DNA from: Klebsiella phage vB_Kpn_004_Koku
Sequence record: PV625053.1
Direction: 5' to 3' (one strand)
DNA: 44,317 nucleotides
Part shown: positions 1 to 44,317 of the stretch, piece after piece
How the letters are laid out: the number at the start of each line of letters is the position of its first letter
Numbering within the stretch: position 1 is the stretch's first letter
Notes under the pieces: generated by a model
What the model was told of the DNA's origin: nothing
What the model saw: only the letters and a program-made list of their open reading frames with translations
Databases searched by the model: none
Translations under genes and position numbers: made by a program

Positions 1-1
1 C

Positions 2-655
2 GGTGCGCAGACTGACGTAGATCACTTCGTCAACTCTGGTACTGGCGAGGTTATCACAGGTGTGGAAGAAGATATCCACATTGTGCAGCTTGGCAAGTAC
101 GCTGACCTCACACCTATCGCTCAAGTGCTGGAGACGTACACCCGCCGCATTGGCATTGTCTTCATGATGGAGTCCTTGGTACGCCGTGATGCAGAGCGTG
201 TGACTGCCGTAGAGATCAAGCGCGATGCACTGGAAGTCGAGCAGAACATGGGCGGTGCATACTCCCTGTTCGCCATGACCATGCAGACACCTATCGCCTT
301 GTGGGGTTTGAACGAGGTAGGCAAGACCTTGACCTCGGATTTGATCGACCCTGTGATTATCACTGGCATCGAAGCGCTTGGGCGCATGGCAGAGCTTGAA
401 AAGCTGGCTGACTTCTCTCAGTACATGTCCTTACCTATGCAGTGGCCTGAGCCTGTGCAGCAGGCAATCAAGTGGCCGGACTATATGGATTGGGTGCGTG
501 GACAGATCTCTGCTGAACTTCCTTTCTTCAAGACAGAGGAAGAACTCCAGCAAGAGGCGGCACGCCAAGCAGAGGGACAGCAGGAGAACTTACTTAACGA
601 GGGTGTAGCTAAGGCTATTCCCGGTGTGATTCAACAATCAATGCAGGAGGGCTAA
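2..655 (+). CDS. portal (head-tail connector) protein, C-terminal part (gene wraps from window end)
   Basis: Frame open from base 2 with no upstream stop; C-terminal region recalls T7 gp8 (..GERVTAVEIKR.. vs T7 ..GERVTAEEIR..); joins in-frame to the N-terminal fragment at 43422..44317. Confidence 0.85.
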   Translation, partial: GAQTDVDHFVNSGTGEVITGVEEDIHIVQLGKYADLTPIAQVLETYTRRIGIVFMMESLVRRDAERVTAVEIKRDALEVEQNMGGAYSLFAMTMQTPIALWGLNEVGKTLTSDLIDPVIITGIEALGRMAELEKLADFSQYMSLPMQWPEPVQQAIKWPDYMDWVRGQISAELPFFKTEEELQQEAARQAEGQQENLLNEGVAKAIPGVIQQSMQEG

Positions 656-1557
656 TGGCTTTCTCATTCACTGAACCAACTACCACTCACCCTACTTCCG
701 ACGCAGCGCCGGAAGAGACTCAGGAGGCAACCACTGATGTTACCACTGATACTGATACTGTTGACACTAACGCTGATGTACAAAGCGACACTGGCGACAC
801 TGACGCTGGAGACGCCGGAGGAGAAGATCCTAAAGGCGAGACTCAAGAAGGAGAAGGCAAAGAGGAAGGCAAGCCTGCTGAGTCGTCTCAAGAAGAAGTA
901 AGCTATTTCTTTGGTGGCGAAGAAGTCACCATTGAAGTGCCGCAGGACGTGGAGGAAGAGCTCAAGGCTAAGGGGCTTGACGCCTACGCTATCGCTGCCG
1001 AGCTTTACGCTAAGGATGGCGACTTCTCTCTGTCAGAAGAGACGAAGCAGAAGCTGTATGACGCCTTCGGCAAGTTCGCCGTTGACGCCTACTTGTCTGG
1101 CCTCAAGGCACAGAACGAAGCCTTCATGCTCCGCTCCGAGAACGAAGCCAAGGAGCGCGAGGCCGCAGACGTGCAGCGCTTCACCGATATCTCCAAGGAG
1201 TGTGGAGGTGAAGAAGGTTGGAACCGTCTGGAAGAGTGGGCGCTTGAGGCTCTTAGTGACGACGAGCTTACCGCCTTCAATGCCGTGATGCAATCCGGGA
1301 ACCAGTACCTCCAGATGTACGCTGTGCGTGAACTGGAAGCACGTCGCAAGGCTGCACAGGGTGATGATGAGGTCACTCTTGTCCAGCCGTCTGCGCCTGC
1401 TGTTGACGCATCGGATAATTCCCCGCTCTCTGCGCAGGAGTACATCCGTGAGATCTCGCAACTGAGTCAGCGCTTCGGTCGTGACCGCAAAGCTGCCGCA
1501 GAAGCACAGGCCAAACTGGATGCCCGCCGTCGCGCTGGCATGGCTAAAGGTCTGTAA
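655..1557 (+). CDS. scaffolding protein
   Basis: 300 aa, highly acidic T/D-rich N-terminus, alpha-helical Glu/Ala/Lys-rich remainder; syntenic between portal and capsid genes as T7 gp9; ATG overlaps portal stop (TAATGG). Confidence 0.8.
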   Translation: MAFSFTEPTTTHPTSDAAPEETQEATTDVTTDTDTVDTNADVQSDTGDTDAGDAGGEDPKGETQEGEGKEEGKPAESSQEEVSYFFGGEEVTIEVPQDVEEELKAKGLDAYAIAAELYAKDGDFSLSEETKQKLYDAFGKFAVDAYLSGLKAQNEAFMLRSENEAKEREAADVQRFTDISKECGGEEGWNRLEEWALEALSDDELTAFNAVMQSGNQYLQMYAVRELEARRKAAQGDDEVTLVQPSAPAVDASDNSPLSAQEYIREISQLSQRFGRDRKAAAEAQAKLDARRRAGMAKGL

Positions 1558-1561
1558 GCCT

Positions 1562-1582
1562 ATTTAGGTGACACTATAGAAG
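1562..1582 (+). promoter_or_regulatory. SP6-type phage RNAP promoter (capsid)
   Basis: ATTTAGGTGACACTATAGAAG exact SP6 consensus. Confidence 0.9.
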
Positions 1583-1634
1583 GGAGGGATTTACCTCCCT
1601 AATATCAACTTGATTTATAAGGAGATTCTAATAC

Positions 1635-2858
1635 ATGAGCACCCCTAACACTCTGACGAACGTTGCCGTTTCCGCTTCCGGTGAAGTCGATAGCCTGCTG
1701 ATTGAGAAGTTCAACGGCAAGGTTAACGAGCAGTACCTCAAGGGTGAGAACATCATGTCTTACTTTGACGTACAGTCCGTGACTGGCACCAATACTGTTA
1801 GCAACAAATATCTCGGTGAGACTGAGTTGCAGGTGCTGGCTCCGGGTCAGTCTCCGGCTGCTACCTCTACTCAGGCGGATAAAAACCAACTGGTGATCGA
1901 TGCTACCGTTATCGCTCGTAACACCGTTGCTCACCTGCATGACGTACAGGGTGACATTGACAGCCTGAAACCGAAGCTGGCTGCTAACCAAGCCAAGCAA
2001 CTGAAACGCATGGAAGATGAGATGCTGATTCAGCAGATGCTGCTGGGAGGTATTGCCAACACTAAAGCTAAACGTAGAACTCCTCGTGTTAAGGGGCATG
2101 GCTTCTCTATTAACGTAGAGGTCAGTGAAGGCGAAGCACTTAGCAACCCGCAGTACGTAATGGCTGCTGTAGAGTTCGCTCTGGAGCAGCAGCTTGAGCA
2201 GGAAGTTGACATCTCTGATGTAGCTATCCTGATGCCGTGGCGTTACTTCAACGTACTGCGTGATGCAGACCGTATCGTAGATAAGACTTATACTATCAGC
2301 CAGTCTGGTGCTACCATTCAGGGCTTCACTCTGTCTTCCTACAACTGCCCGGTAATCCCGTCTAACCGATTCCCTAAATATGCCCAAGATCAGAAGCACC
2401 ACCTTCTGTCTAACGAGGATAATGGTTATCGCTATGACTCTACTGCGGAAATGAATGGTGCAATTGCTGTGCTGTTCACCGCTGATGCTCTGCTGGTTGG
2501 ACGCTCTATCGACGTGACAGGTGACATCTTCTACGAGAAGAAAGAGAAGACCTACTACATCGATACTTTCCTGTCCGAAGGTGCGATCCCTGATCGTTGG
2601 GAAGCTGTGTCTGTAGTTACCACCAAGCGTCAAGCTGTTACTGGCGCAGCGGATGAAACTGCCACTAATGCAGCAGATCATACGAAGGTGCTTGGTCGCG
2701 CTCGTCGTAAGGCAGTCTACACCAAGACCTTCGCTGAAGGTGGTGCTGGTTATGCTGCCTCTAGTGTATCTGCCGAGGATCTGGTGTCCGCAGTTCGCGC
2801 GGTACTTGCTGCCGATGTGAAACCGACTGCTATCAAGCCGGAAGCTAAGACCGAGTAA
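1635..2858 (+). CDS. major capsid protein
   Basis: 407 aa ORF directly downstream of a consensus SP6 promoter with an SD-like AAGGAG upstream of the ATG, followed by a strong terminator; position equals T7 gene 10. Confidence 0.85.
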   Translation: MSTPNTLTNVAVSASGEVDSLLIEKFNGKVNEQYLKGENIMSYFDVQSVTGTNTVSNKYLGETELQVLAPGQSPAATSTQADKNQLVIDATVIARNTVAHLHDVQGDIDSLKPKLAANQAKQLKRMEDEMLIQQMLLGGIANTKAKRRTPRVKGHGFSINVEVSEGEALSNPQYVMAAVEFALEQQLEQEVDISDVAILMPWRYFNVLRDADRIVDKTYTISQSGATIQGFTLSSYNCPVIPSNRFPKYAQDQKHHLLSNEDNGYRYDSTAEMNGAIAVLFTADALLVGRSIDVTGDIFYEKKEKTYYIDTFLSEGAIPDRWEAVSVVTTKRQAVTGAADETATNAADHTKVLGRARRKAVYTKTFAEGGAGYAASSVSAEDLVSAVRAVLAADVKPTAIKPEAKTE

Positions 2859-2863
2859 TAACT

Positions 2864-2900
2864 ATGCCCTATCCCGCCTTGGGGTAGGGCTATTTTGTTT
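2864..2900 (+). terminator. factor-independent terminator after capsid gene
   Basis: GCCCTATCCC-GCC-TTGGGGTAGGGC hairpin followed by TATTTTGTTT. Confidence 0.8.
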
Positions 2901-2910
2901 AGGAGGTTAA

Positions 2911-3642
2911 ATGCCACTTATTCAACCTAGTGATGTATCAGCGTTAATGTCTGATGCTACGTTTGGTATCATTGATAGTAAGCTGGAAGCGGTAAACCTC
3001 TGTATGCGTGCCATTGGTCGTGAGGGTGTTGACTCTTTGGACTCAGGCGATTTGGATGCGGAGGATGCGAACAAGATCATTGACCTTGTATCACAGCGTT
3101 TCCAGTATAATCAGGGTAACGGCTGGTGGTTCAATCGTGAACCTAACTGGAACATTGCACCCGATCAGAACGGAGAGGTCAATCTGCCTAACAATACGCT
3201 GTCCGTCCTGCAATGCTACGGACTGAATGACCTGAAAGTACCTATGACTTTGCGTGCTGGCAAGCTGTACTCTACGTGGAATCACACGTTTGATATGCGA
3301 GGGCATGTGAACCGTGACGGTCGTATTCGGCTGACTTTGGTTGTAATGCTGCCTTTTGAGCATCTGCCTACCAGCGTCATGCAGGCTATTGCGTATCAGG
3401 CAGCTTGTGAGTTCATCACGTCCAAAGATGCAGACAAGACTAAACTGCAAGTCCACCAGACTATCGCTAGTCAGTTATTGGTGAGTGTACAAGCGGAGCA
3501 GTCGGCACAGAAGCGACTCAACATGCTAGTCCACAATCCGACGCAGCGTCAGTTTGGTGTCATGGCAGGTGGCTACCAGAATATCCCGGCCTTCTCACAC
3601 TCACCTTATGACAGCTATCCACCACGTCCTTGGAGGTTATGA
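2911..3642 (+). CDS. tail tubular protein A (gp11-like)
   Basis: 243 aa, AGGAGG SD, syntenic position after capsid; overlaps start of next gene. Confidence 0.8.
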   Translation: MPLIQPSDVSALMSDATFGIIDSKLEAVNLCMRAIGREGVDSLDSGDLDAEDANKIIDLVSQRFQYNQGNGWWFNREPNWNIAPDQNGEVNLPNNTLSVLQCYGLNDLKVPMTLRAGKLYSTWNHTFDMRGHVNRDGRIRLTLVVMLPFEHLPTSVMQAIAYQAACEFITSKDADKTKLQVHQTIASQLLVSVQAEQSAQKRLNMLVHNPTQRQFGVMAGGYQNIPAFSHSPYDSYPPRPWRL

Positions 3643-6044
3643 TGGAAGTTCAAGGCTCATTAGGCAGGCAGATTCAAGGTATCAGCCAGCAACCGCCAGC
3701 CGTCCGCCTTGACGGGCAATGCACAGATATGGTTAACATGGTTCCAGATGTTGTTGATGGAACTAAATCCCGCATGGGTACAACTCACCTGAACAAACTG
3801 ATGGCAAAAGGCGAGGACAACATGGCATTCCACCATTACCGTCGAGGTGACGGCGATGAGGAATACTTCTTCGTCATGAAGCAAGGTGCGATCCCTGAAA
3901 TCTTTGATCGCATGGGTAATCGCTGCAATGTCACCTCTTCCGACGCACCTATGGTCTACCTTAGCGAAGTGCAGAACCCAAGGGAAGATGTACAGTTCAT
4001 GACTATTGCAGATGTAACATTCATGCTTAACCGTAGGAAGGTCGTCCGTGCGAGAGAAGAGCGATCACCAAAGGTTGGTTCGACTGCCCTAGTCTTCTGT
4101 GCTTATGGCAATTACGGTACGAAGTACCAGATCACTATTAATGGTCAGGTTGCTGCCGAGTACAAGACAAAGGATGGCGGGGAAGCAAGTCATGTAGAAA
4201 CTATCCGAACCGAGGTTATCGCAGAGCAGTTATTCGTGCAACTACAGCAATGGGATGGTGTGTCACAGTATGATGTATCCCGGATGGGTACTACAATTGT
4301 GATCACCCGCAAGGATGGTAACACTGACTTCACTGTGAGCACCGAGGATGGTGCGAAAGGAAGAGACTTGGTGGCTATCAAGTACAAAGTTACCTCCACT
4401 GACCTGCTGCCGAGTAAGGCACCAGAAGGGTACAAGGTGCAGGTATGGCCTACAGGCAGTAAGCCTGAATCTCGTTACTGGCTGGTGGCTGAGAAAGCAG
4501 AGGGCAACCTTGTGACGTGGAAGGAGACAATCGCAGCAGATGTGAAGTTGGGATTCGACAAGAACACCATGCCCTACATCATTGAGCGCACAGGTATCGT
4601 CGGAGGTGTGGCGCAATTCAAGATTCGCCAAGGTGATTGGGAAGACCGTCGGGTCGGTGACGACTTGACTAACCCGATGCCATCGTTCATTGACGACGAG
4701 GTGCCGCAGCGCTTGGGAGGTATGTTCATGGTACAAAACCGTCTTTGTGTAACAGCAGGCGAGGCTGTAATCATGTCCCGTACTTCCCACTTCTTTGACT
4801 TCTTCCGGTACACGGTAGTATCTGCACTAGACACTGACCCGATTGATATCTTCTCTGATGCAAGCGAGGTCTACCAGCTAAAGCACGCTATCACCTTAGA
4901 CGGCGACACGGTATTGTTCTCTGACAACTCTCAGTTCATCCTACCGGGTGACAAGGCGCTGACCAAGGATAACGCACTGCTGAAACCTGCTACTGCCTTC
5001 GAGGTGAACAACAACGTTCGCCCGGTGGCTACAGGTGAGTCTGTCATGTTCGCTACGAGTGAAGGCTCCTACTCTGGCATCCGGGAGTTCTATACGGATT
5101 CCTACTCTGATACCAAGAAGGCACAGCCTATCACAAGTCACGTCAATAAGTTGATTGAGGGCAACATCATCTCAATGGTGGCAAGTTCCAACATCAACCG
5201 CTTATTCGTGATGGCTGACAAGAACCGCAATGTGGTCTACGTTTATGACTGGCTCTGGCAAGGAACTGACCGAGTGCAGGCAGCCTGGCATCGTTGGGTG
5301 TGGCCTACTGACGTCAAGGTACGAGCGATGTTCTACTCCAGTGAAACGGTATACCTCCTCATTGAGCGAGGGAGTCAGGGTTTATTCCTTGAGAAGATGG
5401 ATATGGGTGACGCTATAGAGTACCACCTTGAAGACCAGATTCGCTTAGACCGCAAGGCGCTCATCTCCTTTGCCTATGACGCTGCGTCGGATGGCTGGTA
5501 CTCTAGCGCGCTTCCGTGGTGGCCGGAGCATCCAGAGATGCTAGAGTGTGTCCTTACGCAAGGGTGGCCTGCCTATGTCGGTGGCTCTTTCCTGTTCCAA
5601 CATGAAGGTGCTGGTAACAGGTTGCATACCACTTTTGACCTTGGCGAAGAGGGCTCTATCGTTCATTGTGTGGTAGGTGAGCATTACTCGCAAGAGTTTG
5701 AGCCTACACCTGTAGTGATCAAAGACTCTCAAGGTCGTACCTCGTACATCGATACGCCTGTCGTTGGGCTCGTTCATCTTAACTTGGACAAGTATCCAGA
5801 CTTCACCGTAGAAATCACGAATGCTTCCGGGCGCAAGCGCGTAGCTAAGGCATCGAACCGCATAGGCGGTGCCCCCAACAACATTGTTGGTTACGTTAAG
5901 CCGAAGGAGGGTATATTCAAGTTCCCGCTACGTGCCAAGGGCACAGATGCGACATACCGTATCAAGTCTGTAGCACCGCACACATTGCAGCTACGGGACA
6001 TTGAGTGGGAGGGTTCGTACAATCCAAGTAAGAGGAGGGTGTAA
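3642..6044 (+). CDS. tail tubular protein B (gp12-like)
   Basis: ORF-track start at 3630 is a TTG; ATG at 3642 sits 5 nt after GGAGG. N-terminus ..LGRQIQGISQQPPAVRLDGQ.. recalls T7 gp12 ..KGGISQQPDILRYPDQ.. Confidence 0.85.
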   Translation: MEVQGSLGRQIQGISQQPPAVRLDGQCTDMVNMVPDVVDGTKSRMGTTHLNKLMAKGEDNMAFHHYRRGDGDEEYFFVMKQGAIPEIFDRMGNRCNVTSSDAPMVYLSEVQNPREDVQFMTIADVTFMLNRRKVVRAREERSPKVGSTALVFCAYGNYGTKYQITINGQVAAEYKTKDGGEASHVETIRTEVIAEQLFVQLQQWDGVSQYDVSRMGTTIVITRKDGNTDFTVSTEDGAKGRDLVAIKYKVTSTDLLPSKAPEGYKVQVWPTGSKPESRYWLVAEKAEGNLVTWKETIAADVKLGFDKNTMPYIIERTGIVGGVAQFKIRQGDWEDRRVGDDLTNPMPSFIDDEVPQRLGGMFMVQNRLCVTAGEAVIMSRTSHFFDFFRYTVVSALDTDPIDIFSDASEVYQLKHAITLDGDTVLFSDNSQFILPGDKALTKDNALLKPATAFEVNNNVRPVATGESVMFATSEGSYSGIREFYTDSYSDTKKAQPITSHVNKLIEGNIISMVASSNINRLFVMADKNRNVVYVYDWLWQGTDRVQAAWHRWVWPTDVKVRAMFYSSETVYLLIERGSQGLFLEKMDMGDAIEYHLEDQIRLDRKALISFAYDAASDGWYSSALPWWPEHPEMLECVLTQGWPAYVGGSFLFQHEGAGNRLHTTFDLGEEGSIVHCVVGEHYSQEFEPTPVVIKDSQGRTSYIDTPVVGLVHLNLDKYPDFTVEITNASGRKRVAKASNRIGGAPNNIVGYVKPKEGIFKFPLRAKGTDATYRIKSVAPHTLQLRDIEWEGSYNPSKRRV

Positions 6045-6748
6045 TGGCAATAATCGGCTCTGCCGCTGCCTCCCTCGGTAGCATGTTCGGAGGTAGTGCC
6101 GCCGCTGGCGGTGCTGCTGCTGCCGGAGGTAGTGGCATCCTTGGCTCTGCTATGGGCTGGCTGGGTGGTTCCACGGCTGGCTTCTCTAACTCTGGTCTGC
6201 TGTCTATGGGTGGCTCTTTGCTTAGTAGTCTGACAAGTTTCTTGTCTGGTGGAAAAGAGGCGGAGGCGCTACGCAAGCAGCAGCAGGAACAATGGAAGCA
6301 GCAAATGATCAACACCCGCGAGCAGTACCGCCAATTGGGTGACTTGGAACGTCAGGCTAACAAGGAGTTTCACCAAGACATTATCCAGAACCAAGTGTCT
6401 TTGCTACAGCAGCAGGCACAGGTTGAGCTAATGGCTGGTGCCTCTGGTACTGGAGGTGCTTCCATCTCTTCCTTGCTCGGAGATTTATCCGGGCAGGCAG
6501 GCAGGAACCAATCCCAGCTTATTGATAACTTTGAGAATCAGCAGCAGAGTTTCATCAATCAAGCTAAAGCAATCCAGACAGGTGGACAGATGCAGCAACG
6601 TAGCTTTGAGAAGCCGTCTGCGTTTAGTTCCCTGCTATCTGGTGTCGGTAGCGCTGCCACCTCATACCTATCTGGTGCTAAGACCGGGAAGGCATTGAGC
6701 ACAGCGTGGAAAGAATCAAGAACCTATTCCTCTGGAGTAGGACGATAA
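6044..6748 (+). CDS. internal virion protein A (gp14-like), Gly/Ala/Ser-rich
   Basis: 234 aa, glycine-rich N-terminal half, Gln-rich coiled C-half; ATG overlaps upstream stop (TAATGG); synteny with T7 core genes 13-16. Confidence 0.7.
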   Translation: MAIIGSAAASLGSMFGGSAAAGGAAAAGGSGILGSAMGWLGGSTAGFSNSGLLSMGGSLLSSLTSFLSGGKEAEALRKQQQEQWKQQMINTREQYRQLGDLERQANKEFHQDIIQNQVSLLQQQAQVELMAGASGTGGASISSLLGDLSGQAGRNQSQLIDNFENQQQSFINQAKAIQTGGQMQQRSFEKPSAFSSLLSGVGSAATSYLSGAKTGKALSTAWKESRTYSSGVGR

Positions 6749-6757
6749 GGAGGGAAC

Positions 6758-9703
6758 ATGGCAATTGAGCGTCAAGCTGTGCAAGGCTTGCAGCAGGTGA
6801 AGTCTACGGGCGGCCCTCGTATGGCAGGAACCTCTGCAATCCAAGTGAGCGAGCCTCAAATTCGACGTAGCGGCTCATCATTCATCGACGATATCTTTAG
6901 TGCCGCTGGTGCCTTCGCTACGGTTGGCACCGAGATTATGCAGCAAGCCGTTGAAGACGATAAGGTACGTCAGTATGACCGCGCCTTGCAGGGCTTGATG
7001 CCTTCCGATGATGCGACTGTGGGTGGTGCTCGCGCCCACATGCTGGTGCAGTTACAGAATGATGTGCTGGGCCACACCATCGCATTGCAGGATGAAGCCA
7101 AGCGGTTCCAAGGCTCGGATGAAGAGTGGGAGCAGAAGGTGGTTGACTCCCGCAACGCTATCCAAGCCAAGGTCTACCAGCAATATCCGGGCCTGCAAGG
7201 GGATAAGGATACAATGCGCCTCGTCTCCAATGCATTCATGGAGCAGCAGCCTAAGATCTTCGCAGCAAGGGCAAGTGCCAAGCTGGAGCGGGAAGCACAG
7301 CAGCGCACCGAGGCAATGCATTCTCGCGTATTGATGGTGACGGAAGGTCTGTCTGGTAGTTCACTGGATGCGGCACTTCACCAGCTACAGCAGGAGGCCG
7401 TCACCATGCAGCTTACCAAGCCTGAGTATGAAGAGATGATTGCTCAGATTGCAATGGAACGGGCGGCCATTGGTGATTCAACATTCGTTGAAGCCACTAA
7501 ATCCTTGAAGGATGCTAATGGCATTTCCTTGTATCAGCGTAATGGCAAACTACAGACTGCCGAGATTCAGGCTAACCGGAATTGGGCTGCTCAGAATCAG
7601 GTGGAACTCTTCGAGAAGAAGGATGCAGCGATTCAGGCATTCACTAAGGGTGAGCTTGACCGGGAAGAGATGCTCAAGATTATGCAGAACCACAATGAAA
7701 TCTCTGGTGGCACTGCATGGTCTGACGGTGAGATCAAATCCTTGTTCGACCGTGTAGCTAAGAAGAATGCCGAGGATGCCAAGATGCAGGATCTACTGGC
7801 CCGTGGTCAGACTGGATCGCCGCTTGGCTTGCAGGATATCAGCAACGAAGACCGCAAGGCATATGCCGAGGCTTTGGCTGGCACCTACACCAAGCTGGCT
7901 GAGGATGAGATCAAGCGCACTGGCGCTACCGGAGATCAGGCCGAAGCTATCCGTGGTCGTTACGAGCAGATGCGCTATCTCAAGCTGGGACAAGACCTCA
8001 TCAAAGACCCAAACATTCAGGCACGCTATGACTCCCTGATGCAAATGTCCTCTGCCAACCTCAAGGATATGAATACGGAGCCGGAGGCGCTCAAGACGCT
8101 GATGAATGCCCGCGACTCTATCCCGGAGGATGCACGTCGTGCCGTCATGGGCGACAAGGAGTACGCCTTTGTCGAGAACTATGACCGTGCATTGCAGATG
8201 GGTTATAACGTGGGTCAGGCTGTGGAGTTCGCGCAGAACGTTGCCAAGGGTGAGAAGCTACAAGGCTCCGTCCTCAAAGAGCTATCCTCGGATGTGGAGG
8301 GTATTGTTGATGATATCGCTGGTGGTAGCTGGCTTACTCGTGGCGACAACATGAGTGAAGCTGGTCGCAGTATTGTGTTGGACGATGCTATGACTATTGC
8401 CCGCGCCATGAAGGTGGCTGGTCACAACAACGACACCATCAAACGTCACCTGCAATCCTATCTCACCTCTCAATACACTCAGCTATCAGAGGGTTTCTTC
8501 ACGCAAGGTGTGTTGGTCAAAGGTGACGCTCGCGCTTTAGGTGACGCTATAGGAGTGAACCAGAAGGACGTACCTATCGCGCTTCGTCAATACATTAATA
8601 ATCACAAGCAAGAGTTGCTTGATCAATCTGGAGGAATGAGTGAAGAGGATATCTACGTGGATGTTGACTCTAAGCGTGGCATGTTTGTTATTCGTGCTGG
8701 CTCAGGTCGCACTCCCCTCACCCCAGCAATGCCGCTCTCTGAAATTAAAGGACAATCCCTACTTCGAGAGCATTACGACGCTAAAGTAAAAGAGCGCGAC
8801 GAAGCCAAGAAGAACTTCGAGGCGCAGCAGATGCGCATGTGGGGTGCTGGTGGCTACCAAGCACAGCCTCTACAGAAAGGTGATGTGACAGCGAAAGCCG
8901 TAGGGAAGCGGGGTATCGCTGACTTCTTAATGTCTCCCGCCTTTGCAGCAGGTGAGAACCTTCCGAAGAACTTCGAGTTCGGCTACGACAAGAAGAATCA
9001 GGACTTCTTCGACTATGTAGCCAAGACAGAGAACGGCATGAACGTAGGCTTCGACCGTGTAGCAGGTGTGTACACCCCGTACAAAGATGCGCATGGTCAG
9101 TCTGTAGGTTACGGTCACTTCCTCACTGCCGAAGAGAAAGCTAATGGTTACATTATGATTGGCACTGATAAAGTCCCATTCAAACCGGGTCAGTCGCAAC
9201 TCACCCCGGATCGAGCCATGCGCCTTCTCAAGCAGGACATGAAGAAGAACGTACCGTCTACCAAAGATTGGGCCATCCCTTTCGATGCGATGCACCCAAG
9301 TACCCAGCGTGGTATCATGGACTTGACCTATAACTTAGGTAAGACTGGCATCCAGAAGTCACCAAAGGCATACGCAGCTTTCAAGGCTGGACGTATCACT
9401 GATGGCTTCATTGAGATGTTAGGCACCGCATCTACCGAGGGTAAGCGCAGTCCGGGATTGCTGGTTCGTCGCGCAGAAGCGTATAACATGGCACAAAGTG
9501 AAGCAGGTGTTCCTCGTATCAGCGAGGTGGAGACGCGAGCAGACGGCTCTATGTACGTCAAGTTCGCAGGTAAGATGTCACCTGCATTCGTAAGCAAGAG
9601 CATTCACAGTCGTATCGATAAGAACGGGTGGATGCAAGTGTACCCGCCTGGTGCTGGCAAGTTGGTTGCTGGTGCCAAAGTGGGTAAGGTGAAAGTTAAG
9701 TAG
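6758..9703 (+). CDS. internal virion protein B (gp15-like) with C-terminal T4-lysozyme-like (GH24) domain
   Basis: 981 aa; residues ~750-910 (..AKTENGMNVGFDRVAGVYTPYKDAHGQSVGYGHFLT.. / ..MDLTYNLGKTG..) match T4 lysozyme catalytic E...D...T region (..[22 protein letters not shown]..). Confidence 0.8.
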   Translation: MAIERQAVQGLQQVKSTGGPRMAGTSAIQVSEPQIRRSGSSFIDDIFSAAGAFATVGTEIMQQAVEDDKVRQYDRALQGLMPSDDATVGGARAHMLVQLQNDVLGHTIALQDEAKRFQGSDEEWEQKVVDSRNAIQAKVYQQYPGLQGDKDTMRLVSNAFMEQQPKIFAARASAKLEREAQQRTEAMHSRVLMVTEGLSGSSLDAALHQLQQEAVTMQLTKPEYEEMIAQIAMERAAIGDSTFVEATKSLKDANGISLYQRNGKLQTAEIQANRNWAAQNQVELFEKKDAAIQAFTKGELDREEMLKIMQNHNEISGGTAWSDGEIKSLFDRVAKKNAEDAKMQDLLARGQTGSPLGLQDISNEDRKAYAEALAGTYTKLAEDEIKRTGATGDQAEAIRGRYEQMRYLKLGQDLIKDPNIQARYDSLMQMSSANLKDMNTEPEALKTLMNARDSIPEDARRAVMGDKEYAFVENYDRALQMGYNVGQAVEFAQNVAKGEKLQGSVLKELSSDVEGIVDDIAGGSWLTRGDNMSEAGRSIVLDDAMTIARAMKVAGHNNDTIKRHLQSYLTSQYTQLSEGFFTQGVLVKGDARALGDAIGVNQKDVPIALRQYINNHKQELLDQSGGMSEEDIYVDVDSKRGMFVIRAGSGRTPLTPAMPLSEIKGQSLLREHYDAKVKERDEAKKNFEAQQMRMWGAGGYQAQPLQKGDVTAKAVGKRGIADFLMSPAFAAGENLPKNFEFGYDKKNQDFFDYVAKTENGMNVGFDRVAGVYTPYKDAHGQSVGYGHFLTAEEKANGYIMIGTDKVPFKPGQSQLTPDRAMRLLKQDMKKNVPSTKDWAIPFDAMHPSTQRGIMDLTYNLGKTGIQKSPKAYAAFKAGRITDGFIEMLGTASTEGKRSPGLLVRRAEAYNMAQSEAGVPRISEVETRADGSMYVKFAGKMSPAFVSKSIHSRIDKNGWMQVYPPGAGKLVAGAKVGKVKVK

Positions 9704-9715
9704 TGTCATACTCAA

Positions 9716-9746
9716 GGGTTGTCCAACACGTTGGACAGCCTTTTAT
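9716..9746 (+). terminator. terminator-like hairpin built on palindrome copy
   Basis: GGGTTGTCCAAC-AC-GTTGGACAGCC then TTTTAT. Confidence 0.55.
9720..9737. repeat. palindrome copy TGTCCAACACGTTGGACA
   Basis: member of 9-copy family GTCCAAC-NN-GTTGGAC; intergenic. Confidence 0.9.
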
Positions 9747-9771
9747 GAATGGCATTAACTAAGGAGGTAAC

Positions 9772-12700
9772 ATGGCTGAATTACCAAGCCAGAGTTGGGT
9801 GGGTGTAGCACAACGTCGGTTGCCGCCTACCTTCTCTCAAGTAGCCGAAGCCGAGCGTAAGCTGGAAGCGCAGCGAGAGCAGGACAAGGTTATGACCACT
9901 GCCCTTGAGAGTGAGTGGGCTCTTTATGGTGGACAACGTGCGTTAGAGCGGGCCACCACCGAGTTTGCACCTCAAGAGGGTTATGAAGTTCCGCAGTCTA
10001 CCGTGGAGGAGTTGTCTCGCATTCACGGATACGAGATTGCACAGGAGATTGTGCAAGGTGTACAGTCTCCAGCAGAGCTACAATTCCGCATGTCCAATGC
10101 ACAGGCGGACAAAGATCGTGCTGAGATTCTCGCCCGTAATGGCTTCACTGGCTTCGCTGCTCAATTGGCTGCTGGTGTGCTCGACCCGGTCGGCTGGGCT
10201 GCATCCGTTGTCGCCGCACCTGTAGCTGGTGCCGTCAAGATAGGCCGCATGGGTCGTGTCCTCAAGACTGGCCTGCTGGCTGCCGGGGAGAATGCTGCAC
10301 TTGAAGCTGTGCTGGCCCAAGGCGACTATCAGCGTAACATCGACGATGTGCTAACGGCTGCTGGTTTCGGCATGGTGATGGGTGGCACTATTGGTGCAGC
10401 GACACGCCAGCGCGTCCGAGGTGTAGAGACGGACACGCCACGTGCAACCGTTGACGACCTTGATACTGTGATTCGCGGTGCCGACGAGTTCGACCAGTCT
10501 GCATCTCGCGCCGTCATGGAGGCGATGGAGTATGATGCATATATGGCTGCTCGCAACTTTGAGCCGCTCAAGGCCAGAGAGGTAGACTTCGACATGGCAA
10601 TCTACCAGCATACCGAAGGCTTGCGCAAGCAGGCTAACGTGCGCATGACTGCTAAGGAGAAGGGGCAACTCAAGGCATCCATTCGTCAGGCAGAGGATGA
10701 GCTACGTGTTATGCAAGAGAGTCGCACCGCTGCCAAGGCGGAGCACGCTGCCAAGAAGGGTGCTGCCCGGAGTAAAGCCGAAGCGCTGGACACCAAGGTG
10801 GAGTTGCAGGCGATTGCCCGTCGCTTTGACGCACCTATCGCGGACGCCACCAAACGCCTTGATGAGCTTAACGCAAAGCTGGCGCAGGTTGAGAATGTGG
10901 CAACGTCAAAGGCAGAGCTTAAACGCTTCTCCAGTCTGTCCCGCGAGGAGCAGATCAAGGAGCTAGGTCTTGAGGTGCCGTCTCGTAAAGTTGACATGCA
11001 CAGCGCAGTGCGCGAGGCGGTAGCCGCTATCCGTGCAGAGCGAACCAAGACACCGACTGAGCTACATGCGGAAGCCGTAGCAGCACGTGAGGCAGAGGCC
11101 AAAGCGCCAGACGACTCCTTGTCGGCAGCGCGTGTGGAGGGGTCAGAGATTCAAGGAGAGCAGTTCGACCTGTCCGATAAGATGGAAGATCTGATGGACG
11201 ACCTTGCACGTGAGGCTTACCAGTCTGATGTGCGACCGGTGTCAACCTTTGGGCTTGGCTCTGTCTCTTCTGTTATCCTTAACTCGAAGAACCCTGTATT
11301 CCGTGGCCTAGGTTTACGCCTACTAGAGAATGCCCAAGGTGGCGCCTATCAGGGCAAGACTGCCTCGATCCTGTCTAACGTATATGGTAACTTGATTCGC
11401 ACAGCAGAGCGTAACCGCTACAACGATGGCTTCTCACAGTTCATCAAGGATAACAATCTGCGCGCTATCGACTACCTGAACCCTGCCGTGACGCGAGACT
11501 TCAACAACCAAATCTACACCGCTATCGTTAAAGGCATACCAGATGATACGCCGAAAGGTGTTAAGCTGGCAGCCGAAGGTATGGCTGATAAGTTGAAGAA
11601 GGCGCTTGAGATACGTAAGCAGGCGGGTGAGGCAGGCTTCGAGGACGTCAAGGCGGCGCGTGACTACATGCCTGTGATTTACGATGGCATCAAGGTTACG
11701 GAGGCTGTGAACCGTATGGGTAGCAGCGAGGCCGTAATTGCACTGCTGTCTAAGGGTTATCAGACTGGCAAGTACAAGCTGGGTAAGAAGTCTGCTGATG
11801 CGCTGGCTAAAGTTCAGTACATTCGCGCTTCGGACTCCACCTTGTCTAGCCGTGTGTCCTTTGATCGTGTGGTATCTCAGCAGCAGCAGGTGCAACTTAT
11901 CGAAGACTTGAAGAAGGCAGGTGTGCCGGATTCTATCATCGACAACTTCATCGAAGGCACAGAGTTGCAGGAGATGGCGGAGTCTGTATCGAATCGCGCC
12001 AAGGCCAGCATGGGTATCAACACTCAGGCTGAGTATGGCGGTATGAAGGTGCAGGACTTGCTGAACACTAACGTGGGCGAGTTGGTCGAGAACTACGGCA
12101 AAGAGGCCGCAGGCGGCGCTGCACTGGCCGCAATGGGCTTCCCTACCCGTCAGTCCGTCTTGAACGCTATCGACGCAGCAGAGCGTGCTGGGCGCAATAT
12201 GGCGGGGTCTGACGCCAAGGCCATTAAGCAACTTCGGGCAGAAGCGGACATGCTCCGTGATTCTGTACGAATGTTGTACGGTAACACCATCGACGCCGAC
12301 CCTAACGCTGGCATCGTCAGAGGCACTCGCCGGGTGCGTGAGGTGACAGGCTTGTTACGCCTTGGTCAGATGGGCTTTGCTCAGATACCAGAGATGGCGC
12401 GGGCTATCACGAAGATGGGGCTTGGCACTGTCCTGAAATCCGTACCAGCCACCAAGTTCCTCCGGTCACGTGCCGGGCGAGAAGGTGGTACTGCACAGGG
12501 CAGACTGCTGGAGCCAGAACTCAGGGAGATGGAGGAGCTTGTCGGGTACATCGGTGAGGACAACTGGCTGACTGGCTGGAACGTCCGTCACGATGAGTTC
12601 GGCGAGACTGCCGACAATCTCAGTCGCCTGTCTGCTGTGATAGACAACGGACTGGCGATGGGTAGTCATATCAACACTTGGCTGTCTGGCTTCAAGGCGG

Positions 12701-13566
12701 TGCAGGGTGGTTCTGAGAAAATCGTCGCTCGTTCAATCAATAAGCGCCTCAAGGAGCACCTGTCCGGTGGACGTAAGCTGCCGCAGCGTGACTTGGATGA
12801 GGTGGGTCTTGACGAGGCAACCATGAAGCGGCTACAGCGCCACTTTGATGAGAACCCGTCTTACGCAGACTATAACGGCGAGAAAGTTCGCATGATGAAC
12901 TTCGACGCTATGGAGCCAGATCTTCGGGAAACTGTAGGTGTGGCGGTGCGCCGTATGTCAGGTCGTCTTATCCAGCGTAACTTCATCGGGGATGAGGGTA
13001 TCTGGATGAACAAATGGTGGGGCAAAGCATTGACTCAATTCAAATCATTCTCCATTGTCTCTATTGAGAAGCAGCTAATTCACGATTTACGGGGTGATAA
13101 GATTCAGGCCGCTCAGATTCTGGCTTGGTCTTCCTTGTTAGGCTTCGCATCCTACGCTACTCAGATGCAGATGCAGGCAATCGGTCGTGCAGATCGAGAC
13201 AAGTTCCTACGTGAGAAATTCGATACCCAAAACATGGCTATGGGTGTGTTCAACAAACTGCCGCAGGTTGCAGGCTTCGGTCTGGCTGGCGATGCATTGG
13301 CGACTCTCGGTCTTATGCCGGATGCGCTTATGCAGGCTCCGGGTCGTATGGGCTTCCAGCAGCAAGGCTTTGGTGAACTCGTAGCAGGTGCGGGTGTCAT
13401 TGGTGATGCCGTGGACTTCTCCAAGGCATTGGTTAAGTACGCCAATGGCGACGATGATGTATCGACTCGACAAATCGTTGACAAGATGCGCCGTCTGGTG
13501 CCACTGGCTAACACGATTGGTATTGGTCAAATGACCAAGGCCAGCGTAGACTTATTGGAGGACTGA
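9772..13566 (+). CDS. internal virion protein C (gp16-like, large ejection protein)
   Basis: 1264 aa ORF with AAGGAGG SD; syntenic with T7 gp16 immediately before the tail fibre/adaptor gene. Confidence 0.8.
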   Translation: MAELPSQSWVGVAQRRLPPTFSQVAEAERKLEAQREQDKVMTTALESEWALYGGQRALERATTEFAPQEGYEVPQSTVEELSRIHGYEIAQEIVQGVQSPAELQFRMSNAQADKDRAEILARNGFTGFAAQLAAGVLDPVGWAASVVAAPVAGAVKIGRMGRVLKTGLLAAGENAALEAVLAQGDYQRNIDDVLTAAGFGMVMGGTIGAATRQRVRGVETDTPRATVDDLDTVIRGADEFDQSASRAVMEAMEYDAYMAARNFEPLKAREVDFDMAIYQHTEGLRKQANVRMTAKEKGQLKASIRQAEDELRVMQESRTAAKAEHAAKKGAARSKAEALDTKVELQAIARRFDAPIADATKRLDELNAKLAQVENVATSKAELKRFSSLSREEQIKELGLEVPSRKVDMHSAVREAVAAIRAERTKTPTELHAEAVAAREAEAKAPDDSLSAARVEGSEIQGEQFDLSDKMEDLMDDLAREAYQSDVRPVSTFGLGSVSSVILNSKNPVFRGLGLRLLENAQGGAYQGKTASILSNVYGNLIRTAERNRYNDGFSQFIKDNNLRAIDYLNPAVTRDFNNQIYTAIVKGIPDDTPKGVKLAAEGMADKLKKALEIRKQAGEAGFEDVKAARDYMPVIYDGIKVTEAVNRMGSSEAVIALLSKGYQTGKYKLGKKSADALAKVQYIRASDSTLSSRVSFDRVVSQQQQVQLIEDLKKAGVPDSIIDNFIEGTELQEMAESVSNRAKASMGINTQAEYGGMKVQDLLNTNVGELVENYGKEAAGGAALAAMGFPTRQSVLNAIDAAERAGRNMAGSDAKAIKQLRAEADMLRDSVRMLYGNTIDADPNAGIVRGTRRVREVTGLLRLGQMGFAQIPEMARAITKMGLGTVLKSVPATKFLRSRAGREGGTAQGRLLEPELREMEELVGYIGEDNWLTGWNVRHDEFGETADNLSRLSAVIDNGLAMGSHINTWLSGFKAVQGGSEKIVARSINKRLKEHLSGGRKLPQRDLDEVGLDEATMKRLQRHFDENPSYADYNGEKVRMMNFDAMEPDLRETVGVAVRRMSGRLIQRNFIGDEGIWMNKWWGKALTQFKSFSIVSIEKQLIHDLRGDKIQAAQILAWSSLLGFASYATQMQMQAIGRADRDKFLREKFDTQNMAMGVFNKLPQVAGFGLAGDALATLGLMPDALMQAPGRMGFQQQGFGELVAGAGVIGDAVDFSKALVKYANGDDDVSTRQIVDKMRRLVPLANTIGIGQMTKASVDLLED

Positions 13567-14585
13567 TGAGCTATACCTTTACCGAGAGGACAGCAGACGG
13601 TTCGCAGACCACTTTCTCTTTCAGCTTTGCTGGGGCAGACAAGGGTTACATTCGAGCCTCTGATATCTACGTTGAAGTCGGTGATGGTAGGACTTGGCAG
13701 AGTGCCACTGGATGGCGCCTGTCAGGCACAAACCAGATCACATTCAACGTACCACCTTCTCGCGGTACAGTAGTAAGGATTCGGCGTATTGTAGGGAAGG
13801 ATCAGCCGTATGCTAACTTCGACCGCAATGTTATCTTGGATATGAAATCCTTGAATAACTCTTTTATCCAGCAACTTGAGTTAACTCAGGAGATGCTAGA
13901 TGGTTTCTTGCCAGATAGTTTCTACTTCAAGCAAGATATCAACGCGGGCTGGCATAACATCTACCACCTAATGCCTGGCACAGAAGATCACCATGCTGTG
14001 AACAAGGCGCAGTTTGATTCAGCAAATAGCAACCTGCAAACGCAGATTGATGAGAATGATGCCAAGCAGACGGCATGGAACAAGCGTCAGGATGAGCAGA
14101 TTGTTGGTATTATTAAGTCGTTTGACTCCAACATCTCTCACAGGACAGCACCTTGGACGTATGAGGCAGTGGGCGGTGAGACTAAAGTATCACCTCCGTT
14201 CTTCTTCCACTCCGCACTAGTGTGGCGAGATGGTGTCTTCCAAGACGAATTAGCAGGTGCATTCGAGATCGTTAATAACGAAATCCTACTGGCACAACCT
14301 GCATTGCGCAAAGGTGAGCGTGTCTCTGTACTGGTTGGTTCCCGCATCGCAGTGCCGGAGGTAGGTAACGTGCTTCGCATGTCTTACCGCATCACCGAAG
14401 GTACGACTGTGGTCAACCTTGGAACTACCGTAGAGGGTGTTGAGGTGTACCTTGATGGTCTTATCCAAGATGAAGATGCCTACACTCTTAACGCCGACCA
14501 TCGAACCCTTACCTTCACGGAGCCTTTACCGGAGTGTCGGATGATGGTTAAGGCGGTCTTTGATAACAGAACTCGCTTAGAGTAA
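13566..14585 (+). CDS. tailspike adaptor protein (T7 gp17 N-terminal domain-like)
   Basis: 339 aa; N-terminus MSYTFTERTADGSQTTFSFSFAGADKGYIRASDIYVEV.. is the conserved tail-attachment domain of T7-group fibre proteins; no receptor-binding C-terminal part, as in SP6/K1-5 adaptors. Confidence 0.8.
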   Translation: MSYTFTERTADGSQTTFSFSFAGADKGYIRASDIYVEVGDGRTWQSATGWRLSGTNQITFNVPPSRGTVVRIRRIVGKDQPYANFDRNVILDMKSLNNSFIQQLELTQEMLDGFLPDSFYFKQDINAGWHNIYHLMPGTEDHHAVNKAQFDSANSNLQTQIDENDAKQTAWNKRQDEQIVGIIKSFDSNISHRTAPWTYEAVGGETKVSPPFFFHSALVWRDGVFQDELAGAFEIVNNEILLAQPALRKGERVSVLVGSRIAVPEVGNVLRMSYRITEGTTVVNLGTTVEGVEVYLDGLIQDEDAYTLNADHRTLTFTEPLPECRMMVKAVFDNRTRLE

Positions 14586-14594
14586 GGAGGAAGC

Positions 14595-14786
14595 ATGGTA
14601 AACTCAGATGTTATCAACGATACGCTGAAGTGGGTTCCGGGTGCCATAGTGACGAGCACGACCTTCTTAGGTATTAGTTGGGAGAACTGGGTTTACATAT
14701 TAACCGCTATCTACACTATGTTGCAGATTGGCGATTGGGTATGGAACCGAGTTACCAAATGGAGGGAGAAGCGTGGCAGTAAATAA
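14595..14786 (+). CDS. holin (T7 gp17.5-like, class II)
   Basis: 63 aa, hydrophobic core ..ISWENWVYILTAIYTMLQIGDWVW.. closely parallels T7 gp17.5 ..LNEWFYVAAIAYTVVQIG..; same syntenic slot between fibre/adaptor and terminase genes. Confidence 0.75.
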   Translation: MVNSDVINDTLKWVPGAIVTSTTFLGISWENWVYILTAIYTMLQIGDWVWNRVTKWREKRGSK

Positions 14787-15078
14787 CCGACATGCGGCTA
14801 GTGAAGATGATTTAGGTATCCTTCACAATGCTATTACCAAGATGTTCAACAAGAAGGCACAGGCGATCCTTGATGCTATTGAGGACGACCCTGATGCTGC
14901 CATTGGCCTTGTTTCAGGCAAAGATGTAGGTGCGATGTGTAAGTGGGTGCTGGATAACGGCATCATCGCTACACCTGCCGCACAGCAGGAAGAGAGCAAG
15001 CTGTCTAAACGACTGGCTGCACTCAAGGCTGCATCGCAAGGCAAGGTCATTAACTTTACTGACGTTAAGGAGGCTTAA
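14773..15078 (+). CDS. terminase small subunit (gp18-like); start uncertain
   Basis: ORF-track start 14728 is TTG inside the holin gene; GTG at 14773 lies 6 nt after GGAGGGAG and gives ~101 aa, similar in size and character to T7 gp18. Confidence 0.5.
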   Translation: MAVNNRHAASEDDLGILHNAITKMFNKKAQAILDAIEDDPDAAIGLVSGKDVGAMCKWVLDNGIIATPAAQQEESKLSKRLAALKAASQGKVINFTDVKEA

Positions 15079-16976
15079 TGGCAAAGGCAAGGGAGTCCCA
15101 AGCGGAAGCCCTTGCCCGTTGGGAAATGCTGCGAGAACTACAGCAGGCATTCCCCTATACGGTGCAGGGCTTACTGTCGTTCGCTCAGGTGGTAATCAAT
15201 ACACTAATCACTGGCAACCCCGACCTGAACCGAGTACAAGCCGATATCCTCAAGTTCCTGTTCTCAGGAAACAAGTATCGGATGGTAGAAGCGCAGCGTG
15301 GTCAGGCTAAGACTACCATCGCTGCAATCTATGCGGTGTTCCGTATCATTCACGAACCGCACAAACGCATCATGATCGTATCACAGACAGCCAAGCGAGC
15401 CGAGGAAATCGCAGGGTGGGTGATTAAGATCTTCCGTGGATTGGACTTCCTTGAGTTCATGCTTCCTGATATCTACGCAGGTGACAAGGCTTCAATCAAA
15501 GGCTTCGAGATCCACTATACCTTACGTGGAAGTGACAAGTCTCCGTCTGTCGCTTGCTACTCTATCGAAGCAGGTATGCAGGGTGCGCGTGCAGATATCA
15601 TTCTGGCGGACGACGTTGAGTCGTTGCAGAATAGCCGTACCGCCGCAGGCCGTGCATTGCTGGAGGACTTGACCAAAGAGTTCGAATCCATTAACCAGTT
15701 TGGTGATATCATCTACCTAGGGACGCCGCAGAGCGTTAACTCCATCTACAACAACCTCCCGGCGCGTGGCTACCAGATTCGTATCTGGCCCGGTCGCTAT
15801 CCAACGCTGGAGCAAGAGGCTTGCTATGGGGACTTCTTGGCACCGATGATCCGCCAAGACATGCTTGATAACCCGAACCTTCGATCCGGTTACGGCATCG
15901 ACGGAACTCAAGGGGCACCAACCTGCCCGGAGATGTACGACGATGAGAAGTTGATTGAGAAGGAGATCTCGCAGGGTACGGCTAAGTTCCAGCTACAGTT
16001 CATGCTGAACACTCGCCTGATGGATGCAGACCGCTACCCATTACGCCTGAACAACCTGATCATGATGAGCTTTGGCACCGATGTAGTCCCGGAGATGCCG
16101 ACTTGGAGCAACGATTCGATGAACCTTATCGGCGATGCACCACGCTTCGGTAACAAGCCTACGGACTACCTGTACCGCCCTGTGGCCCGCCCGTATGAGT
16201 GGCGACCGATTCAACGCCGTGTCATGTATATTGACCCGGCTGGTGGCGGTAAGAACGGTGACGAAACGGGCGTAGCTATCGTCTTCCTGCTAGGGACATT
16301 CATCTACGTCTATAAGTGCTTCGGTGTGCCGGGCGGGTACTCGGATAGCGCGCTCAGTCGCATTGTGCGCGAAGCAAAGGCCGCAGAGGTCAAAGAGGTC
16401 TTCATAGAGAAGAACTTCGGTCACGGTGCGTTTGAGGCGGTAATTAAGCCATATTTCGAAAGAGAGTGGCCTGCCGAGTTGAAAGAGGATTATGCGCACG
16501 GACAGAAGGAAGTGCGTATCATCGAGACACTGGAGCCTCTATTCTCTGCGCACCGCATCATCTTCAACGCGGAGATGATTAAGCAGGACATAGACAGCAT
16601 CCAGCACTACCCGCTCGAAACACGTATGAGCTACAGCTTGTTCGGTCAAATCTCGAACATTACTCTGGAGAAAGGATGCCTGCGGCATGACGACCGCTTA
16701 GACGCCCTGTACGGCGCTATACGGCAATTAACTTCTCAGATAGACTATGACGAGGTTAACCGGATAAATCGGCTCAGGGCGCAGGAGATGCGCGATTATC
16801 TGGACATGATGCACGACCCTCGGAGACGACGGGAGTTCTTTACCGGGCAAGACCACGGCTATCGCCCTCGGACGAACACCAGCGATGCCCGTATCCAGTC
16901 CGTGTGGGGTAAATCGGTGCGGCCTAAAACTCGTTCTCGGAATACACTTTCTTCAAGAATTTCAAGGACTTGGTAA
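15078..16976 (+). CDS. terminase large subunit (DNA maturase B, gp19-like)
   Basis: 632 aa, AAGGAGG SD, ATG overlaps upstream stop; P-loop-like ..RGQAKTT.. ; syntenic. Confidence 0.85.
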   Translation: MAKARESQAEALARWEMLRELQQAFPYTVQGLLSFAQVVINTLITGNPDLNRVQADILKFLFSGNKYRMVEAQRGQAKTTIAAIYAVFRIIHEPHKRIMIVSQTAKRAEEIAGWVIKIFRGLDFLEFMLPDIYAGDKASIKGFEIHYTLRGSDKSPSVACYSIEAGMQGARADIILADDVESLQNSRTAAGRALLEDLTKEFESINQFGDIIYLGTPQSVNSIYNNLPARGYQIRIWPGRYPTLEQEACYGDFLAPMIRQDMLDNPNLRSGYGIDGTQGAPTCPEMYDDEKLIEKEISQGTAKFQLQFMLNTRLMDADRYPLRLNNLIMMSFGTDVVPEMPTWSNDSMNLIGDAPRFGNKPTDYLYRPVARPYEWRPIQRRVMYIDPAGGGKNGDETGVAIVFLLGTFIYVYKCFGVPGGYSDSALSRIVREAKAAEVKEVFIEKNFGHGAFEAVIKPYFEREWPAELKEDYAHGQKEVRIIETLEPLFSAHRIIFNAEMIKQDIDSIQHYPLETRMSYSLFGQISNITLEKGCLRHDDRLDALYGAIRQLTSQIDYDEVNRINRLRAQEMRDYLDMMHDPRRRREFFTGQDHGYRPRTNTSDARIQSVWGKSVRPKTRSRNTLSSRISRTW

Positions 16977-16995
16977 TTAGGGGACACTATAGAAG
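16975..16995 (+). promoter_or_regulatory. SP6-type promoter variant after terminase gene
   Basis: AATTAGGGGACACTATAGAAG; followed by AT-rich repeat element. Confidence 0.75.
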
Positions 16996-17063
16996 GAAGA
17001 CCAAGGTAATAAAGGATATTATGGGTAATATAGGATTACCTAGGTTATATAGGTACGCCTTAT
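16996..17063 (+). repeat. AT-rich iteron-like element A downstream of promoter
   Basis: GAAGGAAGACCAAGGTAATAAAGG then ATAGGTA/TATAGG repeats; first 36 nt identical to element at 35334. Confidence 0.7.
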
Positions 17064-17065
17064 TA

Positions 17066-17098
17066 TGAGGGTACTCCAGTACCCTCTTCTTACCTATT
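17066..17098 (+). terminator. hairpin/attenuator downstream of promoter 16975
   Basis: GAGGGTAC-TCCA-GTACCCTC perfect stem followed by TTCTTACCTATTTC. Confidence 0.45.
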
Positions 17099-17128
17099 TC
17101 ACTGTTTACTATAAACAAGGAGTACAGA

Positions 17129-17410
17129 ATGGCTAATAATTATAGTGATCAACCACTAACAGGTCGGTATGATCGAAAACAGGAGACACCTGTAAGTGAA
17201 GCGTTAATGCTTCCTGTTGTTACAGAGGAGTCTATTACGAAGAAAGCCAATGTCATCAATGATGCAACCAAATCTGGCAAACAGAAAGCAGCAATGGTGT
17301 GTCGTCCTGTAGGTGGCACTCTTGAGATTGCCATTGCTACGGGTAGCAAAGAGGACGCAGACTGGTTGTCTGTTAAAATGGATGCCGTTGGTTTTGTTAC
17401 ACCAGTTTAA
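17129..17410 (+). CDS. hypothetical protein, paralog 1 of a triplicated family
   Basis: 93 aa; shares core ..SGKQKAAMV....G.LEIAIATGSKEDADW..VTPV with the next two ORFs; AT-rich codon usage. Confidence 0.7.
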   Translation: MANNYSDQPLTGRYDRKQETPVSEALMLPVVTEESITKKANVINDATKSGKQKAAMVCRPVGGTLEIAIATGSKEDADWLSVKMDAVGFVTPV

Positions 17411-17426
17411 AAGAGGAGAAGAGAAT

Positions 17427-17711
17427 ATGTCTAAATATGGTGAGGTAGGTACTACTACTGGTCAGGCTTTTCGTGTAAAAGCAGTACAAACTATTGCAAC
17501 TGCAATCCCTATGCCTGTTGTGGCAGAAGATGACCTTAAAAAGAAAGACCACCCGATTAATATTGAACATCTCTCTGGTAAGCAGAAAGGTGCAATGGTG
17601 GTTGTAGACAAAGGTAACGGCCTCTATATTGCTATTGCACGTGGAAGCAAACCAACTGACATTTGGGATGTAACCACTATGGAACCTGTACCTGTCACAC
17701 CGGGAGTTTAA
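17427..17711 (+). CDS. hypothetical protein, paralog 2
   Basis: 94 aa from ATG 17427 preceded by AAGAGGAGAAG SD; core ..SGKQKGAMVVVDKGNGLYIAIARGSKPTDIW..VTPGV. Confidence 0.7.
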   Translation: MSKYGEVGTTTGQAFRVKAVQTIATAIPMPVVAEDDLKKKDHPINIEHLSGKQKGAMVVVDKGNGLYIAIARGSKPTDIWDVTTMEPVPVTPGV

Positions 17712-17712
17712 T

Positions 17713-18408
17713 ATGCTGGGAGTCACAGGACAACGCAATAAGAATGTAGCAACCAAGGTAGTAGCTGATTTAGCTACTGCTGCTACTGTAGAAGAGTTAC
17801 GAGATCCATATAGCCCTATTAACCGTGCTGAACTTTCTGGCAAACACGAAGGGTCTGCTGTTATTGTTAAGAAAGAAGATGGTAACTATTCCATCTTTGT
17901 GGCAACAGGAAGCAAACCTACTGATGTGTGGAAAGAACTATCACCGACTGTACCTGAGCAGGATTTTCCTACTGAGTACATTGACATGGTTGATGTCCTT
18001 GTACACCCTGATAGTGAATCCAAAGTGAAGGTCATACCAGGAACAAAGACGGTACTTGTCCAAACACCAATGTTTGATGTAGCAGGTGAACTACTGTACC
18101 GTAACAGCCTATCAGCTAAGATCGGGCTGAATTGGGTCATTGGCGCTGCTGCGGCAGATACCATTAAGTTTAAAGTAAATGGTATTCTAGAGTCAGCAGA
18201 AGAGTATTATTCTTTAGATACAGTACAAGCGTTTATCTACACTAATGGCAGGGGTGCAGGTTTCCCTGAGGTTATGGTAGACCCTAAAGATGCAAGAACT
18301 AATGAATTTGGTATCATGGTAAACACTATGCCACCTAATGCATCTCAGTTTGGATTAAACATCACCCTAGAGTGGACTTCACCTACGAGGATCATGTATG
18401 CTAAATAA
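17713..18408 (+). CDS. hypothetical protein, paralog 3 with ~130-aa C-terminal extension
   Basis: 231 aa; N-terminal part ..SGKHEGSAVIVKKEDGNYSIFVATGSKPTDVW.. repeats the family core; stop overlaps endolysin start. Confidence 0.7.
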   Translation: MLGVTGQRNKNVATKVVADLATAATVEELRDPYSPINRAELSGKHEGSAVIVKKEDGNYSIFVATGSKPTDVWKELSPTVPEQDFPTEYIDMVDVLVHPDSESKVKVIPGTKTVLVQTPMFDVAGELLYRNSLSAKIGLNWVIGAAAADTIKFKVNGILESAEEYYSLDTVQAFIYTNGRGAGFPEVMVDPKDARTNEFGIMVNTMPPNASQFGLNITLEWTSPTRIMYAK

Positions 18409-18748
18409 ATACTTCAAGCGTAAAGAGTTCGCTTGCCGTTGCGGTTGCGGCACCTCAACCGTAGATGCTGAACTGTTACAGGTTGTCACCGATGTGCGCG
18501 AACACTTCGGTATGCCTGTGGTTGTGAACTCAGGGCATCGCTGTGCCAAGCACAATGCCAACGTGGGCGGTGCCAAGAACTCCGTCCACATGACGGGTAA
18601 GGCTGCGGATATCCGCGTCAAAGGTCTGTCCCCATCTCAGGTGGCGTTCTACCTTGAGCAGAAATATCCCGACAAGTACGGCATCGGTCGCTATGCTGAC
18701 TTCACCCACATCGACGTTCGTGAAGGGAAGGCTCGCTGGAATGGTTGA
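18398..18748 (+). CDS. endolysin, peptidase M15 (L-alanyl-D-glutamate / D-Ala-D-Ala carboxypeptidase type)
   Basis: 116 aa ..SGHRCAKHNANVGGAKNSVHMTGKAADI..FTHIDVR.. zinc-ligand H/D/H pattern of M15 peptidase endolysins. Confidence 0.8.
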   Translation: MLNKYFKRKEFACRCGCGTSTVDAELLQVVTDVREHFGMPVVVNSGHRCAKHNANVGGAKNSVHMTGKAADIRVKGLSPSQVAFYLEQKYPDKYGIGRYADFTHIDVREGKARWNG

Positions 18749-18860
18749 GTGCATAGCTTGGTGCGAGAAGATGGTAGCGCAAGCTGCCGGGTCAGGTAAC
18801 TATACCGACTGGCAGAACTACACTACCCTGTTAAACCAATGGAAGGGGAGAGCATCTTGA
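18741..18860 (+). CDS. small ORF (39 aa), lysis-cassette filler, uncertain
   Basis: ATG overlaps endolysin stop (AATGGTTGA); MVECIAWCEKMVAQAAGSGNYTDWQNYTTLLNQWKGRAS; no strong SD of its own. Confidence 0.3.
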   Translation: MVECIAWCEKMVAQAAGSGNYTDWQNYTTLLNQWKGRAS

Positions 18861-19006
18861 TGAAGCTCCTGAAAAGCAAGAAGGTGGTGGCCGCACTTGT
18901 CGGCCTAGTGGTGGCACTTGTCTCCGTTGGCCTCGGCGTAGACCTTGGTGCTGGCACTGGCGATGCAGTGACAAGTGTTATCTGCCAAGCAGTAAGCTGT
19001 GAGTAA
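18860..19006 (+). CDS. small membrane protein (48 aa), lysis-associated
   Basis: ATG overlaps upstream stop (TGATG), AAGGGGAG SD 8 nt upstream; MKLLKSKKVVAALVGLVVALVSVGLGV.. basic N-terminus followed by one transmembrane segment. Confidence 0.55.
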   Translation: MKLLKSKKVVAALVGLVVALVSVGLGVDLGAGTGDAVTSVICQAVSCE

Positions 19007-19184
19007 ACTTCTGGAAATCCTAGCAGGTCTTCTCGGCCTGCTCTTGGACGCAAAGAAGAAGCATGAGCAGAAGGAGGCGCAAAGTGAAGCGAATCATGTT
19101 AGCGACAATCCTGCTGATTGGTTCGCTGATCACTTCCGGGTGCAGTCAGGTGTCACCAAGTCAGAACAGGGTGATGCCGACTAA
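18999..19184 (+). CDS. candidate i-spanin-like protein (61 aa), GTG start, uncertain
   Basis: GTG-initiated ORF with N-terminal hydrophobic helix LLEILAGLLGLLL then charged region; the lipoprotein gene overlaps it in the +1 frame, the overlapped Rz/Rz1 architecture. Confidence 0.35.
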   Translation: MSKLLEILAGLLGLLLDAKKKHEQKEAQSEANHVSDNPADWFADHFRVQSGVTKSEQGDAD

Positions 19185-19293
19185 GCCGACGCTGACGGCA
19201 GTGTACGAAGTGGACGATAAGGTCTGCTTTAGCAAGCCCGATGCTACACAACTTGGGCTGTACATTTTATCGCTAGAACGCGGTTACAAATAA
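19084..19293 (+). CDS. o-spanin-like outer-membrane lipoprotein (Rz1-like)
   Basis: GTG 19084 is 6 nt after GGAGG (alternative ATG 19096); signal peptide MKRIMLATILLIGSLITSGC with lipobox, Pro-rich mature part with a second Cys. Confidence 0.6.
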   Translation: MKRIMLATILLIGSLITSGCSQVSPSQNRVMPTKPTLTAVYEVDDKVCFSKPDATQLGLYILSLERGYK

Positions 19294-19322
19294 TACATAG
19301 CTTTATGTATCAATCACCTACG

Positions 19323-19343
19323 ATTTAGGTGACACTATAGAAG
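19323..19343 (+). promoter_or_regulatory. SP6-type promoter (tailspike operon)
   Basis: ATTTAGGTGACACTATAGAAG exact. Confidence 0.9.
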
Positions 19344-19417
19344 AGATAAAGTGGCGATCGTTTGGTCGCCCTTTACTCAAGGTGCTCATGGTGGGCGCTT
19401 TAAGTAAAGGAGGAAAC

Positions 19418-21301
19418 ATGGCACTTACTAGGTTAAATTCAGATCTGGTGTCGATTGATACAGGTGGTACATTGAAGGACACCTTGTCCTTCGTAACGCC
19501 AGAAATGATGCGTGTAAATGGTAGTCGATACCTTCAAGGTGTTACTCCAGATGCGCAACCTTTCGTACAGGCTGCGGTGGATTATGGTAAACAGCACAAC
19601 CTTCCAGTTAAACTGTTGACGCTGTACACATGCACCACTGCACCTCATCGCTTTGAACTTCCAAGGGATGACGGCACAGTCTATCCAAAGTGGATAACAG
19701 ACGGGACGGATGTAAACCTTGCACCAGAAGCAGCGCAGTGTATGCCTGCATGTATTCGCTTATATAACGATAGCCGTGTCTTTGGAGAGAACATGCAGAC
19801 TTGCGGCATTCGTGGTTCTTGGTCTAAAGCCAATGGCCCGTATGATAACACTGCGCCTATTGGTGTGTTCATTAGCGGAAACGGTGGCAAAGATGATTAT
19901 GTACGTTATCATCTTGAAAACCTAACCATATCAAACTTCTTCATTGGACGACTCTGTGAAGGTACTAGTGCATTCTCTACCGAAGATAACATCAAGGTCA
20001 TGGGTTGCGGTATAACAGGTGCATTCCAAGGTGAGGACGCCGTGCGTAGGGGCTTCATGCTGATGTGGTACAACATTGCTGGCGATGTGAGAGGTGGTTG
20101 GTGGCTAACGCGAAACCATGCGTATGCAACTACTTTCATGCCACCTTATCCCGGTAAGGACATTCACCGTGCAGGTTGGAACGACTCTAGCTATACAGAG
20201 AAGTATCATTATTACGGAGATACGTCCTTAAACTGGACACATCCATGCTACAATGCTGTCGATAGTTTCTTTGACCGCTTCTTCTTTAAGAGTGCAAACT
20301 CTGCTAAGACGTCAGCAGGTGGTCGTTTATCTAACAGCACACAACCCGGTGTGTGGCCCGTTGGTGTCTACCGTGGTGTTGCAGGTCGCGCACTTACTAT
20401 CTACTCCCGTTACGGGCGTGAGATCATGAGTTGCAATATCGGTGAGGCTAAGATTATGTGGTCTCCGCGTACACCATTCTTCTACACTTCACAGCCGTCA
20501 GGTCTTGTTGGTAACAGTAAGATTGGACATTGTATGCTTGAGCGTGTTGGCATCATCGAGTTCAAGAAGGGGGATACAGCAGGTAACAGGTTTAACGTGG
20601 ATAATGTTGACCCGTATGACAGTGCGCAGGCATTCTTCCCTGCAATGGCTACACGTGGTAACGTCTTCTGTGAAGATATCATACGAAGTGGCGCAGTGCA
20701 GAAGTCGGTAGGTAATGAGTTGCAAGGGGCGTTCTCAGGTAGTATGCAGATTCAATGCCACCGTCGTGCCGATGATGCAGCGAACTACTCTATGCTTCGA
20801 CTGCAAGAGTGGAAGAACTCACTTACGGATCGTTATGTATTCAACTCTAAGTCTTGCTTATTGCAGCCTGCACAGTTTGATTCCTCTGGTGCTCTATTTA
20901 AGTATTTCACCAAGGAGTTTACGCCGACAATCAAAATAGGTGGACAGGTCATCACTGTGACAGAGGCAAAAGGTATCTGCCATCGCTTTGGCGATGTGGT
21001 GCGCATACGCTTGCGCTTCCGTAACTCTAACCTGAGCATCAAGATTGGTGAGGGTGGTGGTGCGATTGAGGTTGGCGGCTTGCCGTTCCAAGCAGCACCA
21101 GTGCAGTGGGGTGGGACTTTCGGGTCTGTAACACTTGGATCACAGGCGGCAGGGTTTACCTTAATACCTCAGGTTGTGGCAGGTTCGACCACTGTGCGAT
21201 TCCTCAAGGACTCTTCTGGTGCGCAATTCCAGCACCCGTCTGGTGACTTCGACTTCACGCTTCATGCTGACTTCGAGTATACCACATCTTTCAATGCTTA
21301 A
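19418..21301 (+). CDS. tailspike protein 1 (beta-helix polysaccharide depolymerase-type)
   Basis: 627 aa from ATG 19418 (AAGGAGG SD); the ORF-track N-terminal extension is upstream leader. Begins MALTRLN like the second spike (shared adaptor-docking N-terminus); Gly/Asn-rich repetitive body; promoter directly upstream and terminator downstream. Confidence 0.8.
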   Translation: MALTRLNSDLVSIDTGGTLKDTLSFVTPEMMRVNGSRYLQGVTPDAQPFVQAAVDYGKQHNLPVKLLTLYTCTTAPHRFELPRDDGTVYPKWITDGTDVNLAPEAAQCMPACIRLYNDSRVFGENMQTCGIRGSWSKANGPYDNTAPIGVFISGNGGKDDYVRYHLENLTISNFFIGRLCEGTSAFSTEDNIKVMGCGITGAFQGEDAVRRGFMLMWYNIAGDVRGGWWLTRNHAYATTFMPPYPGKDIHRAGWNDSSYTEKYHYYGDTSLNWTHPCYNAVDSFFDRFFFKSANSAKTSAGGRLSNSTQPGVWPVGVYRGVAGRALTIYSRYGREIMSCNIGEAKIMWSPRTPFFYTSQPSGLVGNSKIGHCMLERVGIIEFKKGDTAGNRFNVDNVDPYDSAQAFFPAMATRGNVFCEDIIRSGAVQKSVGNELQGAFSGSMQIQCHRRADDAANYSMLRLQEWKNSLTDRYVFNSKSCLLQPAQFDSSGALFKYFTKEFTPTIKIGGQVITVTEAKGICHRFGDVVRIRLRFRNSNLSIKIGEGGGAIEVGGLPFQAAPVQWGGTFGSVTLGSQAAGFTLIPQVVAGSTTVRFLKDSSGAQFQHPSGDFDFTLHADFEYTTSFNA

Positions 21302-21307
21302 CACTAG

Positions 21308-21345
21308 GTGCGGCGTAAGCCGCACTTTACGCAACTTTCTTTCTT
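21308..21345 (+). terminator. terminator between the two tailspike genes
   Basis: GTGCGGC-GTAA-GCCGCAC followed by TTTACGCAACTTTCTTTCTTC. Confidence 0.7.
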
Positions 21346-21387
21346 CATAGGCACTCATGGTGGGTGTCTATAAACAAAGGAGGTTAC

Positions 21388-23373
21388 ATGGCTCTAACCA
21401 AAGCTACAACAGTTAATGCATATCAGGGGCGCCCACCCGTTGTAATCACGGATAGCGTCGAAGATAAGGTAATGGATGGACGTGCTGGTCTTCGTAAGCA
21501 CTTTGGTGCTGTTGGGGACGGGCAACATGATGATACAGACGCCTTTGAAAAATGGATGGATTGCCTAACAGATGCAACATATAAGCGTTTAGGGGCATTT
21601 TCGGACGAACACCCATATATGCTACAGAAAGGGCCACAGCTCATGTTAGAAGATGGGGCTTTCGTGTATGCTGGCAAAGGTTTGAACATCCCGACCAATC
21701 ATGCCTTTGTTCTAAACATAATTGGACAAAGTTCCTTATCTACAAAGATTATCATACCAGAAGATGTGTACTTCTTGGATTTAGATAACAACCCTGTGTT
21801 TTCTTATATGTCAGATATTACGTTCCATGGTGGACTAGGTGCTGTACGCATGAAGTCTAAGTCACGCAATGCAACAAGTATGCACATATTTGAGCGTCTA
21901 CGTATGTCTAGGTACAAGCAGTGTGCCTTTAGTAACAACTCAATAGATATGCCTTACGTTAAAATCAGAGACTCAGTGTTTATGGGAGATGTCTCCAGAG
22001 AGACAATTGGGCTGTGCTTATCTGGCCTGTCTGCTGGTAGTGATATCACAGGGAATCAGTTTACTGATAACAGGTATAATCTCAAATTAGCTGTTGCAGA
22101 CAATGGTGTAGAACGTAATGGCCCACCAACGCCTCTAAACATAGTAGGTAACGATTTCTATCGGACAGGTAATCGCTCAGGTGCATCTTATGATATTTGG
22201 ATTGAACCAGGTAAAACAGCTACAAACTCAGGACGTGGACTTGTTTTGCAACGTAATAAGTTTGGGCAGGAGAACCTAAAGAGTCCAGATGCACACATTC
22301 TCATTGCAGATAGTGGGACAGGGCAAGGTGGTGATTTAAATGGGGACAGAATGCATGTAGAGACAAAATCTTCTGGATTTGTGTCAGGCATTCTTTCAGA
22401 GGGTAACAATGTTAATTCTATCAACGGGAGCTACACTGCACCCTATATCCGCAGCTTCACACCTAACTTTGGTAACAATAAGATCCATGATATTTATGAC
22501 AATGGAATGCCGTCTCGTATAGTAGAGTTTGCAGGTGGTATTACGCAAAGTGAAGTTGTTAATATATCTCGCACTAATATGCTTGAGATTGATCAGGCTC
22601 TTTCCTTACAGAAAGGGGATGTACCTAATTTATTGTCTAACCTAGATGGTGTATTCCGTGTAAGGGATGATTTAGGCCTGTTGGCAGGACACCCTCAAGT
22701 GCATGATACACCAACCGGTTCTCAGATGTCAGATTTTCTGCATGTATATAAAGGCCCAACATCTAGTATTGCTGTTGCAGAAGCAACGCGCGTAGCTATT
22801 GATAACTCCTATGGAGGTAAAAATGAGGCAGCAGAGTTCACTATGACAACTGAAGCTGGACGTGCAGTTGCAACGGTGACAGGGCTTGTTGCTGGTGATA
22901 CTTTCTGGTTAGATTTTGAGGTAAAGAGATCTGCTGACAATGCGGCCCCTCGTGTGCTCTTCGAGGTACTAGATTCAAGTGCGAGTACCTTACTTCTTAG
23001 AAGGACTATACTGTTAGATGCGAAGCAGAGATGGCAGAAAGTTGTGCTACCTTTTGTGCCAAACAGTTCTGGTAGTATCCTTGTTCGCTTCAAGGCGAAA
23101 GGTTGGACACCTTCTAATAAGAAGTTTCAAGTAGGAAACCTTAATGTATACCGCAACCCTACACCAGTTAATACTGGACATAATGGAGGTTTATCTTCCT
23201 CTTGGAGTTCACAGCACATCCTTATTGGGCCTTACCACTTATGGGTAGATGCAACTGGCGCATTGCGTATCAAAGATGGCGCACCTACGTCTGTTAACGA
23301 TGGTGTCATCGTTGGCAGTCAGTCAGAAAGTGTTAGCCAACAAGTATCGGGTGATGGTATACAAAACCATTGA
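21388..23373 (+). CDS. tailspike protein 2 (pectate-lyase-fold depolymerase-type)
   Basis: 661 aa from ATG 21388 (AAGGAGG SD); begins MALTKATT; contains ..FGAVGDGQHDDTDAF.. pectate_lyase_3-type motif typical of phage depolymerases; markedly AT-rich relative to genome core. Confidence 0.8.
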   Translation: MALTKATTVNAYQGRPPVVITDSVEDKVMDGRAGLRKHFGAVGDGQHDDTDAFEKWMDCLTDATYKRLGAFSDEHPYMLQKGPQLMLEDGAFVYAGKGLNIPTNHAFVLNIIGQSSLSTKIIIPEDVYFLDLDNNPVFSYMSDITFHGGLGAVRMKSKSRNATSMHIFERLRMSRYKQCAFSNNSIDMPYVKIRDSVFMGDVSRETIGLCLSGLSAGSDITGNQFTDNRYNLKLAVADNGVERNGPPTPLNIVGNDFYRTGNRSGASYDIWIEPGKTATNSGRGLVLQRNKFGQENLKSPDAHILIADSGTGQGGDLNGDRMHVETKSSGFVSGILSEGNNVNSINGSYTAPYIRSFTPNFGNNKIHDIYDNGMPSRIVEFAGGITQSEVVNISRTNMLEIDQALSLQKGDVPNLLSNLDGVFRVRDDLGLLAGHPQVHDTPTGSQMSDFLHVYKGPTSSIAVAEATRVAIDNSYGGKNEAAEFTMTTEAGRAVATVTGLVAGDTFWLDFEVKRSADNAAPRVLFEVLDSSASTLLLRRTILLDAKQRWQKVVLPFVPNSSGSILVRFKAKGWTPSNKKFQVGNLNVYRNPTPVNTGHNGGLSSSWSSQHILIGPYHLWVDATGALRIKDGAPTSVNDGVIVGSQSESVSQQVSGDGIQNH

Positions 23374-23529
23374 TAGTGTCTAAAAGTAGATAGGCTGTAC
23401 GGCAGAATACGCAGGAACTTATTGCTTCATATCGTAACGTGAAGAAATAATTTGCATCGTCTGCGTAGCAGTTAGTATCTTAGTGTAACAAAGGGCTGAC
23501 CTAGGTTGGCCCTTCATGAAGGAGGCAAC

Positions 23530-23685
23530 ATGATTTGGATTCACACGTATGGTGTAGGGCCGTTCAAGAAGAAGGTACTCAGGAAGATTCATGAGTCCGA
23601 GGAATCAGCCTTAGCCAGCCAGAAGGTACTTGGTGGGACTGTCCAGTGCTACATGAAGAAGCCACAAGGCTTTGACTTATTGTAA
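23530..23685 (+). CDS. small hypothetical protein (51 aa) at genome right end
   Basis: ATG 6 nt after GAAGGAGG; MIWIHTYGVGPFKKKVLRKIHESEESALASQKVLGGTVQCYMKKPQGFDLL; below ORF-track size cutoff. Confidence 0.45.
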   Translation: MIWIHTYGVGPFKKKVLRKIHESEESALASQKVLGGTVQCYMKKPQGFDLL

Positions 23686-23744
23686 CCAAAGGTGGTCACA
23701 AAGTAACCAAAGTCAAAATTTTGATATAGGCGTGTGTCAGCTCT

Positions 23745-23935
23745 CTCGCCCGTCGCCCGTCCGGATTGTCCCCATAGGGGTGCCTAGGGCATTTCTAGGG
23801 CCGGAGGGCGGGACTAGGGCGTTTCTTAGTGAGGGCCAAAGGGTTGCCGGAGGCTGGGCGGGAGGGCGCGATAGGGACACGCAGAGGACGCTTGACAGCG
23901 TGGGAGGGCGTGGGCTATCTGTTCCTTTTTGTGCC
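23745..23935. repeat. genome-terminus region: CCCCATAGGGG palindrome, CTAGGG and GGGAGGGCG repeats (putative terminal repeat / concatemer junction)
   Basis: CCCCATAGGGG parallels the CCCCCATAGGGGG in T7 terminal repeat; GGGAGGGCG occurs three times with a fourth near-copy; non-coding. Confidence 0.5.
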
Positions 23936-23937
23936 TA

Positions 23938-24110
23938 GCCTTGCTTAGTGTTACCTTATGCACTTCCTTATCGTGTACCTTATGCAAGTCTTAGTGACTA
24001 ACTTAGTGCATACCTTAGTAGCTACCTTAGTGATTACCTTAGTCACAACCTATCAATCCTTAGTGTTACCTTAGTGAATTGCATAGCTAAAGCTATAAGA
24101 TGCTATTAGG
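23938..24110. repeat. array of short CCTTAGTG / ACCTTAGT-type direct repeats
   Basis: about 9 tandemly spaced copies of (A)CCTTAGTG-like units, positional analog of T7 left-end CCTAAAG repeats between terminal repeat and first early promoter. Confidence 0.6.
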
Positions 24111-24201
24111 TCGCGGTCGGTAGACCGCTAAAAGATGTAATGAGTAGGAAGATGCAAGAGATGAACACCAGAAACCATCTTGTCTGTCCTAATGTTTGCC
24201 T

Positions 24202-24219
24202 TGTCTAACACGTTGGACA
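24202..24219. repeat. degenerate palindrome copy TGTCTAACACGTTGGACA
   Basis: one mismatch; 11 bp upstream of -35 of host promoter P1. Confidence 0.7.
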
Positions 24220-24230
24220 ACAATTAAGTG

Positions 24231-24259
24231 TTGACAGGTTATCTTGGTGTATGCATAAT
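24231..24259 (+). promoter_or_regulatory. early sigma70 promoter P1
   Basis: TTGACA-17 bp-CATAAT. Confidence 0.75.
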
Positions 24260-24348
24260 GCATCACGTAGGCGGTGCTGAGGCACCTAGTAGCCAGCTAG
24301 TAAGGCATACGAAGAGACTAGCGCCTACCTTAGTGAAGTAACTTAGTG

Positions 24349-24377
24349 TTGACAAGGTAGATAACCTGAGATACATT
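24349..24377 (+). promoter_or_regulatory. early sigma70 promoter P2
   Basis: TTGACA-17 bp-TACATT. Confidence 0.75.
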
Positions 24378-24393
24378 AAGAAGCAAGAAGTAC

Positions 24394-24410
24394 CGCTCTT
24401 TAACAATTTG
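24394..24410 (+). promoter_or_regulatory. rrn-type boxA element in P2 leader
   Basis: CCGCTCTTTAACAATTT: GCTCTTTAACAA identical to E. coli rrn boxA consensus, ~+12 from predicted start. Confidence 0.55.
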
Positions 24411-24462
24411 CTTAGTGTAACCTATGTAAGCCGTGGTTAATCTATCATTAATGAGGTATACC

Positions 24463-24621
24463 ATGCATAACTTAGATGATGCTTATGATGCTTACGTGGA
24501 GTCAGTCTGTGAATATGAGATTCCTATGAGTAAACGCCAGTTCCTTAAAATGATTGAGGAGTGGCAAGAGAGGCCAAATAAGGTATCACCTGAACTCAAG
24601 GAGGGCATAGAATGCAACTGA
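24463..24621 (+). CDS. early hypothetical protein (52 aa)
   Basis: ATG 24463 preceded by GAGGT at -5; first gene downstream of host promoter P2; stop overlaps next ATG. Confidence 0.55.
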   Translation: MHNLDDAYDAYVESVCEYEIPMSKRQFLKMIEEWQERPNKVSPELKEGIECN

Positions 24622-24785
24622 ATCTACGAGAAGCAAGCACTGTCTTTACTATGCTGTGCTACATGGCACAAAACGAGGCTATGACCGACGACGAACTAGC
24701 GTTATATCATCGCTTTCGTAAGGAAGGATGGGACGATCTAGTTAATAAAGATCGTGATATTCTTAAAGAAATGATTGAGGGTTAA
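24612..24785 (+). CDS. early hypothetical protein (57 aa)
   Basis: ATG overlaps upstream stop (ATGCAACTGA), AAGGAGGG SD 7 nt upstream; MQLNLREASTVFTMLCYMAQNEAMTDDELALYHRFRKEGWDDLVNKDRDILKEMIEG. Confidence 0.6.
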   Translation: MQLNLREASTVFTMLCYMAQNEAMTDDELALYHRFRKEGWDDLVNKDRDILKEMIEG

Positions 24786-24788
24786 CAA

Positions 24789-24992
24789 ATGTTTAAGTAC
24801 GAAGTATTTATCAGTGATAACCGCGAAGCCGCTGTGATTGCAGAGATGTTCAACGGTCACATTACGGCGTACAACGTAGGAGATGATGAGGAAGCCTTTG
24901 TTGTTACCTTCACTAGCAAATTATCGCATAAGAAGGTAGTAGATAAGGTGATGCCTTTCTCCTTCGAAGAAGTAATTTCCAACAAAATCTAA
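24789..24992 (+). CDS. early hypothetical protein (67 aa)
   Basis: ORF immediately after previous stop, GAGGG 7 nt upstream; ends just before host promoter P3. Confidence 0.55.
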   Translation: MFKYEVFISDNREAAVIAEMFNGHITAYNVGDDEEAFVVTFTSKLSHKKVVDKVMPFSFEEVISNKI

Positions 24993-25001
24993 AATTAGTT
25001 G

Positions 25002-25030
25002 TTGACAACCACGGCTTACAAGGTTACATT
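25002..25030 (+). promoter_or_regulatory. early sigma70 promoter P3 (upstream of ocr)
   Basis: TTGACA-17 bp-TACATT; same architecture as P2. Confidence 0.75.
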
Positions 25031-25048
25031 AAGCACCAACAAGGCAAC

Positions 25049-25066
25049 ACCGCTCTTTAACAATCT
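25049..25066 (+). promoter_or_regulatory. rrn-type boxA element in P3 leader
   Basis: ACCGCTCTTTAACAATCT; second copy, same spacing from promoter. Confidence 0.55.
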
Positions 25067-25159
25067 GGAATGCACTTAGTCGGATAGGTTAGATAAGCTA
25101 TCTTGGCACTAGCTAGGGTAGCTTAGTGTAACCTAACTAACTAAATGAGGATTAAAATT

Positions 25160-25504
25160 ATGTATAATATGACTTATTCCAATGTTTACAACCACGCTCG
25201 CAGCATGATTGAAGAGGCAATTCGTTATGACGATATCCGGGACACGGATAAGTTATATGATGCACTTCATGAGGCTTGTGATAATGCAGTTCCTCACTAT
25301 TACAATGATGTTTTCTCTGTAATGGCGAGCGACGGCATTGACCTTGAATTTGAAGATTCCGGTTTAATGCCTGAAACTAAGGATGTTATCCGCATACTGC
25401 AAGCTCGCATTTACGAACAACTCACGATCGACCTTTACGGTGTCGCTGAGGACTTGATGAACGACTATATCGCTGAGATGGAAGAAGAAGAGGACGAGGA
25501 ATAA
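25160..25504 (+). CDS. ocr: Ocr, DNA-mimic anti-restriction protein (T7 gp0.3 homolog)
   Basis: ..[96 protein letters not shown] aligns along its length with T7 Ocr as recalled (identical stretches such as [50 protein letters not shown]). Confidence 0.9.
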
Positions 25505-25620
25505 TGAACGGCAAGCAATACAACTTCCTGTTTTCTGACGGTGTAACCCTGAAATGCTCCTTGCACTTCGCTATGATGCGCGAGGAGACGCTTGGAACCT
25601 CCTACCGCTTAATTATGTGA
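25504..25620 (+). CDS. small ORF (38 aa), possible gene 0.4-like, uncertain
   Basis: ATG overlaps ocr stop (TAATG); [38 protein letters not shown]; no independent SD. Confidence 0.3.
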   Translation: MNGKQYNFLFSDGVTLKCSLHFAMMREETLGTSYRLIM

Positions 25621-25631
25621 CACTATAAGAG
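25611..25631 (+). promoter_or_regulatory. weak SP6-type promoter variant
   Basis: AATTATGTGACACTATAAGAG (3 mismatches incl. around +1). Confidence 0.4.
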
Positions 25632-25702
25632 GTTTAACAGGGTGCTCTTGCGAGAGTGCCCGATTAAACCAACTTATATTCATTAACTCAAAAGGTGACA
25701 TT

Positions 25703-26611
25703 ATGACTACCGAAAACATCCTCCTGTCTGTCCGCGAAGCTGCAACCGCTGAAATCAAAGCACATTTGGAGACAATCGGCGCTTCTTACCTCAAAGTTGG
25801 CTCCCTCCTGAATGAGTTACGCGGTGATTTTGAGAACCAGCGCGAGTTTCTCGCCTACGTAGAAGAAGAATTCAGCATTAAGAAAGCACAATGCTACAAC
25901 CTTATGAACGTAGCGCGTTGCTTTGACGGTGACGAGCGCTTTAAAGGTGTGGCGATGCGCGTCATGCTGTCCCTGATTCCGTTTGCAGATGAGGCCGGGA
26001 TTATGGATAAGGCCGCAGAGCTTGCCGCAGAGGGCAAATTAGATACGAAGGCCGTTAATGCACTTACGGGCAAGCCTGAGAAGCCAGCGGCTAAACCTAT
26101 GCAATCACAAGGCGGGCCAGAGAAAACCGCTGAGAATGCCGCAGAGAGCGCAGAGCAGGCACCGCAGAGCGTACCCGAAGAATCTAATATAGAATGGGGC
26201 GCCGATGAAAACACGGATTCGGCACCGTGGGACGACGAACCAGCGCAGCGCGACGACTCACAGAAAGCGCCAGAGCGTAAAGCGGAGCCGCTGGATAACG
26301 CTGCAAACGCTGAGAGCGCTGCTATGGCTGGCCTGTTGGAGCAGATTAAGAGTCTTACCGAACAACTCAAAGCCGCAAACGACCGTATCGCAGAGCTAAC
26401 CAGCACCCGCGAGAACAAGAAAGCAGCCGCTCCTATGCTTCCACAATTTAAATCCTCCTGCTTCTATGCTCGCTTAGGTTTAAGCGCTGAGGAAGCCACC
26501 AAGAAAACAGCAGTTAACAAGGCCAAACGTGAACTTGTTAAACTTGGTTATGGTGAGGGCCATGAAGCGTGGACGCTTATTGCCGAGGCAGTAGCGGAAT
26601 TAACTAAGTGA
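25703..26611 (+). CDS. early hypothetical protein with acidic low-complexity centre
   Basis: 302 aa; structured N-terminal ~100 aa, then Ala/Glu/Pro-rich disordered segment, conserved-looking C-terminal ~60 aa; last gene before RNAP. Confidence 0.7.
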   Translation: MTTENILLSVREAATAEIKAHLETIGASYLKVGSLLNELRGDFENQREFLAYVEEEFSIKKAQCYNLMNVARCFDGDERFKGVAMRVMLSLIPFADEAGIMDKAAELAAEGKLDTKAVNALTGKPEKPAAKPMQSQGGPEKTAENAAESAEQAPQSVPEESNIEWGADENTDSAPWDDEPAQRDDSQKAPERKAEPLDNAANAESAAMAGLLEQIKSLTEQLKAANDRIAELTSTRENKKAAAPMLPQFKSSCFYARLGLSAEEATKKTAVNKAKRELVKLGYGEGHEAWTLIAEAVAELTK

Positions 26612-26686
26612 TTAGTTGACTTTGAGAGCGTCATTTTATAAGATGGCGCTCAATTAAGTTTTCTAGCACCAAATGGAGTAATCAAG

Positions 26687-29308
26687 ATGCAAGATCTAAT
26701 GAACATGCAGCTTCAACTTGAAGACGAGATGTTTAACGGTGGTATCCGCCGCTTTGAAGCTGACCAGCAGCGCCAGATTGCAAGCGGTAATGAATCCGAT
26801 ACTGCATGGAATCGCCGCCTGCTGTCTGAATTGATTGCACCTATGGCCGAGGGTATCCAAGCGTATAAAGAAGAGTACGAAGGTAAGAAAGGCCGCGCCC
26901 CGCGTGCTCTTGCTTTCCTGCAATGCGTAGAAAACGAGGTTGCAGCCTACATCACCATGAAAGTGGTTATGGATATGCTGAACACCGATGTAACCCTTCA
27001 AGCTATTTCTATGGCGGTGGCTGACCGCATTGAAGACCAAGTCCGCTTTAGCAAGCTGGAAGGTCACGCCGCTAAATACTTTGAGAAAGTCAAAGCAAGC
27101 CTGAAAGCAAGCCGCACTAAATCTTATCGCCACGCGCATAACGTATGCGTAGTTGCTGAGAAATCAGTGGCGGCTAAAGATGGCGAGTTCGACCGCTGGG
27201 AGGCATGGCCTAAAGACACCCTCCTGCAAATCGGGACTACCTTGCTTGAAATCTTGGAGAATAGCGTATTCTTTAATGGTGAGCCTGTATTCATGCGTGC
27301 AATGCGTGCGGTAGCTGGTAAAACTGTCTACTACCTGCAAACGTCTGAAACCGTGGGCGAGTGGATCGCAGCATTCAAAGACCACGTAGCGCAACTGTCC
27401 CCGGCTTATGCTCCTTGCGTAGTACCGCCGCGTCCTTGGGTATCCCCGTTCAATGGCGGCTTCCACACTGAGAAGGTGGCTAGTCGTGTTCGTCTGGTCA
27501 AAGGCGACCGCGAACATGTTCGCAAGCTGACCAAAAAGCAGATGCCTAAAGTTTACAAGGCTGTTAACGCCCTGCAAAACACTCAATGGCAAATTAACAA
27601 GGAAGTATTAGCGGTAGTGGAGGAAGTGATCCGCCTTGACCTTGGTTATGGTAAGATTCCACACTTCAAGCCCATCATTGACAAGGAGAACAAGCCAGCG
27701 AACCCGGTTCCGGTTGAGTTCCAGCACCTTCGCGGGCGTGAGTTAAAGGAAATGCTCACCGCTGACCAGTGGCAAGCCTTCATTAACTGGAAGGGCGAAT
27801 GTGCGAAGCTGTACACCGCAGAGACTAAGCGCGGCTCCAAGTCCGCCGCCGTGGTTCGCATGGTTGGACAGGCTCGCAAATACAGCGCTTTTGATGCGAT
27901 TTACTTCGTATATGCACTGGATAGCCGTTCCCGCGTTTATGCGCAGTCTAGCACGCTCTCACCGCAGTCTAACGACTTAGGCAAGGCATTGCTCCGCTTC
28001 ACCGAAGGGCAGCCGCTTGACACCGCTGAGGCGCTTAAATGGTTCCTCATCTCCGGCGCTAACCTGTGGGGTTGGGATAAGAAAACCTTTGATGTACGTC
28101 AAGCTAACGTGTGGGATGCAGAGTTTCAAGATATGTGCCGGGATATCGCCGCCGACCCGCTCACCTTCACACAGTGGGCTAAAGCGGACGAGCCTTACGA
28201 GTTCCTCGCATGGTGCTTTGAATATGCCCGCTATCTGGATGCTCTGGAAGATGGCACCCGCGATGAGTTCCGCACGCACTTACCAGTACACCAAGACGGC
28301 TCATGCTCTGGCATCCAGCACTATAGCGCTATGCTGAAAGATGAGCGCGGCGCTATCGCTGTTAACCTGAAACCGGGAGACGCTCCGCAAGATATTTACG
28401 GCGCGGTTGCGCAGGTGGTTATTGCGAAGAATGCCCTGTACATGGACGCCGACGAAGGGCTGACCTTCGAATCTGGTAGCCTGAAACTGTCCGGCGCTGA
28501 CCTCCGCGCGATGGCGAATGCCTGGGATATGGTAGGCATCACCCGGTCACTGACCAAGAAGCCTGTTATGACCCTGCCGTATGGCTCCACTCGCCTAACC
28601 TGCCGCGAATCTGTGATCGACTACATCGTTGATCTGGAAGAGAAAGAGGCGCAGAAAGCAGCAGTAGAAGGGCGGGCATCTAACAAGGTACACCCGTTCG
28701 AAGAAGGGCAGGCACTGGAACCAGCGATGGCATACAACTACATGACTGCTTTGATTTGGCCGTCAATCTCTGAGGTTGTGAAGGCTCCGATTGTTGCGAT
28801 GAAGATGATTCGCCAGCTTGCACGCTTCGCAGCTAAACGCAACGAAGGGCTGGAATATACGCTGCCGACTGGCTTCATCCTGAAACAGAAAATCATGGCA
28901 ACCGAAATGCTCCGCGTGCGTACCTGTCTGATGGGTGATATCAAGATGAGCCTGCAAGTGGAAACTGACATTGTAGATGAAACTGCAATGATGGGCGCAG
29001 CAGCACCGAATTTTGTACACGGTCACGATGCGAGCCACCTGATTCTCACAGTCTGCGATCTGGTAGACAAGGGTATCAAATCTATAGCTGTGATTCACGA
29101 CTCCTTCGGGACTCATGCAGGCCGTACCTTAGACCTCCGCAACTCCCTGAAAGGGCAGATGGTGGAAATGTATGAACACACTAACGCACTGGAGAAACTA
29201 CTGGAAGAACACGAAGAACGCTGGAAGGTTGACACTGGCATCAAAGTACCAGAGCAAGGCACCTTCGACGTCCGGGAAATCTTAGAGTCTGACTATTGCT
29301 TCGCTTAA
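26687..29308 (+). CDS. single-subunit DNA-directed RNA polymerase (SP6 RNAP-like)
   Basis: 873 aa (SP6 RNAP is 874 aa as I recall); long stretches match SP6 RNAP as I recall it ([28 protein letters not shown]..; ..[20 protein letters not shown]..; ..[10 protein letters not shown]..); the genome uses SP6-consensus promoters. Confidence 0.95.
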
Positions 29309-29315
29309 TATTAAT

Positions 29316-29348
29316 AGGGCCAGCCTTCGGGTTGGCCTTTTCTTTTGC
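29316..29348 (+). terminator. terminator after RNAP gene
   Basis: GGCCAGCC-TTCG-GGTTGGCC (one G-U) followed by TTTTCTTTTG. Confidence 0.75.
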
Positions 29349-29374
29349 CTATCACCTGTTACATTTCATTAACA

Positions 29375-29392
29375 AGTCCAACGTGTTGGACA
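29375..29392. repeat. palindrome copy AGTCCAACGTGTTGGACA
   Basis: 8 bp upstream of promoter 29401. Confidence 0.9.
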
Positions 29393-29400
29393 CGATGCAG

Positions 29401-29421
29401 ATTTAGGAGACACTATAGGAC
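29401..29421 (+). promoter_or_regulatory. SP6-type promoter variant (origin region, left)
   Basis: ATTTAGGAGACACTATAGGAC. Confidence 0.7.
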
Positions 29422-29537
29422 TACCCGTCGGAGACGGAAAGTAATAGGTAGTTAAAGGTAATAAAGGGAAGATAGGTAATATAGGTAGTCCTAGGTTACA
29501 CTTCCTTTATTCTCCTTCCTTATTACCTCAGGGAGTC
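29422..29537 (+). repeat. AT-rich iteron-like element C between two promoters (candidate primary origin)
   Basis: AAAGGTAATAAAGGG, ATAGGTAATATAGGTAG, imperfect inverted repeat ..GGTAATAAAGGGAAG../..CTTCCTTTATT..CCTTATTACC. Confidence 0.65.
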
Positions 29538-29538
29538 C

Positions 29539-29556
29539 TGTCCAACGTGTTGGACA
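29539..29556. repeat. palindrome copy TGTCCAACGTGTTGGACA
   Basis: 4 bp upstream of promoter 29561. Confidence 0.9.
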
Positions 29557-29560
29557 ACCT

Positions 29561-29581
29561 ATTTAGGTGACACTATTGAAC
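29561..29581 (+). promoter_or_regulatory. SP6-type promoter variant (origin region, right; gene 1.1)
   Basis: ATTTAGGTGACACTATTGAAC. Confidence 0.7.
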
Positions 29582-29609
29582 AAGACTAACTTACTTTGGA
29601 GATTCAATC

Positions 29610-29735
29610 ATGCGTAACTTCGAGAAAATGACCCGTAAATCTACCCGCTTCGATGAGTTCGAAGGGAAGAAAGGTAGCAAGCGTAATAAGATTGTACGCG
29701 ACCGTGCATCTAAACGCGCTGCATGGGAGATCTAA
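29610..29735 (+). CDS. gp1.1-like small basic protein (41 aa)
   Basis: MRNFEKMTRKSTRFDEFEGKKGSKRNKIVRDRASKRAAWEI vs T7 gp1.1 MRNFEKMTKRSNRNARDFEATKGRKLNKTKRDRSHKRSWEGQ; GGAG SD; same position after the origin-like region. Confidence 0.8.
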   Translation: MRNFEKMTRKSTRFDEFEGKKGSKRNKIVRDRASKRAAWEI

Positions 29736-29738
29736 GTT

Positions 29739-31727
29739 ATGGCGATCATCAATAACATCCCTTGCCCGATGTGCCAGAAGAACGGGCACGATAAATCCGG
29801 CAACCATCTAATGATCTTTGAGGATGGTGCTGGTTACTGTAACCGTAGTCACTTCCACGACAACGGACGACCTTACTACCACAAGCCCGAGGGCGGCATC
29901 GAGATCACAGAGCTACCTATCAATGGTTCAATCAAGTACACTCCTGCACAATTCCGTGACTTGGAGAAAGAAGGGAAGATAGCAGACCCTAAACTACGTG
30001 CCATCGCCCTTGGTGGTATGCGAATGAAAGACCGCTGGGAGGTCATGAATGACGAAGAGAAGGCAGAGCAAGAAGCCGAGTGGCAACTTGATGTTGAGTG
30101 GTTCCTTGAACTTAAAAGGAAGAACCTTGTATCACGACACATTCGAGGCGACATTTGTGCGCTGTATGACGTCCGAGTCGGTCATGATGGTGAAGGGAAG
30201 GTTAACAGGCATTACTACCCTCGCTTCGAGAATGGCAAACTTGTAGGCGCGAAGTGCCGGACACTCCCTAAAGACTTCAAGTTCGGGCATCTTGGTAAGC
30301 TATTCGGCAATCAGGATATGTTCGGTATGAACACCATGTCCAACGTGTTGGACAAGGGCCGTCGCAAAGACGTGCTGTTAATTGTCGGCGGCGAACTTGA
30401 TGCGATGGCTGCGCAGCAGATGCTGATGGATGCAGCTACTGGCGACTGGAAGGGCAAGCCTTATCACGTCTGGTCTGTGAACAAGGGCGAGTCTTGCCTT
30501 GAAGAGATCGTCCAGAACCGGGAGCACATCTCGCAGTTCAAGAAAATTATATGGGCCTTCGACGGTGACGAGGTAGGGCGCAAGCAGAACCAGCAAGCGG
30601 CCCGCCTGTTCCCCGGCAAGTCCTATATCCTTGAGTACCCTGCCGGGTGCAAGGATGCGAACAAGGCGCTGATGGCTGGCAAGTCGAAGGAGTTCGTCGA
30701 TGCATGGTTCAACGCCAAGTCCAGCGAGGAAGTCTTCGGTAGCCAGATTAAGTCCGTTGCGTCGATGCGTGACGAACTCAAGAAGGCCCGACCAGAGGAG
30801 GGACTGTCATGGCCTTGGCCTAAGCTGAACAAGGTTACGCTGGGTATTCGTAAGCACCAGCTTATCATCGTCGGCGCAGGCTCCGGTGTGGGTAAGACCG
30901 AGTTCCTACGCGAAGTGGTTAAGCACCTCATCGAAGAGCATGGGGAATCCGTTGGTATTATCTCGACGGAAGACCCGACCAAGAAGGTGGCGCGTGCATT
31001 CATCGGGAAGTGGATCGACAAGCGCATTGAGTTGCCGCCGACAAATGACCCGACCGAAGATGGCTATCGTGAGGTACTTGACTACACAGATGAGGAAGCG
31101 GCAGCAGCTATCGACTACGTAGCAGATACAGGTAAGTTCTTTGTAGCTGATCTCGAAGGTGACTACTCAATGGAGAAGATTGAGCAGACCTGCCTAGAGT
31201 TCGAAGCTATGGGGATTCAGAACATCTTTATTGATAACTTAACGGGGATTAAATTAGATGAGAGAGCATATGGTGGTAAGGTTGGAGCGCTTGATGAGTG
31301 CGTCAAAAGGATTGGAACTATCAAAGACCGACATCCTGTTACGATCTTCCTTGTCAGTCACCTTACTCGCCCTTCGGGACAACGTACCCAACACGAAGAA
31401 GGTGGTGAAGTTATCCTTTCTGACTTCCGAGGCTCAGGAGCTATCGGATTCTGGGCTTCTTACGCCTTGGGGATTGAGCGTAACACACGAGCTGAATCGC
31501 TTGATGAAAGAACTACCACGTACATCTCATGCGTCAAAGACCGTGACCAAGGGATTTTCACGGGGACTAAGGTCATGCTTAAAGGCGACCTTGCAACCGG
31601 TAGATTGAAGGAACCTCAAGCACGAACCAAGAGCTTTGACACAGGTGTACCTAAGCAGCAGGAAGTACCTGATGATTTAGGTGACACTATAGAACAAGGT
31701 AACTTCGAGGAAGAGCAGGAGTTCTAG
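29739..31727 (+). CDS. DNA primase/helicase (gp4-like)
   Basis: 662 aa; N-terminal Cys4 zinc ribbon CPMCQKNGHD..CNRSH, Walker A GAGSGVGKTEF, acidic C-terminal tail ..NFEEEQEF ending in Phe as in T7 gp4. Confidence 0.9.
   Translation: MAIINNIPCPMCQKNGHDKSGNHLMIFEDGAGYCNRSHFHDNGRPYYHKPEGGIEITELPINGSIKYTPAQFRDLEKEGKIADPKLRAIALGGMRMKDRWEVMNDEEKAEQEAEWQLDVEWFLELKRKNLVSRHIRGDICALYDVRVGHDGEGKVNRHYYPRFENGKLVGAKCRTLPKDFKFGHLGKLFGNQDMFGMNTMSNVLDKGRRKDVLLIVGGELDAMAAQQMLMDAATGDWKGKPYHVWSVNKGESCLEEIVQNREHISQFKKIIWAFDGDEVGRKQNQQAARLFPGKSYILEYPAGCKDANKALMAGKSKEFVDAWFNAKSSEEVFGSQIKSVASMRDELKKARPEEGLSWPWPKLNKVTLGIRKHQLIIVGAGSGVGKTEFLREVVKHLIEEHGESVGIISTEDPTKKVARAFIGKWIDKRIELPPTNDPTEDGYREVLDYTDEEAAAAIDYVADTGKFFVADLEGDYSMEKIEQTCLEFEAMGIQNIFIDNLTGIKLDERAYGGKVGALDECVKRIGTIKDRHPVTIFLVSHLTRPSGQRTQHEEGGEVILSDFRGSGAIGFWASYALGIERNTRAESLDERTTTYISCVKDRDQGIFTGTKVMLKGDLATGRLKEPQARTKSFDTGVPKQQEVPDDLGDTIEQGNFEEEQEF
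30337..30354. repeat. palindrome copy TGTCCAACGTGTTGGACA inside primase-helicase CDS
   Basis: encodes MSNVLDK in frame. Confidence 0.9.
31674..31694 (+). promoter_or_regulatory. SP6-type promoter inside 3' end of primase-helicase gene
   Basis: ATTTAGGTGACACTATAGAAC; encodes DLGDTIEQ in the helicase. Confidence 0.85.
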
Positions 31728-31743
31728 TGTTCTTATCAGGGCT

Positions 31744-31761
31744 TGTCCAACATGTTGGACA
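31744..31761. repeat. perfect palindrome TGTCCAACATGTTGGACA
   Basis: flanked by GGGCT/AGGCTC extending the stem to 12 bp; after primase-helicase gene. Confidence 0.9.
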
Positions 31762-31799
31762 GGCTCTTATTAAGCACATTAACTAACAGGAGAAATGAA

Positions 31800-32465
31800 A
31801 TGATTAAGTTGGTATTAAATGTTGGCGACCGTGTACGTAACATCAACAAGCAGTCCAGTCGCTATCAAACCAAAGGCGTAGTTGTGGCAGTAGGCGACAG
31901 CATATACGTAGTAAAGTATCGCAACGGTGCTGATCAATCTTATATCAAGAAGCTGGCACATAACTATCTGGAGAAGATAGTGGAGGCTGAAAGCAAGTGC
32001 AAGTGTGTGCATGATGAACTATGTGAGCATTGCACTCGCCAAGCGCAGAAAGCCATCACCTTCTTCGCACGTTACGGTGCAGGCACCAAGTCGATTGCAG
32101 AGCATATGGCACAGAGCCGCAAGGTGCTGAAACGGGAGCGCCGCAATGTGATCACTGGCATGACCCAATCGGATATGCACCGCCAGCATGGTGCAGAAGG
32201 TGTCGTCATGTTCAACACTCGTGCAACCGGGCGCAGCACAGGCCAAGCCTTCCGCATCTTGGGTGAAGCCATGTGCAATCCGGGTGTCGCCATTCGAATC
32301 CAAGACGTAGACCATGCGATCTCGGAAGGCAAAGGCAACCGCTGGCAGCTTAACAAACACTTCGAGCACATCTTACGTGACACTATAGGAGATATGAAAG
32401 GCTTCCACTTTGAGCACGGACATATCACATTTAACCCTATCGTTACGGAGGAAACTTATGTCTAA
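31800..32465 (+). CDS. hypothetical protein (221 aa)
   Basis: ATG 31800 is 7 nt after AGGAG (ORF-track extension to 31743 lacks SD and runs through the palindrome); Cys-rich segment CKCVHDELCEHC. Confidence 0.6.
   Translation: MIKLVLNVGDRVRNINKQSSRYQTKGVVVAVGDSIYVVKYRNGADQSYIKKLAHNYLEKIVEAESKCKCVHDELCEHCTRQAQKAITFFARYGAGTKSIAEHMAQSRKVLKRERRNVITGMTQSDMHRQHGAEGVVMFNTRATGRSTGQAFRILGEAMCNPGVAIRIQDVDHAISEGKGNRWQLNKHFEHILRDTIGDMKGFHFEHGHITFNPIVTEETYV
32371..32391 (+). promoter_or_regulatory. SP6-type promoter variant inside hypothetical gene
   Basis: TCTTACGTGACACTATAGGAG. Confidence 0.55.
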
Positions 32466-32673
32466 GAAACCTAGCCTCAAGTTCCTTGATGGGAACGAGT
32501 ACCTGCAACAACGTGTAACCAATCAGGCATTCCTGTTCGCACAGCTTACTATGGCAGAAGCCAAGAAGAATAGTCTTACCCGCGATCAGGTTATCAAAGA
32601 CGCTACATGGGAGCCCCACAAGGGAACCTACATGGGGTGCAAGGTTACAGTGGAGCGCAAGAAAGTCAGTTAA
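32458..32673 (+). CDS. hypothetical protein (71 aa)
   Basis: ATG 32458 follows GGAGG; downstream of an internal phage-promoter variant at 32371. Confidence 0.55.
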   Translation: MSKKPSLKFLDGNEYLQQRVTNQAFLFAQLTMAEAKKNSLTRDQVIKDATWEPHKGTYMGCKVTVERKKVS

Positions 32674-32685
32674 TAAGTCATGGGT

Positions 32686-32703
32686 TGTCCAACATGTTGG
32701 ACA
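32686..32703. repeat. perfect palindrome TGTCCAACATGTTGGACA
   Basis: GGGTTGTCCAACATGTTGGACAGCC, 25-mer nearly identical to copy at 9716. Confidence 0.9.
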
Positions 32704-32734
32704 GCCTATCATCATATTAATTGGAGGTAACTCA

Positions 32735-35281
32735 ATGAAAGATATTGATTGGATTAAAGAAGCCCAAGGCCGTATCCTTGTGATGGATGCGGAAGCTAAA
32801 GGTCTACTTGATGCCATCCGATACGGACACCGCGAGGACGTGCATATCATTTGCTGCATGGACTTGCTGACCACCGAAGAGTTCCTGTTCTTCGACCCGT
32901 ATGAGATGCGCGACCCGGAAGCGCGGGAGCGACTCAAGGAGTGGGAAGGGTTTCAGGACGGAGATCTTGTGGATGGCGTGAACTTCCTCAAGCACTGCGA
33001 GGCTATCATCTCACAGAACTTCCTAGGATATGACGGCTTGCTCTTTGAGAAGGCATTCCCGTCTGTGTGGCGTGGCTTTAACTACACAGAGAAGCGCGGG
33101 AAAGGCCGTCTGCGGGCCGATCTCTGCCCGGTAAGGGTTATGGATACCCTCGTTATGTCACGCCTCCTGAACCCGGATAGGCGGCTTCCTCCGCAGGCTT
33201 ACGCTAAAGGTATGGGTAACGTGGCCCCTCACTCAATCGAGGCGCACGGCATCCGCATCGGGCGCTATAAGCCAGAGAACGAAGACTGGTCTAAGCTGAC
33301 AGACCATATGGTTCACCGTGTCCGCGAGGACGTGGCGATTGGTCGTGACCTATTCCTGTGGCTGCATAACGGCGAATGGAAGGAGCACAAGGCGCGTGGT
33401 GTCAACCCTCGCACTGGCCTTGGCATCGAAACGGCATTCCACATGGAGTCTATCGTTGCGCTGGAAATGACCCGGCAGGCAGAGCGTGGCTTCCGACTGG
33501 ATATCGACAAGGCACTAGCCCGCTGCCAAGAACTCGACGAGAAGATCGACGAGACAGTAGCAGCATTCCGCCCGCACATGCCTATGCGTATCAAGTCAAA
33601 GCCGTTCAAGCCACAAGAGAAGGAGGAACAAATCGATGCAGCAAACAGCTACGCGGCGTTACATTCGTTGGGTACGAGGCTCTCAGAAGACGCCTTCTTA
33701 CATGTGGAACGCAGGGGTGATAGGAAGACTGTATGGGCCGTCACCACTAAGTCTGGAGATTGGTCTGCTACTGTCAAGAAAGATTTTCCTCACATTAGAG
33801 GAAATATTAATGACACGCCAAGCCTCAAGCACATTGGCCCTTACTCGCCAGTCACCTTTGAAGAGATCCCACTAGGGAACCGTGACACGGTGAAGCAGGT
33901 ACTCTATGACTTCGGGTGGCGAGGTGTAGAGTTCAACGATACAGAGCAGGCATACATCGACGAGAACGGTGTGCCGCCTAAACCTTGGAGTGGTAAGATC
34001 AATGAGAAGTCGATTGCTGTTTGGAAGGAAAGAGCCGCACGTGAAGGTAAAGCAGTCCCCGATTGGTGCTTGGGTATCGCTGCATGGTACATACTCGTAT
34101 CCCGTCGCGGTCAGATCCTCAATCGTGGTGACGTTGAAGCCTTCGATCAGAAAGGAGCGTGGCCCTCGCAGGCTGGTGTACGAAAGTGTCGCGGCCTTAT
34201 ACCTGTAGCCTTCAACAAAGAGCTTGGCATCAATGCACAAACGTACTACGAAACCTATGGGTGCTGGCCTACGTCTGATAAGGACGATGGTGAGTGGCGT
34301 GTTCCTGCCGTTGCTATCAGTATTGGAACTTCTACTTTCCGTATGCGGCATCGTAATGTTGTTAATATCCCCGCCCGTGGCTTATACCCTCTTCGTGATT
34401 TATTCATTGCAGGAAAAGGTAAGCTAATCCTTGGCTGCGACGGCGCAGGTCTGGAGTTGCGTGTATTATCGCACTTCATGAACGACCCTGAATACCAAGA
34501 GATCGTGTTGCACGGTGACATTCACACCCATAACCAGCTTAAAGCTGGCCTGCCGAAGCGCGACATGGCGAAGACTTTCATCTACGCCTTCCTGTATGGC
34601 TCCGGTATTGCCAACCTAGCGGCAGTTTGTGGCGTCACGGAGGAGGAGATGAAGGAAGTGGTGGCTCGTTTTGAGATTGAGCTACCATCACTGGCTCGAC
34701 TTCGTGAGAATGTTATCGCTGCCGGGAATAAGTTTGGCTACCTTCAAGCGCCGGATGGTCATTGGGGCCGCATCCGTATGGCTAACGGTGAACTCAAAGA
34801 GCACACCATGCTGAACGTGTTGCTCCAAATGACAGGATCACTGTGTATGAAATACGCACTGGTGAAAGCATTTGCTGTCATGCGCAGAGAGGGAGTAGCG
34901 CTGGATGATATGGGAAATCCTTGTGGTGTGGCTAACGTCCACGATGAAATCCAGATGGAGGTGCCAGAAGATGAGGTCTTGTACCTTGACTATGAGTTAC
35001 CTTTCACCTTGGAAGGCTTCGAAAATGAGAAGGCAGCTATCAAAGCTGTGTTTGATCCAGAGGAGAAACGTGTACATGTCGATTCAGAAGGCCGGATGTG
35101 GTCTGCTGCCAACCTCGTTAGCGTTGATCACGATGCTGGTGTGTTGCGTTGCCAGCGTAAATATCACCGTGCTGGTCATATTATCGCTGATGCAATGACT
35201 TGGGCTGGCAAATATCTTAACATGCGCTGCCCTATGGCTGGCGAATATAAGATCGGTGCAAGCTGGAAAGAGACTCACTAA
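32735..35281 (+). CDS. DNA polymerase, family A (T7 gp5-like)
   Basis: 848 aa; motif A ..DGAGLELRVL.., motif B ..RDMAKTFIYAFLYG.., motif C ..VHDEIQ.. as in T7 DNAP. Confidence 0.9.
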   Translation: MKDIDWIKEAQGRILVMDAEAKGLLDAIRYGHREDVHIICCMDLLTTEEFLFFDPYEMRDPEARERLKEWEGFQDGDLVDGVNFLKHCEAIISQNFLGYDGLLFEKAFPSVWRGFNYTEKRGKGRLRADLCPVRVMDTLVMSRLLNPDRRLPPQAYAKGMGNVAPHSIEAHGIRIGRYKPENEDWSKLTDHMVHRVREDVAIGRDLFLWLHNGEWKEHKARGVNPRTGLGIETAFHMESIVALEMTRQAERGFRLDIDKALARCQELDEKIDETVAAFRPHMPMRIKSKPFKPQEKEEQIDAANSYAALHSLGTRLSEDAFLHVERRGDRKTVWAVTTKSGDWSATVKKDFPHIRGNINDTPSLKHIGPYSPVTFEEIPLGNRDTVKQVLYDFGWRGVEFNDTEQAYIDENGVPPKPWSGKINEKSIAVWKERAAREGKAVPDWCLGIAAWYILVSRRGQILNRGDVEAFDQKGAWPSQAGVRKCRGLIPVAFNKELGINAQTYYETYGCWPTSDKDDGEWRVPAVAISIGTSTFRMRHRNVVNIPARGLYPLRDLFIAGKGKLILGCDGAGLELRVLSHFMNDPEYQEIVLHGDIHTHNQLKAGLPKRDMAKTFIYAFLYGSGIANLAAVCGVTEEEMKEVVARFEIELPSLARLRENVIAAGNKFGYLQAPDGHWGRIRMANGELKEHTMLNVLLQMTGSLCMKYALVKAFAVMRREGVALDDMGNPCGVANVHDEIQMEVPEDEVLYLDYELPFTLEGFENEKAAIKAVFDPEEKRVHVDSEGRMWSAANLVSVDHDAGVLRCQRKYHRAGHIIADAMTWAGKYLNMRCPMAGEYKIGASWKETH

Positions 35282-35322
35282 TTATTATTCTTCCTTTGTG
35301 TCACTTAAATTCTCTACCTTTT

Positions 35323-35343
35323 ATTTAGGTGACACTATAGAAG
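35323..35343 (+). promoter_or_regulatory. SP6-type promoter after DNAP
   Basis: ATTTAGGTGACACTATAGAAG exact; followed by AT-rich repeat element. Confidence 0.9.
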
Positions 35344-35400
35344 GAAGACCAAGGTAATAAAGGTCTTATAGGTAGTATAGATAAATAAGGTAAATATAGG
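35344..35400 (+). repeat. AT-rich iteron-like element B downstream of promoter
   Basis: GAAGGAAGACCAAGGTAATAAAGG then TATAGGTAGTATAGATAAATAAGGTAAATATAGG. Confidence 0.7.
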
Positions 35401-35409
35401 AGATTAAAT

Positions 35410-35787
35410 ATGTCAATGGTAACTACTCTGGTAGCCCTGTCTCAATTCTTCCGTACTATGGCAGTACGTATGCGTGACAAGGCGGTGCGTGCTATTGAAG
35501 ACCGCATCGATGTAATCCAAGATCGTCAGGTTGAACTGGAAGAAAGTCGTAGTGCCCTGATGGTTGACTGCCACTCAAGCCACTACAAGAAGGTCGAGGC
35601 TCTCAAGGCTTGGCGTGAAGCTGAACTGGCTCGCATCGAGAAGGAGTTTGAGGCTAAGGCAGGCAAAGAGAGTGCTCGCTTCCAAGAGCAGAAGCGTACA
35701 ATCGCGGTAATGTCACAGGCTAAGTCTGACGAACTCAAGCGTGAACTGGTAATGCTTCGCACTGAACTGGACAACCTGACTAAGTAA
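35410..35787 (+). CDS. hypothetical coiled-coil protein (125 aa)
   Basis: ORF after promoter 35323 and AT-rich leader; Glu/Arg/Lys-rich helical sequence. Confidence 0.6.
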   Translation: MSMVTTLVALSQFFRTMAVRMRDKAVRAIEDRIDVIQDRQVELEESRSALMVDCHSSHYKKVEALKAWREAELARIEKEFEAKAGKESARFQEQKRTIAVMSQAKSDELKRELVMLRTELDNLTK

Positions 35788-35796
35788 GGAGGTATG

Positions 35797-36093
35797 ATGG
35801 AATTAGTAATTCAAGCTAAACATGTGGGTATTATCTTTCGTGATTTAGAGCAGCGTAAAGTTGCTGGACACACTCGTCTGGCTAAAGAAGACGATACAGC
35901 AATCACTACTGTTGAACAAGCAGATGCCTACCGTGGGCCAGAGTTCACTCAAGGTGAAACCTGCCACCAATTGAGTTTGTCCCTTTGTGACACTATGGCT
36001 AGTGTAAATGTGCAGGAGGTTGAAGACGGTGAGTGTGTTAGTTACATCTACCCGCTAGATACTATTGCACGTATTAAAGTAGTCCGTTCATAA
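35797..36093 (+). CDS. hypothetical protein (~98 aa)
   Basis: ATG 35797 is 5 nt after GGAGG (ATG 35794 too close to the SD); ends right before promoter 36092. Confidence 0.55.
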   Translation: MELVIQAKHVGIIFRDLEQRKVAGHTRLAKEDDTAITTVEQADAYRGPEFTQGETCHQLSLSLCDTMASVNVQEVEDGECVSYIYPLDTIARIKVVRS

Positions 36094-36112
36094 TTAGGTG
36101 ACACTATAGAAC
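36092..36112 (+). promoter_or_regulatory. SP6-type promoter
   Basis: AATTAGGTGACACTATAGAAC. Confidence 0.85.
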
Positions 36113-36171
36113 AATAGGTCGATTGGGTTCGGCCTATGATTGTATCGTGTAACCAAAGGAGGAATAAATTA

Positions 36172-36975
36172 ATGGCTCGTAATTTTGATTTTGGTGCTGA
36201 GGTTGCTGCTGCTACTGGCGGTGTATTTAAGAACCCGGAAGTTGGTGATCATGAGGCTGTGATCTCTGGTATCATTCATGTTGGTTCCTTCCAAGACATC
36301 TTCAAGAAAGGCAACACCACCGAAGTTAAGAAGCCTGCCAACTTTGTGCTGGTCAAGGTTATCCTGATGGGTGACGACGACAAGAACGATGATGGCTCTC
36401 GCATGGAGCAGTGGATGGCTGTGCCGCTCAAGTCTGGTGACAAGGCTACACTGACTAAGTTCCTGAATGCGGTTGACCCGAAAGAACTGCTTGGTGGTTT
36501 CGACGACTTCATCGGCGAGTGCATGACTGTTAGCATGGTCGGCGACGAGAAGGGTGGCAAGAATGAAGACGGCACCTTCAAGTACGTTAACTGGAAAGGC
36601 TTCGGCGGTATGCCGGATAAACTCAAGAAGCTGGTGTTGGCGCAGGTTGAAGAAGAAGGTCTGCCCATGACTGGTCATATCACCTTCGACAAGCTGACTC
36701 GTGAGGTTATCGACTCTATCCCGGCGCATCTGGTTCGCCAGTACCTGCTGAACGAAACTCCGCGCGGCAAGAACTTATCCGTTGCTGGCTCACACGTTGA
36801 GGCGATCATTGCTGAGGCGCGTGCTGCCGATGCAGACTGGAAGAAGGCCAAGAAGAAAGACGGTGACGCAACTCCAGAAGATCGCCAGTCTCTGGACACT
36901 GGTGCTGCTGTACCGCAGGAAGTTCCGGCGCAGGACGTCCCGGCTCCGGCTATGGATGAAGACGCAGAATATTAA
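36172..36975 (+). CDS. hypothetical protein with acidic C-terminal tail (..MDEDAEY); candidate ssDNA-binding protein
   Basis: 267 aa from ATG 36172 (AAGGAGG SD); ORF-track extension is GTG/TTG-initiated leader; acidic tail with terminal aromatic residue like T7 gp2.5, but no direct sequence match recognised. Confidence 0.6.
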   Translation: MARNFDFGAEVAAATGGVFKNPEVGDHEAVISGIIHVGSFQDIFKKGNTTEVKKPANFVLVKVILMGDDDKNDDGSRMEQWMAVPLKSGDKATLTKFLNAVDPKELLGGFDDFIGECMTVSMVGDEKGGKNEDGTFKYVNWKGFGGMPDKLKKLVLAQVEEEGLPMTGHITFDKLTREVIDSIPAHLVRQYLLNETPRGKNLSVAGSHVEAIIAEARAADADWKKAKKKDGDATPEDRQSLDTGAAVPQEVPAQDVPAPAMDEDAEY

Positions 36976-36986
36976 TAGGAGGTTAA

Positions 36987-37205
36987 ATGAAAGTTGAAGT
37001 TGTAACTCTGCACTACAAACCGGGTGTGACGACTCTGGCAGGCACTAGCTTTATGTCTTTTTCAGAAGGCGATACATATCCAGATCTGCACTACATCGTG
37101 CGCGAAGGCCAGCACGTTGTGAATTACACCAACCCGGAGACTGGCGCGCGCCACGGCGTATCCGTCCCGGTATCTGACATACGTCAGGTCAACACTGTCC
37201 TGTAA
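36987..37205 (+). CDS. hypothetical protein (72 aa)
   Basis: AGGAGG SD; ends at the palindrome copy at 37205. Confidence 0.55.
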   Translation: MKVEVVTLHYKPGVTTLAGTSFMSFSEGDTYPDLHYIVREGQHVVNYTNPETGARHGVSVPVSDIRQVNTVL

Positions 37206-37222
37206 GTCCAACACGTTGGACA
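37205..37222. repeat. palindrome copy AGTCCAACACGTTGGACA
   Basis: between gene stop and promoter 37237. Confidence 0.9.
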
Positions 37223-37236
37223 AATCGGTGTCCTCT

Positions 37237-37257
37237 ATTTAGGGGACACTATAGAAG
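37237..37257 (+). promoter_or_regulatory. SP6-type promoter
   Basis: ATTTAGGGGACACTATAGAAG. Confidence 0.85.
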
Positions 37258-37301
37258 AAGATAACGGCAAATCGCCACAATTTTAAGAAGGAGATTAAAA
37301 T

Positions 37302-37679
37302 ATGTTCACTATCGAAACCCTGTCTAACCGTGTTGTCAAAGCTGGTAAACTGGAAGTTGTTGAGTCCTTCATCATTGTTGACGAAGCTGGCGCACTGGTA
37401 GCTGGCACCAAAGCCTACGACACCCGCGAAGAAGCACAGGCTAAGATCGACAGCATGGGTAACTTCGCCACTGGTCTGGAGTTCGCACGTGCAATGTACG
37501 GCGATCAGGCTGACAAGGCACAGATCGGTAAGGCAAACATCGTTGCTGAATTCCTGGATTGGGTTGCTGCTGGCAAGCCTGTGAAGGAAGCCAAAGCTGA
37601 CGCTGCTGTAGAAGAAGCTGCTCCGGTCGAGGAAGCTGCTGCTCTGGCAGACATTGTTAGCGAAGAAGAAGAGTTCTAA
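37302..37679 (+). CDS. hypothetical protein with acidic C-terminal tail ending ..SEEEEF
   Basis: 125 aa after promoter 37237 (AAGGAG SD); Ala/Glu-rich C-terminus ending in Phe; followed by a terminator. Confidence 0.65.
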   Translation: MFTIETLSNRVVKAGKLEVVESFIIVDEAGALVAGTKAYDTREEAQAKIDSMGNFATGLEFARAMYGDQADKAQIGKANIVAEFLDWVAAGKPVKEAKADAAVEEAAPVEEAAALADIVSEEEEF

Positions 37680-37683
37680 TAAG

Positions 37684-37716
37684 CGCCCTGTCTCCTAGTG
37701 AGGCAGGGTATTTTGC
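37684..37716 (+). terminator. terminator after 125-aa acidic-tail gene
   Basis: CCCTGTCTC-CTAGT-GAGGCAGGG followed by TATTTTG. Confidence 0.7.
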
Positions 37717-37740
37717 GTAATAGTTATTGGAGAATTAATT

Positions 37741-38034
37741 ATGCCGACTATTGAATCTCGTATCTGCTTTGACTATAACTTCAATATGTTGACCCTGATG
37801 TACGAAGGCATTGCTTATATCCAGAATGGATACCATTGGGAGTACGGTAAGCAAGAGCTTATCGCCAAGGTAGAGGATCGGGATGAACAACGCATGAGGC
37901 GTAAACTAGGGAGTAAGGTCAAGGCATTCTTGGAGGAATGGCCTACATGCGACCAAACTTCAACTTCGGAGCTACAGTATCGGAAGACAATAATCTCATC
38001 CTGTGGCCGACTGACGGTAAAAGAATCGCTCTAA
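37741..38034 (+). CDS. hypothetical protein (97 aa), overlaps exonuclease start by ~95 nt
   Basis: ATG 10 nt after GGAG, fills a 257-nt gap after the terminator; different frame from exonuclease gene. Confidence 0.4.
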   Translation: MPTIESRICFDYNFNMLTLMYEGIAYIQNGYHWEYGKQELIAKVEDRDEQRMRRKLGSKVKAFLEEWPTCDQTSTSELQYRKTIISSCGRLTVKESL

Positions 38035-38975
38035 TAGATGGAGATATGATTCCTTATATCATTGGTTACACTATCAGTGATATGACCTTGGTGCGAGCTA
38101 TGACACGTGTGAAGTCTGGTCAAGTGGCTCGCATCGAAGATACACCTGAATGCAAGCAGGCATGTGATCGCGTCAACTCTATGCTCAACTCTTGGGTGTA
38201 CGGCGCAGAGTGTGATGCCGCTCGCATCTTCCTCACCAAGTCTGACGCTAACTTCCGTCTGCGTCTGGCCTTCACTAGGCCATACAAAGGTACACGCAAG
38301 GCAGAGAAGCCGCCATTCTTCTATGAGATGCGCGAGCACCTTATGAGTGTACACAAGGCAGAGCTTGCCGATGGCGAAGAGGCGGACGACTTGATGAGTA
38401 CAGCGCAATGGGATGCGCATCGACGATTCCTACAGGAGAGTGGTAACGAGTTCGAAGTCGGTAGTCCTGAGCACAAGGCATTCTCCGATACTGTTATCGT
38501 GTCCGCAGATAAAGACCTGATGATTGTACCCGGCTGGCATCTACAACCGGGCAGCGACTTGAAGTGGGTAGACCAGATGGGCTGGCTTGAGTTACGCCGC
38601 AAGGCTAACGGTCAGGTCAAAGACCTTAAAGGCGCTGGCCTCAAGTTCTTCTACGCACAGATGATCATCGGCGACGACATTGATAACTACGCTGGGATAC
38701 CGGGCAAGGGTGCTGCCTTTGCCTATAAGCTGCTTGACGGCTGCAAGACTGAGAAGGAGCTTTACATGGCTGTGCTGGGTGCCTACAAGGATAAGTTCGG
38801 GCATGGCGCAGTCAAACTTAGAAACCATAGGGGAACTTATCGTATCGGCAAGGCGTTCGACCTGATGCTTGAGTGTGGGCGCTTGGCTCACATGGCTCGT
38901 TTCAAGGGAGATGTGTGGCGGGCCGACAAGAACCCTATCCTGTGGGGAGACGACGACGGATGGCTACAAAGCTAA
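37938..38975 (+). CDS. 5'-3' exonuclease (FEN-family, T7 gp6-like)
   Basis: 345 aa; ..RIALIDGDMIPYII.. (cf T7 gp6 ..ILVMDGDWLVF..), ..YKGTRKAEKPPFFYE.. (cf ..YKANRKAVKKPVGY..), ..VIVSADKDL..; start may be ATG 37947. Confidence 0.8.
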   Translation: MAYMRPNFNFGATVSEDNNLILWPTDGKRIALIDGDMIPYIIGYTISDMTLVRAMTRVKSGQVARIEDTPECKQACDRVNSMLNSWVYGAECDAARIFLTKSDANFRLRLAFTRPYKGTRKAEKPPFFYEMREHLMSVHKAELADGEEADDLMSTAQWDAHRRFLQESGNEFEVGSPEHKAFSDTVIVSADKDLMIVPGWHLQPGSDLKWVDQMGWLELRRKANGQVKDLKGAGLKFFYAQMIIGDDIDNYAGIPGKGAAFAYKLLDGCKTEKELYMAVLGAYKDKFGHGAVKLRNHRGTYRIGKAFDLMLECGRLAHMARFKGDVWRADKNPILWGDDDGWLQS

Positions 38976-39379
38976 AAGCCTCCGAGGTTGCTGCTTATAA
39001 GCAGGAGCTTATGGAGAAGCAGGGGTACAAGTGCCCTTTATGTGGTGGCAGTCTCAAGGCTGTCACTCCTGTTAACCGTGTACTTGACCACGATCATGAC
39101 ACTGGATTCTGCCGTGCCGTTGTATGCCGAGGCTGCAATGGTGCAGAAGGCAAGATCTTAGGCGTTATCTCAGGTTATGGTAAGGCGGGGAACAACAAGT
39201 ATTTCCAGCTTAAATGGTTGGAGAACTTGTATAACTATTGGAAGTTACACCAGACGCCGCAGACTGACAAGCTGTATCATAAGCACCAGACTGCGGCAGA
39301 GAAGCGCGAGGCTCGCAATCGCAAGGCTCGCTTGGCATACGCAAAGAAGAGAGCAGGAGCAGTGACATGGGCTGTATAG
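38960..39379 (+). CDS. endonuclease VII-type Holliday-junction resolvase
   Basis: 139 aa from ATG 38960; ..YKCPLCGGSL..LDHDHDTGFCRAVVCRGCNGAEGKI..LKWLENLYNYWK.. matches T4 endo VII (..CLICQREL..HLDHDHELNG..RGLLCNLCNAAEGQ..YLEWLENLLTYLK..). Confidence 0.85.
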   Translation: MATKLKASEVAAYKQELMEKQGYKCPLCGGSLKAVTPVNRVLDHDHDTGFCRAVVCRGCNGAEGKILGVISGYGKAGNNKYFQLKWLENLYNYWKLHQTPQTDKLYHKHQTAAEKREARNRKARLAYAKKRAGAVTWAV

Positions 39380-39804
39380 ACCACGGGTATCACAAGTGCC
39401 TTAACAAACTTGGATACTACAGGGCATGGCATAAGCCGAGTAAGAAGTTGCAGTTACTCCACCGTGTGGTCTATGCAGAACACCACGGTCTTTCTATAGA
39501 AGATATAAAGGGTGTAGTGATTAGGCACACTTGTGACAATGCAAGATGCATAAACCCTGCACATTTAATATCTGGTACACAGCAAGACAACATCCAAGAT
39601 ATGATAGGCAGAGGTAGGCGCGCCTCCTTTGCAGGTGAGCGTAACAATAAGGCTAAATTATCTTGGGAAGTTGTCCGCGCCATTAGGGAAACCTATGTTG
39701 CAAACAAGAAAGGCGAGAGGCTTAGACTGGCTAACCTCTATGGCGTCTCGCCTGCTACCATCAGTGATATTGTGAGTGGGAGGGTTTGGAAAGAGAATGG
39801 GTAA
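39367..39804 (+). CDS. HNH homing endonuclease with C-terminal HTH (sigma-70 region 4-like) domain
   Basis: 145 aa; ..LHRVVYAEHHG..IRHTCDNARCINPAHL..GTQQDN.. HNH_3-type motif; C-terminal ..NKAKLSWEVVRAIRETY..ERLRLANLYGVSPATISDIVSG.. HTH; overlaps both neighbouring genes. Confidence 0.8.
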   Translation: MGCIDHGYHKCLNKLGYYRAWHKPSKKLQLLHRVVYAEHHGLSIEDIKGVVIRHTCDNARCINPAHLISGTQQDNIQDMIGRGRRASFAGERNNKAKLSWEVVRAIRETYVANKKGERLRLANLYGVSPATISDIVSGRVWKENG

Positions 39805-40804
39805 GATCAGAAATTTATTCACAAATAAGGAGGTAGAGGACGCCGTAGATAGCGCCAAGCGAGAGGATGGTACTATCAACTACCGTCTGATGGCGGATAT
39901 CCTGTCTGATAATACGCATGGAACTAAAGTCACACGTCAGCTTGCCAAATATTGGGCGCGTCAGTTTTCTACCCGTAAAAAGAATGGCGAAGCCTATGAA
40001 ACTCTGGCGCAAGCTAATAAAGAACTCAAGGCATCGCGTAAGCTGCGCACTCCTGATCGCTATGAAGATCTGGCTGCTTTACCAATGCCTGCATCGGATC
40101 ATCATAGCATACTGGTAATTCCAGACACGCACGCCCCCTACGAGCACCCGGATACATTGGAGTTCCTCGCAGCCGTGGCTGCACGTTACAGACCGGACAC
40201 TGTCGTACATCTTGGGGACGAAGCAGATAAACATGCTATGTCATTTCATATGTCCGACCCAAACCTTGACTCTGCTGGCATGGAACTGGAGAAGGCACGT
40301 GTCTTCATGGCGAAGCTGCACGCGATGTTCCCGGTGATGCGCCTGTGTCACTCGAACCACGGCTCTATGCACTTCCGCAAGGCACACTCGCACGGCATCC
40401 CTGTGCAATACCTCCGCACCTACCGCGAAGTGTTCTTCCCGCAAGGTGGCGGCGAGCGCTGGGAGTGGCAGCATACGCACGTCCTCGAACTGCCGAACGG
40501 TGAGCAGGTTGCCTTCAAGCACCAGCCAGCCGGGGCCGTGCTGGGCGACGCCGCACATGAGCGCATGAACTTGGTGTGTGGTCACTTGCATGGCAAAATG
40601 TCTATCGAGTATGCCCGGAATACGCATGAGCAGTATTGGGCGGCACAGGGCGGTTGTCTGGTGGATGAAGAATCCCGCGCCTTCTCGTATGGCAAGGAGT
40701 CCAAATACAAGCCAGCGCTGGGTTGCCTTGTGATTCTAGAAGGCGTACCGCAGATCATCCCGATGCAGACCAATAGCGACGGTCGTTGGATTGGCAAGAT
40801 TTAA
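39797..40804 (+). CDS. calcineurin-like metallophosphoesterase
   Basis: ..LVIPDTHAPYEHPD.., ..VVHLGDEADKHA.., ..GHLHG.. metal-ligand motifs of the Ser/Thr phosphatase/phosphoesterase fold; start ATG 39797 or GTG 39776. Confidence 0.75.
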   Translation: MGKIRNLFTNKEVEDAVDSAKREDGTINYRLMADILSDNTHGTKVTRQLAKYWARQFSTRKKNGEAYETLAQANKELKASRKLRTPDRYEDLAALPMPASDHHSILVIPDTHAPYEHPDTLEFLAAVAARYRPDTVVHLGDEADKHAMSFHMSDPNLDSAGMELEKARVFMAKLHAMFPVMRLCHSNHGSMHFRKAHSHGIPVQYLRTYREVFFPQGGGERWEWQHTHVLELPNGEQVAFKHQPAGAVLGDAAHERMNLVCGHLHGKMSIEYARNTHEQYWAAQGGCLVDEESRAFSYGKESKYKPALGCLVILEGVPQIIPMQTNSDGRWIGKI

Positions 40805-40819
40805 GTGACACTATAGAAC
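40799..40819 (+). promoter_or_regulatory. SP6-type promoter
   Basis: ATTTAAGTGACACTATAGAAC. Confidence 0.8.
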
Positions 40820-40870
40820 AAAGGGTGGTTTCGACTGCCCTTGATTGTATACTGTCAATAGGAGGTAAAT

Positions 40871-41446
40871 ATGATTATTGTTCTTAATGCCCCTCCGGGT
40901 GCAGGCAAAGACACAATCGCCAAACGCATGGCTGAGGCCAGCAAAGCATTCAAGTTGGCATCAATGAAGGAACCTATGTGGGATATCGCAAAGGCGGTGT
41001 TAGGCTCCAAGTATGATGAGTTTGTCGGTTTGTACAATGACCGCGAGACAAAAGAGAAACCATGTGAGTTCTTAGGTGGCCTGTCTCCGCGTCAATTCTT
41101 CATCCACATCTCGGAGCAGTGGTGCAAGCCTTTGTTCGGAGAGCAATACTTCGGTGAACGTATGTTGCAGCGAGTTAACCAATTGAAGCCCTATGAAGTG
41201 GTTCTATCTGACGGCGGCTTCCCGGATGAACTCAAGCCAGCACTTGAAGCTGGTGAGACTATAATGCTGGTTCGCCTACACAGAGAGGGTTACACCTTCG
41301 AAGGAGACAGCCGTGACTATATCCGTGCTGAGGATTTACCCGGTGAAGAGTTTTGGGTTATCGATGTGAATCTTGAAGAAGGAGAGATTGACAAGGCAGT
41401 AACTCAAATCATCGCAGCCTATGAAGTCTTACTGGAGGTGTACTGA
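40871..41446 (+). CDS. P-loop nucleotide kinase (T4 dNMP kinase-like)
   Basis: ..IVLNAPPGAGKDT.. P-loop and ..YNDRETK.. recall T4 gp1 ..SGVKRSGKDT.. / ..DYDRETN..; AGGAGG SD; downstream of promoter 40799. Confidence 0.65.
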   Translation: MIIVLNAPPGAGKDTIAKRMAEASKAFKLASMKEPMWDIAKAVLGSKYDEFVGLYNDRETKEKPCEFLGGLSPRQFFIHISEQWCKPLFGEQYFGERMLQRVNQLKPYEVVLSDGGFPDELKPALEAGETIMLVRLHREGYTFEGDSRDYIRAEDLPGEEFWVIDVNLEEGEIDKAVTQIIAAYEVLLEVY

Positions 41447-42396
41447 TGGATATCTTCTCTTTCATTGGCTTGCCAGAAGGTCACAGAACTAAGCCAGTTA
41501 TGTTGGTCAAGCATCGGGATGAAGTGCCGGATAATAAGATTAAATTCCCCGTATATGGACAGGTGAAACGTGATGGTATATTCTCTGCTGTTGTTGTTCG
41601 CGCTGATAGTGTCGTTGGCATTTTTGGTCGCACTGGTAAGAAACTGGCAAACGTTGAAGCGCTCGAACAAAGATTTGCTTCCTTTCCGGCTGGCATTTAT
41701 CTTGGTGAGTTGCAGTCTATGGCCGTTGATATCTACCTTGAAGCACTCTCTGGTGTGGTGAACCCCAACCGGACGGAGCCTCTTGATTACATCGGTCAGC
41801 AAATCAAGGATAACTTGTACATAGACTTCTTTGACATGCTGACAATCAAGGCATTCACTGATGGATACACGGATGTTACATTCCTTAAACGCCATGCAGC
41901 GCTGGAGCGGCGCATAGGTGAACTGGTGTCCAACACGTTGGACAACATCCTGCCTGTCACTCCTTGCCATAACGAGGCAGAGGTTGAAGCATTCGCTAAG
42001 ATGCACATCGACGCAGGCCGAGAAGGTGCTGTGTTCAAGCTGGATTGTGACTACGAGGCAGGTCACAAGGGATACCGTCAGACCAAGATCGTTCGCATGG
42101 TGAGCTATGACCTCACCTGTATCGGTTGGGAAGAAGGTAAAGGTAAGTACAAAGGCAAGGTTGCTAACCTCATCTTTAAATGGAAAGGTGGCAAGACTGT
42201 CAAAGCTATGCTCGGCAGGGGTTGGACGCATGAAGATGCCGAGCGTATGTATCACGATATTAAACATGGTGGCGAGTTGAATGTCATCGGGAAGATCTTC
42301 GCTGTCAAGGCATTACAGGAATCTAGCAAGGGAGTCCTGAGACTTCCCAAGGCTGGAGAGTTACGCCATGATAAGGAGGAACCAGATGTCTTTTGA
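41446..42396 (+). CDS. ATP-dependent DNA ligase (T7 gp1.3-like)
   Basis: 316 aa; adenylation motif I ..YGQVKRDGIF.. (KxDG), ..EGAVFK.. motif; ATG overlaps kinase stop. Confidence 0.8.
   Translation: MDIFSFIGLPEGHRTKPVMLVKHRDEVPDNKIKFPVYGQVKRDGIFSAVVVRADSVVGIFGRTGKKLANVEALEQRFASFPAGIYLGELQSMAVDIYLEALSGVVNPNRTEPLDYIGQQIKDNLYIDFFDMLTIKAFTDGYTDVTFLKRHAALERRIGELVSNTLDNILPVTPCHNEAEVEAFAKMHIDAGREGAVFKLDCDYEAGHKGYRQTKIVRMVSYDLTCIGWEEGKGKYKGKVANLIFKWKGGKTVKAMLGRGWTHEDAERMYHDIKHGGELNVIGKIFAVKALQESSKGVLRLPKAGELRHDKEEPDVF
41928..41945. repeat. palindrome copy TGTCCAACACGTTGGACA inside ligase CDS
   Basis: encodes VSNTLDN in same codon register as the primase copy. Confidence 0.9.
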
Positions 42397-42577
42397 TTCA
42401 ATGAAAGCCACTCGCGCTGTCGAGGTGGCAGAGGCTCTGTTCGAGTCTTATGCTTGCGGGATTGTCCCGCCGTACACTCTGCTCGCTGACGCAGAAGAAC
42501 TTGGCCTCTCCGTAGAGGCTATCAAAGAGAAAGTCGAGGAACTGTATGGCACAGACGAAGAAGAAGCCGACGATTAG
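42386..42577 (+). CDS. small acidic hypothetical protein (63 aa)
   Basis: ATG 42386 is 6 nt after AAGGAGG; ORF-track start 42368 lies inside ligase; C-terminus ..GTDEEEADD. Confidence 0.55.
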   Translation: MSFDSMKATRAVEVAEALFESYACGIVPPYTLLADAEELGLSVEAIKEKVEELYGTDEEEADD

Positions 42578-42587
42578 TCTGGAAGCT

Positions 42588-42719
42588 ATGGAAATGCTGG
42601 AGATGATTCTCCGGCCTGCACACCCGGCACCAGATAAGACGCCAGAGCAATTGCAATGGGATGAATGTAAACGGTACATCATGAACTGTATCAATGCTCA
42701 GATCGTGGTGACACCATGA
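42588..42719 (+). CDS. small hypothetical protein (43 aa)
   Basis: MEMLEMILRPAHPAPDKTPEQLQWDECKRYIMNCINAQIVVTP; stop overlaps next gene ATG (ATGA), suggesting translational coupling; weak SD. Confidence 0.4.
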   Translation: MEMLEMILRPAHPAPDKTPEQLQWDECKRYIMNCINAQIVVTP

Positions 42720-43177
42720 TTCGTCCTGCATCGTTCCTTGATATCCCTTCGATTATCAATCTTGGTAATCGGTACGTTGAAGAAGAGGTTAAGTCTACGG
42801 CCCATCACTCTGCTGTATGGGATGCCGAGATGAGTGCCCATCACTTATGCGAAGCCTACATGCGGGATGATTTATTCCTGTGGGTGGCTGTGTTAGATGG
42901 TGAGGTCGTAGGCTTCTTATGGGCTGCTGCACACCCGATGGCACCTTGGAATCCCGCTATGGTGGCAAGTGACTACCTGTTCTACATCACACCAGAGAGA
43001 CGAGGAACATCCCTCGGCTACCGCTTAGTGAAGCAATATGTAGAGTGGGCTGAATCTATGGCGTGCTGTGAGGTGCGCCTGTCCATCGCCTCCGGTATCA
43101 ACGAAGAACGAGTCGGACGTATGTATGAGCGCTTAGGCTTTGAGTCGTTCGGCACTGTGTATAACCTAAAGTTCTAA
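42716..43177 (+). CDS. GNAT-family N-acetyltransferase
   Basis: 153 aa; typical GNAT N-terminus MIRPASFLDIPSIINL.. and acetyl-CoA motif-A-like ..ITPERRGTSLGYRLVKQYVEWAE.. Confidence 0.65.
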   Translation: MIRPASFLDIPSIINLGNRYVEEEVKSTAHHSAVWDAEMSAHHLCEAYMRDDLFLWVAVLDGEVVGFLWAAAHPMAPWNPAMVASDYLFYITPERRGTSLGYRLVKQYVEWAESMACCEVRLSIASGINEERVGRMYERLGFESFGTVYNLKF

Positions 43178-43186
43178 GGAGATAAC

Positions 43187-43420
43187 ATGGGTGTAGTTAA
43201 GAAAGCTGTTAAGGCAGTAGGTAAAGTTGTTGGTGGTGTGCTCGGTACGAGCCAGAAGCCAGTTAGCTTAGAAACCAAAGTCCCTGCACAGCAGCTTGAG
43301 CGTCAGCAGGAAGTTGGCGCAGAAGATATCCAGATCGGTCACGGCGAAGAGGATTCTCAGGCTGGCGCTAAAGGTAAGCGCGGTCTGGTACGCCCTGTGG
43401 CCTCCAGCTTAGGAGTGTAA
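43187..43420 (+). CDS. small Gly/Lys-rich virion-type protein (gp6.7-like)
   Basis: 77 aa, disordered basic/acidic composition, immediately upstream of portal gene as T7 6.7/7.3. Confidence 0.5.
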   Translation: MGVVKKAVKAVGKVVGGVLGTSQKPVSLETKVPAQQLERQQEVGAEDIQIGHGEEDSQAGAKGKRGLVRPVASSLGV

Positions 43421-43421
43421 T

Positions 43422-44317
43422 ATGGGGCCAAACACCGATATGAAGTACGGTGGTAAGCGCTCGAAGATTCCAAAGCTGTGGGAGAAATTCATAACCAAGC
43501 GTAATCCGTTCCTTGATCGGGCGAAGCATTACGCTAAGTTATCCTTGCCTTACCTGTTGAACGATGAGGGCGACAATGAAACCTCTCAGAATGGGTGGCA
43601 AGGCACAGGTGCGCAGGCCACTAACCATTTAGCTAACAAGTTGGCACAAGTGCTATTCCCTGCACAACGCTCCTTCTTCCGCGTAGACCTCACCACCAAA
43701 GGCGAGGAGCAGCTATCCAAGGCCGGGCTGAACAAGACCAAGCTGGCGACTATGTTTGCCCGCGTGGAGATGGCAGCCATGAAGTCCCTTGAGCAGCGCC
43801 AGTTCCGCCCTGCAATCGTGGAGGCATTCAAACACCTCATCGTTGCTGGGAACTGCATGTTGTTCAAGCCGAGCAAAGGTAATATCAGCACCATCCCTAT
43901 GCATCATTATGTGGTGAACCGGGACACCAATGGTGAATTGCTGGATATTATCCTGCTCCAGAAGAAGGCACTTCGCACATTTGACCCTGCCACCCGTATG
44001 GCTATCGAAGCCAGTATGCGAGGCAAGATGTGCAAGAAGGACGACGAGGTCAAGCTGTACACCCATGCTCACTATAAAGGTGACGGCTTTTGGGAAGTCA
44101 AGCAATCTGCTGATGATATCCCGGTAGGCACAGAGAGCCGGGTCAAAACCGAGAAGTTACCTTTCATCGTACTCACTTGGAAGCGCTCGTATGGTGAGGA
44201 TTGGGGTCGTCCGCTGATGGAGGACTACTCCGGCGACATGTTCGTTGTCCAGTTCTTATCCGAAGCAGTGGCACGTGGTGCTGCCCTTATGGCGGATATC
44301 AAATACCTGATTCGTCC
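43422..44317 (+). CDS. portal protein, N-terminal part (continues at window start)
   Basis: ATG after AGGAG; frame open to window end; ..ALKQL/AFKHLIVAGNCMLF.. resembles T7 gp8 ..ALKQLVVAGNVLLY..; the window end to window start junction reads ..IKYLIRP|GAQTDVDHFV.., which I align with T7 gp8 ..IGLVNPAGITQP.. as recalled. Confidence 0.85.
   Translation, partial: MGPNTDMKYGGKRSKIPKLWEKFITKRNPFLDRAKHYAKLSLPYLLNDEGDNETSQNGWQGTGAQATNHLANKLAQVLFPAQRSFFRVDLTTKGEEQLSKAGLNKTKLATMFARVEMAAMKSLEQRQFRPAIVEAFKHLIVAGNCMLFKPSKGNISTIPMHHYVVNRDTNGELLDIILLQKKALRTFDPATRMAIEASMRGKMCKKDDEVKLYTHAHYKGDGFWEVKQSADDIPVGTESRVKTEKLPFIVLTWKRSYGEDWGRPLMEDYSGDMFVVQFLSEAVARGAALMADIKYLIR

Follow-up and report, generated by a model that had tools for sequence, protein, structure and literature searches.

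We analyzed a window of 44,317 nt, the whole stretch from Klebsiella phage vB_Kpn_004_Koku (PV625053.1), in which a 16-bp palindrome recurs between genes and within those for the primase/helicase and the DNA ligase (Table 1). Searching with the pattern GTCCAACNNGTTGGAC and allowing at most one mismatch, we found exactly nine matches, eight of them exact and one with a single mismatch (24203, GTCTAAC), while 100 dinucleotide-preserving shuffles contained none at the same tolerance. Relaxing the tolerance to three mismatches yielded no further copies in the window. The original prediction that nine copies lie far beyond chance is therefore borne out, as is its description of the central dinucleotide as AC, GT or AT. 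Its sites also stand; its numbering counted in a flanking T and so ran one base low at most copies.

Table 1. The nine palindrome copies of the window and the genes and signals around them
Feature	Position	Strand	Details
Copy 9, apex of a two-tier RNA hairpin	hairpin 9699-9760; copy 9721-9736	+	between two large internal-virion-protein genes
Copy 1, core only (GTCTAACACGTTGGAC)	24203-24218		12 bp 5′ of the -35 hexamer in the early promoter at 24231-24259
Sigma-70-like early promoter, first strong and best	24231-24259		TTGACA-17-CATAAT
gp7-like early gene, candidate binder	25703-26611	+	302 aa
Intrinsic terminator after RNA polymerase gene	29318-29346	+	GGCCAGCC-TTCG-GGTTGGCC, then T run
Copy 2, core only	29376-29391		3′ of the terminator; 9 bp 5′ of phage promoter 29401-29421
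Copy 3, core only	29540-29555		5 bp 5′ of phage promoter 29561-29581
Copy 4, in frame in primase/helicase gene (29739-31727)	30338-30353	+	codons 200-205
Copy 5, apex of a two-tier RNA hairpin	hairpin 31725-31781; copy 31745-31760	+	3′ of primase gene
Copy 6, apex of a two-tier RNA hairpin	hairpin 32666-32724; copy 32687-32702	+	5′ of DNA polymerase gene
Copy 7, core only	37206-37221		abuts TAA stop of ORF 36987-37205; 15 bp 5′ of phage promoter 37237-37257
Copy 8, in frame in DNA ligase gene (41446-42396)	41928-41943	+	codes S-N-T-L-D

Genomic settings of the palindrome

Three copies had been placed 4-11 bp upstream of promoters; the proximity holds, and the distances are corrected to those in Table 1. 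Of the roughly 13 phage promoters, only three have a copy in front of them; in several lineages, 0-5 bp separate the palindrome from the upstream edge of a phage promoter. These settings recur in related phages. Copy 1 has a left-end homologue in SP6, K1-5, K1E, Pm5460, PP1, Era103, BD1 and Ulina01, and copy 3 has homologues in SP6, K1-5, K1E and contig L160. The order of terminator, palindrome and promoter at copy 2 is identical in PP1 and Era103, where equivalent terminators also lie 5′ of its counterpart, and the arrangement at copy 7 is kept from Vibrio phage BD1 to K1-5.

The copy at 29376 cannot be a simple terminator, because a canonical intrinsic terminator lies just upstream. The palindromes do not form a GC-rich hairpin followed directly by a U run; only the copy at 9721 has a short run (CUUUUAU). 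In the Pm5460 record, one copy is annotated as a terminator on its fold alone.

Positional conservation, symmetry and changes of type

The sites occupy the same map positions in SP6, Pectobacterium phage PP1, Vibrio phage BD1, Pseudomonas phage Ulina01 and other phages, while the inner two bases of each arm change genome-wide, giving CAAC, TAAC or TCAC types. It had been proposed to look for the motif in SP6, K1-5 and K1E. SP6 keeps the sites, with nine copies; in K1-5 and K1E these places are taken by another palindrome, GTCTCAC-NN-GTGAGAC. The motif type is independent of the host, from Vibrio to Klebsiella.

This phyletic pattern bears on the suggestion that the copies are targets of a homing endonuclease or of recombination, or a mobile palindromic element. 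The window encodes an HNH enzyme at 39367-39804, and contig L161 has one extra copy next to a NUMOD4 endonuclease insertion. However, SP6 has its nine copies with no HNH gene at that place, the endonuclease genes differ between relatives where the sites do not, and positional stability from Vibrio to Klebsiella is unlike a mobile element. The proposed link to the HNH enzyme is not supported, and a homing or mobile-element origin, which the pattern appears already to have largely refuted, is highly improbable.

Across the phages compared, the palindrome takes the general form GTC-Y-M-AC-RY-GT-K-R-GAC. We surveyed its symmetry in 157 copies from 20 genomes and found that every two-base center is purine-pyrimidine (121 of 121: GT 52, AT 30, AC 26, GC 13) and that every three-base center is R-N-Y (36 of 36), so that the half-sites are laid out as 8+0+8 or 8+1+8; Pm5460 has both spacings. 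Positions 1-3 and 6-7 and their partners are invariant in the 157 copies, which leaves no G-U variants there. At position 4, six SP6 copies have T and retain G at position 13, a U-G wobble on the sense strand of the kind an RNA helix can accommodate, which counts against a purely DNA-level reading. The symmetry of the palindrome exceeds what a hairpin requires, and we count this in favor of a double-stranded DNA operator.

The two copies within coding sequence lie in one codon register, as originally claimed: primase codons 200-205 read ATG TCC AAC GTG TTG GAC (M-S-N-V-L-D) and ligase codons from 161 read GTG TCC AAC ACG TTG GAC (V-S-N-T-L-D). The primase copy matches the type of its lineage by synonymous codons (TCC AAC GTG TTG GAC in the window, TCT AAC GTG TTG GAC in SP6, TCT AAC GTG TTA GAC in BD1) and, in some lineages, by an Asn-to-His change (TCT CAC GTG TTA GAC in K1-5). 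The K1-5 right arm goes no further than GTTAGAC, since a full GTGAGAC would place a TGA in frame. The equivalent of the ligase copy lies in the adjacent kinase gene in SP6 and PP1. Since codon choice tracks the motif type of the lineage, the earlier argument that selection acts on the in-frame copies at the nucleic-acid level is strongly supported.

Three copies at the apex of RNA hairpins

Three intergenic copies cap two-tier hairpins with stable folds: -26.6 kcal/mol at 31725-31781 (z = -7.1), -24.8 kcal/mol at 32666-32724 (z = -6.6) and -26.2 kcal/mol at 9699-9760 (z = -5.3). The three covary strongly: 95.5% of cells are paired (78% in shuffles), and both partners have changed in 13 pairs (22 sequences at hairpin 31725-31781). 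They also contain conserved G-U pairs, which are workable on the sense strand only. Like the T7 RNase III sites R0.3 to R18.5, they consist of a lower stem, an asymmetric internal loop and an upper stem, and lie between genes, ahead of ribosome-binding sites. The flanks of copy 9721 (ACUCAAGG...CCUUUUAUGA) fit the T7 RNase III-site consensus when set against ten T7 sites. The flanking consensus ACUCAAGG...CCUUUAUGAU is found there as uACUCAAGGguu-core-agCCUUUUAUGAAU and is matched only in part at 31745 and 32687; the T7 likeness in ACUCAAGG...CCUUUAUGA is accordingly confined to copy 9721, and a cut is predicted near 9744-9748. The hairpins differ from the T7 sites in having an upper stem of 13 bp, versus 9-10 bp in T7, with an invariant palindrome as its apex, and the phage palindrome also stands alone at six places and in phages without the flanks. 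No Rfam family matched the window at the gathering score. The three copies are well supported as putative T7-type RNase III-site hairpins, and the original prediction of RNA hairpins or RNase III substrates holds for them, by fold, covariation and T7-like architecture. It does not hold for the core generally.

If the palindrome acted only as RNA, all copies would be hairpins for RNase III or other processing, or would stabilize 3′ ends, and their uniformity would reflect nuclease recognition or copy conversion. Beyond the three hairpins and their T7-like architecture and flanks, this account draws on position 4/13, which shifts between lineages along a route typical of RNA (C-G, then U-G, then U-A), on the location of most intergenic copies at gene 3′ ends and on the similarity of the upper stems of T7 sites to one another. 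We nevertheless consider it unlikely. The other six of the nine copies have a stem of just 6-7 bp, below RNase III length, and fold z-scores no better than shuffles, and BD1 and Ulina01 have the core without any flanking stem. Loop positions are held to dyad symmetry, and position 4 alone in the arms has G-U variants. The core also lies in places expected to be poorly transcribed, 5′ of all early promoters (copy 1) and just 3′ of the early terminator (copy 2), and copy 1 of the Vectrevirus phages stably has a mid-stem C-U mismatch.

gp7 as the candidate binding protein

Residues 1-125 of the early protein gp7 form a predicted N-terminal helix-turn-helix domain, which is modeled as a ParB/KorB-type (DUF3102-like) fold; it is followed by a disordered, acidic linker, a coiled coil and a C-terminal domain made of helices. 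Searches of gp7 against Pfam and NCBIfam gave no matches, phmmer and profile searches against the PDB gave no match to ParB or KorB, and Pfam DUF3102 matched five of 12 gp7 members weakly (best E = 0.03). The predicted DNA-binding domain begins at residue 1, with no ParB/Srx CTPase domain before it, and the remainder of the model comprises the linker, the coiled coil and the small helical domain. gp7 is therefore ParB-DBD-like and not a canonical ParB.

To relate protein sequence to palindrome type, we scanned about 5,300 alignment columns of 10 conserved proteins from 20 genomes. Just one of them sets TCAC-type genomes apart from CAAC/TAAC-type genomes while showing no variation among the former: gp7 residue 66, which lies in helix 2 of the predicted helix-turn-helix ('KKAQCY[N/H versus K]LM'). 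As a positive control, the primase column that the in-frame palindrome itself encodes also splits the groups. Residue 66 is Asn in the window (codon 25898-25900) and Lys elsewhere, and it covaries with motif position 5/12, Asn occurring with A:T and Lys with C:G, a pairing that fits general preferences in protein-DNA recognition. Two forward tests held. Salmonella phage SE29, whose gp7 has Lys, has TCAC at its promoter-proximal and primase copies, inside SP6-type flanks. Contig L160, whose promoters are of the K1-5 type and whose Vectrevirus-like gp7 has Asn, carries six of six copies of the CAAC type (half-sites: eleven CA, one TA, no TC). Counting genomes, and including duplicate records of the same phage, Asn/His occurs with xA in 19, Lys with TC in 15 and one is mosaic; no Asn/His genome of this table has a TC half-site. 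On the tree, at least three and perhaps four independent lineage switches underlie the correlation. Recombination-borne physical linkage could account for part of it. Residue 66 may also not contact a base, since the specificity of KorB is set partly outside the helix-turn-helix. Aeromonas phage Aer_P220 has a gp7 homologue, yet only one palindrome.

Core types are mixed within the genomes of K1-5, L133, SE29 and L161, which, like the two spacings of Pm5460, weighs against the operator reading. The off-type cores of Lys-type genomes are mostly embedded in hairpins (K1-5 site 6, L133 site 5, SE29 sites 5-6), and the remaining two are coding copies (L140, L161). This distribution suggests that the hairpin role needs no cognate sequence, a further argument against a palindrome that acts only as RNA.

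The core could instead be bound, as double-stranded DNA, by another phage product or by a host factor, with the gp7 correlation arising from coincidence or hitch-hiking. The features of a dyad site do not identify the protein that binds it, gp7 lies some 3-5 kb from copies 2-4, so that recombination could move them jointly, and small basic proteins without an assigned function are encoded nearby, including gp11 (31800-32465) and gp12 (32458-32673). Even so, another binder seems quite improbable: the other conserved proteins in the scan have no discriminating column, BD1 and Ulina01 have palindromes without gp11 and gp12 and Era103 without gp11, and the motif type does not track the host. Copy 7 of SE29 still agrees with the gp7 residue, although it lies in SP6-type flanks some 12 kb away from that gene.

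The correlation also weighs on a proposal that, during replication, the palindrome folds into a hairpin of single-stranded DNA and serves, for example, as an origin element or as a signal for priming or helicase loading. Five copies cluster around the primase gene, at 14-21% of the genome, and two lie at tandem promoters after the RNA polymerase gene, which we take to be the counterpart of the T7 primary origin. The recognition triplet of T7 primase is GTC, the palindrome's outer triplet on both strands, and the center changes fast by transitions, as an exposed loop might. We judge this very unlikely, because copies on the two sides of the presumed origin show no strand flip, the left-end copy has its wobble on opposite strands in the Klebsiella group (plus) and SP6 (minus), and the genome-wide type switch and gp7 correlation are left unexplained. 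A 16-bp palindrome is also short for cruciform extrusion.

We conclude that the 16-bp core is probably a double-stranded DNA operator for gp7, a ParB/KorB-like early protein and candidate global regulator. Operator sites for a dimeric DNA-binding protein, as originally suggested, are the best-supported reading of the core; from sequence comparison we infer that gp7 binds them, that residue 66 contacts base pair 5/12 and that regulation results. The operator would extend to 18 bp (T-GTCCAAC-RY-GTTGGAC-A), with a gp7 dimer reading two 8-bp half-sites, GTCYMACR, within a predicted target of TGTCCAACRYGTTGGACA. Produced from the host-transcribed early operon, gp7 would find its sites by the first early promoter, directly 5′ of three middle-gene phage promoters, between cistrons and in the primase and ligase genes. 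By occluding promoters or blocking the path of RNA polymerase, it would most likely control early and middle transcription globally, as KorB does, and might also govern origin use. In enterobacterial lineages, three sites would also have been incorporated, as apices, into T7-type RNase III processing hairpins.

The closest parallel is KorB, a global repressor of the IncP plasmid RK2, as we propose for gp7, in which a ParB-family DNA-binding domain acts on a short palindrome (OB, TTTAGCGGCTAAA). RK2 has OB operators of several classes, and in both systems multiple operators are dispersed over a replicon of about 45-60 kb, some promoter-proximal and some promoter-distant. In contrast to KorB, gp7 has neither the ParB/Srx CTPase clamp domain nor an identified KorA partner, its binding is predicted and its replicon is a strictly lytic T7-supergroup phage; its sites are 16-18 bp, lie also within essential coding sequence and in three cases are RNA hairpins as well. 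A second parallel is ParB/Spo0J-parS (also Noc-NBS, SopB-sopC and VirB), where parS is a 16-bp palindrome (TGTTNCACGTGAAACA). The TCAC-type half-site TGTCTCAC equals the parS half-site TGTTTCAC at seven of eight positions, and specificity in the ParB/Noc family switches via a few residues of the DNA-binding domain. Unlike those of parS, the phage half-sites have two or three additional base pairs between them, and the phage has no ParA partner, a partition role not being expected in a lytic phage; gp7 also lacks the CTPase domain and significant sequence similarity.

It is conceivable, though we hold it only tentatively, that a whole clade of strictly lytic T7-supergroup phages, from the SP6 group through its Vibrio and Pseudomonas relatives, carries a stripped-down ParB/KorB-derived protein together with genome-wide parS-like sites, even in essential genes and RNase III hairpins, which time or insulate transcription or organize the replicating genome. 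Such sites would time or insulate transcription by the phage polymerase in place of the T7 lysozyme-polymerase control, which these phages lack, and protein and sites would have coevolved by a single Asn/Lys to A:T/C:G specificity switch.

T4-type PeSL cassettes and bacterial REP elements are likewise repeated intergenic palindromes whose copies are alike within a genome and different between lineages, and in PeSL the palindrome lies immediately 5′ of a promoter, as at some phage sites. Unlike these, the SP6-group sites are fixed in position across deep divergence, occur inside genes as well and have a covarying candidate binding protein.

Palindrome copies and their sequence types

The window phage, a Klebsiella phage, is SP6-like and belongs to the Molineuxvirinae; it is ~95% identical to vB_Kpl_K44PH129C1. 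Its sequence is circularly permuted, with the portal gene spanning the window ends and the genome's physical left end lying within the window (see the table).

As originally noted, the 44,317-bp window contains nine copies of GTCCAACNNGTTGGAC when ≤1 mismatch is allowed, and their frequency is beyond chance, 0 copies being found in 100 dinucleotide-preserving shuffles. Relaxing the search to ≤3 mismatches added no further copies in the window. The core type of a copy is named here by the four inner letters of its left arm (CAAC, TAAC or TCAC); the window-type site, TGTCCAACRYGTTGGACA, stands opposed to the TCAC variant, and the left arm of copy 1 is GTCTAAC.

Coordinates of the palindrome copies and other features in the window
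Feature	Coordinates	Remark
Palindrome copies 1 to 9 (starts)	24203, 29376, 29540, 30338, 31745, 32687, 37206, 41928, 9721	≤1-mismatch search
gp7	25703-26611	early-gene protein, 302 aa
gp7 C-terminal domain	26420-26608	
RNA polymerase gene, lost copy	~28100	Q-A-N-V-W-D
Intrinsic terminator	29318-29346	canonical; precedes copy 2
Primase C-terminus	near 31700	Phe662
gp18	36136-36972	
gp20	37302-37679	C-terminus SEEEEF
HNH endonuclease gene	39367-39804	between endonuclease VII and phosphoesterase; also in K44PH129C1
69-aa protein	42368-42577	strongly acidic
Portal gene	43422-44317 and 1-655	
Physical left end	near 23.6-24.2 kb	

The comparison with SP6 proposed at the outset gave nine copies at map positions matching those of the window, mostly GTCTAAC-NN-GTTGGAC. 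In K1-5 and K1E the positions are likewise kept, but the sequence is replaced by GTCTCAC-NN-GTGAGAC, which Erwinia phage Era103 also carries in the same places. Pectobacterium phage PP1 has nine copies, Vibrio phage BD1 has ten of the form GTCTAAC-RY-GTTAGAC, and Proteus phage Pm5460 has GTCCAACA-N-TGTTGGAC. The Pseudomonas phages Ulina01 and Alpheus and the Vibrio phages Vp670 and phiVP140 carry GTCTCAC-N3-GTGAGAC, most commonly as GTCTCACA-N-TGTGAGAC, and the form in PP99 and RCIP0053 is GTCTAGT-RY-ACTAGAC. The T7 genome has 0 copies, and a raw motif scan of viral contigs returned mostly lone chance matches. Across 157 copies from 20 genomes, the outer GTC/GAC and inner AC/GT bases are invariant, all two-base centres are purine-pyrimidine and all three-base centres are R-N-Y. 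Consequently, the unit is two 8-bp half-sites, GTCYMACR, which either abut or stand 1 base apart.

Both coding copies do share one frame, as had been claimed, reading M-S-N-V-L-D in the primase (ATG TCC AAC GTG TTG GAC) and V-S-N-T-L-D in the ligase (GTG TCC AAC ACG TTG GAC). The primase copy occupies identical codons from Vibrio to Klebsiella phages, and its synonymous codons track the local palindrome type: TCC AAC GTG TTG GAC in the window becomes TCT AAC GTG TTG GAC in SP6, TCT AAC GTG TTA GAC in BD1 and TCT CAC GTG TTA GAC in K1-5 and K1E, where the encoded Asn is changed to His. The full TCAC-type right arm, GTGAGAC, would put a TGA in frame, which is why K1-5 and K1E go no further than GTTAGAC there. 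A further copy lies inside the RNA polymerase gene of several relatives (R-V-S-N/H-V-L-D) and has been lost in the window. The coding copies are genuine members of the palindrome set.

Among phages 95-99% identical, the central dinucleotide turns over unusually fast, by transitions only. The centre of copy 9 is AC or GT between close relatives (for example, window 9721 and position 38809 of relative L002), and that of copy 5 is AT, AC or GT. Neutral drift within the R-Y constraint, palindrome inversion or deamination of an exposed loop are possible causes. PP99 and RCIP0053 (L153, L157) have a second palindrome, GTACTAG-N4-CTAGTAC, often side by side with the first and upstream of promoters, and RCIP0053 has 17 tandem 10-bp units with CTATAG at 8195-8360.

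RNA hairpins and the core as a probable double-stranded DNA site

The suggestion that the palindromes act as RNA hairpins or RNase III substrates was supported for copies 5, 6 and 9 but not for the other six, which fold no better than shuffles. In each of the three hairpins, the palindrome caps an upper stem of 13 bp, which an asymmetric internal loop separates from a lower stem of ~9-11 bp; fold energies are -25 to -27 kcal/mol and z-scores -5.3 to -7.1. When 22 two-tier hairpins from 13 phage genomes and contigs were aligned for covariation, 95.5% of cells held a standard pair, compared with 78% in shuffles and 33-46% when partners were slid; 13 pairs had changed on both sides (shuffle mean, 10.0). 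Three conserved G-U pairs are A-C mismatches on the opposite strand, and therefore the structure forms on the sense RNA. The architecture resembles that of ten T7 RNase III sites, which we folded at the positions attributed to Dunn and Studier (1983). Their consensus is ACUCAAGG-upper stem-CCUUUAUGAU, to which copy 9 compares as uACUCAAGGguu-core-agCCUUUUAUGAAU. By structure and sequence, the three copies are predicted T7-type RNase III processing signals. No Rfam family matched, and the GenBank record of Pm5460 annotates one palindrome copy simply as a terminator.

Several observations point to the core being bound as double-stranded DNA by a symmetric dimer. The BD1 and Ulina01 cores have no flanking stems. 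All early promoters lie downstream of copy 1, and the -35 hexamer of the strongest candidate among them is 12 bp away. Copy 2 follows a canonical intrinsic terminator and stands 9 bp upstream of the first phage promoter, a layout common to PP1 and Era103. The dyad symmetry extends through positions that cannot pair in a hairpin loop, and a mid-stem mismatch is stably kept in copy 1 of Vectrevirus.

An alternative considered at the outset, that the palindromes are targets of a homing endonuclease such as the HNH enzyme encoded in the window, did not survive the comparison: the HNH gene varies between phages as an insertion, has no tie to the palindromes and is missing from SP6 and K1-5. In relative L161, the primase gene carries at its 5′ end an inserted NUMOD4 homing-endonuclease gene (5779-6470), closely followed by one additional CAAC copy of off type (6452). 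Sites of host transcription factors (CRP, IHF, RutR and others) gave no match, and palindrome type is independent of the host. Reading the palindromes as primase GTC sites leaves the conserved inner bases unexplained.

The early protein gp7 as a candidate binder

Domain searches of ten small early and middle proteins returned only 'unknown function', as does the PHROGs entry for the gp7 family. We scanned alignments of conserved proteins for columns that split genomes of the TCAC type from those of the CAAC/TAAC type. Among 11 proteins from 13 genomes, a separating column occurred in gp7 only; among 10 proteins from 20 genomes (~5,300 columns), a single column separated the two groups fully while remaining invariant within the TCAC genomes. 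This is x in the gp7 motif KKAQCY-x-LM, which is Lys in TCAC genomes, Asn elsewhere and His in SP6. As expected, the primase residue that the embedded palindrome encodes came up in the scan as well and serves as an internal control. Presence/absence profiling had suggested the 69-aa protein, which was dropped as a binder owing to its strong acidity.

In AlphaFold models, Asn66 of gp7 is the sixth residue of a helix (61-74) that comes after helix 46-57 and a short turn. The isolated N-domain model (pLDDT 87.5) has fold matches to Spo0J/ParB (9.7), the KorB DNA-binding domain on operator DNA (7.9), the ParB DNA-binding domain (7.7), KorB (7.3) and SopB, P1 ParB and VirB (5.1-5.4); its best BFVD matches are phage DUF3102 proteins. 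Sequence methods gave no significant match for gp7, a profile built from the N-domain alignment matched only 6 proteins, and the ParB CTPase domain is absent. Together, these results indicate that gp7 resembles a ParB DNA-binding domain and is not a canonical ParB. The gp7 C-terminal domain has a conserved segment, FYARLGLSAEEA...KAKRELVKLGYGEGHEAW, with a superficial J-domain likeness lacking the HPD motif; no library match was obtained for it.

Core type was predicted in two cases from nothing but the gp7 residue, correctly each time. In Salmonella phage SE29, gp7 has Lys despite SP6-type promoters, and the promoter-proximal copies and primase copy are TCAC, as predicted; among them is copy 7, which has SP6-type flanks and is separated from the gp7 gene by ~12 kb. 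The hairpin-embedded copies of SE29 are CAAC (3/3). Relative L160 encodes a gp7 homologue (P0104) with Asn within an otherwise Vectrevirus-like helix, and its six copies are all CAAC type despite K1-5-type promoters, including a primase copy with ATG TCC AAC; the half-sites comprise eleven CA, one TA and no TC. Overall, in counts that include duplicate records of one phage, the majority half-site is xA (CAAC/TAAC) at all 19 loci with gp7 Asn or His and TC (TCAC) at 15 loci with Lys, SE29 being the 1 mosaic Lys locus; no TC half-sites occur in the Asn or His genomes. Off-type cores in Lys genomes are mostly at RNase III-embedded copies, which fits two separable functions; the other two are coding copies, in relatives L140 and L161. 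On a neighbour-joining tree built from the polymerase, primase and DNA polymerase, residue and core type must have switched together at least three times.

Aeromonas phage Aer_P220 has a single, 18-bp perfect palindrome, TGTGTACTATAGTACACA, directly after its RNA polymerase gene (L152:8115-8132), and Arg at the key gp7 position; it may represent the system in reduced form.

Proposed mechanism and related systems

Within the early operon, the gp7 gene comes after the sigma-70-like promoters and before both the RNA polymerase gene and the early terminator. We propose that gp7 binds as a dimer to the nine sites; the flexible acidic linker before its coiled coil could accommodate either spacing, 8+0+8 or 8+1+8. 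On the model of KorB and ParB, binding at copy 1 could give autoregulation or shut-off of the first early promoter, binding at the first middle promoters could give occlusion or insulation, and copies inside and between middle genes might act as roadblocks. The gap between palindrome and promoter edge is 0-5 bp in several lineages. The palindromes might have an origin-related or genome-organising role; a strand flip around a replication origin was rejected, as the orientation of the left-end copy differs among lineages.

The nearest known systems are KorB with OB, ParB with parS and the T7 RNase III sites; the parS half-site TGTTTCAC matches the phage TCAC half-site TGTCTCAC at 7/8 positions. 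In the literature covered, no paper contained any of six variant 16-mers; the repeat itself may have been noted in the 2004 SP6 and K1-5 genome papers.

Laboratories rely heavily on SP6 and its polymerase, and therapies based on SP6-like phages of Klebsiella, E. coli K1 and Salmonella are under development; to our knowledge, gene-expression switching in this group is little understood. If the proposal is true, SP6-like phages gain a genome-wide regulator with defined sites, and the ParB-like domain provides a natural one-residue, one-base-pair specificity switch. The operator would be a rare case of a DNA site constraining the codons, and even an amino acid, of essential genes, and would double as the tip of an RNA-processing hairpin. 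For engineering, regulatory sites may be lost when the primase or ligase is recoded or when 'terminator-like' hairpins are deleted.

A reading of gp18 as replication initiator came from a weak model match that is probably misleading. Its homologues have an acidic consensus C-terminus ending in Tyr (...DMDExxEY), and gp18 is therefore probably a gp2.5-like single-strand-binding protein. The acidic-aromatic tails of gp18, gp20 and the primase, whose Phe662 is invariant in a seven-phage alignment (consensus ...EEQEF), resemble those of T7 gp2.5 and gp4, where acidic tails with a terminal aromatic residue dock on the DNA polymerase.

Palindrome cassettes are duplicated locally in three relatives. 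Two identical hairpins bracket a ~1-kb insert in SE29 (L159:9163 and 10163), a palindrome-plus-promoter unit forms a tandem repeat in Ulina01 (L151:8617 and 8672) and two palindromes flank a truncated promoter-like sequence in Era103 (L127:7022 and 7057), which suggests that recombination involving these cassettes contributes to gene gain.

Follow-up and report, generated by a model that had tools for sequence, protein, structure and literature searches.

Phased repeat arrays behind three phage promoters are probably origin/leader modules of SP6-group phages

Origins of replication in the T7 supergroup are thought to be defined by a promoter and AT-rich DNA only, and we know of no initiator other than the RNA polymerase (RNAP) that is required at T7-group origins. 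The T7 genome is also reported to carry terminal short-repeat arrays, SRL and SRR (Dunn and Studier 1983). In T7, phi1.1A/B are the primary origins, and phiOR and phi6.5 are secondary origins; every T7 origin requires a phage promoter, an R-loop mechanism has been discussed, and PhiOR has been used as a working plasmid origin (PMC8373140). In our comparison, the T7/T3 origin promoters (phiOL, phi1.1B/phi1.05, and phi6.5) had the most AT-rich leaders, mostly with two to four CTTAAG-type repeats versus ~0.16 expected. For phages of the SP6 group, to which K1-5, K1E, and numerous therapeutic candidates for Klebsiella and Salmonella belong, replication origins have, to our knowledge, never been mapped. 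The SP6 primase reportedly recognizes the sequence 5'-GCA-3' (Tseng et al. 2000).

We analyzed the DNA of Klebsiella phage vB_Kpn_004_Koku (PV625053.1; 44,317 nucleotides, hereafter the window), which is a complete, circularly permuted, SP6-like genome (Molineuxvirinae) with 92–95% identity to Klebsiella phages cp4, IME184, and K1-ULIP33 over matched segments. The + strand of the window contained 11 SP6-type promoters (0 expected), including those at 16975, 29401, 29561, and 35323. Three of them, at 16975, 29401, and 35323, were followed by an array of regularly spaced "ATAGGTAAT" repeats; these promoters lie after the genes for the large terminase (TerL), RNAP, and DNA polymerase (DNAP), respectively. 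Each array comprised six or seven purine-rich, C-poor units 9–10 nt apart, with RGG core spacings of 10-9-10-9-10-9 (post-TerL), 10-9-9-9-10 (post-RNAP), and 10-9-9-18-10 (post-DNAP), and TRF reported arrays of period 9 over 29453-29487 and 35352-35400. Transcript position +3 is where the repeats start, except at the post-RNAP site, where they follow a 5' stem-loop and start at ~+25. Over the three loci they were 62–71% purine and 4–11% C, versus 23% C genome-wide, and their AT content was 0.65 (post-TerL), 0.59 (post-RNAP), and 0.71 (post-DNAP), compared with 0.50 for the genome and 0.68–0.77 for T7/T3 origin leaders. At the other window promoters, AT content over +1 to +100 reached up to 0.55–0.61, and the leader of the highly expressed capsid gene contained no array. 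A search of the whole window against Rfam gave no match at or above a family's gathering score, and the cumulative GC/AT skew was monotonic, and hence uninformative about origins, because one strand carries all genes.

The original prediction described an identical 36-nt run after the promoters at 16975 and 35323. The identity is exact but spans 33 nt (16983-17015 = 35331-35363), from promoter position −9 to transcript position +24, and 39 of 41 positions match when the promoter is included. The 31-nt string quoted in that prediction had just two exact copies in the window, at 16985 and 35333. Across all three loci, AAGGTAATAAAGG was found only at 17003, 29455, and 35351, and all five + strand copies of ATAGGTA lay inside them. 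The element near 29422 was likewise correctly said to carry the same motifs, since the post-RNAP element (29401-29530) has the same array. The idea of a reused module holds in that a conserved unit, rather than chance similarity, recurs at these sites; recent duplication does not fit, since site-specific promoter variants are kept across genomes.

We found arrays at all three syntenic sites in SP6, K1-5, K1-ULIP33, UAB_Phi78, cp4, and CrRp3. Post-RNAP and post-TerL arrays were also present in Proteus phage PM116, Lelliottia phage phD2B, Pectobacterium phage PP1, and uncultured contigs, with the post-DNAP array absent in PM116 and PP1; Citrobacter is also among the host genera of array-bearing relatives. 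The original prediction would have been refuted by relatives lacking the leader, but all relatives have it. Comparison of the post-DNAP site was limited to eight genomes because collection via the downstream protein added only two loci. Full-text searches, whose coverage did not extend to the original genome papers on SP6 and K1-5, returned no description of these arrays. Among 39 leaders, 71% of core-to-core spacings were 9–10 nt, compared with 7% in shuffles, and each position of the A-G-G-T-A unit core was 63–100% conserved across genera. Unit number was similar at all sites (five to seven). Under a strict array definition, which detected arrays in 8 of 10 genomes, they lay on the + strand only and at these promoter-proximal sites only, and shuffled genomes yielded ~0 arrays. 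The motif persisted where promoter specificity bases differ (TTTACTGGAC, AAAGACCAC, GGGGCTAC, and GGGCGGAC), and it is therefore not a promoter fragment. We rejected an interpretation of the units as decoys or incomplete promoter copies, as TAGGTA is kept in phages whose promoters lack TAGGTG. The promoters themselves carry site-specific variants: AATTAGGGG is kept at the post-TerL site in SP6, K1-ULIP33, UAB_Phi78, and cp4, and ATTTAGGTG is kept at the post-DNAP site across genomes. The three sites are therefore ancient orthologous positions.

The post-RNAP module (29401-29560; this and all modules below are on the + strand) is laid out like the experimentally defined T7 primary origin: the order RNAP gene, promoter, array, promoter, and gp1.1 homologue corresponds to gene 1, phi1.1A, phi1.1B, and gene 1.1. 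Similarly, the T3 rep_origin (5682-5758) starts ~18 nt past phi1.05, after the RNAP gene and before gp1.1. The first of two tandem promoters (29401-29421; +1 at 29418) is followed by the 5' stem-loop CCGTC-GGA-GACGG (29425-29437), whose middle stem position shows all four Watson–Crick pairs in homologues (CCGTC/GACGG, CCATC/GATGG, CCCTC/GAGGG, and CCTTC/GAAGG). The six-unit array (29441-29499) contains AAGGTAATAAAGG and CCTAGGTTA, both common to the other two sites, and its distal half is predicted to pair with the pyrimidine-rich arm ACTTCCTTTATTCTCCTTCCTTATTACCTC (29500-29529) in a long irregular hairpin (29441-29529; −46.6 kcal/mol, z −2.5) of ~17–21 stacked base pairs with internal loops. 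Among 25 homologues, nearly all were predicted to form such a hairpin (z −2.5 to −6.7), with differing arm sequences; sense and antisense folding differed by only −1.6 kcal/mol (p = 0.054), too little to distinguish structure in RNA from structure in DNA. The second promoter (29561-29581) precedes the gene of the T7 gp1.1 family (29610-29735; Pfam Phage_1_1, E = 4e-11). As in the T7/T3 primary origins, there are tandem promoters, an AT-enriched repeat tract ~10–30 nt past the start, and a hairpin between the promoters. In contrast to those origins, the tract here has an AT content of 0.59 (versus 0.70–0.77), is purine-rich and C-poor, and carries strictly phased TAGGTA units instead of loosely spaced CTTAAG/CTTTAAG; the pairing of its distal half with a pyrimidine arm is a further difference, and the SP6-group element is a candidate origin only.

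The post-TerL module (16975-17100) begins with the SP6-type promoter AATTAGGGGACACTATAGAAG (16975-16995; +1 at 16992; two mismatches to the consensus), which overlaps the large-terminase stop codon (16974-16976). The 33-nt run (16983-17015) leads into the phased array (16992-17056; unit approximately ATAGGTAAT; 62% purine, 65% AT, 10% C), with seven RGG cores at 16994, 17004, 17013, 17023, 17032, 17042, and 17051. We dismissed a short ORF beginning inside the array with the ATG at 17021, as the closest leader, that of CrRp3, has ATA there. Downstream lies the conserved, GC-rich hairpin GAGGGTAC-TCCA-GTACCCTC (17067-17086; dG −12.2), in which the original prediction saw a perfect 8-bp stem with a U-rich tail. 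The perfect 8-bp stem is there, but the tail TTCTTACCTATTT is pyrimidine-rich with no U-run. By manual, loop-centred counting, the inner five pairs were paired in 10 of 10 distinct homologue stem variants, with two or three pair types each, a pairing level matched by 0 of 2000 shuffles. Whole post-TerL leaders processed with MAFFT and RNAalifold gave zero predicted pairs because this hairpin was misaligned, and MAFFT on the 20-nt hairpin set broke the register, hence the manual count. The pyrimidine-rich tail TTCTTACCTATTTC (17087-17100) is predicted to pair with the 5' end of the transcript (GAAGGAAGA) and an ATAGGTA unit (z −2.2). This closing helix, with a 5' GAAGGARG, was seen in most of 17 post-TerL homologues (structures read by eye; z −1.9 to −6.3), and the predicted fold of the leader is multibranched, with no single duplex.

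Further downstream, an AAGGAG Shine–Dalgarno (SD) sequence (17117-17122; −8.0 kcal/mol against the anti-SD) precedes three paralogous genes (17129-17410, 17427-17711, and 17713-18408), all of which match phrog_2725, as expected from the triplicated paralogs in the original prediction. The leader also forms a mosaic joint, with the match to Klebsiella relatives ending at ~17045–17085 of the window and the match to Vectrevirus phages running from ~16936 onward. The setting recalls phiOR of T7/T3, where the promoter also lies directly 3' of the large-terminase gene (gene 19) and a long (135–180 nt) AT/purine-rich leader precedes small non-essential genes. Moreover, the T3/T7 strings TATAGGTTAGTCATTCAGGTTATGC and AAAGGTTACTATATAGATAC resemble CCTAGGTTATATAGGTAC here (AGGTTA...TATAG). 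The T7/T3 leaders differ in having only one or two TAGGTTA-like units without a phased array, and the covarying hairpin and pyrimidine tail are added in the SP6-group leader. The analogy with T7 origins thus has a positional basis at 29401 and 16975, but the AT-richness it invoked is modest (0.59–0.71 versus 0.50).

The post-DNAP module (35323-35409) has no exact T7 counterpart. Its promoter, ATTTAGGTGACACTATAGAAG (35323-35343; +1 at 35340), matches the SP6 consensus with zero mismatches and lies 41 nt past the DNA polymerase stop codon. The array and leader (35340-35409; 71% purine, 71% AT, 4% C) have RGG cores at 35342, 35352, 35361, 35370, 35388, and 35398, and the gene at 35410-35787 has the last unit as its SD. 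The leader alone was predicted to form no duplex (z −0.66). Upstream, an inverted, degenerate promoter copy, CTTCCTTTGTGTCACTTAAAT (35290-35310), is predicted to pair in read-through RNA with 35323-35347 in a promoter-enclosing hairpin (−33.8 kcal/mol, z −2.1), of which UAB_Phi78 has a shorter version. According to a secondary source, a bidirectional origin was located by Dobbins et al. (2004) close to the DNAP gene of SP6, the gene that the post-DNAP module adjoins.

Two other repeated words were observed in these genomes. The conserved array of TACCTTAGTG (23990-24077; 12-bp period) lies just inside the left end of the genome, a location reminiscent of T7 SRL/SRR. At its core stands the leader unit in reverse complement, but this array differs from the leader arrays in period, strand, and location and lacks a promoter; a role in packaging or concatemer processing is probable. 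Separately, the dispersed palindrome GTCCAACRYGTTGGAC is replaced in concert by GTCTCACATGTGAGAC in Vectrevirus genomes.

Judging from sequence and synteny, the three arrays are probably origin/leader modules of SP6-group phages. Each locus is a copy of a conserved Molineuxvirinae cis-module, in which a phage-RNAP promoter is followed by five to seven tandem 9–10-nt units extending from +3 (from ~+25 at the post-RNAP site) to ~+65. The non-template strand of this purine-rich, almost C-free tract has the unit consensus (A/T)nATAGGTA(A/G)T. Our leading interpretation, to which we assign a probability of roughly 0.4, is that these modules may be promoter-dependent, transcript-primed replication origins that also act as structured mRNA leaders. 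They would then be the SP6-group counterparts of the T7/T3 promoter-dependent origins, with the post-RNAP module (29401-29560) as the putative primary origin and those behind the terminase gene (16975-17100) and the DNAP gene (35323-35409) as putative secondary origins. Phage RNAP would initiate at the promoter and transcribe the array; the purine-rich RNA would hold a persistent hybrid with the pyrimidine-rich template in TpA-rich, easily unwound DNA (an R-loop), which the array composition (purine-rich, low in C) appears to favour. The 3' end of the transcript would prime the phage DNA polymerase, and the primase-helicase would enter on the displaced strand. The same transcripts would double as mRNA leaders, with the RNA possibly shaped or stabilised by the 29425-29437 stem-loop, the hairpins at 29441-29529 and 17067-17086, and the helix between the pyrimidine tail of the latter and the 5' end. 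What is conserved is a specific motif in regular phase, for which AT-rich DNA alone gives no explanation; nor does simple unwinding or an R-loop account for the constancy of the exact TAGGTA core and 9.5-nt phase across genera.

A purely RNA-level leader is nearly as likely as the origin reading and, taken alone, is still somewhat doubtful: the module would be a conserved 5' UTR domain that controls transcript stability, processing, or translation, for instance by shielding the 5' end from decay through sequestration, and would have no replication role. Since the structures at two of the three sites show compensatory changes, in the 5' stem-loop (29425-29437) and the 17067 hairpin, an RNA-level role fits at least as well. 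The closure of 5' GAAGGARG by the pyrimidine tail in most post-TerL leaders, the recurrence of the array/arm hairpin with lineage-specific arms, the restriction of arrays to the sense strand, and the use of the final unit of the 35323 array as an SD all point in the same direction. Conversely, the 35323 leader is unstructured although it shares the 33-nt identity, pairing alone predicts freely covarying arms whereas the TAGGTA core is invariant across genera, and the capsid leader, despite the high expression of its gene, lacks an array. In addition, the second promoter lies between the post-RNAP array and the next start codon, and the array is therefore no translation element there. Two narrower RNA-level candidates were rejected. 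As SD-like landing pads or ribosome standby sites, the units reach −4.0 to −5.7 kcal/mol, compared with −7.3 to −9.3 for real SDs of the window, and ~20% of random 9-mers reach −4 kcal/mol against the anti-SD. A CsrA-type GGA sponge does not fit the unit PWM, where GG is followed by T in 70% and by A in 23% of the units.

It is less probable that the array is an iteron-like tandem binding platform, on which a phage or host protein would bind duplex DNA, displaced single-stranded DNA, or RNA in origin licensing, promoter timing, RNAP pausing, or packaging. Like the iterons of plasmid and phage origins, the arrays are tandem direct repeats with regular spacing beside an AT-rich, easily melted region. 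The A-G-G-T-A core and fixed 9–10-nt phase are kept across genera while the surrounding intergenic DNA diverges, and unit numbers are similar at all sites. Further, these genomes use other trans-read DNA words, as with GTCCAACRYGTTGGAC and GTCTCACATGTGAGAC in Vectrevirus, and a strand-inverted relative of the unit, TACCTTAGTG, forms the left-end array. However, the analysis turned up no candidate protein, a period of 9.5 bp does not match the helical repeat, and the 9–10-bp unit is shorter than that of classical iterons (17–22 bp), the arrays being strictly coupled to promoters and to one strand; besides RNAP, no initiator is known to be required at T7-group origins. The specific variant in which the array, as duplex, displaced strand, or nascent RNA, is a sequence-specific platform for a dedicated phage or host factor that licenses transcript-primed initiation is an unlikely one. 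If true, this would add an iteron-like layer of specificity to SP6-group origins, perhaps in common with the inverted TACCTTAGTG genome-end arrays.

We consider it improbable that the arrays serve as counterparts of the T7/T3 R-sites, at which RNase III processes the transcript. T3 has annotated stem-loops (R1.1, R1.3, R3.8, R6.5, and R13) directly after or around promoters, and the structured elements here are placed much like the T7/T3 sites R1.1, R3.8, R6.5, and R13: the post-RNAP hairpin, with its internal loops, takes the position of T7 R1.1 between phi1.1A and phi1.1B, and the inverted repeat at 35290-35347 encloses the promoter as in T3 R6.5 and R13. Nevertheless, the 35340-35409 leader, one of the three, has no duplex, and the regular expression CTCAAGG(N)...(N)CCTTTATGA, which recovered T7 R0.3, R0.5, and R1.1 and T3 R0.3, R0.5, R1.1, R4.7, and R6.5, had no match in the three leaders. 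Classical CTCAAGG...CCTTTATGA sites occur elsewhere in these phages (SP6 12233 and 30560, K1-5 12518, CrRp3 7452 and 25456), which means that the arrays cannot simply be equated with them; in the window, a site of this type with the CCTTTTATGA variant was recognized by eye at 9711-9750. In K1-5, SP6, and CrRp3, a classical site lies just upstream of the post-DNAP promoter, and the downstream array is therefore a separate element.

The original prediction also took the 17067 hairpin for a possible attenuator, that is, a transcriptional terminator limiting read-through into the paralogue genes, which now seems very unlikely. The stable, GC-rich stem, its conserved position and covariation, and the pyrimidine-rich tract that follows would suit such a role, but a U-run is absent from the tail both in this phage (TTCTTACC) and in its relatives (TATTCCTTAC, GACCTTT), a terminator scan was negative at this hairpin yet called terminators at 2866-2890 and 29316-29339, and essential late genes (endolysin, tailspikes) lie downstream. 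Least credible is the view that the modules have no function beyond their promoters and are recombination or gene-conversion scars or homology patches for mosaic exchange, for although the post-TerL leader is a mosaic joint and the 33-nt exact run is the longest among eight genomes (10–22 nt in the others), which suggests local homogenisation, the 9–10-nt phasing, strand specificity, and unit number are conserved across at least six genera, the hairpins covary, and the site-specific promoter variants indicate long-term orthology.

These results define three precise, conserved candidate elements in which the promoter, the 9.5-nt TAGGTA array, and the covarying hairpins are separately mutable. 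If the modules are origins, they would provide compact, orthogonal promoter-dependent origins for SP6-RNAP systems, comparable to the use of T7 phiOR, and would mean that T7-supergroup origins can bear a specific repeated word beyond AT-richness. If they are RNA leaders, they would represent a conserved UTR architecture of use in expression design. As origins or as leaders alike, the modules mark gene-cassette exchange boundaries among these phages.

The window is the whole genome, circularly permuted, of a podophage of the SP6 type (Autographiviridae, Molineuxvirinae). Over the matched segments, its identity to the Klebsiella phages cp4, IME184 and K1-ULIP33 is 92–95%, and its physical ends map to ~23.9–24.2 kb of the window. 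The + strand carries every gene and all 11 SP6-type promoters. The large terminase gene (15078–16976, +) is directly followed by the promoter at 16975, the RNA polymerase (RNAP) gene (26687–29308, +) by those at 29401 and 29561, and the DNA polymerase (DNAP) gene (32735–35281, +) by that at 35323. The original prediction, an identical string behind the 16975 and 35323 promoters, was borne out: the 31-nt string occurs exactly at 16985 and 35333 and nowhere else in the window, although the full shared run is 33 nt (16983–17015 = 35331–35363), not 36 nt. Past +24, the leaders keep a common design although their sequences part. The region at 29422 does carry the same motifs: AAGGTAATAAAGG has three genome copies, one per locus, and CCTAGGTTA is found at both 17039 and 29490. 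All five + strand copies of ATAGGTA lie within the three loci, as part of tandem 9–10-nt units whose RGG cores are spaced 10-9-10-9-10-9 in the 16975 transcript and 10-9-9-18-10 in the 35323 transcript, both starting at +3, and 10-9-9-9-10 in the 29401 transcript, where the array lies 3' of a 5' stem-loop. Tandem Repeats Finder independently called period-9 arrays at 29453–29487 and 35352–35400. The tracts are rich in purine (62–71%) and AT (59–71%), with 4–11% C versus 23% genome-wide.

Related phages share the leader. Among nine related genomes and about 50 IMG/VR loci, a phage promoter with an array of like kind followed the RNAP and terminase genes in all lineages covered (SP6, UAB_Phi78, K1-5, CrRp3, the Klebsiella phages, Proteus PM116, Lelliottia phD2B, Pectobacterium PP1, and uncultured contigs), and the DNAP gene in all except PM116 and PP1. 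The unit, (A/T)nATAGGTA(A/G)T, was unchanged despite an altered promoter specificity region (TTTACTGGAC in K1-5, AAAGACCAC in PM116, GGGGCTAC in phD2B, and GGGCGGAC in PP1), which rules out that the units are promoter fragments. Across 39 leaders, 71% of core spacings were 9–10 nt (shuffled: 7%), and the remainder were mostly multiples. When ten genomes were scanned under a strict definition of a phased array, matches came from the + strand only and none from outside these sites (shuffles: about 0); the scan detected no array in phD2B, none in PP1, and only one of the window's three loci. Because site-specific promoter variants persist across genomes (AATTAGGGG post-terminase and ATTTAGGTG post-DNAP), we take the three sites to be old orthologous positions. 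The equivalent identical run in other genomes is 10–22 nt, and the 33-nt identity is at most a local homogenised patch. The promoter plus phased TAGGTA array is a real, family-wide cis-module.

The 29401 transcript starts with a stem-loop, CCGTC-GGA-GACGG, whose middle pair varies among phages (G-C, A-T, C-G, and T-A), and the distal half of its array is predicted to pair with a pyrimidine arm (29500–29529). Of 25 homologues, nearly all are predicted to form this long hairpin (z −2.5 to −6.7), the arm sequence varying by lineage; since folding the antisense strand gives almost the same result as folding the sense strand (p = 0.054), RNA and DNA structure are inseparable here. In the terminase leader, the hairpin predicted at 17066 as a possible attenuator retains its perfect 8-bp stem (17067–17086), but it lacks a U-run and was not called as a terminator, whereas the phage's real terminators were. 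Its position is conserved while stem sequences differ (at least six kinds); in a loop-centred alignment, the inner five pairs are paired in 10 of 10 variants with 2–3 pair types each, a pattern reached by 0 of 2000 shuffles. In most homologues, the 5' GAAGGARG of this transcript is predicted to pair with a pyrimidine tail 3' of the hairpin (structures judged by eye). The post-DNAP leader is unstructured on its own. Promoter 35323 is, however, directly preceded by a degenerate copy of itself in inverted orientation (35290–35310), which gives a predicted promoter-enclosing hairpin (35290–35347, ~25 bp) in read-through DNAP mRNA, resembling the T3 RNase III sites R6.5 and R13; the 146-nt region 35270–35415 folds at −33.8 kcal/mol, and UAB_Phi78 has a shorter version of the inverted repeat. 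The spacer between DNAP stop codon and promoter is 41 nt (35282–35322) and in relatives is an insertion hot spot for HNH homing endonuclease genes, small ORFs, and a classical RNase III site (K1-ULIP33, 12564–13022; SP6, 12128–12542). Anti-SD pairing of the units is weak, and Rfam gave no match. That the modules act solely as RNA leaders is less likely than not, but this reading comes a near second to that of replication origins.

A putative protein-binding platform, which would best account for the conserved exact word and its phase, seems improbable. A separate element is the 16-bp palindrome GTCCAAC(R)(Y)GTTGGAC, with nine copies in the window (9721, 24203, 29376, 29540, 30338, 31745, 32687, 37206, and 41928; about 0 expected), some of them intragenic, and nine apiece, mostly at matching positions, in six other SP6-group genomes; neither T7 nor T3 has it. 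Three promoters (29401, 29561, and 37237) each have a copy 10–25 bp upstream, and two of these copies thereby bracket the post-RNAP array. Its concerted replacement in K1-5 and CrRp3 by GTCTCACATGTGAGAC (five copies) suggests a trans-acting reader.

The arrays are also distinct from classical RNase III sites: a regex that recovers the known T7/T3 sites found copies in SP6-group genomes (e.g., in SP6, K1-5, CrRp3, and cp4, a short way 5' of the post-DNAP promoter), and no consensus lay within the arrays. The window has one such site by eye (CTCAAGGGTTGTCCAACACGTTGGACAGCCTTTTATGA, 9711–9750), between two internal-virion-protein genes and with the palindrome as its stem; equivalents are at SP6 30560, UAB_Phi78 31450, CrRp3 25456, and PP1 33093. 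A mere recombination scar would not account for phasing, strand specificity, and covariation. The terminase leader (16936–17085) is a mosaic joint of Klebsiella-type and Vectrevirus-type sequence: Klebsiella relatives align to ~17045–17085 at most and E. coli Vectrevirus phages from ~16936 onward, from which we infer that the conserved module is a homology patch for exchange of the late accessory/tailspike cassette. Downstream, the three genes predicted to be paralogous are so; these successive genes (17129–18408) have in common an N-terminal domain of ~90 aa (phrog_2725; no Pfam match), the third having an additional C-terminal domain (phrog_32357). The PHROGs label 'acetyl-CoA acetyltransferase' for phrog_2725 looks unreliable.

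Just inside the physical left end, 23940–24080 (Tandem Repeats Finder: 23990–24077) holds TACCTTAGTG in ~10 copies, repeated every 12 bp, an array kept in SP6, K1-5, K1-ULIP33, UAB_Phi78, PM116, and PP1, which we take to be an analogue of the SRL repeats in T7. The core of this array, read on the opposite strand, is that of the leader unit (CTAAGGTA), and many post-terminase leaders have one GCCTTAGTG 5' of the hairpin. Likewise, the T3 origin includes CTTTAGGT, the reverse complement of ACCTAAAG, the end repeat of T7-type phages. The direct terminal repeat is probably a G-rich tract (23740–23915, ends approximate) in which CTAGGGC and GGAGGGCG motifs recur; at its inner edge, CTATCTGTT (23915–23923, inside conserved GGGCTATCTGTTC) includes ATCTGTT. 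This motif, kept in all SP6-group left ends examined, is the class-II signal at which T7-type RNAPs pause or terminate, and it occurs at the concatemer junction of T7. In the early region, promoter-like ATTATGTGACACTATAAAGAGG (25611–25632; TATAA in place of TATAG) may act as a phage promoter, either weak or early; SP6, K1-5, K1-ULIP33, UAB_Phi78, cp4, and CrRp3 keep it in syntenic place, with a conserved hairpin 3' of it.

The small ORF at 29610–29735 encodes a gp1.1 protein (Pfam Phage_1_1), so the RNAP gene, a promoter, the array, a second promoter and gene 1.1 follow one another here as in T7 (gene 1–phi1.1A–R1.1–phi1.1B–AT-rich region–gene 1.1). T3 has the same order, and its primary origin, annotated at 5682–5758, starts ~18 nt after phi1.05. 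The T7/T3 promoter phiOR is the positional equivalent of the 16975 promoter, and phiOR leaders of both phages contain short strings resembling the SP6-group unit; T7/T3 origin promoters are set apart by the most AT-rich leaders and repeated CTTAAG-type motifs. In T7, phi1.1A/B are primary origins and phiOR and phi6.5 secondary; a phage promoter is required at every origin, and an R-loop mechanism has been discussed (PMC8373140). Given this synteny, the exclusive promoter coupling, and the R-loop-prone composition, the best-supported reading, to which we assign a probability of only about 0.4, is that the modules would be SP6-group versions of the T7 promoter-dependent replication origins, with the same transcripts doubling as structured mRNA leaders.

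Follow-up and report, generated by a model that had tools for sequence, protein, structure and literature searches.

Known two-spike cassettes and the setting of the locus

Phages K1-5 (gp37 adaptor, gp46 K5 lyase and gp47 K1 endosialidase) and SP6 (gp46/gp47) encode a separate adaptor of ~320 to 340 aa with a T7 gp17-like N-terminus and, at the right genome end, two successive anchorless spike genes served by one phage promoter (PMC6872550; PMC6966330), an arrangement that also describes the locus studied here. The likeness extends to the short N-terminal docking peptides, which fall into two classes (PMC6872550; PMC6966330); according to PMC6872550, which cites Leiman 2007, the K1-5 adaptor binds the heptapeptide MAKLTKP through its middle and the undecapeptide MIQRLGSSLVK through its C-terminal part. 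A backbone clade is shared with phages Kp7 (adaptor, gp51 and gp52; PDB 7y22, 7y5s and 7xyc), K1-ULIP33, cp4, IME184 and vB_KpnP_HY, and in Kp7 virions both fibres have been detected by mass spectrometry (bioRxiv 10.1101/2024.05.19.594906).

The window (the whole stretch analysed, 44,317 nt of Klebsiella phage vB_Kpn_004_Koku, PV625053.1) is a circularly permuted SP6-like genome (Molineuxvirinae) whose backbone is 92 to 95% identical in nucleotide sequence to SP6-like Klebsiella phages (cp4, ULIP33, IME184); judged against cp4, the genome end adjoins the spike genes. We are confident that these genes form a two-tailspike host-recognition cassette at the right end of an SP6/K1-5-type podophage, one that is bicistronic, adaptor-docked, leader-borne and exchanged between phages. 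The cassette type itself is ordinary; two capsule-depolymerase genes have been swapped in, with a conserved folded mRNA leader ahead of each.

Spikes, adaptor and docking peptides

Spike 1 (19418 to 21301, plus strand; ATG at 19418, stop at 21301) encodes 627 aa beginning MALTRLNSDLV, followed by a depolymerase body. Spike 2 (21388 to 23373, plus strand; ATG at 21388, stop at 23373) encodes 661 aa beginning MALTKAT; its body is a beta-helix, and a CBM-like beta-sandwich forms the C-terminal domain. An earlier interpretation of this DNA made without database searches (the sequence-only reading) had both genes correct in coordinates, lengths and MALTR and MALTK starts.

Spike 1 shares 64% identity with the tail fibre of JY917 and, over residues 8 to 627, 60.6% with K64-1 S1-2 (the KN4 = KL124 depolymerase). 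Its residues 21 to 612 match the KN1 depolymerase (PDB 9m4c/9m4d; E=1e-87, 32%), the protein matches PHROG 22560, and a 96% identical protein (P0047) is encoded on a phage contig that has a promoter of K1-5 type; the relative L043 shares the spike 1 gene at 93 to 97% nucleotide identity. Spike 1 is an anchorless beta-helix spike of the depolymerase type, akin to the KN4 and KN1 depolymerases. K64-1 S1-2 (from a Klebsiella jumbo phage) and KN1dep, both homologous to its body, are placed in structural “Class 4A” of DepoCatalog (PMC11652154; PMC13385381). Unlike spike 1, both have an N-terminal anchor or conserved-peptide module (K64-1 S1-2 is 736 aa long; residues 1 to 245 of KN1dep), and at ~60% identity to K64-1 S1-2 an identical capsule specificity of spike 1 is not to be assumed.

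Spike 2 shares 97 to 98% amino acid identity with P0001 and with the second spikes of Escherichia coli Vectrevirus NIC06P3 (OZ035778) and metagenomic contigs L009 to L013, and its homologues are annotated with Pfam PF26986 (Cap_depo). The pectate-lyase motif claimed earlier, FGAVGDGQHDDTDAF, is present at residues 39 to 53, but the PF12708 match there (19.1 bits) is under the cut-off of 27 and signifies only a PF12708-like beta-helix cap. A Foldseek search with an AlphaFold2 model (pLDDT 85) placed Depo32, K2-2 TSP, Kp7 gp52 and CBA120 TSP4 at the top, with Klebsiella phage depolymerases at ~E=1e-9 and CBM4/22 among the matches of the C-terminal domain; the protein is an anchorless, depolymerase-type beta-helix spike of the Cap_depo family. 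The structural matches of the two proteins agree with the fold proposed for them in the sequence-only reading, and comparison likewise upheld its view that neither resembles SP6 gp46/gp47, the K5 lyase or the K1 endosialidase.

The presumed docking platform of both spikes is the tail adaptor protein (13566 to 14585, plus strand; 339 aa). It matches Pfam PF03906, the N-terminal domain of T7 tail fibres (E=1.8e-10), PHROG 2710 and, at full length, the “tail adaptor protein” of PDB 7y22 (E=4e-120), and over residues 1 to 331 it is 48 to 51% identical to its counterparts in SP6 and in K1-5-like contigs. These matches bear out its earlier assignment as an adaptor and show it to be of the SP6/K1-5 type. 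The spikes would attach to it through their short N-terminal peptides and would be anchorless, trimeric polysaccharide-depolymerase tailspikes. The shared MALT, previously taken as the docking determinant, does not serve as such: the first 12 coding nucleotides (7 of 12 matching) still belong to the leader alignment, MALT is merely the trivial common part, and the two N-termini represent two different docking classes. That of spike 1 (xxxxRLxSxLV) resembles the K1-5 gp47 undecapeptide and that of spike 2 (MA-LTKA) the gp46 heptapeptide, the classes being called by short-motif resemblance and regular expressions. With one peptide of each type, the spikes are predicted to occupy two different adaptor sites, which would give each virion two specificities; a dual host range and novel targets among capsules or O-antigens, as the sequence-only reading proposed, are possible.

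The order of the classes in the window, undecapeptide-like then heptapeptide-like, is the reverse of that in SP6/K1-5. Behind SP6/K1-5-type leaders, first-position spikes were of the heptapeptide class (12/12) and second-position spikes of the undecapeptide class (12/12). Behind Klebsiella-type leaders, the undecapeptide class held 7 of 12 first positions, where two further unclassified KL variants may be read as undecapeptide-like from their sequence, and the heptapeptide class all seven second positions.

A conserved two-hairpin leader ahead of each spike

Each spike gene is preceded by ~85 nt in which a spacer separates two hairpins (A and the long B), followed by a Shine-Dalgarno sequence (SD) and ATGGC, and the two leaders are paralogous. 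Their similarity is genuine, although the earlier description “near-identical” is too strong for 40 matches at 56 aligned positions (19378 to 19432 against 21347 to 21402). The blocks CTCATGGTGGG, AAAGGAGG and ACATGGC are the same in both, and the exact 13-mer CTCATGGTGGGYG occurs at the two leader sites only in the whole window. A covariance model trained solely on inter-spike leaders of 18 phages scored the spike 1 leader at 44 bits (E=6e-9) and gave no second strong match in the window. A weak match (18.7 bits) was recorded at 23451 to 23535.

In leader 1, hairpin A (19353 to 19370, plus strand; GGCGATC-GTTT-GGTCGCC) lies at ~+14 of the transcript, and hairpin B (19370 to 19410, plus strand; minimum free energy [MFE] fold) has a lower stem CCTTTACT/AGTAAAGG and an upper stem with a UCA-UGG-UGG tip, its 3′ arm extending over the opening 4 nt of the SD (AAGGAGG, 19407 to 19413). 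In leader 2, hairpin A (21306 to 21327, plus strand; GGTGCGGC-GTAA-GCCGCACT) lies 5 nt past the spike 1 stop and is followed by UUUACGC, and hairpin B (21333 to 21385, plus strand) is an imperfect helix of ~23 bp with the UCA-UGG-UGG tip. Its base pairs AACUUUCUUU with AAAGGAGGUU, so that the SD (21377 to 21383) is predicted to be occluded; this is a thermodynamic prediction, and in SP6/K1-5 second-position leaders GGAGG lies mostly outside the conserved stem. Folding z scores were −4.25 for leader 1 and −6.85 for leader 2 (MFE −38.7 kcal/mol); among 33 genes, leader 1 had the most negative folding energy from −70 to +20 and the spike 2 SD the lowest predicted accessibility (0.14).

Across 18 phages, leader 2 hairpin A showed compensatory changes at 4 of 9 pairs and hairpin B at 5 of 17 consensus pairs, with 98% of cells paired in the latter. 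For the whole leader, 97.2% of cells were paired against 38 to 53% with partners slid, and nine pairs were compensatory. The observed covariation score was reached in 0 of 500 shuffles, a control that ignores relatedness; the covariation largely separates just two clades, so independent compensatory events are few. Among spike-1-position leaders (n = 17), hairpin A pair 17/32 was GC in nine and CG in eight, pair 20/29 was UG in eight, AU in seven and GC in two, and the upper stem of hairpin B also covaried. Covariation of both hairpins spans SP6, K1-5 and Klebsiella-type phages, and an Rfam search returned no family match.

The likeness of the leaders might instead reflect a strong ribosome-binding site with the first codons, or recombination homology or a resolvase-cut cruciform acting on DNA, with no function as RNA. 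Exchange breakpoints do coincide with the leaders, frequent recombination alone would homogenise such segments, and the SD and ATGGC are among the perfectly shared blocks. Yet the stem positions vary compensatorily with pairing retained, the SD does not include the invariant tip, and the covariance model tells true leaders from ~70 loose pattern matches in IMG/VR. Moreover, G-U pairs, one of them invariant, are plentiful on the sense strand only, and the minus strand scores far lower (29 bits against 99 bits for the sense strand); both points favour an RNA structure over a cruciform in the DNA. We consider a purely DNA-level or ribosome-binding explanation unlikely and regard the leader as more than a homology patch or a site for ribosome binding: it is a two-hairpin structure of the mRNA, conserved and covarying. 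It would work at the mRNA level, with hairpin B hiding the SD partly or fully and likely serving to set and insulate spike translation, possibly by attenuation, and/or to undergo processing (e.g., by RNase III); hairpin A probably protects the transcript end and is unlikely to terminate transcription efficiently.

One promoter for two spikes

An SP6-type phage RNA polymerase promoter (19323 to 19343, plus strand; ATTTAGGTGACACTATAGAAG, 21/21 positions; +1 inferred at G19340) precedes leader 1. Of the 11 promoter-like sites in the window, all on the plus strand (none expected by chance), this one and two others match perfectly, and none of the 11 lies between the spike genes. This single late promoter would drive a bicistronic message for both spikes.

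The sequence-only reading had placed a terminator between the genes. A GC-rich hairpin does stand there (21306 to 21327), but it is the conserved hairpin A of leader 2. Were it an efficient terminator of the spike 1 transcript, spike 2 would be expressed weakly or driven otherwise. The hairpin is stable, with a GNRA-type loop and, 3′ of it, UUU and T-rich sequence; it is kept across all clades, and a consensus scan flagged a terminator-like site at 21313 to 21332. Nevertheless, its U-tract (UUUACGC) is far poorer than that of the terminator that follows the capsid gene (UAUUUUGUUU), and the homologous hairpin of leader 1 sits ~14 nt past its own promoter, which would be self-defeating for a terminator. 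Spike 2 is intact and conserved despite having no phage promoter of its own, and the related phage Kp7 has both spike proteins in its virions (bioRxiv 10.1101/2024.05.19.594906). These points, with only UUU after the stem, make efficient termination improbable.

Exchange of spike modules between phages

The segment from 21305 to 23685 (plus strand), comprising leader 2, spike 2 and a small downstream open reading frame (ORF), is a recently exchanged module: it is 97.3% identical in nucleotide sequence to NIC06P3, against 71 to 80% for the remaining genome, and positions 21304 to 23514 are 96% identical to contigs L009 to L013. The small ORF (23530 to 23685, plus strand; 51 aa) is conserved (PHROG 3955, E=5e-25), has a hairpin and SD ahead of it and by gene order holds the position of SP6/K1-5 gene 48. 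Breakpoints against relatives fall at 19413 to 19435, 21303 to 21305 and 23453 to 23519, cp4 homology resuming at 23453. HY, L027 and L030 show isolated ~100-nt islands of at least 90% identity at leader 2, and in L034 and L036 a K2-type spike of the heptapeptide class follows a leader that is a hybrid of the two. The leaders are conserved and the coding bodies are not, so the leaders double as homology arms for cassette exchange; their proposed role as crossover points is borne out by all breakpoints seen against relatives.

Per-gene calculation confirmed the low GC content estimated earlier for spike 2 (43.4%; GC3 34.7%) against the genome (50.3%) and genes of at least 150 aa (mean 50.8 ± 3.3% GC, 54.0 ± 7.3% GC3); only 1.8% of 1,986-nt windows are equally GC-poor. 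Together with the step in identity, this composition supports the recent acquisition of spike 2 that the sequence-only reading had proposed. Spike 1 is mildly low (48.3 to 48.4% GC, GC3 46.4%; 22% of windows as low), and stretches as low as spike 2 or lower occur in the genes at 17129 to 18408 and the early region at 24451 to 25504. A constraint common to spike genes (amino acid usage or expression tuning), rather than foreign origin, might lower GC: in NIC06P3 and L009, too, the first spike gene has 44 to 45%, and spike 1 is likewise under the genome mean. As spike genes were GC-poor in all relatives examined, the deficit may partly be a property of the gene class. We consider this explanation unlikely, because the deficit is concentrated at synonymous sites with GC1 and GC2 near normal, the module is nearly identical to one in a phage of 46% GC with a divergent backbone, and the step in identity starts abruptly at exactly 21305. 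Exchange better accounts for the low GC: Vectrevirus-type relatives have 45 to 46% genome GC, and on our reading recent exchange with such K1-5-promoter-type phages took in leader 2 together with spike 2, as well as spike 1 and the low-GC block at 17.2 to 18.4 kb. The direction of transfer is ambiguous. The GC of spike 2 fits a Vectrevirus source; however, 9 of the 11 promoter-like sites of NIC06P3 have a K1-5-type core (TTACTGG/TTACCGG), whereas site 4572, before its spike 1, is identical to the window's SP6-type promoter, which points the opposite way (site 27958 is also atypical).

Comparison with known systems

In late mRNAs of the T7 group, 5′ leaders are structured and hairpins are processed by RNase III; stable stem-loops stand at the 5′ end of these phage-polymerase transcripts or between their genes. 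The window leader is alike in that its long hairpin, imperfect and spanning about two helical turns, lies beside a ribosome-binding site; the leader differs in having no sequence or Rfam relationship to those elements and in being confined to spike genes, and its cleavage is putative. With SP6 and K1-5 the window shares a promoterless inter-spike spacer (86 nt, against 83 nt in SP6 and 85 nt in K1-5) with the same two hairpins, while its spike bodies are unrelated to theirs and its docking classes stand in the opposite order. Both window leaders carry the tip UCAUGGUGG, where SP6/K1-5 first-position leaders have UUCAYRGGGAG. Leader sequences and docking-class order are as in the group of Kp7, K1-ULIP33, cp4, IME184 and HY, which has other spike alleles: none of these five phages carries spike 2, and only spike 2 of HY falls in the body family of window spike 1 (34%). 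Vectrevirus NIC06P3 and contigs L009 to L013, in contrast, have the spike 2 position, leader 2 and N-terminus of the window on an unlike backbone with K1-5-type promoters and 45 to 46% GC, where adaptor identity is only 57%, and pair this second spike with a different first-position partner.

Genome layout and the right-end tailspike cassette

In whole-genome comparison, Klebsiella phage cp4 was collinear with the window, and its right and left ends overlapped at window positions 23779-23894. It follows that the window is the circularly permuted genome of one of the Klebsiella-type Molineuxvirinae, and the spike region is its right-end tailspike cassette. Placed by the cp4 comparison, the physical genome ends would lie at ~23779-23894, and the overlap there would mark a collapsed direct terminal repeat. 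Over positions 1-19300, identity was 92-95% with the Klebsiella phages cp4, K1-ULIP33, Kpp-61, IME184 and VR702, and ~78% with SP6-group Salmonella phages. Of the 11 SP6-type promoter sites in the window, every one lies on the + strand and three are perfect. Before the predicted genome end, a ~100-nt stretch (23688-23790) was ~89-96% identical among SP6, K1-5 and Klebsiella-type phages, with diverging flanks; it probably serves as a signal for packaging or for end replication. Past the genome end, a low-GC stretch (24231-25030) contained three strong sigma-70-like promoters (TTGACA-17-CATAAT and similar), in keeping with the early region of T7-supergroup phages.

The sequence-only reading had taken the gene at 13566 for the adaptor, and this was borne out: gene 13566-14585 matched PF03906 (E = 1.8e-10) and PDB 7y22, “tail adaptor protein” (E = 4e-120), and was 48-51% identical over its full length to SP6/K1-5-type adaptors. 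It is a separate adaptor of the ~300-340-aa kind that has an N-terminal domain like that of T7 gp17 and lacks a receptor-binding domain. The two spike genes are adjacent and anchorless (the gp17-like anchor PF03906 had no match in either spike in Pfam), lying at the right end of the genome with a phage promoter ahead of them and a promoter-less spacer of ~85 nt between them. Spike 1 (19418-21301; 627 aa, beginning MALTR) and spike 2 (21388-23373; 661 aa, beginning MALTK) have the extents first read from the sequence, and each starts 4 nt past an AAGGAGG. An in-frame ATG at 19388, used in the first gene call (637-aa ORF), was rejected as the spike 1 start because it has no Shine-Dalgarno (SD) sequence, lies inside a hairpin tip and has an out-of-frame equivalent before spike 2, and because homologues begin at MALT.

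Two putative depolymerases

Sequence comparison found no similarity between the two spikes, and it upheld the earlier statement that neither resembles SP6 gp46/gp47, K5 lyase or K1 endosialidase. Spike 1 shared 64% identity with the JY917 tail fibre and 60.6% with K64-1 S1-2, its nearest characterised relative, which is the KN4 depolymerase (PMC11652154), KN4 being KL124 (PMC13385381). It had no match in Pfam; it matched the solved KN1 depolymerase KN1dep (PDB 9m4c/9m4d; E = 1e-87), a homology that indicates a parallel beta-helix body. This alignment begins at spike 1 residue 21 and KN1dep residue 245, and spike 1 therefore lacks the KN1dep anchor.

For spike 2, the pectate-lyase motif read from the sequence is present (FGAVGDGQHDDTDAF, residues 39-53), but the corresponding Pfam family, PF12708 (Pect-lyase_RHGA_epim, pectate lyase-like), stayed below threshold (19.1 bits against a cut-off of 27, over residues 37-64 only). 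The cap motif GAxGDGxxDDTxA is almost invariant among homologues; these carry Pfam Cap_depo (PF26986) and are spikes of phages and prophages from Klebsiella, Raoultella and E. coli, with a wide variety of N-terminal anchors fused to them. Neither a PDB sequence search nor PHROGs gave a match, no characterised relative was found by tblastn or in the DepoCatalog text, which names no close relative, and the paper text that was searched gave no capsule type for strain NIC06. The AlphaFold2 model (pLDDT 85, pTM 0.82) has 18 disordered N-terminal residues followed by a beta-helix, with short repetitive strands over residues 85-430, and a C-terminal beta-sandwich. In Foldseek it matched the Klebsiella depolymerases Depo32, K2-2 TSP and Kp7 gp52 as well as CBA120 TSP4 at ~E = 1e-9, and these and the Sf6/HK620 tailspikes with probability 1.0, though with TM-scores of only ~0.3; its C-terminal domain matched CBM4/22 modules. 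Predicted structure and Foldseek thus assign a parallel beta-helix body to spike 2 also. A C-terminal frameshift, raised by tblastn alignments ending at residue 638, was rejected because the homologue P0001 and that of NIC06P3 (an E. coli Vectrevirus, OZ035778) align through residue 659. Both spikes are accordingly described here as putative polysaccharide depolymerases of the beta-helix type, and display of both on the virion would confer two putative host specificities.

Composition and exchange of spike modules

The by-eye estimate of low GC in spike 2 was right: computed values were 43.4% for the gene and 50.3% for the genome. Its GC3 was 34.7%, against averages of 50.8% GC and 54.0% GC3 for large genes, and only 1.8% of equal-length windows were as GC-poor. 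Spike 1 was unremarkable (48.3%), and both the region 17129-18408 and the early region were as GC-poor as spike 2. The composition of spike 2 fits the 45-46% GC of Vectrevirus-type genomes. Recent acquisition, proposed from composition, is supported by NIC06P3, which was 97.3% identical across 21305-23685 and 71-80% identical in the backbone; the shared block begins 4 nt past the spike 1 stop.

The stretch at 17129-18408 is a three-gene island (42-43% GC, GC3 31-33%) whose products share an N-terminal domain of ~90 aa (PHROG 2725/32357) and which, by gene order only, sits where Kp7 has its “minor capsid proteins”. It was 87-95% identical to a contig with a K1-5-type promoter (L043) whose backbone is only 60-80% identical, and matched cp4 poorly; it looks like a second recently exchanged module.

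The sequence-only reading had proposed the mRNA leaders before the spikes as crossover points, and breakpoints against relatives do fall there. Homology to cp4, K1-ULIP33 and four further relatives (L014, L034-36) ends at 19413-19422 and resumes at 23453; five contigs (L009-L013) share 21304-23514 at 96% identity; phage HY and two contigs (L027, L030) share only ~100-nt islands at leader 2; and L043 carries spike 1 at 93-97% nucleotide identity. Two relatives have a single heptapeptide-class spike (K2-depolymerase-like, N-terminus MALIKATF) directly behind the promoter and a hybrid of the two leaders (L034, 14357-14442; L036, 14352-14437), leader-1-like up to AAAGGAGG and then leader-2-like (ttac), so that the first spike looks to have been deleted through recombination between the two leaders. 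In NIC06P3, 9 of 11 promoter-like sites have a K1-5-type core (TTACTGG/TTACCGG; the site at 27958 is also atypical), whereas the promoter upstream of its first spike (4572-4597, GATTTAGGTGACACTATAGAAGAG) is identical to the SP6/Klebsiella-type promoter of the window, which implies that NIC06P3 acquired the promoter and leader of this spike from a phage of the Klebsiella type. These comparisons make the leaders the natural junctions for cassette exchange, with exchange running both ways between lineages. A near-unchanged spike 2 in an E. coli phage gives direct evidence of capsule-recognition modules passing between podophages of the Klebsiella and Escherichia types, and the junctions at 19413-19435, 21303-21305 and 23453-23519 are naturally used sites at which spike swaps could be engineered.

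Covarying two-hairpin leaders before each spike

Leaders 1 and 2 share the blocks CTCATGGTGGG, AAAGGAGG and ACATGGC and match at 40 of 56 aligned positions; a 13-mer common to both occurs only at these two sites in the window. Folding predicted two hairpins in each, all on the + strand: hairpin A (leader 1, 19353-19370; leader 2, 21306-21327) and hairpin B (19370-19410; 21333-21385), the latter with a UCA-UGG-UGG tip (UCAUGGUGG) and a 3' base overlapping the SD. Across 18 aligned inter-spike leaders, 26 consensus pairs were 97.2% paired, compared with 38-53% for slid partners, and nine pairs had compensatory changes, a level of covariation matched in none of 500 shuffles. Both hairpins recurred in promoter-proximal leaders (n = 17), where seven pairs were compensatory. 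G-U pairs were frequent and the antisense strand scored far lower with the covariance model, which favours a structure formed in RNA over one in DNA. The inter-spike model recovered leader 1 at 44 bits, with no other convincing match in the genome. Most IMG/VR matches to a loose DNA pattern (TCATGGTGGN{9,14}AAGGAGG) were rejected as chance; of 80 such loci, SP6-like contigs alone passed the model. Rfam gave no covariance-model match (E up to 1) on either strand of 19000-24500. The 85-bp pre-tailspike region cited in the sequence-only reading agrees with GenBank coordinates for K1-5 (85 nt); those for SP6 give 83 nt. The stretch 23451-23535, which fits the leader model weakly (18.7 bits, E = 0.011) and has the hairpin AAGGGCTGACC-TAGG-TTGGCCCTT directly upstream of the SD of a 51-aa ORF (23530-23685), may be a degenerate third leader at the right cassette edge; cp4 homology resumes at 23453.

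The hairpin between the spikes had been called a terminator. There is a hairpin at that place, and a terminator scan flagged an alternative hairpin overlapping hairpin A of leader 2, but efficient termination is improbable. Hairpin A of leader 2 has 9 bp and is followed by just UUU before ACGC, whereas the terminator after the capsid gene carries UAUUUUGUUU; its paralogue sits just downstream of the leader-1 promoter; and no separate promoter serves spike 2. For these reasons hairpin A probably does not terminate transcription efficiently. We prefer a reading in which the leaders would act in post-transcriptional control of spike output through SD occlusion and possibly RNase III processing. 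Ranked by predicted SD accessibility, spike 2 (0.14) came last of 33 genes and spike 1 (0.28) fifth from last, and hairpin B (17-23 bp with small internal loops) is compatible with an RNase III site in size only.

Docking classes and comparison with known systems

According to PMC6872550, citing Leiman 2007, K1-5 gp46 attaches to the middle of the adaptor via MAKLTKP and gp47 to its C-terminal part via MIQRLGSSLVK. With these heptapeptide and undecapeptide definitions, taken from the same paper, spike N-termini were tabulated in ~40 related loci. Phages with SP6/K1-5-type leaders had the heptapeptide class in first position (12/12) and the undecapeptide class in second (12/12). Those with Klebsiella-type leaders had MALTKAT-type N-termini (heptapeptide class) in second position (7/7); of 12 first positions, seven were undecapeptide, three heptapeptide and two unclassified KL variants, which we read as undecapeptide-like. 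By motif resemblance only, one spike of the window is undecapeptide-like (spike 1, MALTRLNSDLV, RLxSxLV-type) and the other heptapeptide-like (spike 2, MALTKAT); the first-position RLxSxLV-type N-terminus of Kp7 is LSVTRLTSSLVRWKSKLANAI and its K1-5 counterpart MIQRLGSSLVKFKSKIAGAI. The spikes should thus dock at different adaptor sites. Both docking classes occur in the window and in K1-5/SP6, but the gene order is opposite; judged from these short motifs, docking-class order appears reversed. The shared MALT start, read earlier as the docking feature, is indeed common to both spikes, but the informative residues come after it, and the MALT codons fall where the leader alignment still continues, with matches at 7 of the first 12 coding nucleotides. 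Several relatives have truncated first-position spike genes of 111-257 aa that keep the docking N-terminus (K1-ULIP33, L004, 4121-4459; L014, 14378; 111-aa ORFs in L025, L031 and L039), comparable to the truncated gp46 of K1E (PMC6966330).

Tentatively, and with rather less than even confidence, we propose that the ~85-nt two-hairpin leader is an undescribed, dedicated cis-acting mRNA element that doubles as homology arms for exchange, and that docking classes were swapped via the leaders. The element would precede every tailspike gene of SP6/K1-5/Klebsiella-type Molineuxvirinae while being absent from Rfam, and would fix how much spike is made, through occlusion of the SD and/or processing by RNase III, whatever foreign spike body is inserted. 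As homology arms, leaders would serve cassette exchange across genera, and recombination across paralogous leaders could have exchanged docking classes between first and second positions in the Klebsiella-type lineage. The covarying hairpins make it a testable question how SP6-like phages control spike expression. Of relevance to phage-therapy design, no relative examined has the window's pairing of two putative depolymerases, of which one is akin to the KN4/KL124 and KN1 enzymes and the other occurs almost unchanged in an E. coli phage.

The adaptor/two-spike architecture has been known since the work on K1-5 and SP6, and the window system has its testable defining features. The same arrangement has already been documented in Klebsiella phage Kp7 (bioRxiv 10.1101/2024.05.19.594906). 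New relative to these systems are the particular pair of spike alleles, the near-identity of spike 2 to its counterpart in an E. coli phage, the covariation that explicitly supports the leader hairpins and, as far as the literature was checked, the apparent reversal of docking-class order.

Follow-up and report, generated by a model that had tools for sequence, protein, structure and literature searches.

At the nut sites of phage lambda, boxA RNA and host Nus factors make host RNA polymerase (RNAP) processive through the early operons. The lambda boxA, CGCUCUUA, departs from the consensus of the rRNA (rrn) operons and requires N. In bacterial cells, boxA elements outside rRNA recruit Nus factors and block Rho termination of poorly translated RNA, and at suhB (Baniulyte et al. 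2017) and CRISPR arrays it is boxA that protects long untranslated RNAs against Rho. The functional boxA consensus of gamma-proteobacteria has been given as GYTCTTTAANA (Baniulyte et al. 2017). A phage counterpart is found in T7: Savalia et al. (2010), in the account given in PMC3709561, name a boxA anti-termination element whose mutations make Gp2 dispensable, which, as far as that account goes, implies boxA-antiterminated host transcription. A preliminary description of the locus studied here had supposed that boxA was not known as a described feature of T7-group early regions and was absent from the T7 A1–A3 leaders. Both suppositions were mistaken, the first in view of the account just cited and the second because CGCTCTTTAACAATCTGG stands at T7 812–829, past promoter A3 (63 nt from its start) and before gene 0.3.

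We analysed a 44,317-nt stretch of DNA from the SP6-like Klebsiella phage vB_Kpn_004_Koku (PV625053.1), hereafter the window. It contains exactly two matches to GCTCTTTAACAA, the 12-mer of the E. coli rrnB leader boxA, both on the + strand. The first (boxA1, 24395–24406) is a predicted NusB/NusE site that, like the rrnB leader boxA, has TTT directly after it, and the second (boxA2, 25052–25063) is an exact match that with its flanks (25051–25068) reads CGCTCTTTAACAATCTGG and is identical to T7 812–829 over 18 nt. The stretch shared by the two sites extends to 16 nt (ACCGCTCTTTAACAAT, repeat family D3). Both copies fit the rrn-type GCUCUUUAACAA at 12 of 12 positions, and also the 11-nt GYTCTTTAANA, which occurs in the window only at these same two sites. 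A chance origin of the pair was ruled out, as 0.01 copies of GCTCTTTAACAA are expected in shuffled sequence and none of 100 shuffles reached two. Allowing up to two mismatches to the 12-mer gave four sites against 3.75 expected, which is the chance level, so only the exact copies count. Both are predicted to be unpaired or nearly so in centroid folds of 782-nt and 129-nt RNAs. Rfam returned no family matches in 23400–27000, even at E ≤ 1.

Both copies are in sense orientation with respect to the early RNA, 3′ of predicted host promoters that comprise the three best sigma-70 matches within 23400–33000. P1 (24231–24259, + strand, TTGACA-17-CATAAT) scores 11/12, the best in that region, and P2 (24349–24377) and P3 (25002–25030), also on the + strand, score 10/12 each. 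The preliminary description had assigned P2 and P3 the form TTGACA-17-TACATT and had placed an rrn boxA consensus just past each, and we confirmed both points: they are the sole two matches to this form in the window (0.02 expected in shuffles), and the boxes past them are the exact 12-mers described above. From the last −10 base to the G of boxA, the distance is 18 nt for P2 and 22 nt for P3, which corresponds to about +11 and +15 with a predicted start about 7 nt past the −10. Such promoter proximity, put at +12 to +15 earlier, is not a conserved property, as boxA in SP6, K1-5, T7 and T3 lies 55–65 nt past a promoter or has none nearby. The statement that P1 lacks boxA is correct for its immediate leader but not for its transcripts, which cross boxA1 about 130 nt past their start. 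Comparison of the flanks revealed that P2 is an insertion relative to K1-5/SE29-type relatives, whose P1 leader continues straight into boxA. By eye, the P1 and P2 spacers share a 10-nt complementarity (24235–24244 with 24359–24368).

A cassette of three small early ORFs (24463–24992, + strand, comprising 24463–24621, 24612–24785 and 24789–24992) follows boxA1. Its second and third ORFs match phrog_9275 and phrog_6403, respectively, and OY978837 has annotated equivalents. Both boxA copies are upstream of an ocr-like anti-restriction gene (25160–25504, + strand; phrog_2568, E = 3e-48), which is the equivalent of gene 0.3 and the first gene past boxA2, and of the gene for the phage single-subunit RNAP (26687–29308, + strand; phrog_414, E = 1e-287), with which the host-transcribed early operon ends; its equivalent in OY978837 is annotated as RNA polymerase. 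A strong intrinsic terminator, probably the early terminator TE, lies at 29316–29349 on the + strand and consists of a 10-bp stem with six G–C pairs and TTCTTTT. The first strong SP6-type phage promoters are found past this terminator, at about 29400 and 29560, and only one degenerate copy (25610) lies upstream of it, so the RNAP gene depends on host RNAP. Between boxA2 and the ocr-like gene, we found a local hairpin of about 69 nt (25076–25144, + strand; −37.3 kcal/mol, z = −4.1), a candidate RNase III site in the position of R0.3 of T7 and T3; in T3, the R0.3 annotation lies 29 nt past the T3 boxA. Comparable hairpins occur in all of the relatives, but their apices differ. RNAalifold analysis of the hairpin past the last boxA revealed a conserved lower stem with only one compensatory pair. 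This covariation is weak because the apical parts do not align, and the reading of 25076–25144 as a putative RNase III site thus draws on its position and fold energy.

Searching related early regions for the motif, a check named in the preliminary description, recovered an exact or near-exact boxA in the early leaders of T3, K1F, K11, KP32, gh-1 and Era103, in addition to T7, and in all 17 SP6/K1-5-like loci surveyed. Homologous copies were present in all Molineuxvirinae surveyed, and an extended boxA consensus, GCTCTTTAACAATNTGG, is common to the T7-group early-leader boxA elements. Across 41 distinct contexts from 20 phages, boxA is nearly invariant, which is partly circular given that contexts were included at no more than one mismatch, whereas the 15 nt upstream carry only 0.02–0.6 bits per position, a divergence that owes nothing to this threshold. 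The element is retained whether the promoter is 11 or 65 nt distant or there is none. Two other Autographiviridae, KP34 (Klebsiella) and VP4 (Vibrio), have no boxA within their first 4.5–6 kb, indicating that it is not indispensable for such a lifestyle. A scan of IMG/VR for CGCTCTTTAACAAT returned at least 120 loci and was used solely to add the SP6-like contigs L007, L008 and L112; apart from a few SP6-like contigs, the matches listed appear to be unrelated to T7- or SP6-like early regions. An RNAP-based search of IMG/VR gave 12 loci that are all 85–98% identical, and their diversity is therefore limited.

The three-ORF cassette is exactly enclosed by a long-range helix, helix A. Its leader (5′) arm (24409–24438, + strand) starts 2 nt past boxA1, and its trailer (3′) arm (25007–25035, + strand) ends 16 nt before boxA2, about at the predicted P3 start; the arms comprise inverted repeats I1 and I2. 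The helix has 29 bp and one bulge, its arms are 568 nt apart, and it persists when the 782-nt RNA is folded to minimum energy (z = −10). The helix covaries: 98.2% of cells were paired and six pairs had changed on both sides, whereas none of 500 shuffles did as well and slid controls were 25–38% paired. A second helix, helix B, also covaries, with 98.0% of cells paired and four pairs in which both sides had changed. L138 contains a third module, whose sequence differs but whose complementarity is complete. G·U cells outnumbered A·C cells in the helices by 38 to 7, and this excess indicates that the pairing takes place in + strand RNA. We rejected the idea that the leader arm, read as its reverse complement, carries a leftward promoter: the −35 is poor, the promoter scan did not report it, and the G·U bias favours + strand RNA. 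In every module examined in SP6-like phages, the leader arm lies 2–4 nt past boxA, and another boxA comes after the trailer arm. By its length, its bracketing of the cassette and its compensatory changes, helix A resembles an rrn leader–trailer helix. By analogy with rrn, these features suggest RNase III processing with Nus reloading at the SP6-like modules.

The two elements do not look like lambda-type nut sites. No boxB hairpin of the lambda type lies between the predicted starts and either boxA in the window, and no member of the antiterminator families was found among the six early ORFs covered by a PHROG scan, which left out the ORFs at 25504–25620 and about 25640–25700. To our knowledge, an N-like gene is not to be expected in this phage family. 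The phage boxes described here, which match the rrn consensus perfectly, should act without a phage protein.

We consider it probable that the two elements are genuine boxA signals, orthologous to the T7 early-leader boxA, and that they mediate Nus-dependent antitermination by host RNAP. The likeliest function of boxA is to recruit Nus factors and so render host RNAP processive, which is also the function assigned to the homologous T7 element; for this phage, binding by Nus factors, resistance to Rho, cutting by RNase III and reloading are all inferred. Host RNAP would start at P1, P2 or P3 and transcribe GCUCUUUAACAA, which, in the nascent RNA, would be bound by the NusB–NusE(S10) dimer. Together with NusA, NusG and SuhB, this dimer would form an rrn-type modified elongation complex tethered to the RNA. 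Such a complex would be fast and resistant to pausing and to Rho, and could therefore cross the untranslated, highly structured leaders and the early operon of about 5 kb, running through the ocr-like and phage RNAP genes to the intrinsic terminator at about 29316–29349. We know of no efficient suppression of intrinsic terminators by rrn-type complexes. The second copy could serve transcripts initiated at P3, which lack boxA1; in addition, a P1 or P2 transcript would probably lose boxA1 once helix A (24409–24438 with 25007–25035) forms and RNase III cuts. BoxA2, 16 nt past the trailer arm, would then reload the complex, as is supposed for the rrn spacer boxA. The need for antitermination is an assumption on our part, because the operon is mostly translated and we identified no Rho-dependent terminator from the promoters to the RNAP gene.

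More tentatively, we propose that the early operons of SP6/K1-5-like phages (Molineuxvirinae) may be mimics of rRNA operons, in which each cassette has its boxA and helix and the Nus/SuhB complex antiterminates, delivers the leader arm and reloads. On this proposal, a leader–trailer helix would bracket each early cassette, with two to four such modules per genome, every leader arm preceded at 2–4 nt by a perfect rrn boxA and every trailer arm followed by a new one. In the commonest helix type, to which that of the window belongs, the trailer arm would also be a sigma-70 promoter; in the window, the P3 spacer and −10 double as this arm. The Nus/SuhB complex would then be put to three uses: antitermination, chaperoning of the leader arm to the trailer arm so that RNase III can excise, and loading afresh whenever a cut has been made.

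A related possibility, compatible with antitermination, is that boxA is chiefly an RNA chaperone or processing aid. The Nus complex would keep boxA and the leader arm at the point where RNA leaves RNAP and deliver the leader arm to the trailer arm made 570 nt later, leading to helix formation, RNase III excision and a stabilised three-gene mRNA, as proposed for 16S rRNA. The fixed placement of the leader arm and of the next boxA in all modules of all the SP6-like phages studied, the covariation of helices A and B and the G·U bias towards + strand RNA all favour such a role. So does the layout of rrnB, in which the leader arm of a −57.9 kcal/mol leader–trailer duplex also lies directly past boxA; for rrn, the delivery model and the link to RNase III are published. 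As the chief function, however, we find it doubtful. T7, T3, K1F, K11 and gh-1 keep boxA with only local hairpins, which shows that long-range helices are not required for its retention. Cutting of the helices by RNase III is itself presumed, part of the conservation of the trailer arm is explained by its being a promoter core, and recombination at the DNA level could also keep the inverted repeats similar.

Two other readings fare worse than Nus-dependent antitermination. It is very unlikely that boxA acts here as a translational or autoregulatory repressor, as in the suhB 5′ UTR, where the Nus complex occludes the Shine–Dalgarno sequence. Repression of suhB depends on boxA, and boxA is predicted within 50 nt of many start codons (Baniulyte et al. 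2017); in the window, 57 nt separate boxA1 from the downstream start of the first ORF (24463). However, about 97 nt, including the 69-nt hairpin, lie between boxA2 and the ocr start, distances from boxA to the start codon vary widely across phages, and ocr and the other early genes need high expression at once. T7 genetics, as relayed in PMC3709561, favour antitermination instead. We give almost no credence to a Nus-independent origin of the motif, either as a DNA-level or promoter-proximal element (an initial transcribed sequence, or a site bound by some other protein) or as a relic of chance or duplication. The two copies adjoin near-identical promoters, and their 16-nt identity could be taken to mean a duplicated promoter module, but P2 and P3 share only the −35, the −10 and boxA, and their differing spacers rule out a recent duplication of a promoter-plus-leader module. 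Further points against such an origin are that the orthologous copies in SP6, K1-5 and T7 lie 55–65 nt from a promoter or have none nearby, that the element is always in sense orientation, and that it matches the rrn boxA at 12 of 12 positions against 0.01 copies expected by chance.

As the early-leader boxA is an old and, on the account in PMC3709561, genetically supported feature of T7, the finding as first stated adds little. Almost all T7- and SP6-like phages of enterobacteria and Pseudomonas carry the element. It is annotated in none of the 20 reference records that we examined, so genome annotators keep overlooking it. That phages with their own RNAP have long kept a perfect host rrn boxA argues that the brief period of host transcription is rate-limiting and that its fastest, most processive mode is worth hijacking. 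In T7, this period is said by Molineux and colleagues also to draw the genome into the cell. We found no description or annotation of the rRNA-operon-like layout, in a search that did not cover two primary SP6 genome papers (for example, Dobbins 2004), and within the CC-licensed literature no paper paired boxA with SP6, K1-5, Autographiviridae or phiYeO3-12. The ‘delivery’ and ‘reloading’ ideas about the rrn antitermination complex are difficult to test on the essential rRNA operons, and the multi-boxA leader–trailer design of SP6-like phages provides a small, non-ribosomal model for them.

We compared the locus with its closest known systems. As in T7, the last strong host promoter precedes boxA, a large hairpin and the ocr gene follow it, and the operon closes with the phage RNAP gene region; the order of last early promoter, boxA, hairpin and first early gene (P3, boxA2, 25076–25144 and ocr in the window) is the same in T7, T3 and gh-1. 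T7, T3, K1F, K11, KP32 and gh-1 differ in having one copy, 55–65 nt or more past A3, whereas the window has two, each about 11–15 nt past a predicted start, and boxA1 abuts a long-range helix of a kind that the T7 group lacks. The suhB 5′ UTR and the CRISPR array leaders of Salmonella and other bacteria also carry a consensus boxA near the transcript 5′ end outside rRNA, but as single chromosomal elements without long-range processing helices, and the net effect at suhB is repression of translation. With the E. coli rrn operons, the window shares the rrnB leader 12-mer and the succession of boxA, leader arm of a helix of about 30 bp bracketing a functional unit, trailer arm and second boxA. 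Even the tails are alike: copy 1 has the AATTT of the rrn leader boxA, and that of copy 2 (TCTGGA, 25064–25069) resembles the TCTGGAT of the rrnB spacer boxA. Unlike an rrn operon, the window has a 530-nt mRNA of three genes between the arms in place of rRNA, lacks a boxB hairpin and a recognisable boxC, and has a trailer arm that is also a sigma-70 promoter. The phage boxA is thus a further example of a known feature, found here in an rRNA-operon-like layout.

The window, a circularly permuted genome, belongs to a Klebsiella phage of the SP6/K1-5 group (Autographiviridae, Molineuxvirinae) and shares approximately 95% identity with Klebsiella phage vB_Kpl_K44PH129C1 over the early region. The host-transcribed early operon starts at 24200–25200, where three predicted sigma-70 promoters on the + strand, P1 (24231–24259, TTGACA-17-CATAAT), P2 (24349–24377) and P3 (25002–25030; both TTGACA-17-TACATT), were by far the best matches in a scan of 23400–33000. 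The operon comprises three small ORFs, an ocr-like gene (25160–25504, + strand), a 302-aa gene and the phage RNA polymerase gene (26687–29308, + strand). Because a strong intrinsic terminator (29316–29349, + strand) and then the first strong SP6-type phage promoters come only past the polymerase gene, this gene relies on host transcription from the predicted P1–P3. A degenerate SP6-type phage promoter, TAATTATGTGACACTATAAGAGG (25610–25632), lies in the host-transcribed early region 5′ of the 302-aa and polymerase genes and could provide positive feedback on polymerase expression. Just 5′ of the polymerase gene, a promoter-like TTGACT-17-TAAGAT overlapping an 11-bp hairpin (26616–26651) recalls the arrangement ahead of gene 1 in T7 and T3, with its 'C' promoter and R1 RNase III site. 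We also found at least nine copies of an 18-bp palindrome, TGTCCAAC(A/G)(C/T)GTTGGACA (9718, 24200–24216, 29373–29392, 29537–29556, 30335–30354, 31742–31761, 32684–32703, 37203–37222 and 41925), and one in SP6 (approximately 487–505). One copy lies about 10 nt 5′ of the P1 −35 element and several directly adjoin SP6-type phage promoters; the palindrome could be an RNA hairpin or a protein operator.

The sequence GCTCTTTAACAA occurs exactly twice in the 44.3 kb, at 24395–24406 (boxA1) and 25052–25063 (boxA2), both on the + strand, against a shuffle expectation of 0.01, which bears out the proposal of two rrn-type boxA elements past early promoters. Both copies match the E. coli rrnB leader boxA perfectly, fit the functional gamma-proteobacterial consensus GYTCTTTAANA, lie in the sense orientation and are single-stranded in the predicted fold. 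The preliminary description was right about the kind of element, an rrn-type boxA that would bring Nus factors into early host transcription; it was wrong in stating that T7 A1–A3 leaders lack it, and wrong about novelty within the T7 group. T7 carries CGCTCTTTAACAATCTGG at 812–829, 63 nt past the A3 start, with the R0.3 hairpin and gene 0.3 following closely; the 18 nt are identical to window 25051–25068, and most surveyed relatives have copies. Single exact sense copies are present in the early leaders of T3 (781), K1F (669), K11 (767), KP32 (659) and Pseudomonas phage gh-1 (728), Era103 has one early-leader copy with one mismatch, and SP6, SE29, UAB_Phi78/pSL2, K1-5, K1E, AAPEc6, CC1, Raoultella P3a and IMG/VR relatives have two to four; none was found in the first 4.5–6 kb of KP34 and VP4. 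In the 41 distinct contexts compared, the box hardly varies and the 15 nt 5′ of it hold only 0.02–0.6 bits per position; the set admitted copies with at most one mismatch, so the invariance is partly circular, whereas the flank divergence is not. A short tail past the box, AAT-N-TGG, is also conserved in these contexts, giving an extended phage consensus of GCTCTTTAACAATNTGG. The element probably seemed new because reference records do not annotate it: a boxA annotation was absent from all 20 GenBank/RefSeq reference records examined, even T3 and gh-1, whose promoters and RNase III sites are annotated. The window element is a known T7-group feature, present in an SP6-like Klebsiella phage; in T7 genetics it is called an anti-termination element, and mutations in it make Gp2 dispensable (Savalia 2010, as cited in PMC3709561).

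Some copies elsewhere have features of their own. The fourth K1E boxA (2238–2250), before the ocr hairpin, has a one-base insertion, GCTCTTTTAACAA, and may be an impaired copy. Small conserved hairpins lie 12–25 nt 5′ of some copies in K1-5 (approximately 1225–1240 and 1425–1445) and SP6 (889–906), with loops and stems that differ among phages (for example, AGACG-GCGA-CGTCT and GGCTGGC-ACTA-GTCAGCC). In position they recall the boxB hairpin of rrn, and neither window copy has one.

Beginning 2 nt past boxA1, a 30-nt leader arm (24409–24438) is complementary to a trailer arm at 25007–25035, which consists of the P3 spacer and −10 element and ends 16 nt before boxA2. The resulting helix A (29 bp, one bulge) encloses exactly the three-ORF cassette and persists when the complete 782-nt RNA is folded to minimum energy (z = −10). 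Among 15 distinct sequences, 98.2% of cells over 30 pairs were paired and six pairs changed on both sides; none of 500 shuffles did as well, and sliding the 3′ partner left 25–38% paired. SP6 carries helix A (940–969/1491–1520, 97% complementary) and a second helix of other sequence, helix B, around gene 0.2 (660–689/905–934), and every arm of both adjoins a boxA. For helix B (eight sequences, 19 pairs), 98.0% of cells were paired, compared with 24–43% when the 3′ partner was slid, and four pairs changed on both sides; shuffles equalled its percentage paired and covariation score in 0 of 500 cases and its pairs changed on both sides in 101 of 500. Non-Watson–Crick cells comprised 38 G·U versus 7 A·C, a bias that favours + strand RNA pairing over a palindrome in the DNA. 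In all SP6-like genomes examined, neighbouring boxA copies flank duplexes of −36 to −54 kcal/mol, versus only −15 to −21 kcal/mol for non-neighbouring arm combinations. An IMG/VR near relative (IMGVR_UViG_3300045988_011354; RNA polymerase 98% identical to that of the window) carries one more boxA, its third, together with an additional gene module upstream (1379–2000), so boxA–helix modules seem to be acquired and lost whole. The arms of this module, AATGTAATGTACCTAGTGTATGCCGCT and AGCGGCATACATAGGTACATTACAT, differ in sequence and are fully complementary, and its trailer arm overlaps a promoter (TTGACA-N18-TACATT), as in the window.

Past the last boxA, every SP6-like genome has a large local hairpin, followed by CTAACTAACTAA, a Shine–Dalgarno sequence and ocr. 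In position, the window hairpin (25076–25144, z = −4.1; alignment-based covariation weak) corresponds to R0.3 of T7 and T3. Short CTTAGTG/ACCTTAGTG repeats are numerous at the presumed left genome end (repeat coordinates 23934–24090, 24410–24423 and 25121–25134). Two copies of GCTTAGTGTAACCT are both complementary to the P3 −10 region (25021–25034), so that an alternative partner for the trailer arm lies 86 nt downstream. The P1 and P2 spacers share a perfect 10-nt complementarity (24235–24244/24359–24368, CAGGTTATCT/AGATAACCTG), which can pair only in RNA reading in from 5′ of P1 and may be a coincidence.

By homology with T7 and rrn, nascent early RNA carrying boxA would bind NusB–NusE, and a NusA/NusG/SuhB complex would then assemble on host RNA polymerase. 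The modified polymerase would be fast and Rho-resistant across structured, partly untranslated early RNA, as far as the terminator past the phage polymerase gene. We infer Nus-dependent antitermination as the candidate function in this phage; the need for it is assumed, because no terminator requiring suppression was identified in the early operon. Precedents for boxA outside rRNA operons are suhB and CRISPR arrays. In T7, host transcription reportedly also draws the leading genome segment into the cell (Molineux and colleagues), so we speculate that a faster host polymerase would speed DNA entry here.

The order of elements is alike in the phages and in rrnB: boxA, leader arm, cargo, trailer arm, boxA. 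In rrnB, the leader arm of the 16S leader–trailer helix lies directly past the leader boxA and pairs with sequence 3′ of 16S (duplex energy −57.9 kcal/mol); beyond the trailer arm, the spacer contains another boxA, GCTCTTTAAAAATCTGGAT. According to rrn reviews, this helix is essential for 30S formation, and the complex, with boxA retained where the RNA leaves the polymerase, 'delivers' the leader strand to its far-off complement so that RNase III can cleave. A parsimonious hypothesis is that SP6-like phages share this logic, with both cleavage and boxA coupling hypothetical: RNase III would excise and stabilize each cassette, and after every cut the polymerase would be reloaded by a further boxA, which would explain why P3 transcripts, starting just past the trailer arm, have their own boxA. 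Against such coupling, boxA is also maintained in T7-type phages, which lack long-range helices. That the modular, rrn-like design of the SP6 group works as proposed seems to us possible but rather doubtful; of the whole analysis, only this design may be undescribed, and it is a moderately interesting lead. The likeness to rrnB extends to the boxA tails. Window copy 1 ends in AATTT, as does the leader boxA of rrnB, and the tail of copy 2, TCTGGA (25064–25069), resembles the 16S–23S spacer boxA tail TCTGGAT (2335–2341 of the rrnB locus), as do the tails of T7 (TCTGG, 825–829) and of T3, K1F and SP6 copy 3 (TCTGGAT), all of the TCTGGT/TCTGGAT type.

Follow-up and report, generated by a model that had tools for sequence, protein, structure and literature searches.

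In phage T7, experiments have established that the gene 1-gene 1.1 region is active as an origin and is cleaved by RNase III. In the T7 record, the RNA polymerase (RNAP) gene ends at 5822, transcription from promoters phi1.1A and phi1.1B starts at 5848 and 5923, respectively, and gene 1.1 begins at 6007. From its +1 onwards, the leader of phi1.1A folds into a hairpin (z -3.2, GC 0.45) that fills the gap between the two promoters, and which we take to be the R1.1 RNase III site (Dunn and Studier 1983). The AT-rich stretch of the region is the 84-nt leader that follows phi1.1B, with a GC80 (the GC content of the first 80 transcribed bases) of 0.29. Replication of T7 starts at phi1.1A/phi1.1B, every T7 origin requires a T7 promoter and, when phi1.1A and phi1.1B are deleted, secondary origins such as phiOR and phi6.5 are used (PMC8373140). 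A second described arrangement is that of the iteron-type origins (plasmid Rep, lambda O), in which tandem direct repeats with units of ~17-22 bp, some of them in inverted copies, lie beside or within AT-rich DNA.

The RNAP-gp1.1 region of an SP6-like phage

The window, the whole stretch of 44,317 nt that was analysed (Klebsiella phage vB_Kpn_004_Koku, PV625053.1), is a circularly permuted SP6-like genome, ~97% identical to Kpp-61 and K1-ULIP33. Many therapeutic phages of Klebsiella, E. coli K1 and Salmonella belong to the SP6-like group. Over 501 bases around the locus, identity is 95-97% to pKP-M186-2.1, Kpp-61 and K1-ULIP33, all phages of Klebsiella (Autographiviridae, Molineuxvirinae), and 72-80% to SP6, K1-5, K1E and many further relatives. 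The region contains the following features.

26687..29308, + strand: left flank, phage single-subunit RNAP gene, an 873-aa ORF that carries the annotation RNA polymerase in SP6, K1-5 and the Klebsiella phages of 95-97% identity
29316..29349, + strand: terminator-like hairpin (29316-29339; 10-bp stem with 6 GC pairs) and T run, TTCTTTTGCC, directly after the RNAP stop codon
29376..29391, no strand assigned: palindrome copy 1, GTCCAAC-GT-GTTGGAC, at -42 to -27 relative to the P1 start
29401..29418, + strand: predicted promoter P1, ATTTAGGAGACACTATAG, with one mismatch to the window consensus; +1 is the G at 29418
29418..29538, + strand: predicted long imperfect hairpin over the whole P1 leader, from the +1 of P1; ~120 nt, ~40 pairs, with internal loops
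29425..29437, + strand: H1, a 5-bp hairpin with a GGA triloop, CCGTC-GGA-GACGG (CCGTCGGAGACGG), at +8 to +20 of the P1 transcript and unique in the window
29443..29499, + strand: purine-rich array of six AGG(T/A/G)(A/T) units, at 29446, 29456, 29465, 29474, 29483 and 29493 (spacings 10, 9, 9, 9 and 10)
29500..29538, + strand: pyrimidine-rich arm, CTTCCTTTATT..CCTT..ATTACCT..GGGAGTCC, complementary to the array and to the 5' end of the transcript (inverted repeats, minimum free energy (MFE) fold)
29540..29555, no strand assigned: palindrome copy 2, at -38 to -23 relative to the P2 start
29561..29578, + strand: predicted promoter P2, ATTTAGGTGACACTATTG, with one mismatch to the consensus; +1 is the G at 29578
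29579..29609, + strand: short P2 leader, with the Shine-Dalgarno sequence GGAG at 29598
29610..29735, + strand: right flank, gp1.1 homolog of 41 aa (phrog_2490), 59% identical to T7 gp1.1 (E 6e-12)
29739-31727: primase/helicase gene, next after the gp1.1 homolog

The preliminary description of this DNA had listed a terminator, a palindrome, P1, a GC hairpin, AT-rich repeats, a second palindrome and P2 in this order, and all of these elements are present, far above chance. The synteny that it had drawn with T7 also holds, as the flanks are the RNAP gene and a true gp1.1 homolog, and phi1.1A/phi1.1B lie in the same spacer of T7. The record of phage R4596 cites Pfam Phage_1_1 for its gp1.1 homolog. 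The 18-nt consensus of SP6-type promoters has 14 matches in the window, all on the + strand, with 0.02 expected, and P1 and P2, as tandem phage-RNAP promoters, are placed to drive gp1.1 and the primase/helicase. The terminator-like hairpin is kept in all relatives, and the records of PM 93 and R4596 list it as a putative rho-independent terminator; it would end transcription of the RNAP gene by the host polymerase.

Conservation was evaluated in 25 relatives gathered by means of the RNAP C-terminus, and so independently of the non-coding sequence, to which phage records and metagenomic contigs were later added. A scan of metagenomic sequences (IMG/VR) for the pattern of a promoter followed by H1 returned 74 matches, mostly chance matches inside coding regions (L093, for example); only the 23 with AGG arrays were kept, and few new variants were gained. 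The order of terminator, palindrome, P1, H1, AGG array, pyrimidine arm, palindrome (before P2, not in all cases), P2 and gp1.1 is kept across ~12 lineages, namely SP6, the K1-5/K1E group, the Proteus Acadevirus phages, the Klebsiella group and several uncultured or metagenomic lineages. The layout is thus kept in both SP6 and K1-5, a comparison that had been proposed at the outset, and it holds even where the promoter consensus differs widely, as with TTAATTGTGGCGAGTATAG. At the P1 position every relative, whatever its consensus, has a promoter of its own lineage's type, and the lineage-specific pair of predicted promoters is conserved in all of them. The TATTG variant of P2 is conserved in the SP6/Klebsiella group and the CAGTATAG variant in the K1-5 group. 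Two relatives have three promoters in the RNAP-gp1.1 spacer.

The non-coding spacer, ~140-170 nt in length, is deeply conserved. Small ORFs are annotated within it in some records, on either strand and with no conservation. Chance, or a hidden small ORF, was ruled out as the explanation of the elements, which are conserved across lineages with different promoter types. In several relatives, genes encoding HNH endonucleases have been inserted 3' of the hairpin, usually just after P2, so that P1, H1, the array and the arm stay contiguous.

The likeness to the T7 gene 1/1.1 region extends to orthologous flanks, two tandem phage-RNAP promoters, a predicted hairpin that starts at the first +1 and AT-rich sequence, and there are also clear differences. 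The spacer, counted from the +1 of P1 up to the base at which the P2 promoter begins, is 143 nt in length, as compared to 58 nt by the same count in T7, and is made up of a periodic AGG repeat and a pyrimidine arm, with H1 as an additional conserved hairpin at the 5' end. Here the AT-rich part is found between the promoters, whereas in T7 it follows the second promoter, in a leader of 84 nt as compared to 32 nt here. A terminator follows the RNAP gene directly, T7 TE being at 7588, and P1 and the structured leader are flanked by palindromes, unlike in T7. What is known of the T7 supergroup leads one to expect tandem promoters after the RNAP gene of an SP6-like phage, and likewise the analogy with T7; the finding as it stands is a sound analogy, not a discovery. 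What has been gained is that a vague T7 analogy can be replaced by three concrete conserved candidate elements with coordinates. Almost no public record of this phage group has an annotation for H1, the periodic AGG leaders or a dispersed 16-bp palindrome, and none of the three was found in the searchable literature, a scope that leaves aside the two primary SP6 and K1-5 genome papers.

The P1 leader

The motif of H1 is present in 24 of the 24 RNAP-anchored relatives whose DNA extends that far. In 19 distinct sequences, the third pair of its stem is GC (11), AU (5), UA (2) or CG (1) and is never unpaired, and the resulting covariation score was reached by none of 500 shuffles. No variation is seen in the remaining four pairs or in the GGA/GAA loop, an invariance that is partly built into the search pattern. 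The covariation shows H1 to be a selected hairpin and, among the predicted helices of the region, formal covariation support is confined to H1, the long helices being without it.

The array that follows H1 contains the direct repeats AGGTAATAAAGG / AGGTAATATAGG and ATAGGTAG, and TRF assigns it a period of 9. In 18 leaders, 70 of 97 AGG-AGG spacings are 9 or 10 nt, with most of the rest at ~18-19 nt, as compared to 7% in shuffled sequences. The pyrimidine arm has CCT/TACCT motifs complementary to the AGG units, and imperfect inverted repeats pair 29456-29467 with 29504-29528. The AT-rich 'iteron block' and the 'imperfect inverted repeat' that had been described separately are therefore one object, an array that pairs with a downstream arm. 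The AT-richness, the repeats and the inverted repeat are all confirmed; the designation as iterons is not, as the 9-10 nt AGG units form the 5' arm of a hairpin. Iteron units are ~17-22 bp and unique to an origin, whereas the units here are 9-10 nt with a core, AGG(T/A)A, of 5-6 nt, and occur in the leaders of three promoters per genome. Tandem direct repeats beside or within AT-rich DNA, with some inverted copies, are common to the array and to iteron-type origins; the location within a transcribed leader, and the complementarity to an arm further downstream, set the array apart.

The MFE of 29418-29560 is -46.6 kcal/mol (z -2.5), and in this fold the stem-loop of palindrome copy 2 follows the long hairpin. 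Hairpins comparable to 29418-29538 are predicted in 12 lineages. When the sequence was shuffled within each arm, the complementarity of array and arm gave a z of -2.3 here and of -2.7 to -8.4 in the 11 other lineages, so that in 12 of 12 lineages the hairpin potential exceeds what the composition of the arms would provide. The stem sequences themselves differ by lineage (AATAAAGGGAAG/CTTCCTTTATT in the window, TAATAGGAAG/CTTCCTATTA in SP6 and AAGGAGAGGTAA/TTACCTCTCCTT in L110), and a helix that closes from the +1 is found only in the Klebsiella group. RNAalifold, applied to a MAFFT alignment of ten hairpins of the SP6/Klebsiella group, returned no common structure (-0.58 kcal/mol) and no compensatory pairs, and the hairpins may therefore not be column-homologous. 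A scan of 29250-29700 against Rfam gave sub-threshold noise only and no family match. A mild bias favours the sense strand, which gives the more stable fold in 9 of the 12 lineages; internal G-U pairs number 17 and A-C mismatches 4.

Like R1.1, the predicted hairpin spans at least approximately two helical turns, has internal loops, lies between two promoters and starts at the first +1. The preliminary description had equated the AT-rich block with the AT-rich element of the T7 origin, an assignment that does not hold, as the T7 stretch follows phi1.1B and the block here lies between the promoters. By position, the folded block is the counterpart of the T7 R1.1 hairpin and not of the T7 AT-rich origin element. 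The locus is the SP6-group counterpart of the T7 gene 1-gene 1.1 control region, a conserved region of tandem promoters with a structured leader, and we consider it as likely as not (a probability of roughly 0.5) that this leader acts mainly on the transcript. The P1 leader consists of H1, the AGG(T/A)A array with its 9-10 nt period and the pyrimidine arm, and the array on the sense strand is predicted to fold onto the arm to generate a hairpin of ~120 nt, from the transcription start, in the position of T7 R1.1. Its effects would be exerted mainly on the P1 transcript, through processing of the RNase III type, or through control of the stability or translation of this long transcript as compared to the short one from P2. 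A search for RNase III cleavage or transcript-end data for SP6-like phages in the searchable literature returned none. Besides the outcomes of RNAalifold, of the Rfam scan and of this search, two observations count against this reading: the strict 9-10 nt period has no obvious reason in a plain processing hairpin, and the same repeats are present, with no fold, in the leader of a second promoter, at 35323.

Repeat leaders at other promoters

The AGG block is not unique to the RNAP-gp1.1 locus. The same leader is present at three promoters of the window, the other two being as follows.

16975..17060, + strand: promoter that follows the terminase gene, with its AGG-repeat leader; conserved at SP6 37773 and K1-5 37593
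35323..35409, + strand: promoter and AGG-repeat leader after the DNA polymerase gene, with syntenic promoters at SP6 12542 and K1-5 12580

The 35323 leader has the lowest GC content of the genome in windows of 100-150 nt and is devoid of structure (folding z +0.4 for 35340-35430). As the AGG repeats are present in a leader that does not fold, the repeats must have a role for which the hairpin is not required. The leader of the major capsid gene (promoter 1562) has no AGG array. At the left genome end there is, in addition, an array with a 12-nt period and the complementary core AAGGTA, located at 23940-24077 in the window, at 222-293 in SP6 and at 518-575 in K1-5. Seven ORFs near the repeat leaders were compared with PHROGs; five match families of unknown function, none is initiator-like and no functional clue was obtained. 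The three AGG leaders resemble the T7 secondary origins (phiOL, phiOR and phi6.5) in being promoter-proximal and AT-rich. TTAAG recurs in the T7 origin leaders but, unlike in the AGG leaders, with no strict short period, and no homology is therefore claimed for the repeat arrays.

Of all features of the region, the periodic AGG arrays are the most interesting and have the least explanation; they may be zones of R-loop formation or unwinding, arrays bound by a protein, or leader elements related to the ribosome. As protein-binding sites, the AGG(T/A)A units would form an array on double-stranded DNA for a phage or host protein, in an iteron-like manner or by bending or wrapping of the DNA, shared with the sister leaders and the left-end array and linking transcription with replication or packaging. 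Such a protein would fit with a 9-10 nt period that stays regular in every lineage despite variable spacers between the cores, with the recurrence of the motif after three promoters in three genera, with inverted copies (TACCT) in the 3' arm, and with the complementary core of the array at the left end, which has a 12-nt period. A core of 5-6 nt is, however, very short for specific recognition, a period of 9.5 bp does not hold sites on one face of B-DNA, the neighbouring proteins scanned against PHROGs have no known function, T7-like phages are not known to have an initiator-type gene, and of the two strands it is the sense strand that has the slightly better fold. This makes a protein-bound array, in our estimate, quite improbable.

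We regard as slightly less probable still that the AGG repeats function in the RNA, as A/U-rich, Shine-Dalgarno-like landing sites for the 30S subunit or S1, or in protection from RNases, and that in the P1 leader they are masked by an arm that resembles an anti-Shine-Dalgarno sequence. The array at 35323 is unstructured right up to the true Shine-Dalgarno sequence and ATG, the sequence logo, an AGG core in an A/U context, fits such a function, and the arm of SP6 contains ACCTCCTT, which is identical to the 3' end of 16S rRNA. Landing sites of this kind would leave the strict period of 9-10 nt without explanation; they are absent from the major capsid leader, and the genes that they would serve match families of unknown function.

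A broader proposal is that the AGG(T/A)A arrays are an undescribed class of promoter-proximal elements in SP6-like phages that would mark sites of transcript-to-primer conversion, by R-loop formation or unwinding, after the RNAP, DNA polymerase and terminase genes, with the inverted array at the left end sharing the recognition. We consider this proposal speculative and rather unlikely. If correct, the SP6 group would have a defined set of origins with a design unlike the T7 one of a promoter plus plain AT-rich DNA.

A possible origin function and the dispersed palindrome

The preliminary description had proposed, from synteny and architecture, that the region is the primary replication origin. 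By the mechanism of phi1.1A/phi1.1B, the AT-rich, purine-skewed transcript from P1 or P2 would persist as an R-loop or serve as the primer for the phage DNA polymerase, and the displaced strand, possibly as a hairpin, would load the primase/helicase. The synteny with the primary origin promoters of T7 (PMC8373140) is exact, the conserved non-coding spacer is consistent with such a function and, from the biology of T7, the first phage promoters after the RNAP gene would be the first able to fire. The GC content of the block falls to 0.32 over 60 nt and to 0.36 over 100 nt, which is in the lowest 1-2% of windows although not the most AT-rich place in the genome, and the 60-nt window that starts at 29430 is the second most purine-rich. 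As a T7-type promoter followed by an AT-rich, purine-skewed leader, the P1 leader may also allow phage-RNAP transcripts to prime DNA synthesis, in addition to acting on the transcript.

The AT-rich element of the T7 origin is, however, after the second promoter, and the spacer between the T7 promoters is occupied by the hairpin; at this locus, the P2 leader is only 32 nt in length, and relatives tolerate HNH insertions right after P2. GC80 was evaluated with a ranking of all 17 T7 promoters as the control, in which the four lowest values were those of phiOL, phi1.1B, phi6.5 and phiOR, including promoters named as origins (PMC8373140). By the same measure, the 35323 promoter ranks first in the window (0.30) and 16975 second, whereas P1 and P2 are tied at 0.41, in 8th to 10th place of 14; the AT-rich block of P1 comes after the GC-rich H1. 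The promoter that follows the DNA polymerase gene has the lowest GC80 in the window, SP6 and K1-5 alike. PMC4837284 attributes to Dobbins et al. 2004 a putative bidirectional origin of SP6 at gene 14, the DNA polymerase gene. From its sequence, the 35323 promoter is a candidate origin at least as good as the RNAP-gp1.1 locus.

A further observation also counts against an origin at the RNAP-gp1.1 locus. The sequence 5'-GCA-3', which is reportedly the primase site of SP6 (Tseng et al. 2000), is absent from both strands of 29418-29609, in which 2.4-4.7 copies are expected; the displaced strand would thus have no primase site, if the SP6 specificity applies to this phage. Cumulative GC and AT skews rise monotonically in the rotated window, SP6 and K1-5, with no inflection, and give no information on the position of an origin. 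An experimentally mapped replication origin for SP6-like phages was not found in the searchable literature. The T7 match that the proposal was built on is real, but the position of the AT-rich sequence differs, and the two sister leaders deprive the locus of its uniqueness. Origin function is plausible by analogy with T7 and not uniquely supported for this locus; origin activity is a possible role, neither established nor the only one, and we consider it somewhat unlikely that the region functions as the primary origin by the T7 mechanism. If it does, this would matter for phage engineering, in the choice of safe insertion sites, and for the coupling of transcription and replication outside the T7 genus.

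The two palindromes had been described as bounds of the origin. The palindrome, GTCCAACGTGTTGGAC, occurs at nine sites in the window (18 strand matches, with 0.31 expected), and is a genome-wide repeat and not an origin boundary. The 16-bp palindrome is similarly dispersed in relatives, with 9 sites per genome in both the window and SP6 and 5 in K1-5, in syntenic and mostly intergenic positions. The K1-5 variant is GTCTCAC..GTGAGAC. A palindrome of the same family is located upstream of P1 in every lineage examined, and the one before P2 is present in the SP6 and K1-5 groups. Three copies are 5-15 nt upstream of promoters, and extended stems with U-rich tails are seen in the copies at 9721, 31745 and 32687.

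SE29 was compared with SP6, K1-5 and the window in search of a protein whose presence would follow the type of palindrome, and gave no clean partition, as it carries both variants and also hybrids. Near the RNAP gene, SE29 has SP6-type promoters but K1-5-type palindromes, and an extra promoter in its spacer is again preceded by its own palindrome.

Promoters and palindromes of the spacer

In two relatives, the metagenomic sequence L110 and Salmonella phage SE29, the spacer that follows the RNAP gene carries three phage promoters, not two. Each of the three in SE29 has its own copy of a palindrome ahead of it, which suggests that palindrome and promoter together constitute one module. This 16-bp palindrome, GTCYMAC-NN-GTKRGAC, is present in nine copies scattered over the window, seven of which are intergenic, at positions syntenic with those in SP6 and K1-5:

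9721, stem extended, tail U-rich (terminator-like)
24203
29376
29540
30338, inside an ORF
31745, stem extended, tail U-rich (terminator-like)
32687, stem extended, tail U-rich (terminator-like)
37206
41928, inside an ORF

The K1-5 variant is GTCTCAC..GTGAGAC, and both variants, together with hybrids of the two, are found in SE29. The second promoter of the spacer, P2 (29561-29578), departs from the promoter consensus in a manner that is conserved and lineage-specific in the window and in the homologous P2 of relatives. The SP6/Klebsiella group has TATTG where the consensus reads TATAG, and the variant carried by the K1-5 and Proteus groups is CAGTATAG. Such a pattern suggests that P2 has been deliberately tuned as a weaker or differently regulated promoter.

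Conservation between the palindrome and gene 1.1

HNH homing-endonuclease genes have been inserted directly 3′ of P2 in UAB_Phi78, BP12B, PM 93, VEc3 and a further relative, L116, and after the hairpin in PST_H2, either taking the place of gene 1.1 or standing before it. In all six, the first promoter, P1 (29401-29418 of the window), the 5-bp hairpin H1 (29425-29437 of the window), the AGG-repeat array (29443-29499) and the pyrimidine-rich arm (29500-29538) remain contiguous with one another. From the first palindrome copy of the spacer to the gp1.1 start codon (29376-29609), the sole GCA/TGC is at 29396-29399, in GATGCAG, just upstream of P1, and GATGCGG is conserved at this site across the SP6/Klebsiella group. 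There is no GCA/TGC on either strand of the transcribed stretch, 29418-29609.

Other AGG-repeat leaders and the left-end array

Leaders with AGG(T/A)A units at a 9-10 nt period also follow two promoters elsewhere in the window:

35323-35409, consensus promoter with an unstructured AGG-repeat leader that reaches the ATG of a 125-aa gene
16975-17100, third promoter with an AGG-repeat leader, 3′ of the terminase gene

The first 24 transcribed bases, GAAGGAAGACCAAGGTAATAAAGG, are common to both, and a GC-rich hairpin, GAGGGTACTCCAGTACCCTC, lies 3′ of the 16975 leader. No other stretch of 100-150 nt in the genome is as AT-rich as the 35323-35409 leader, and its GC content is the lowest among the promoter leaders in the window, SP6 and K1-5. 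Judged by the 'promoter plus AT-rich' rule of T7, this region is no weaker a candidate for an origin than the 29374-29600 spacer, the site proposed in the preliminary description.

A further array, with counterparts in SP6 and K1-5, is located close to the left end of the genome:

23940-24077 of the window, ~8 units of the TACCTTAGTG type, 12-nt period
222-293 and 443-509 of SP6, counterparts
518-575 of K1-5, counterpart

AAGGTA, which forms the core of the promoter-proximal AGG repeats, occurs in the complement of this array, where its orientation is opposite. A G-rich terminal region (23720-23900) lies immediately to the left of the array.
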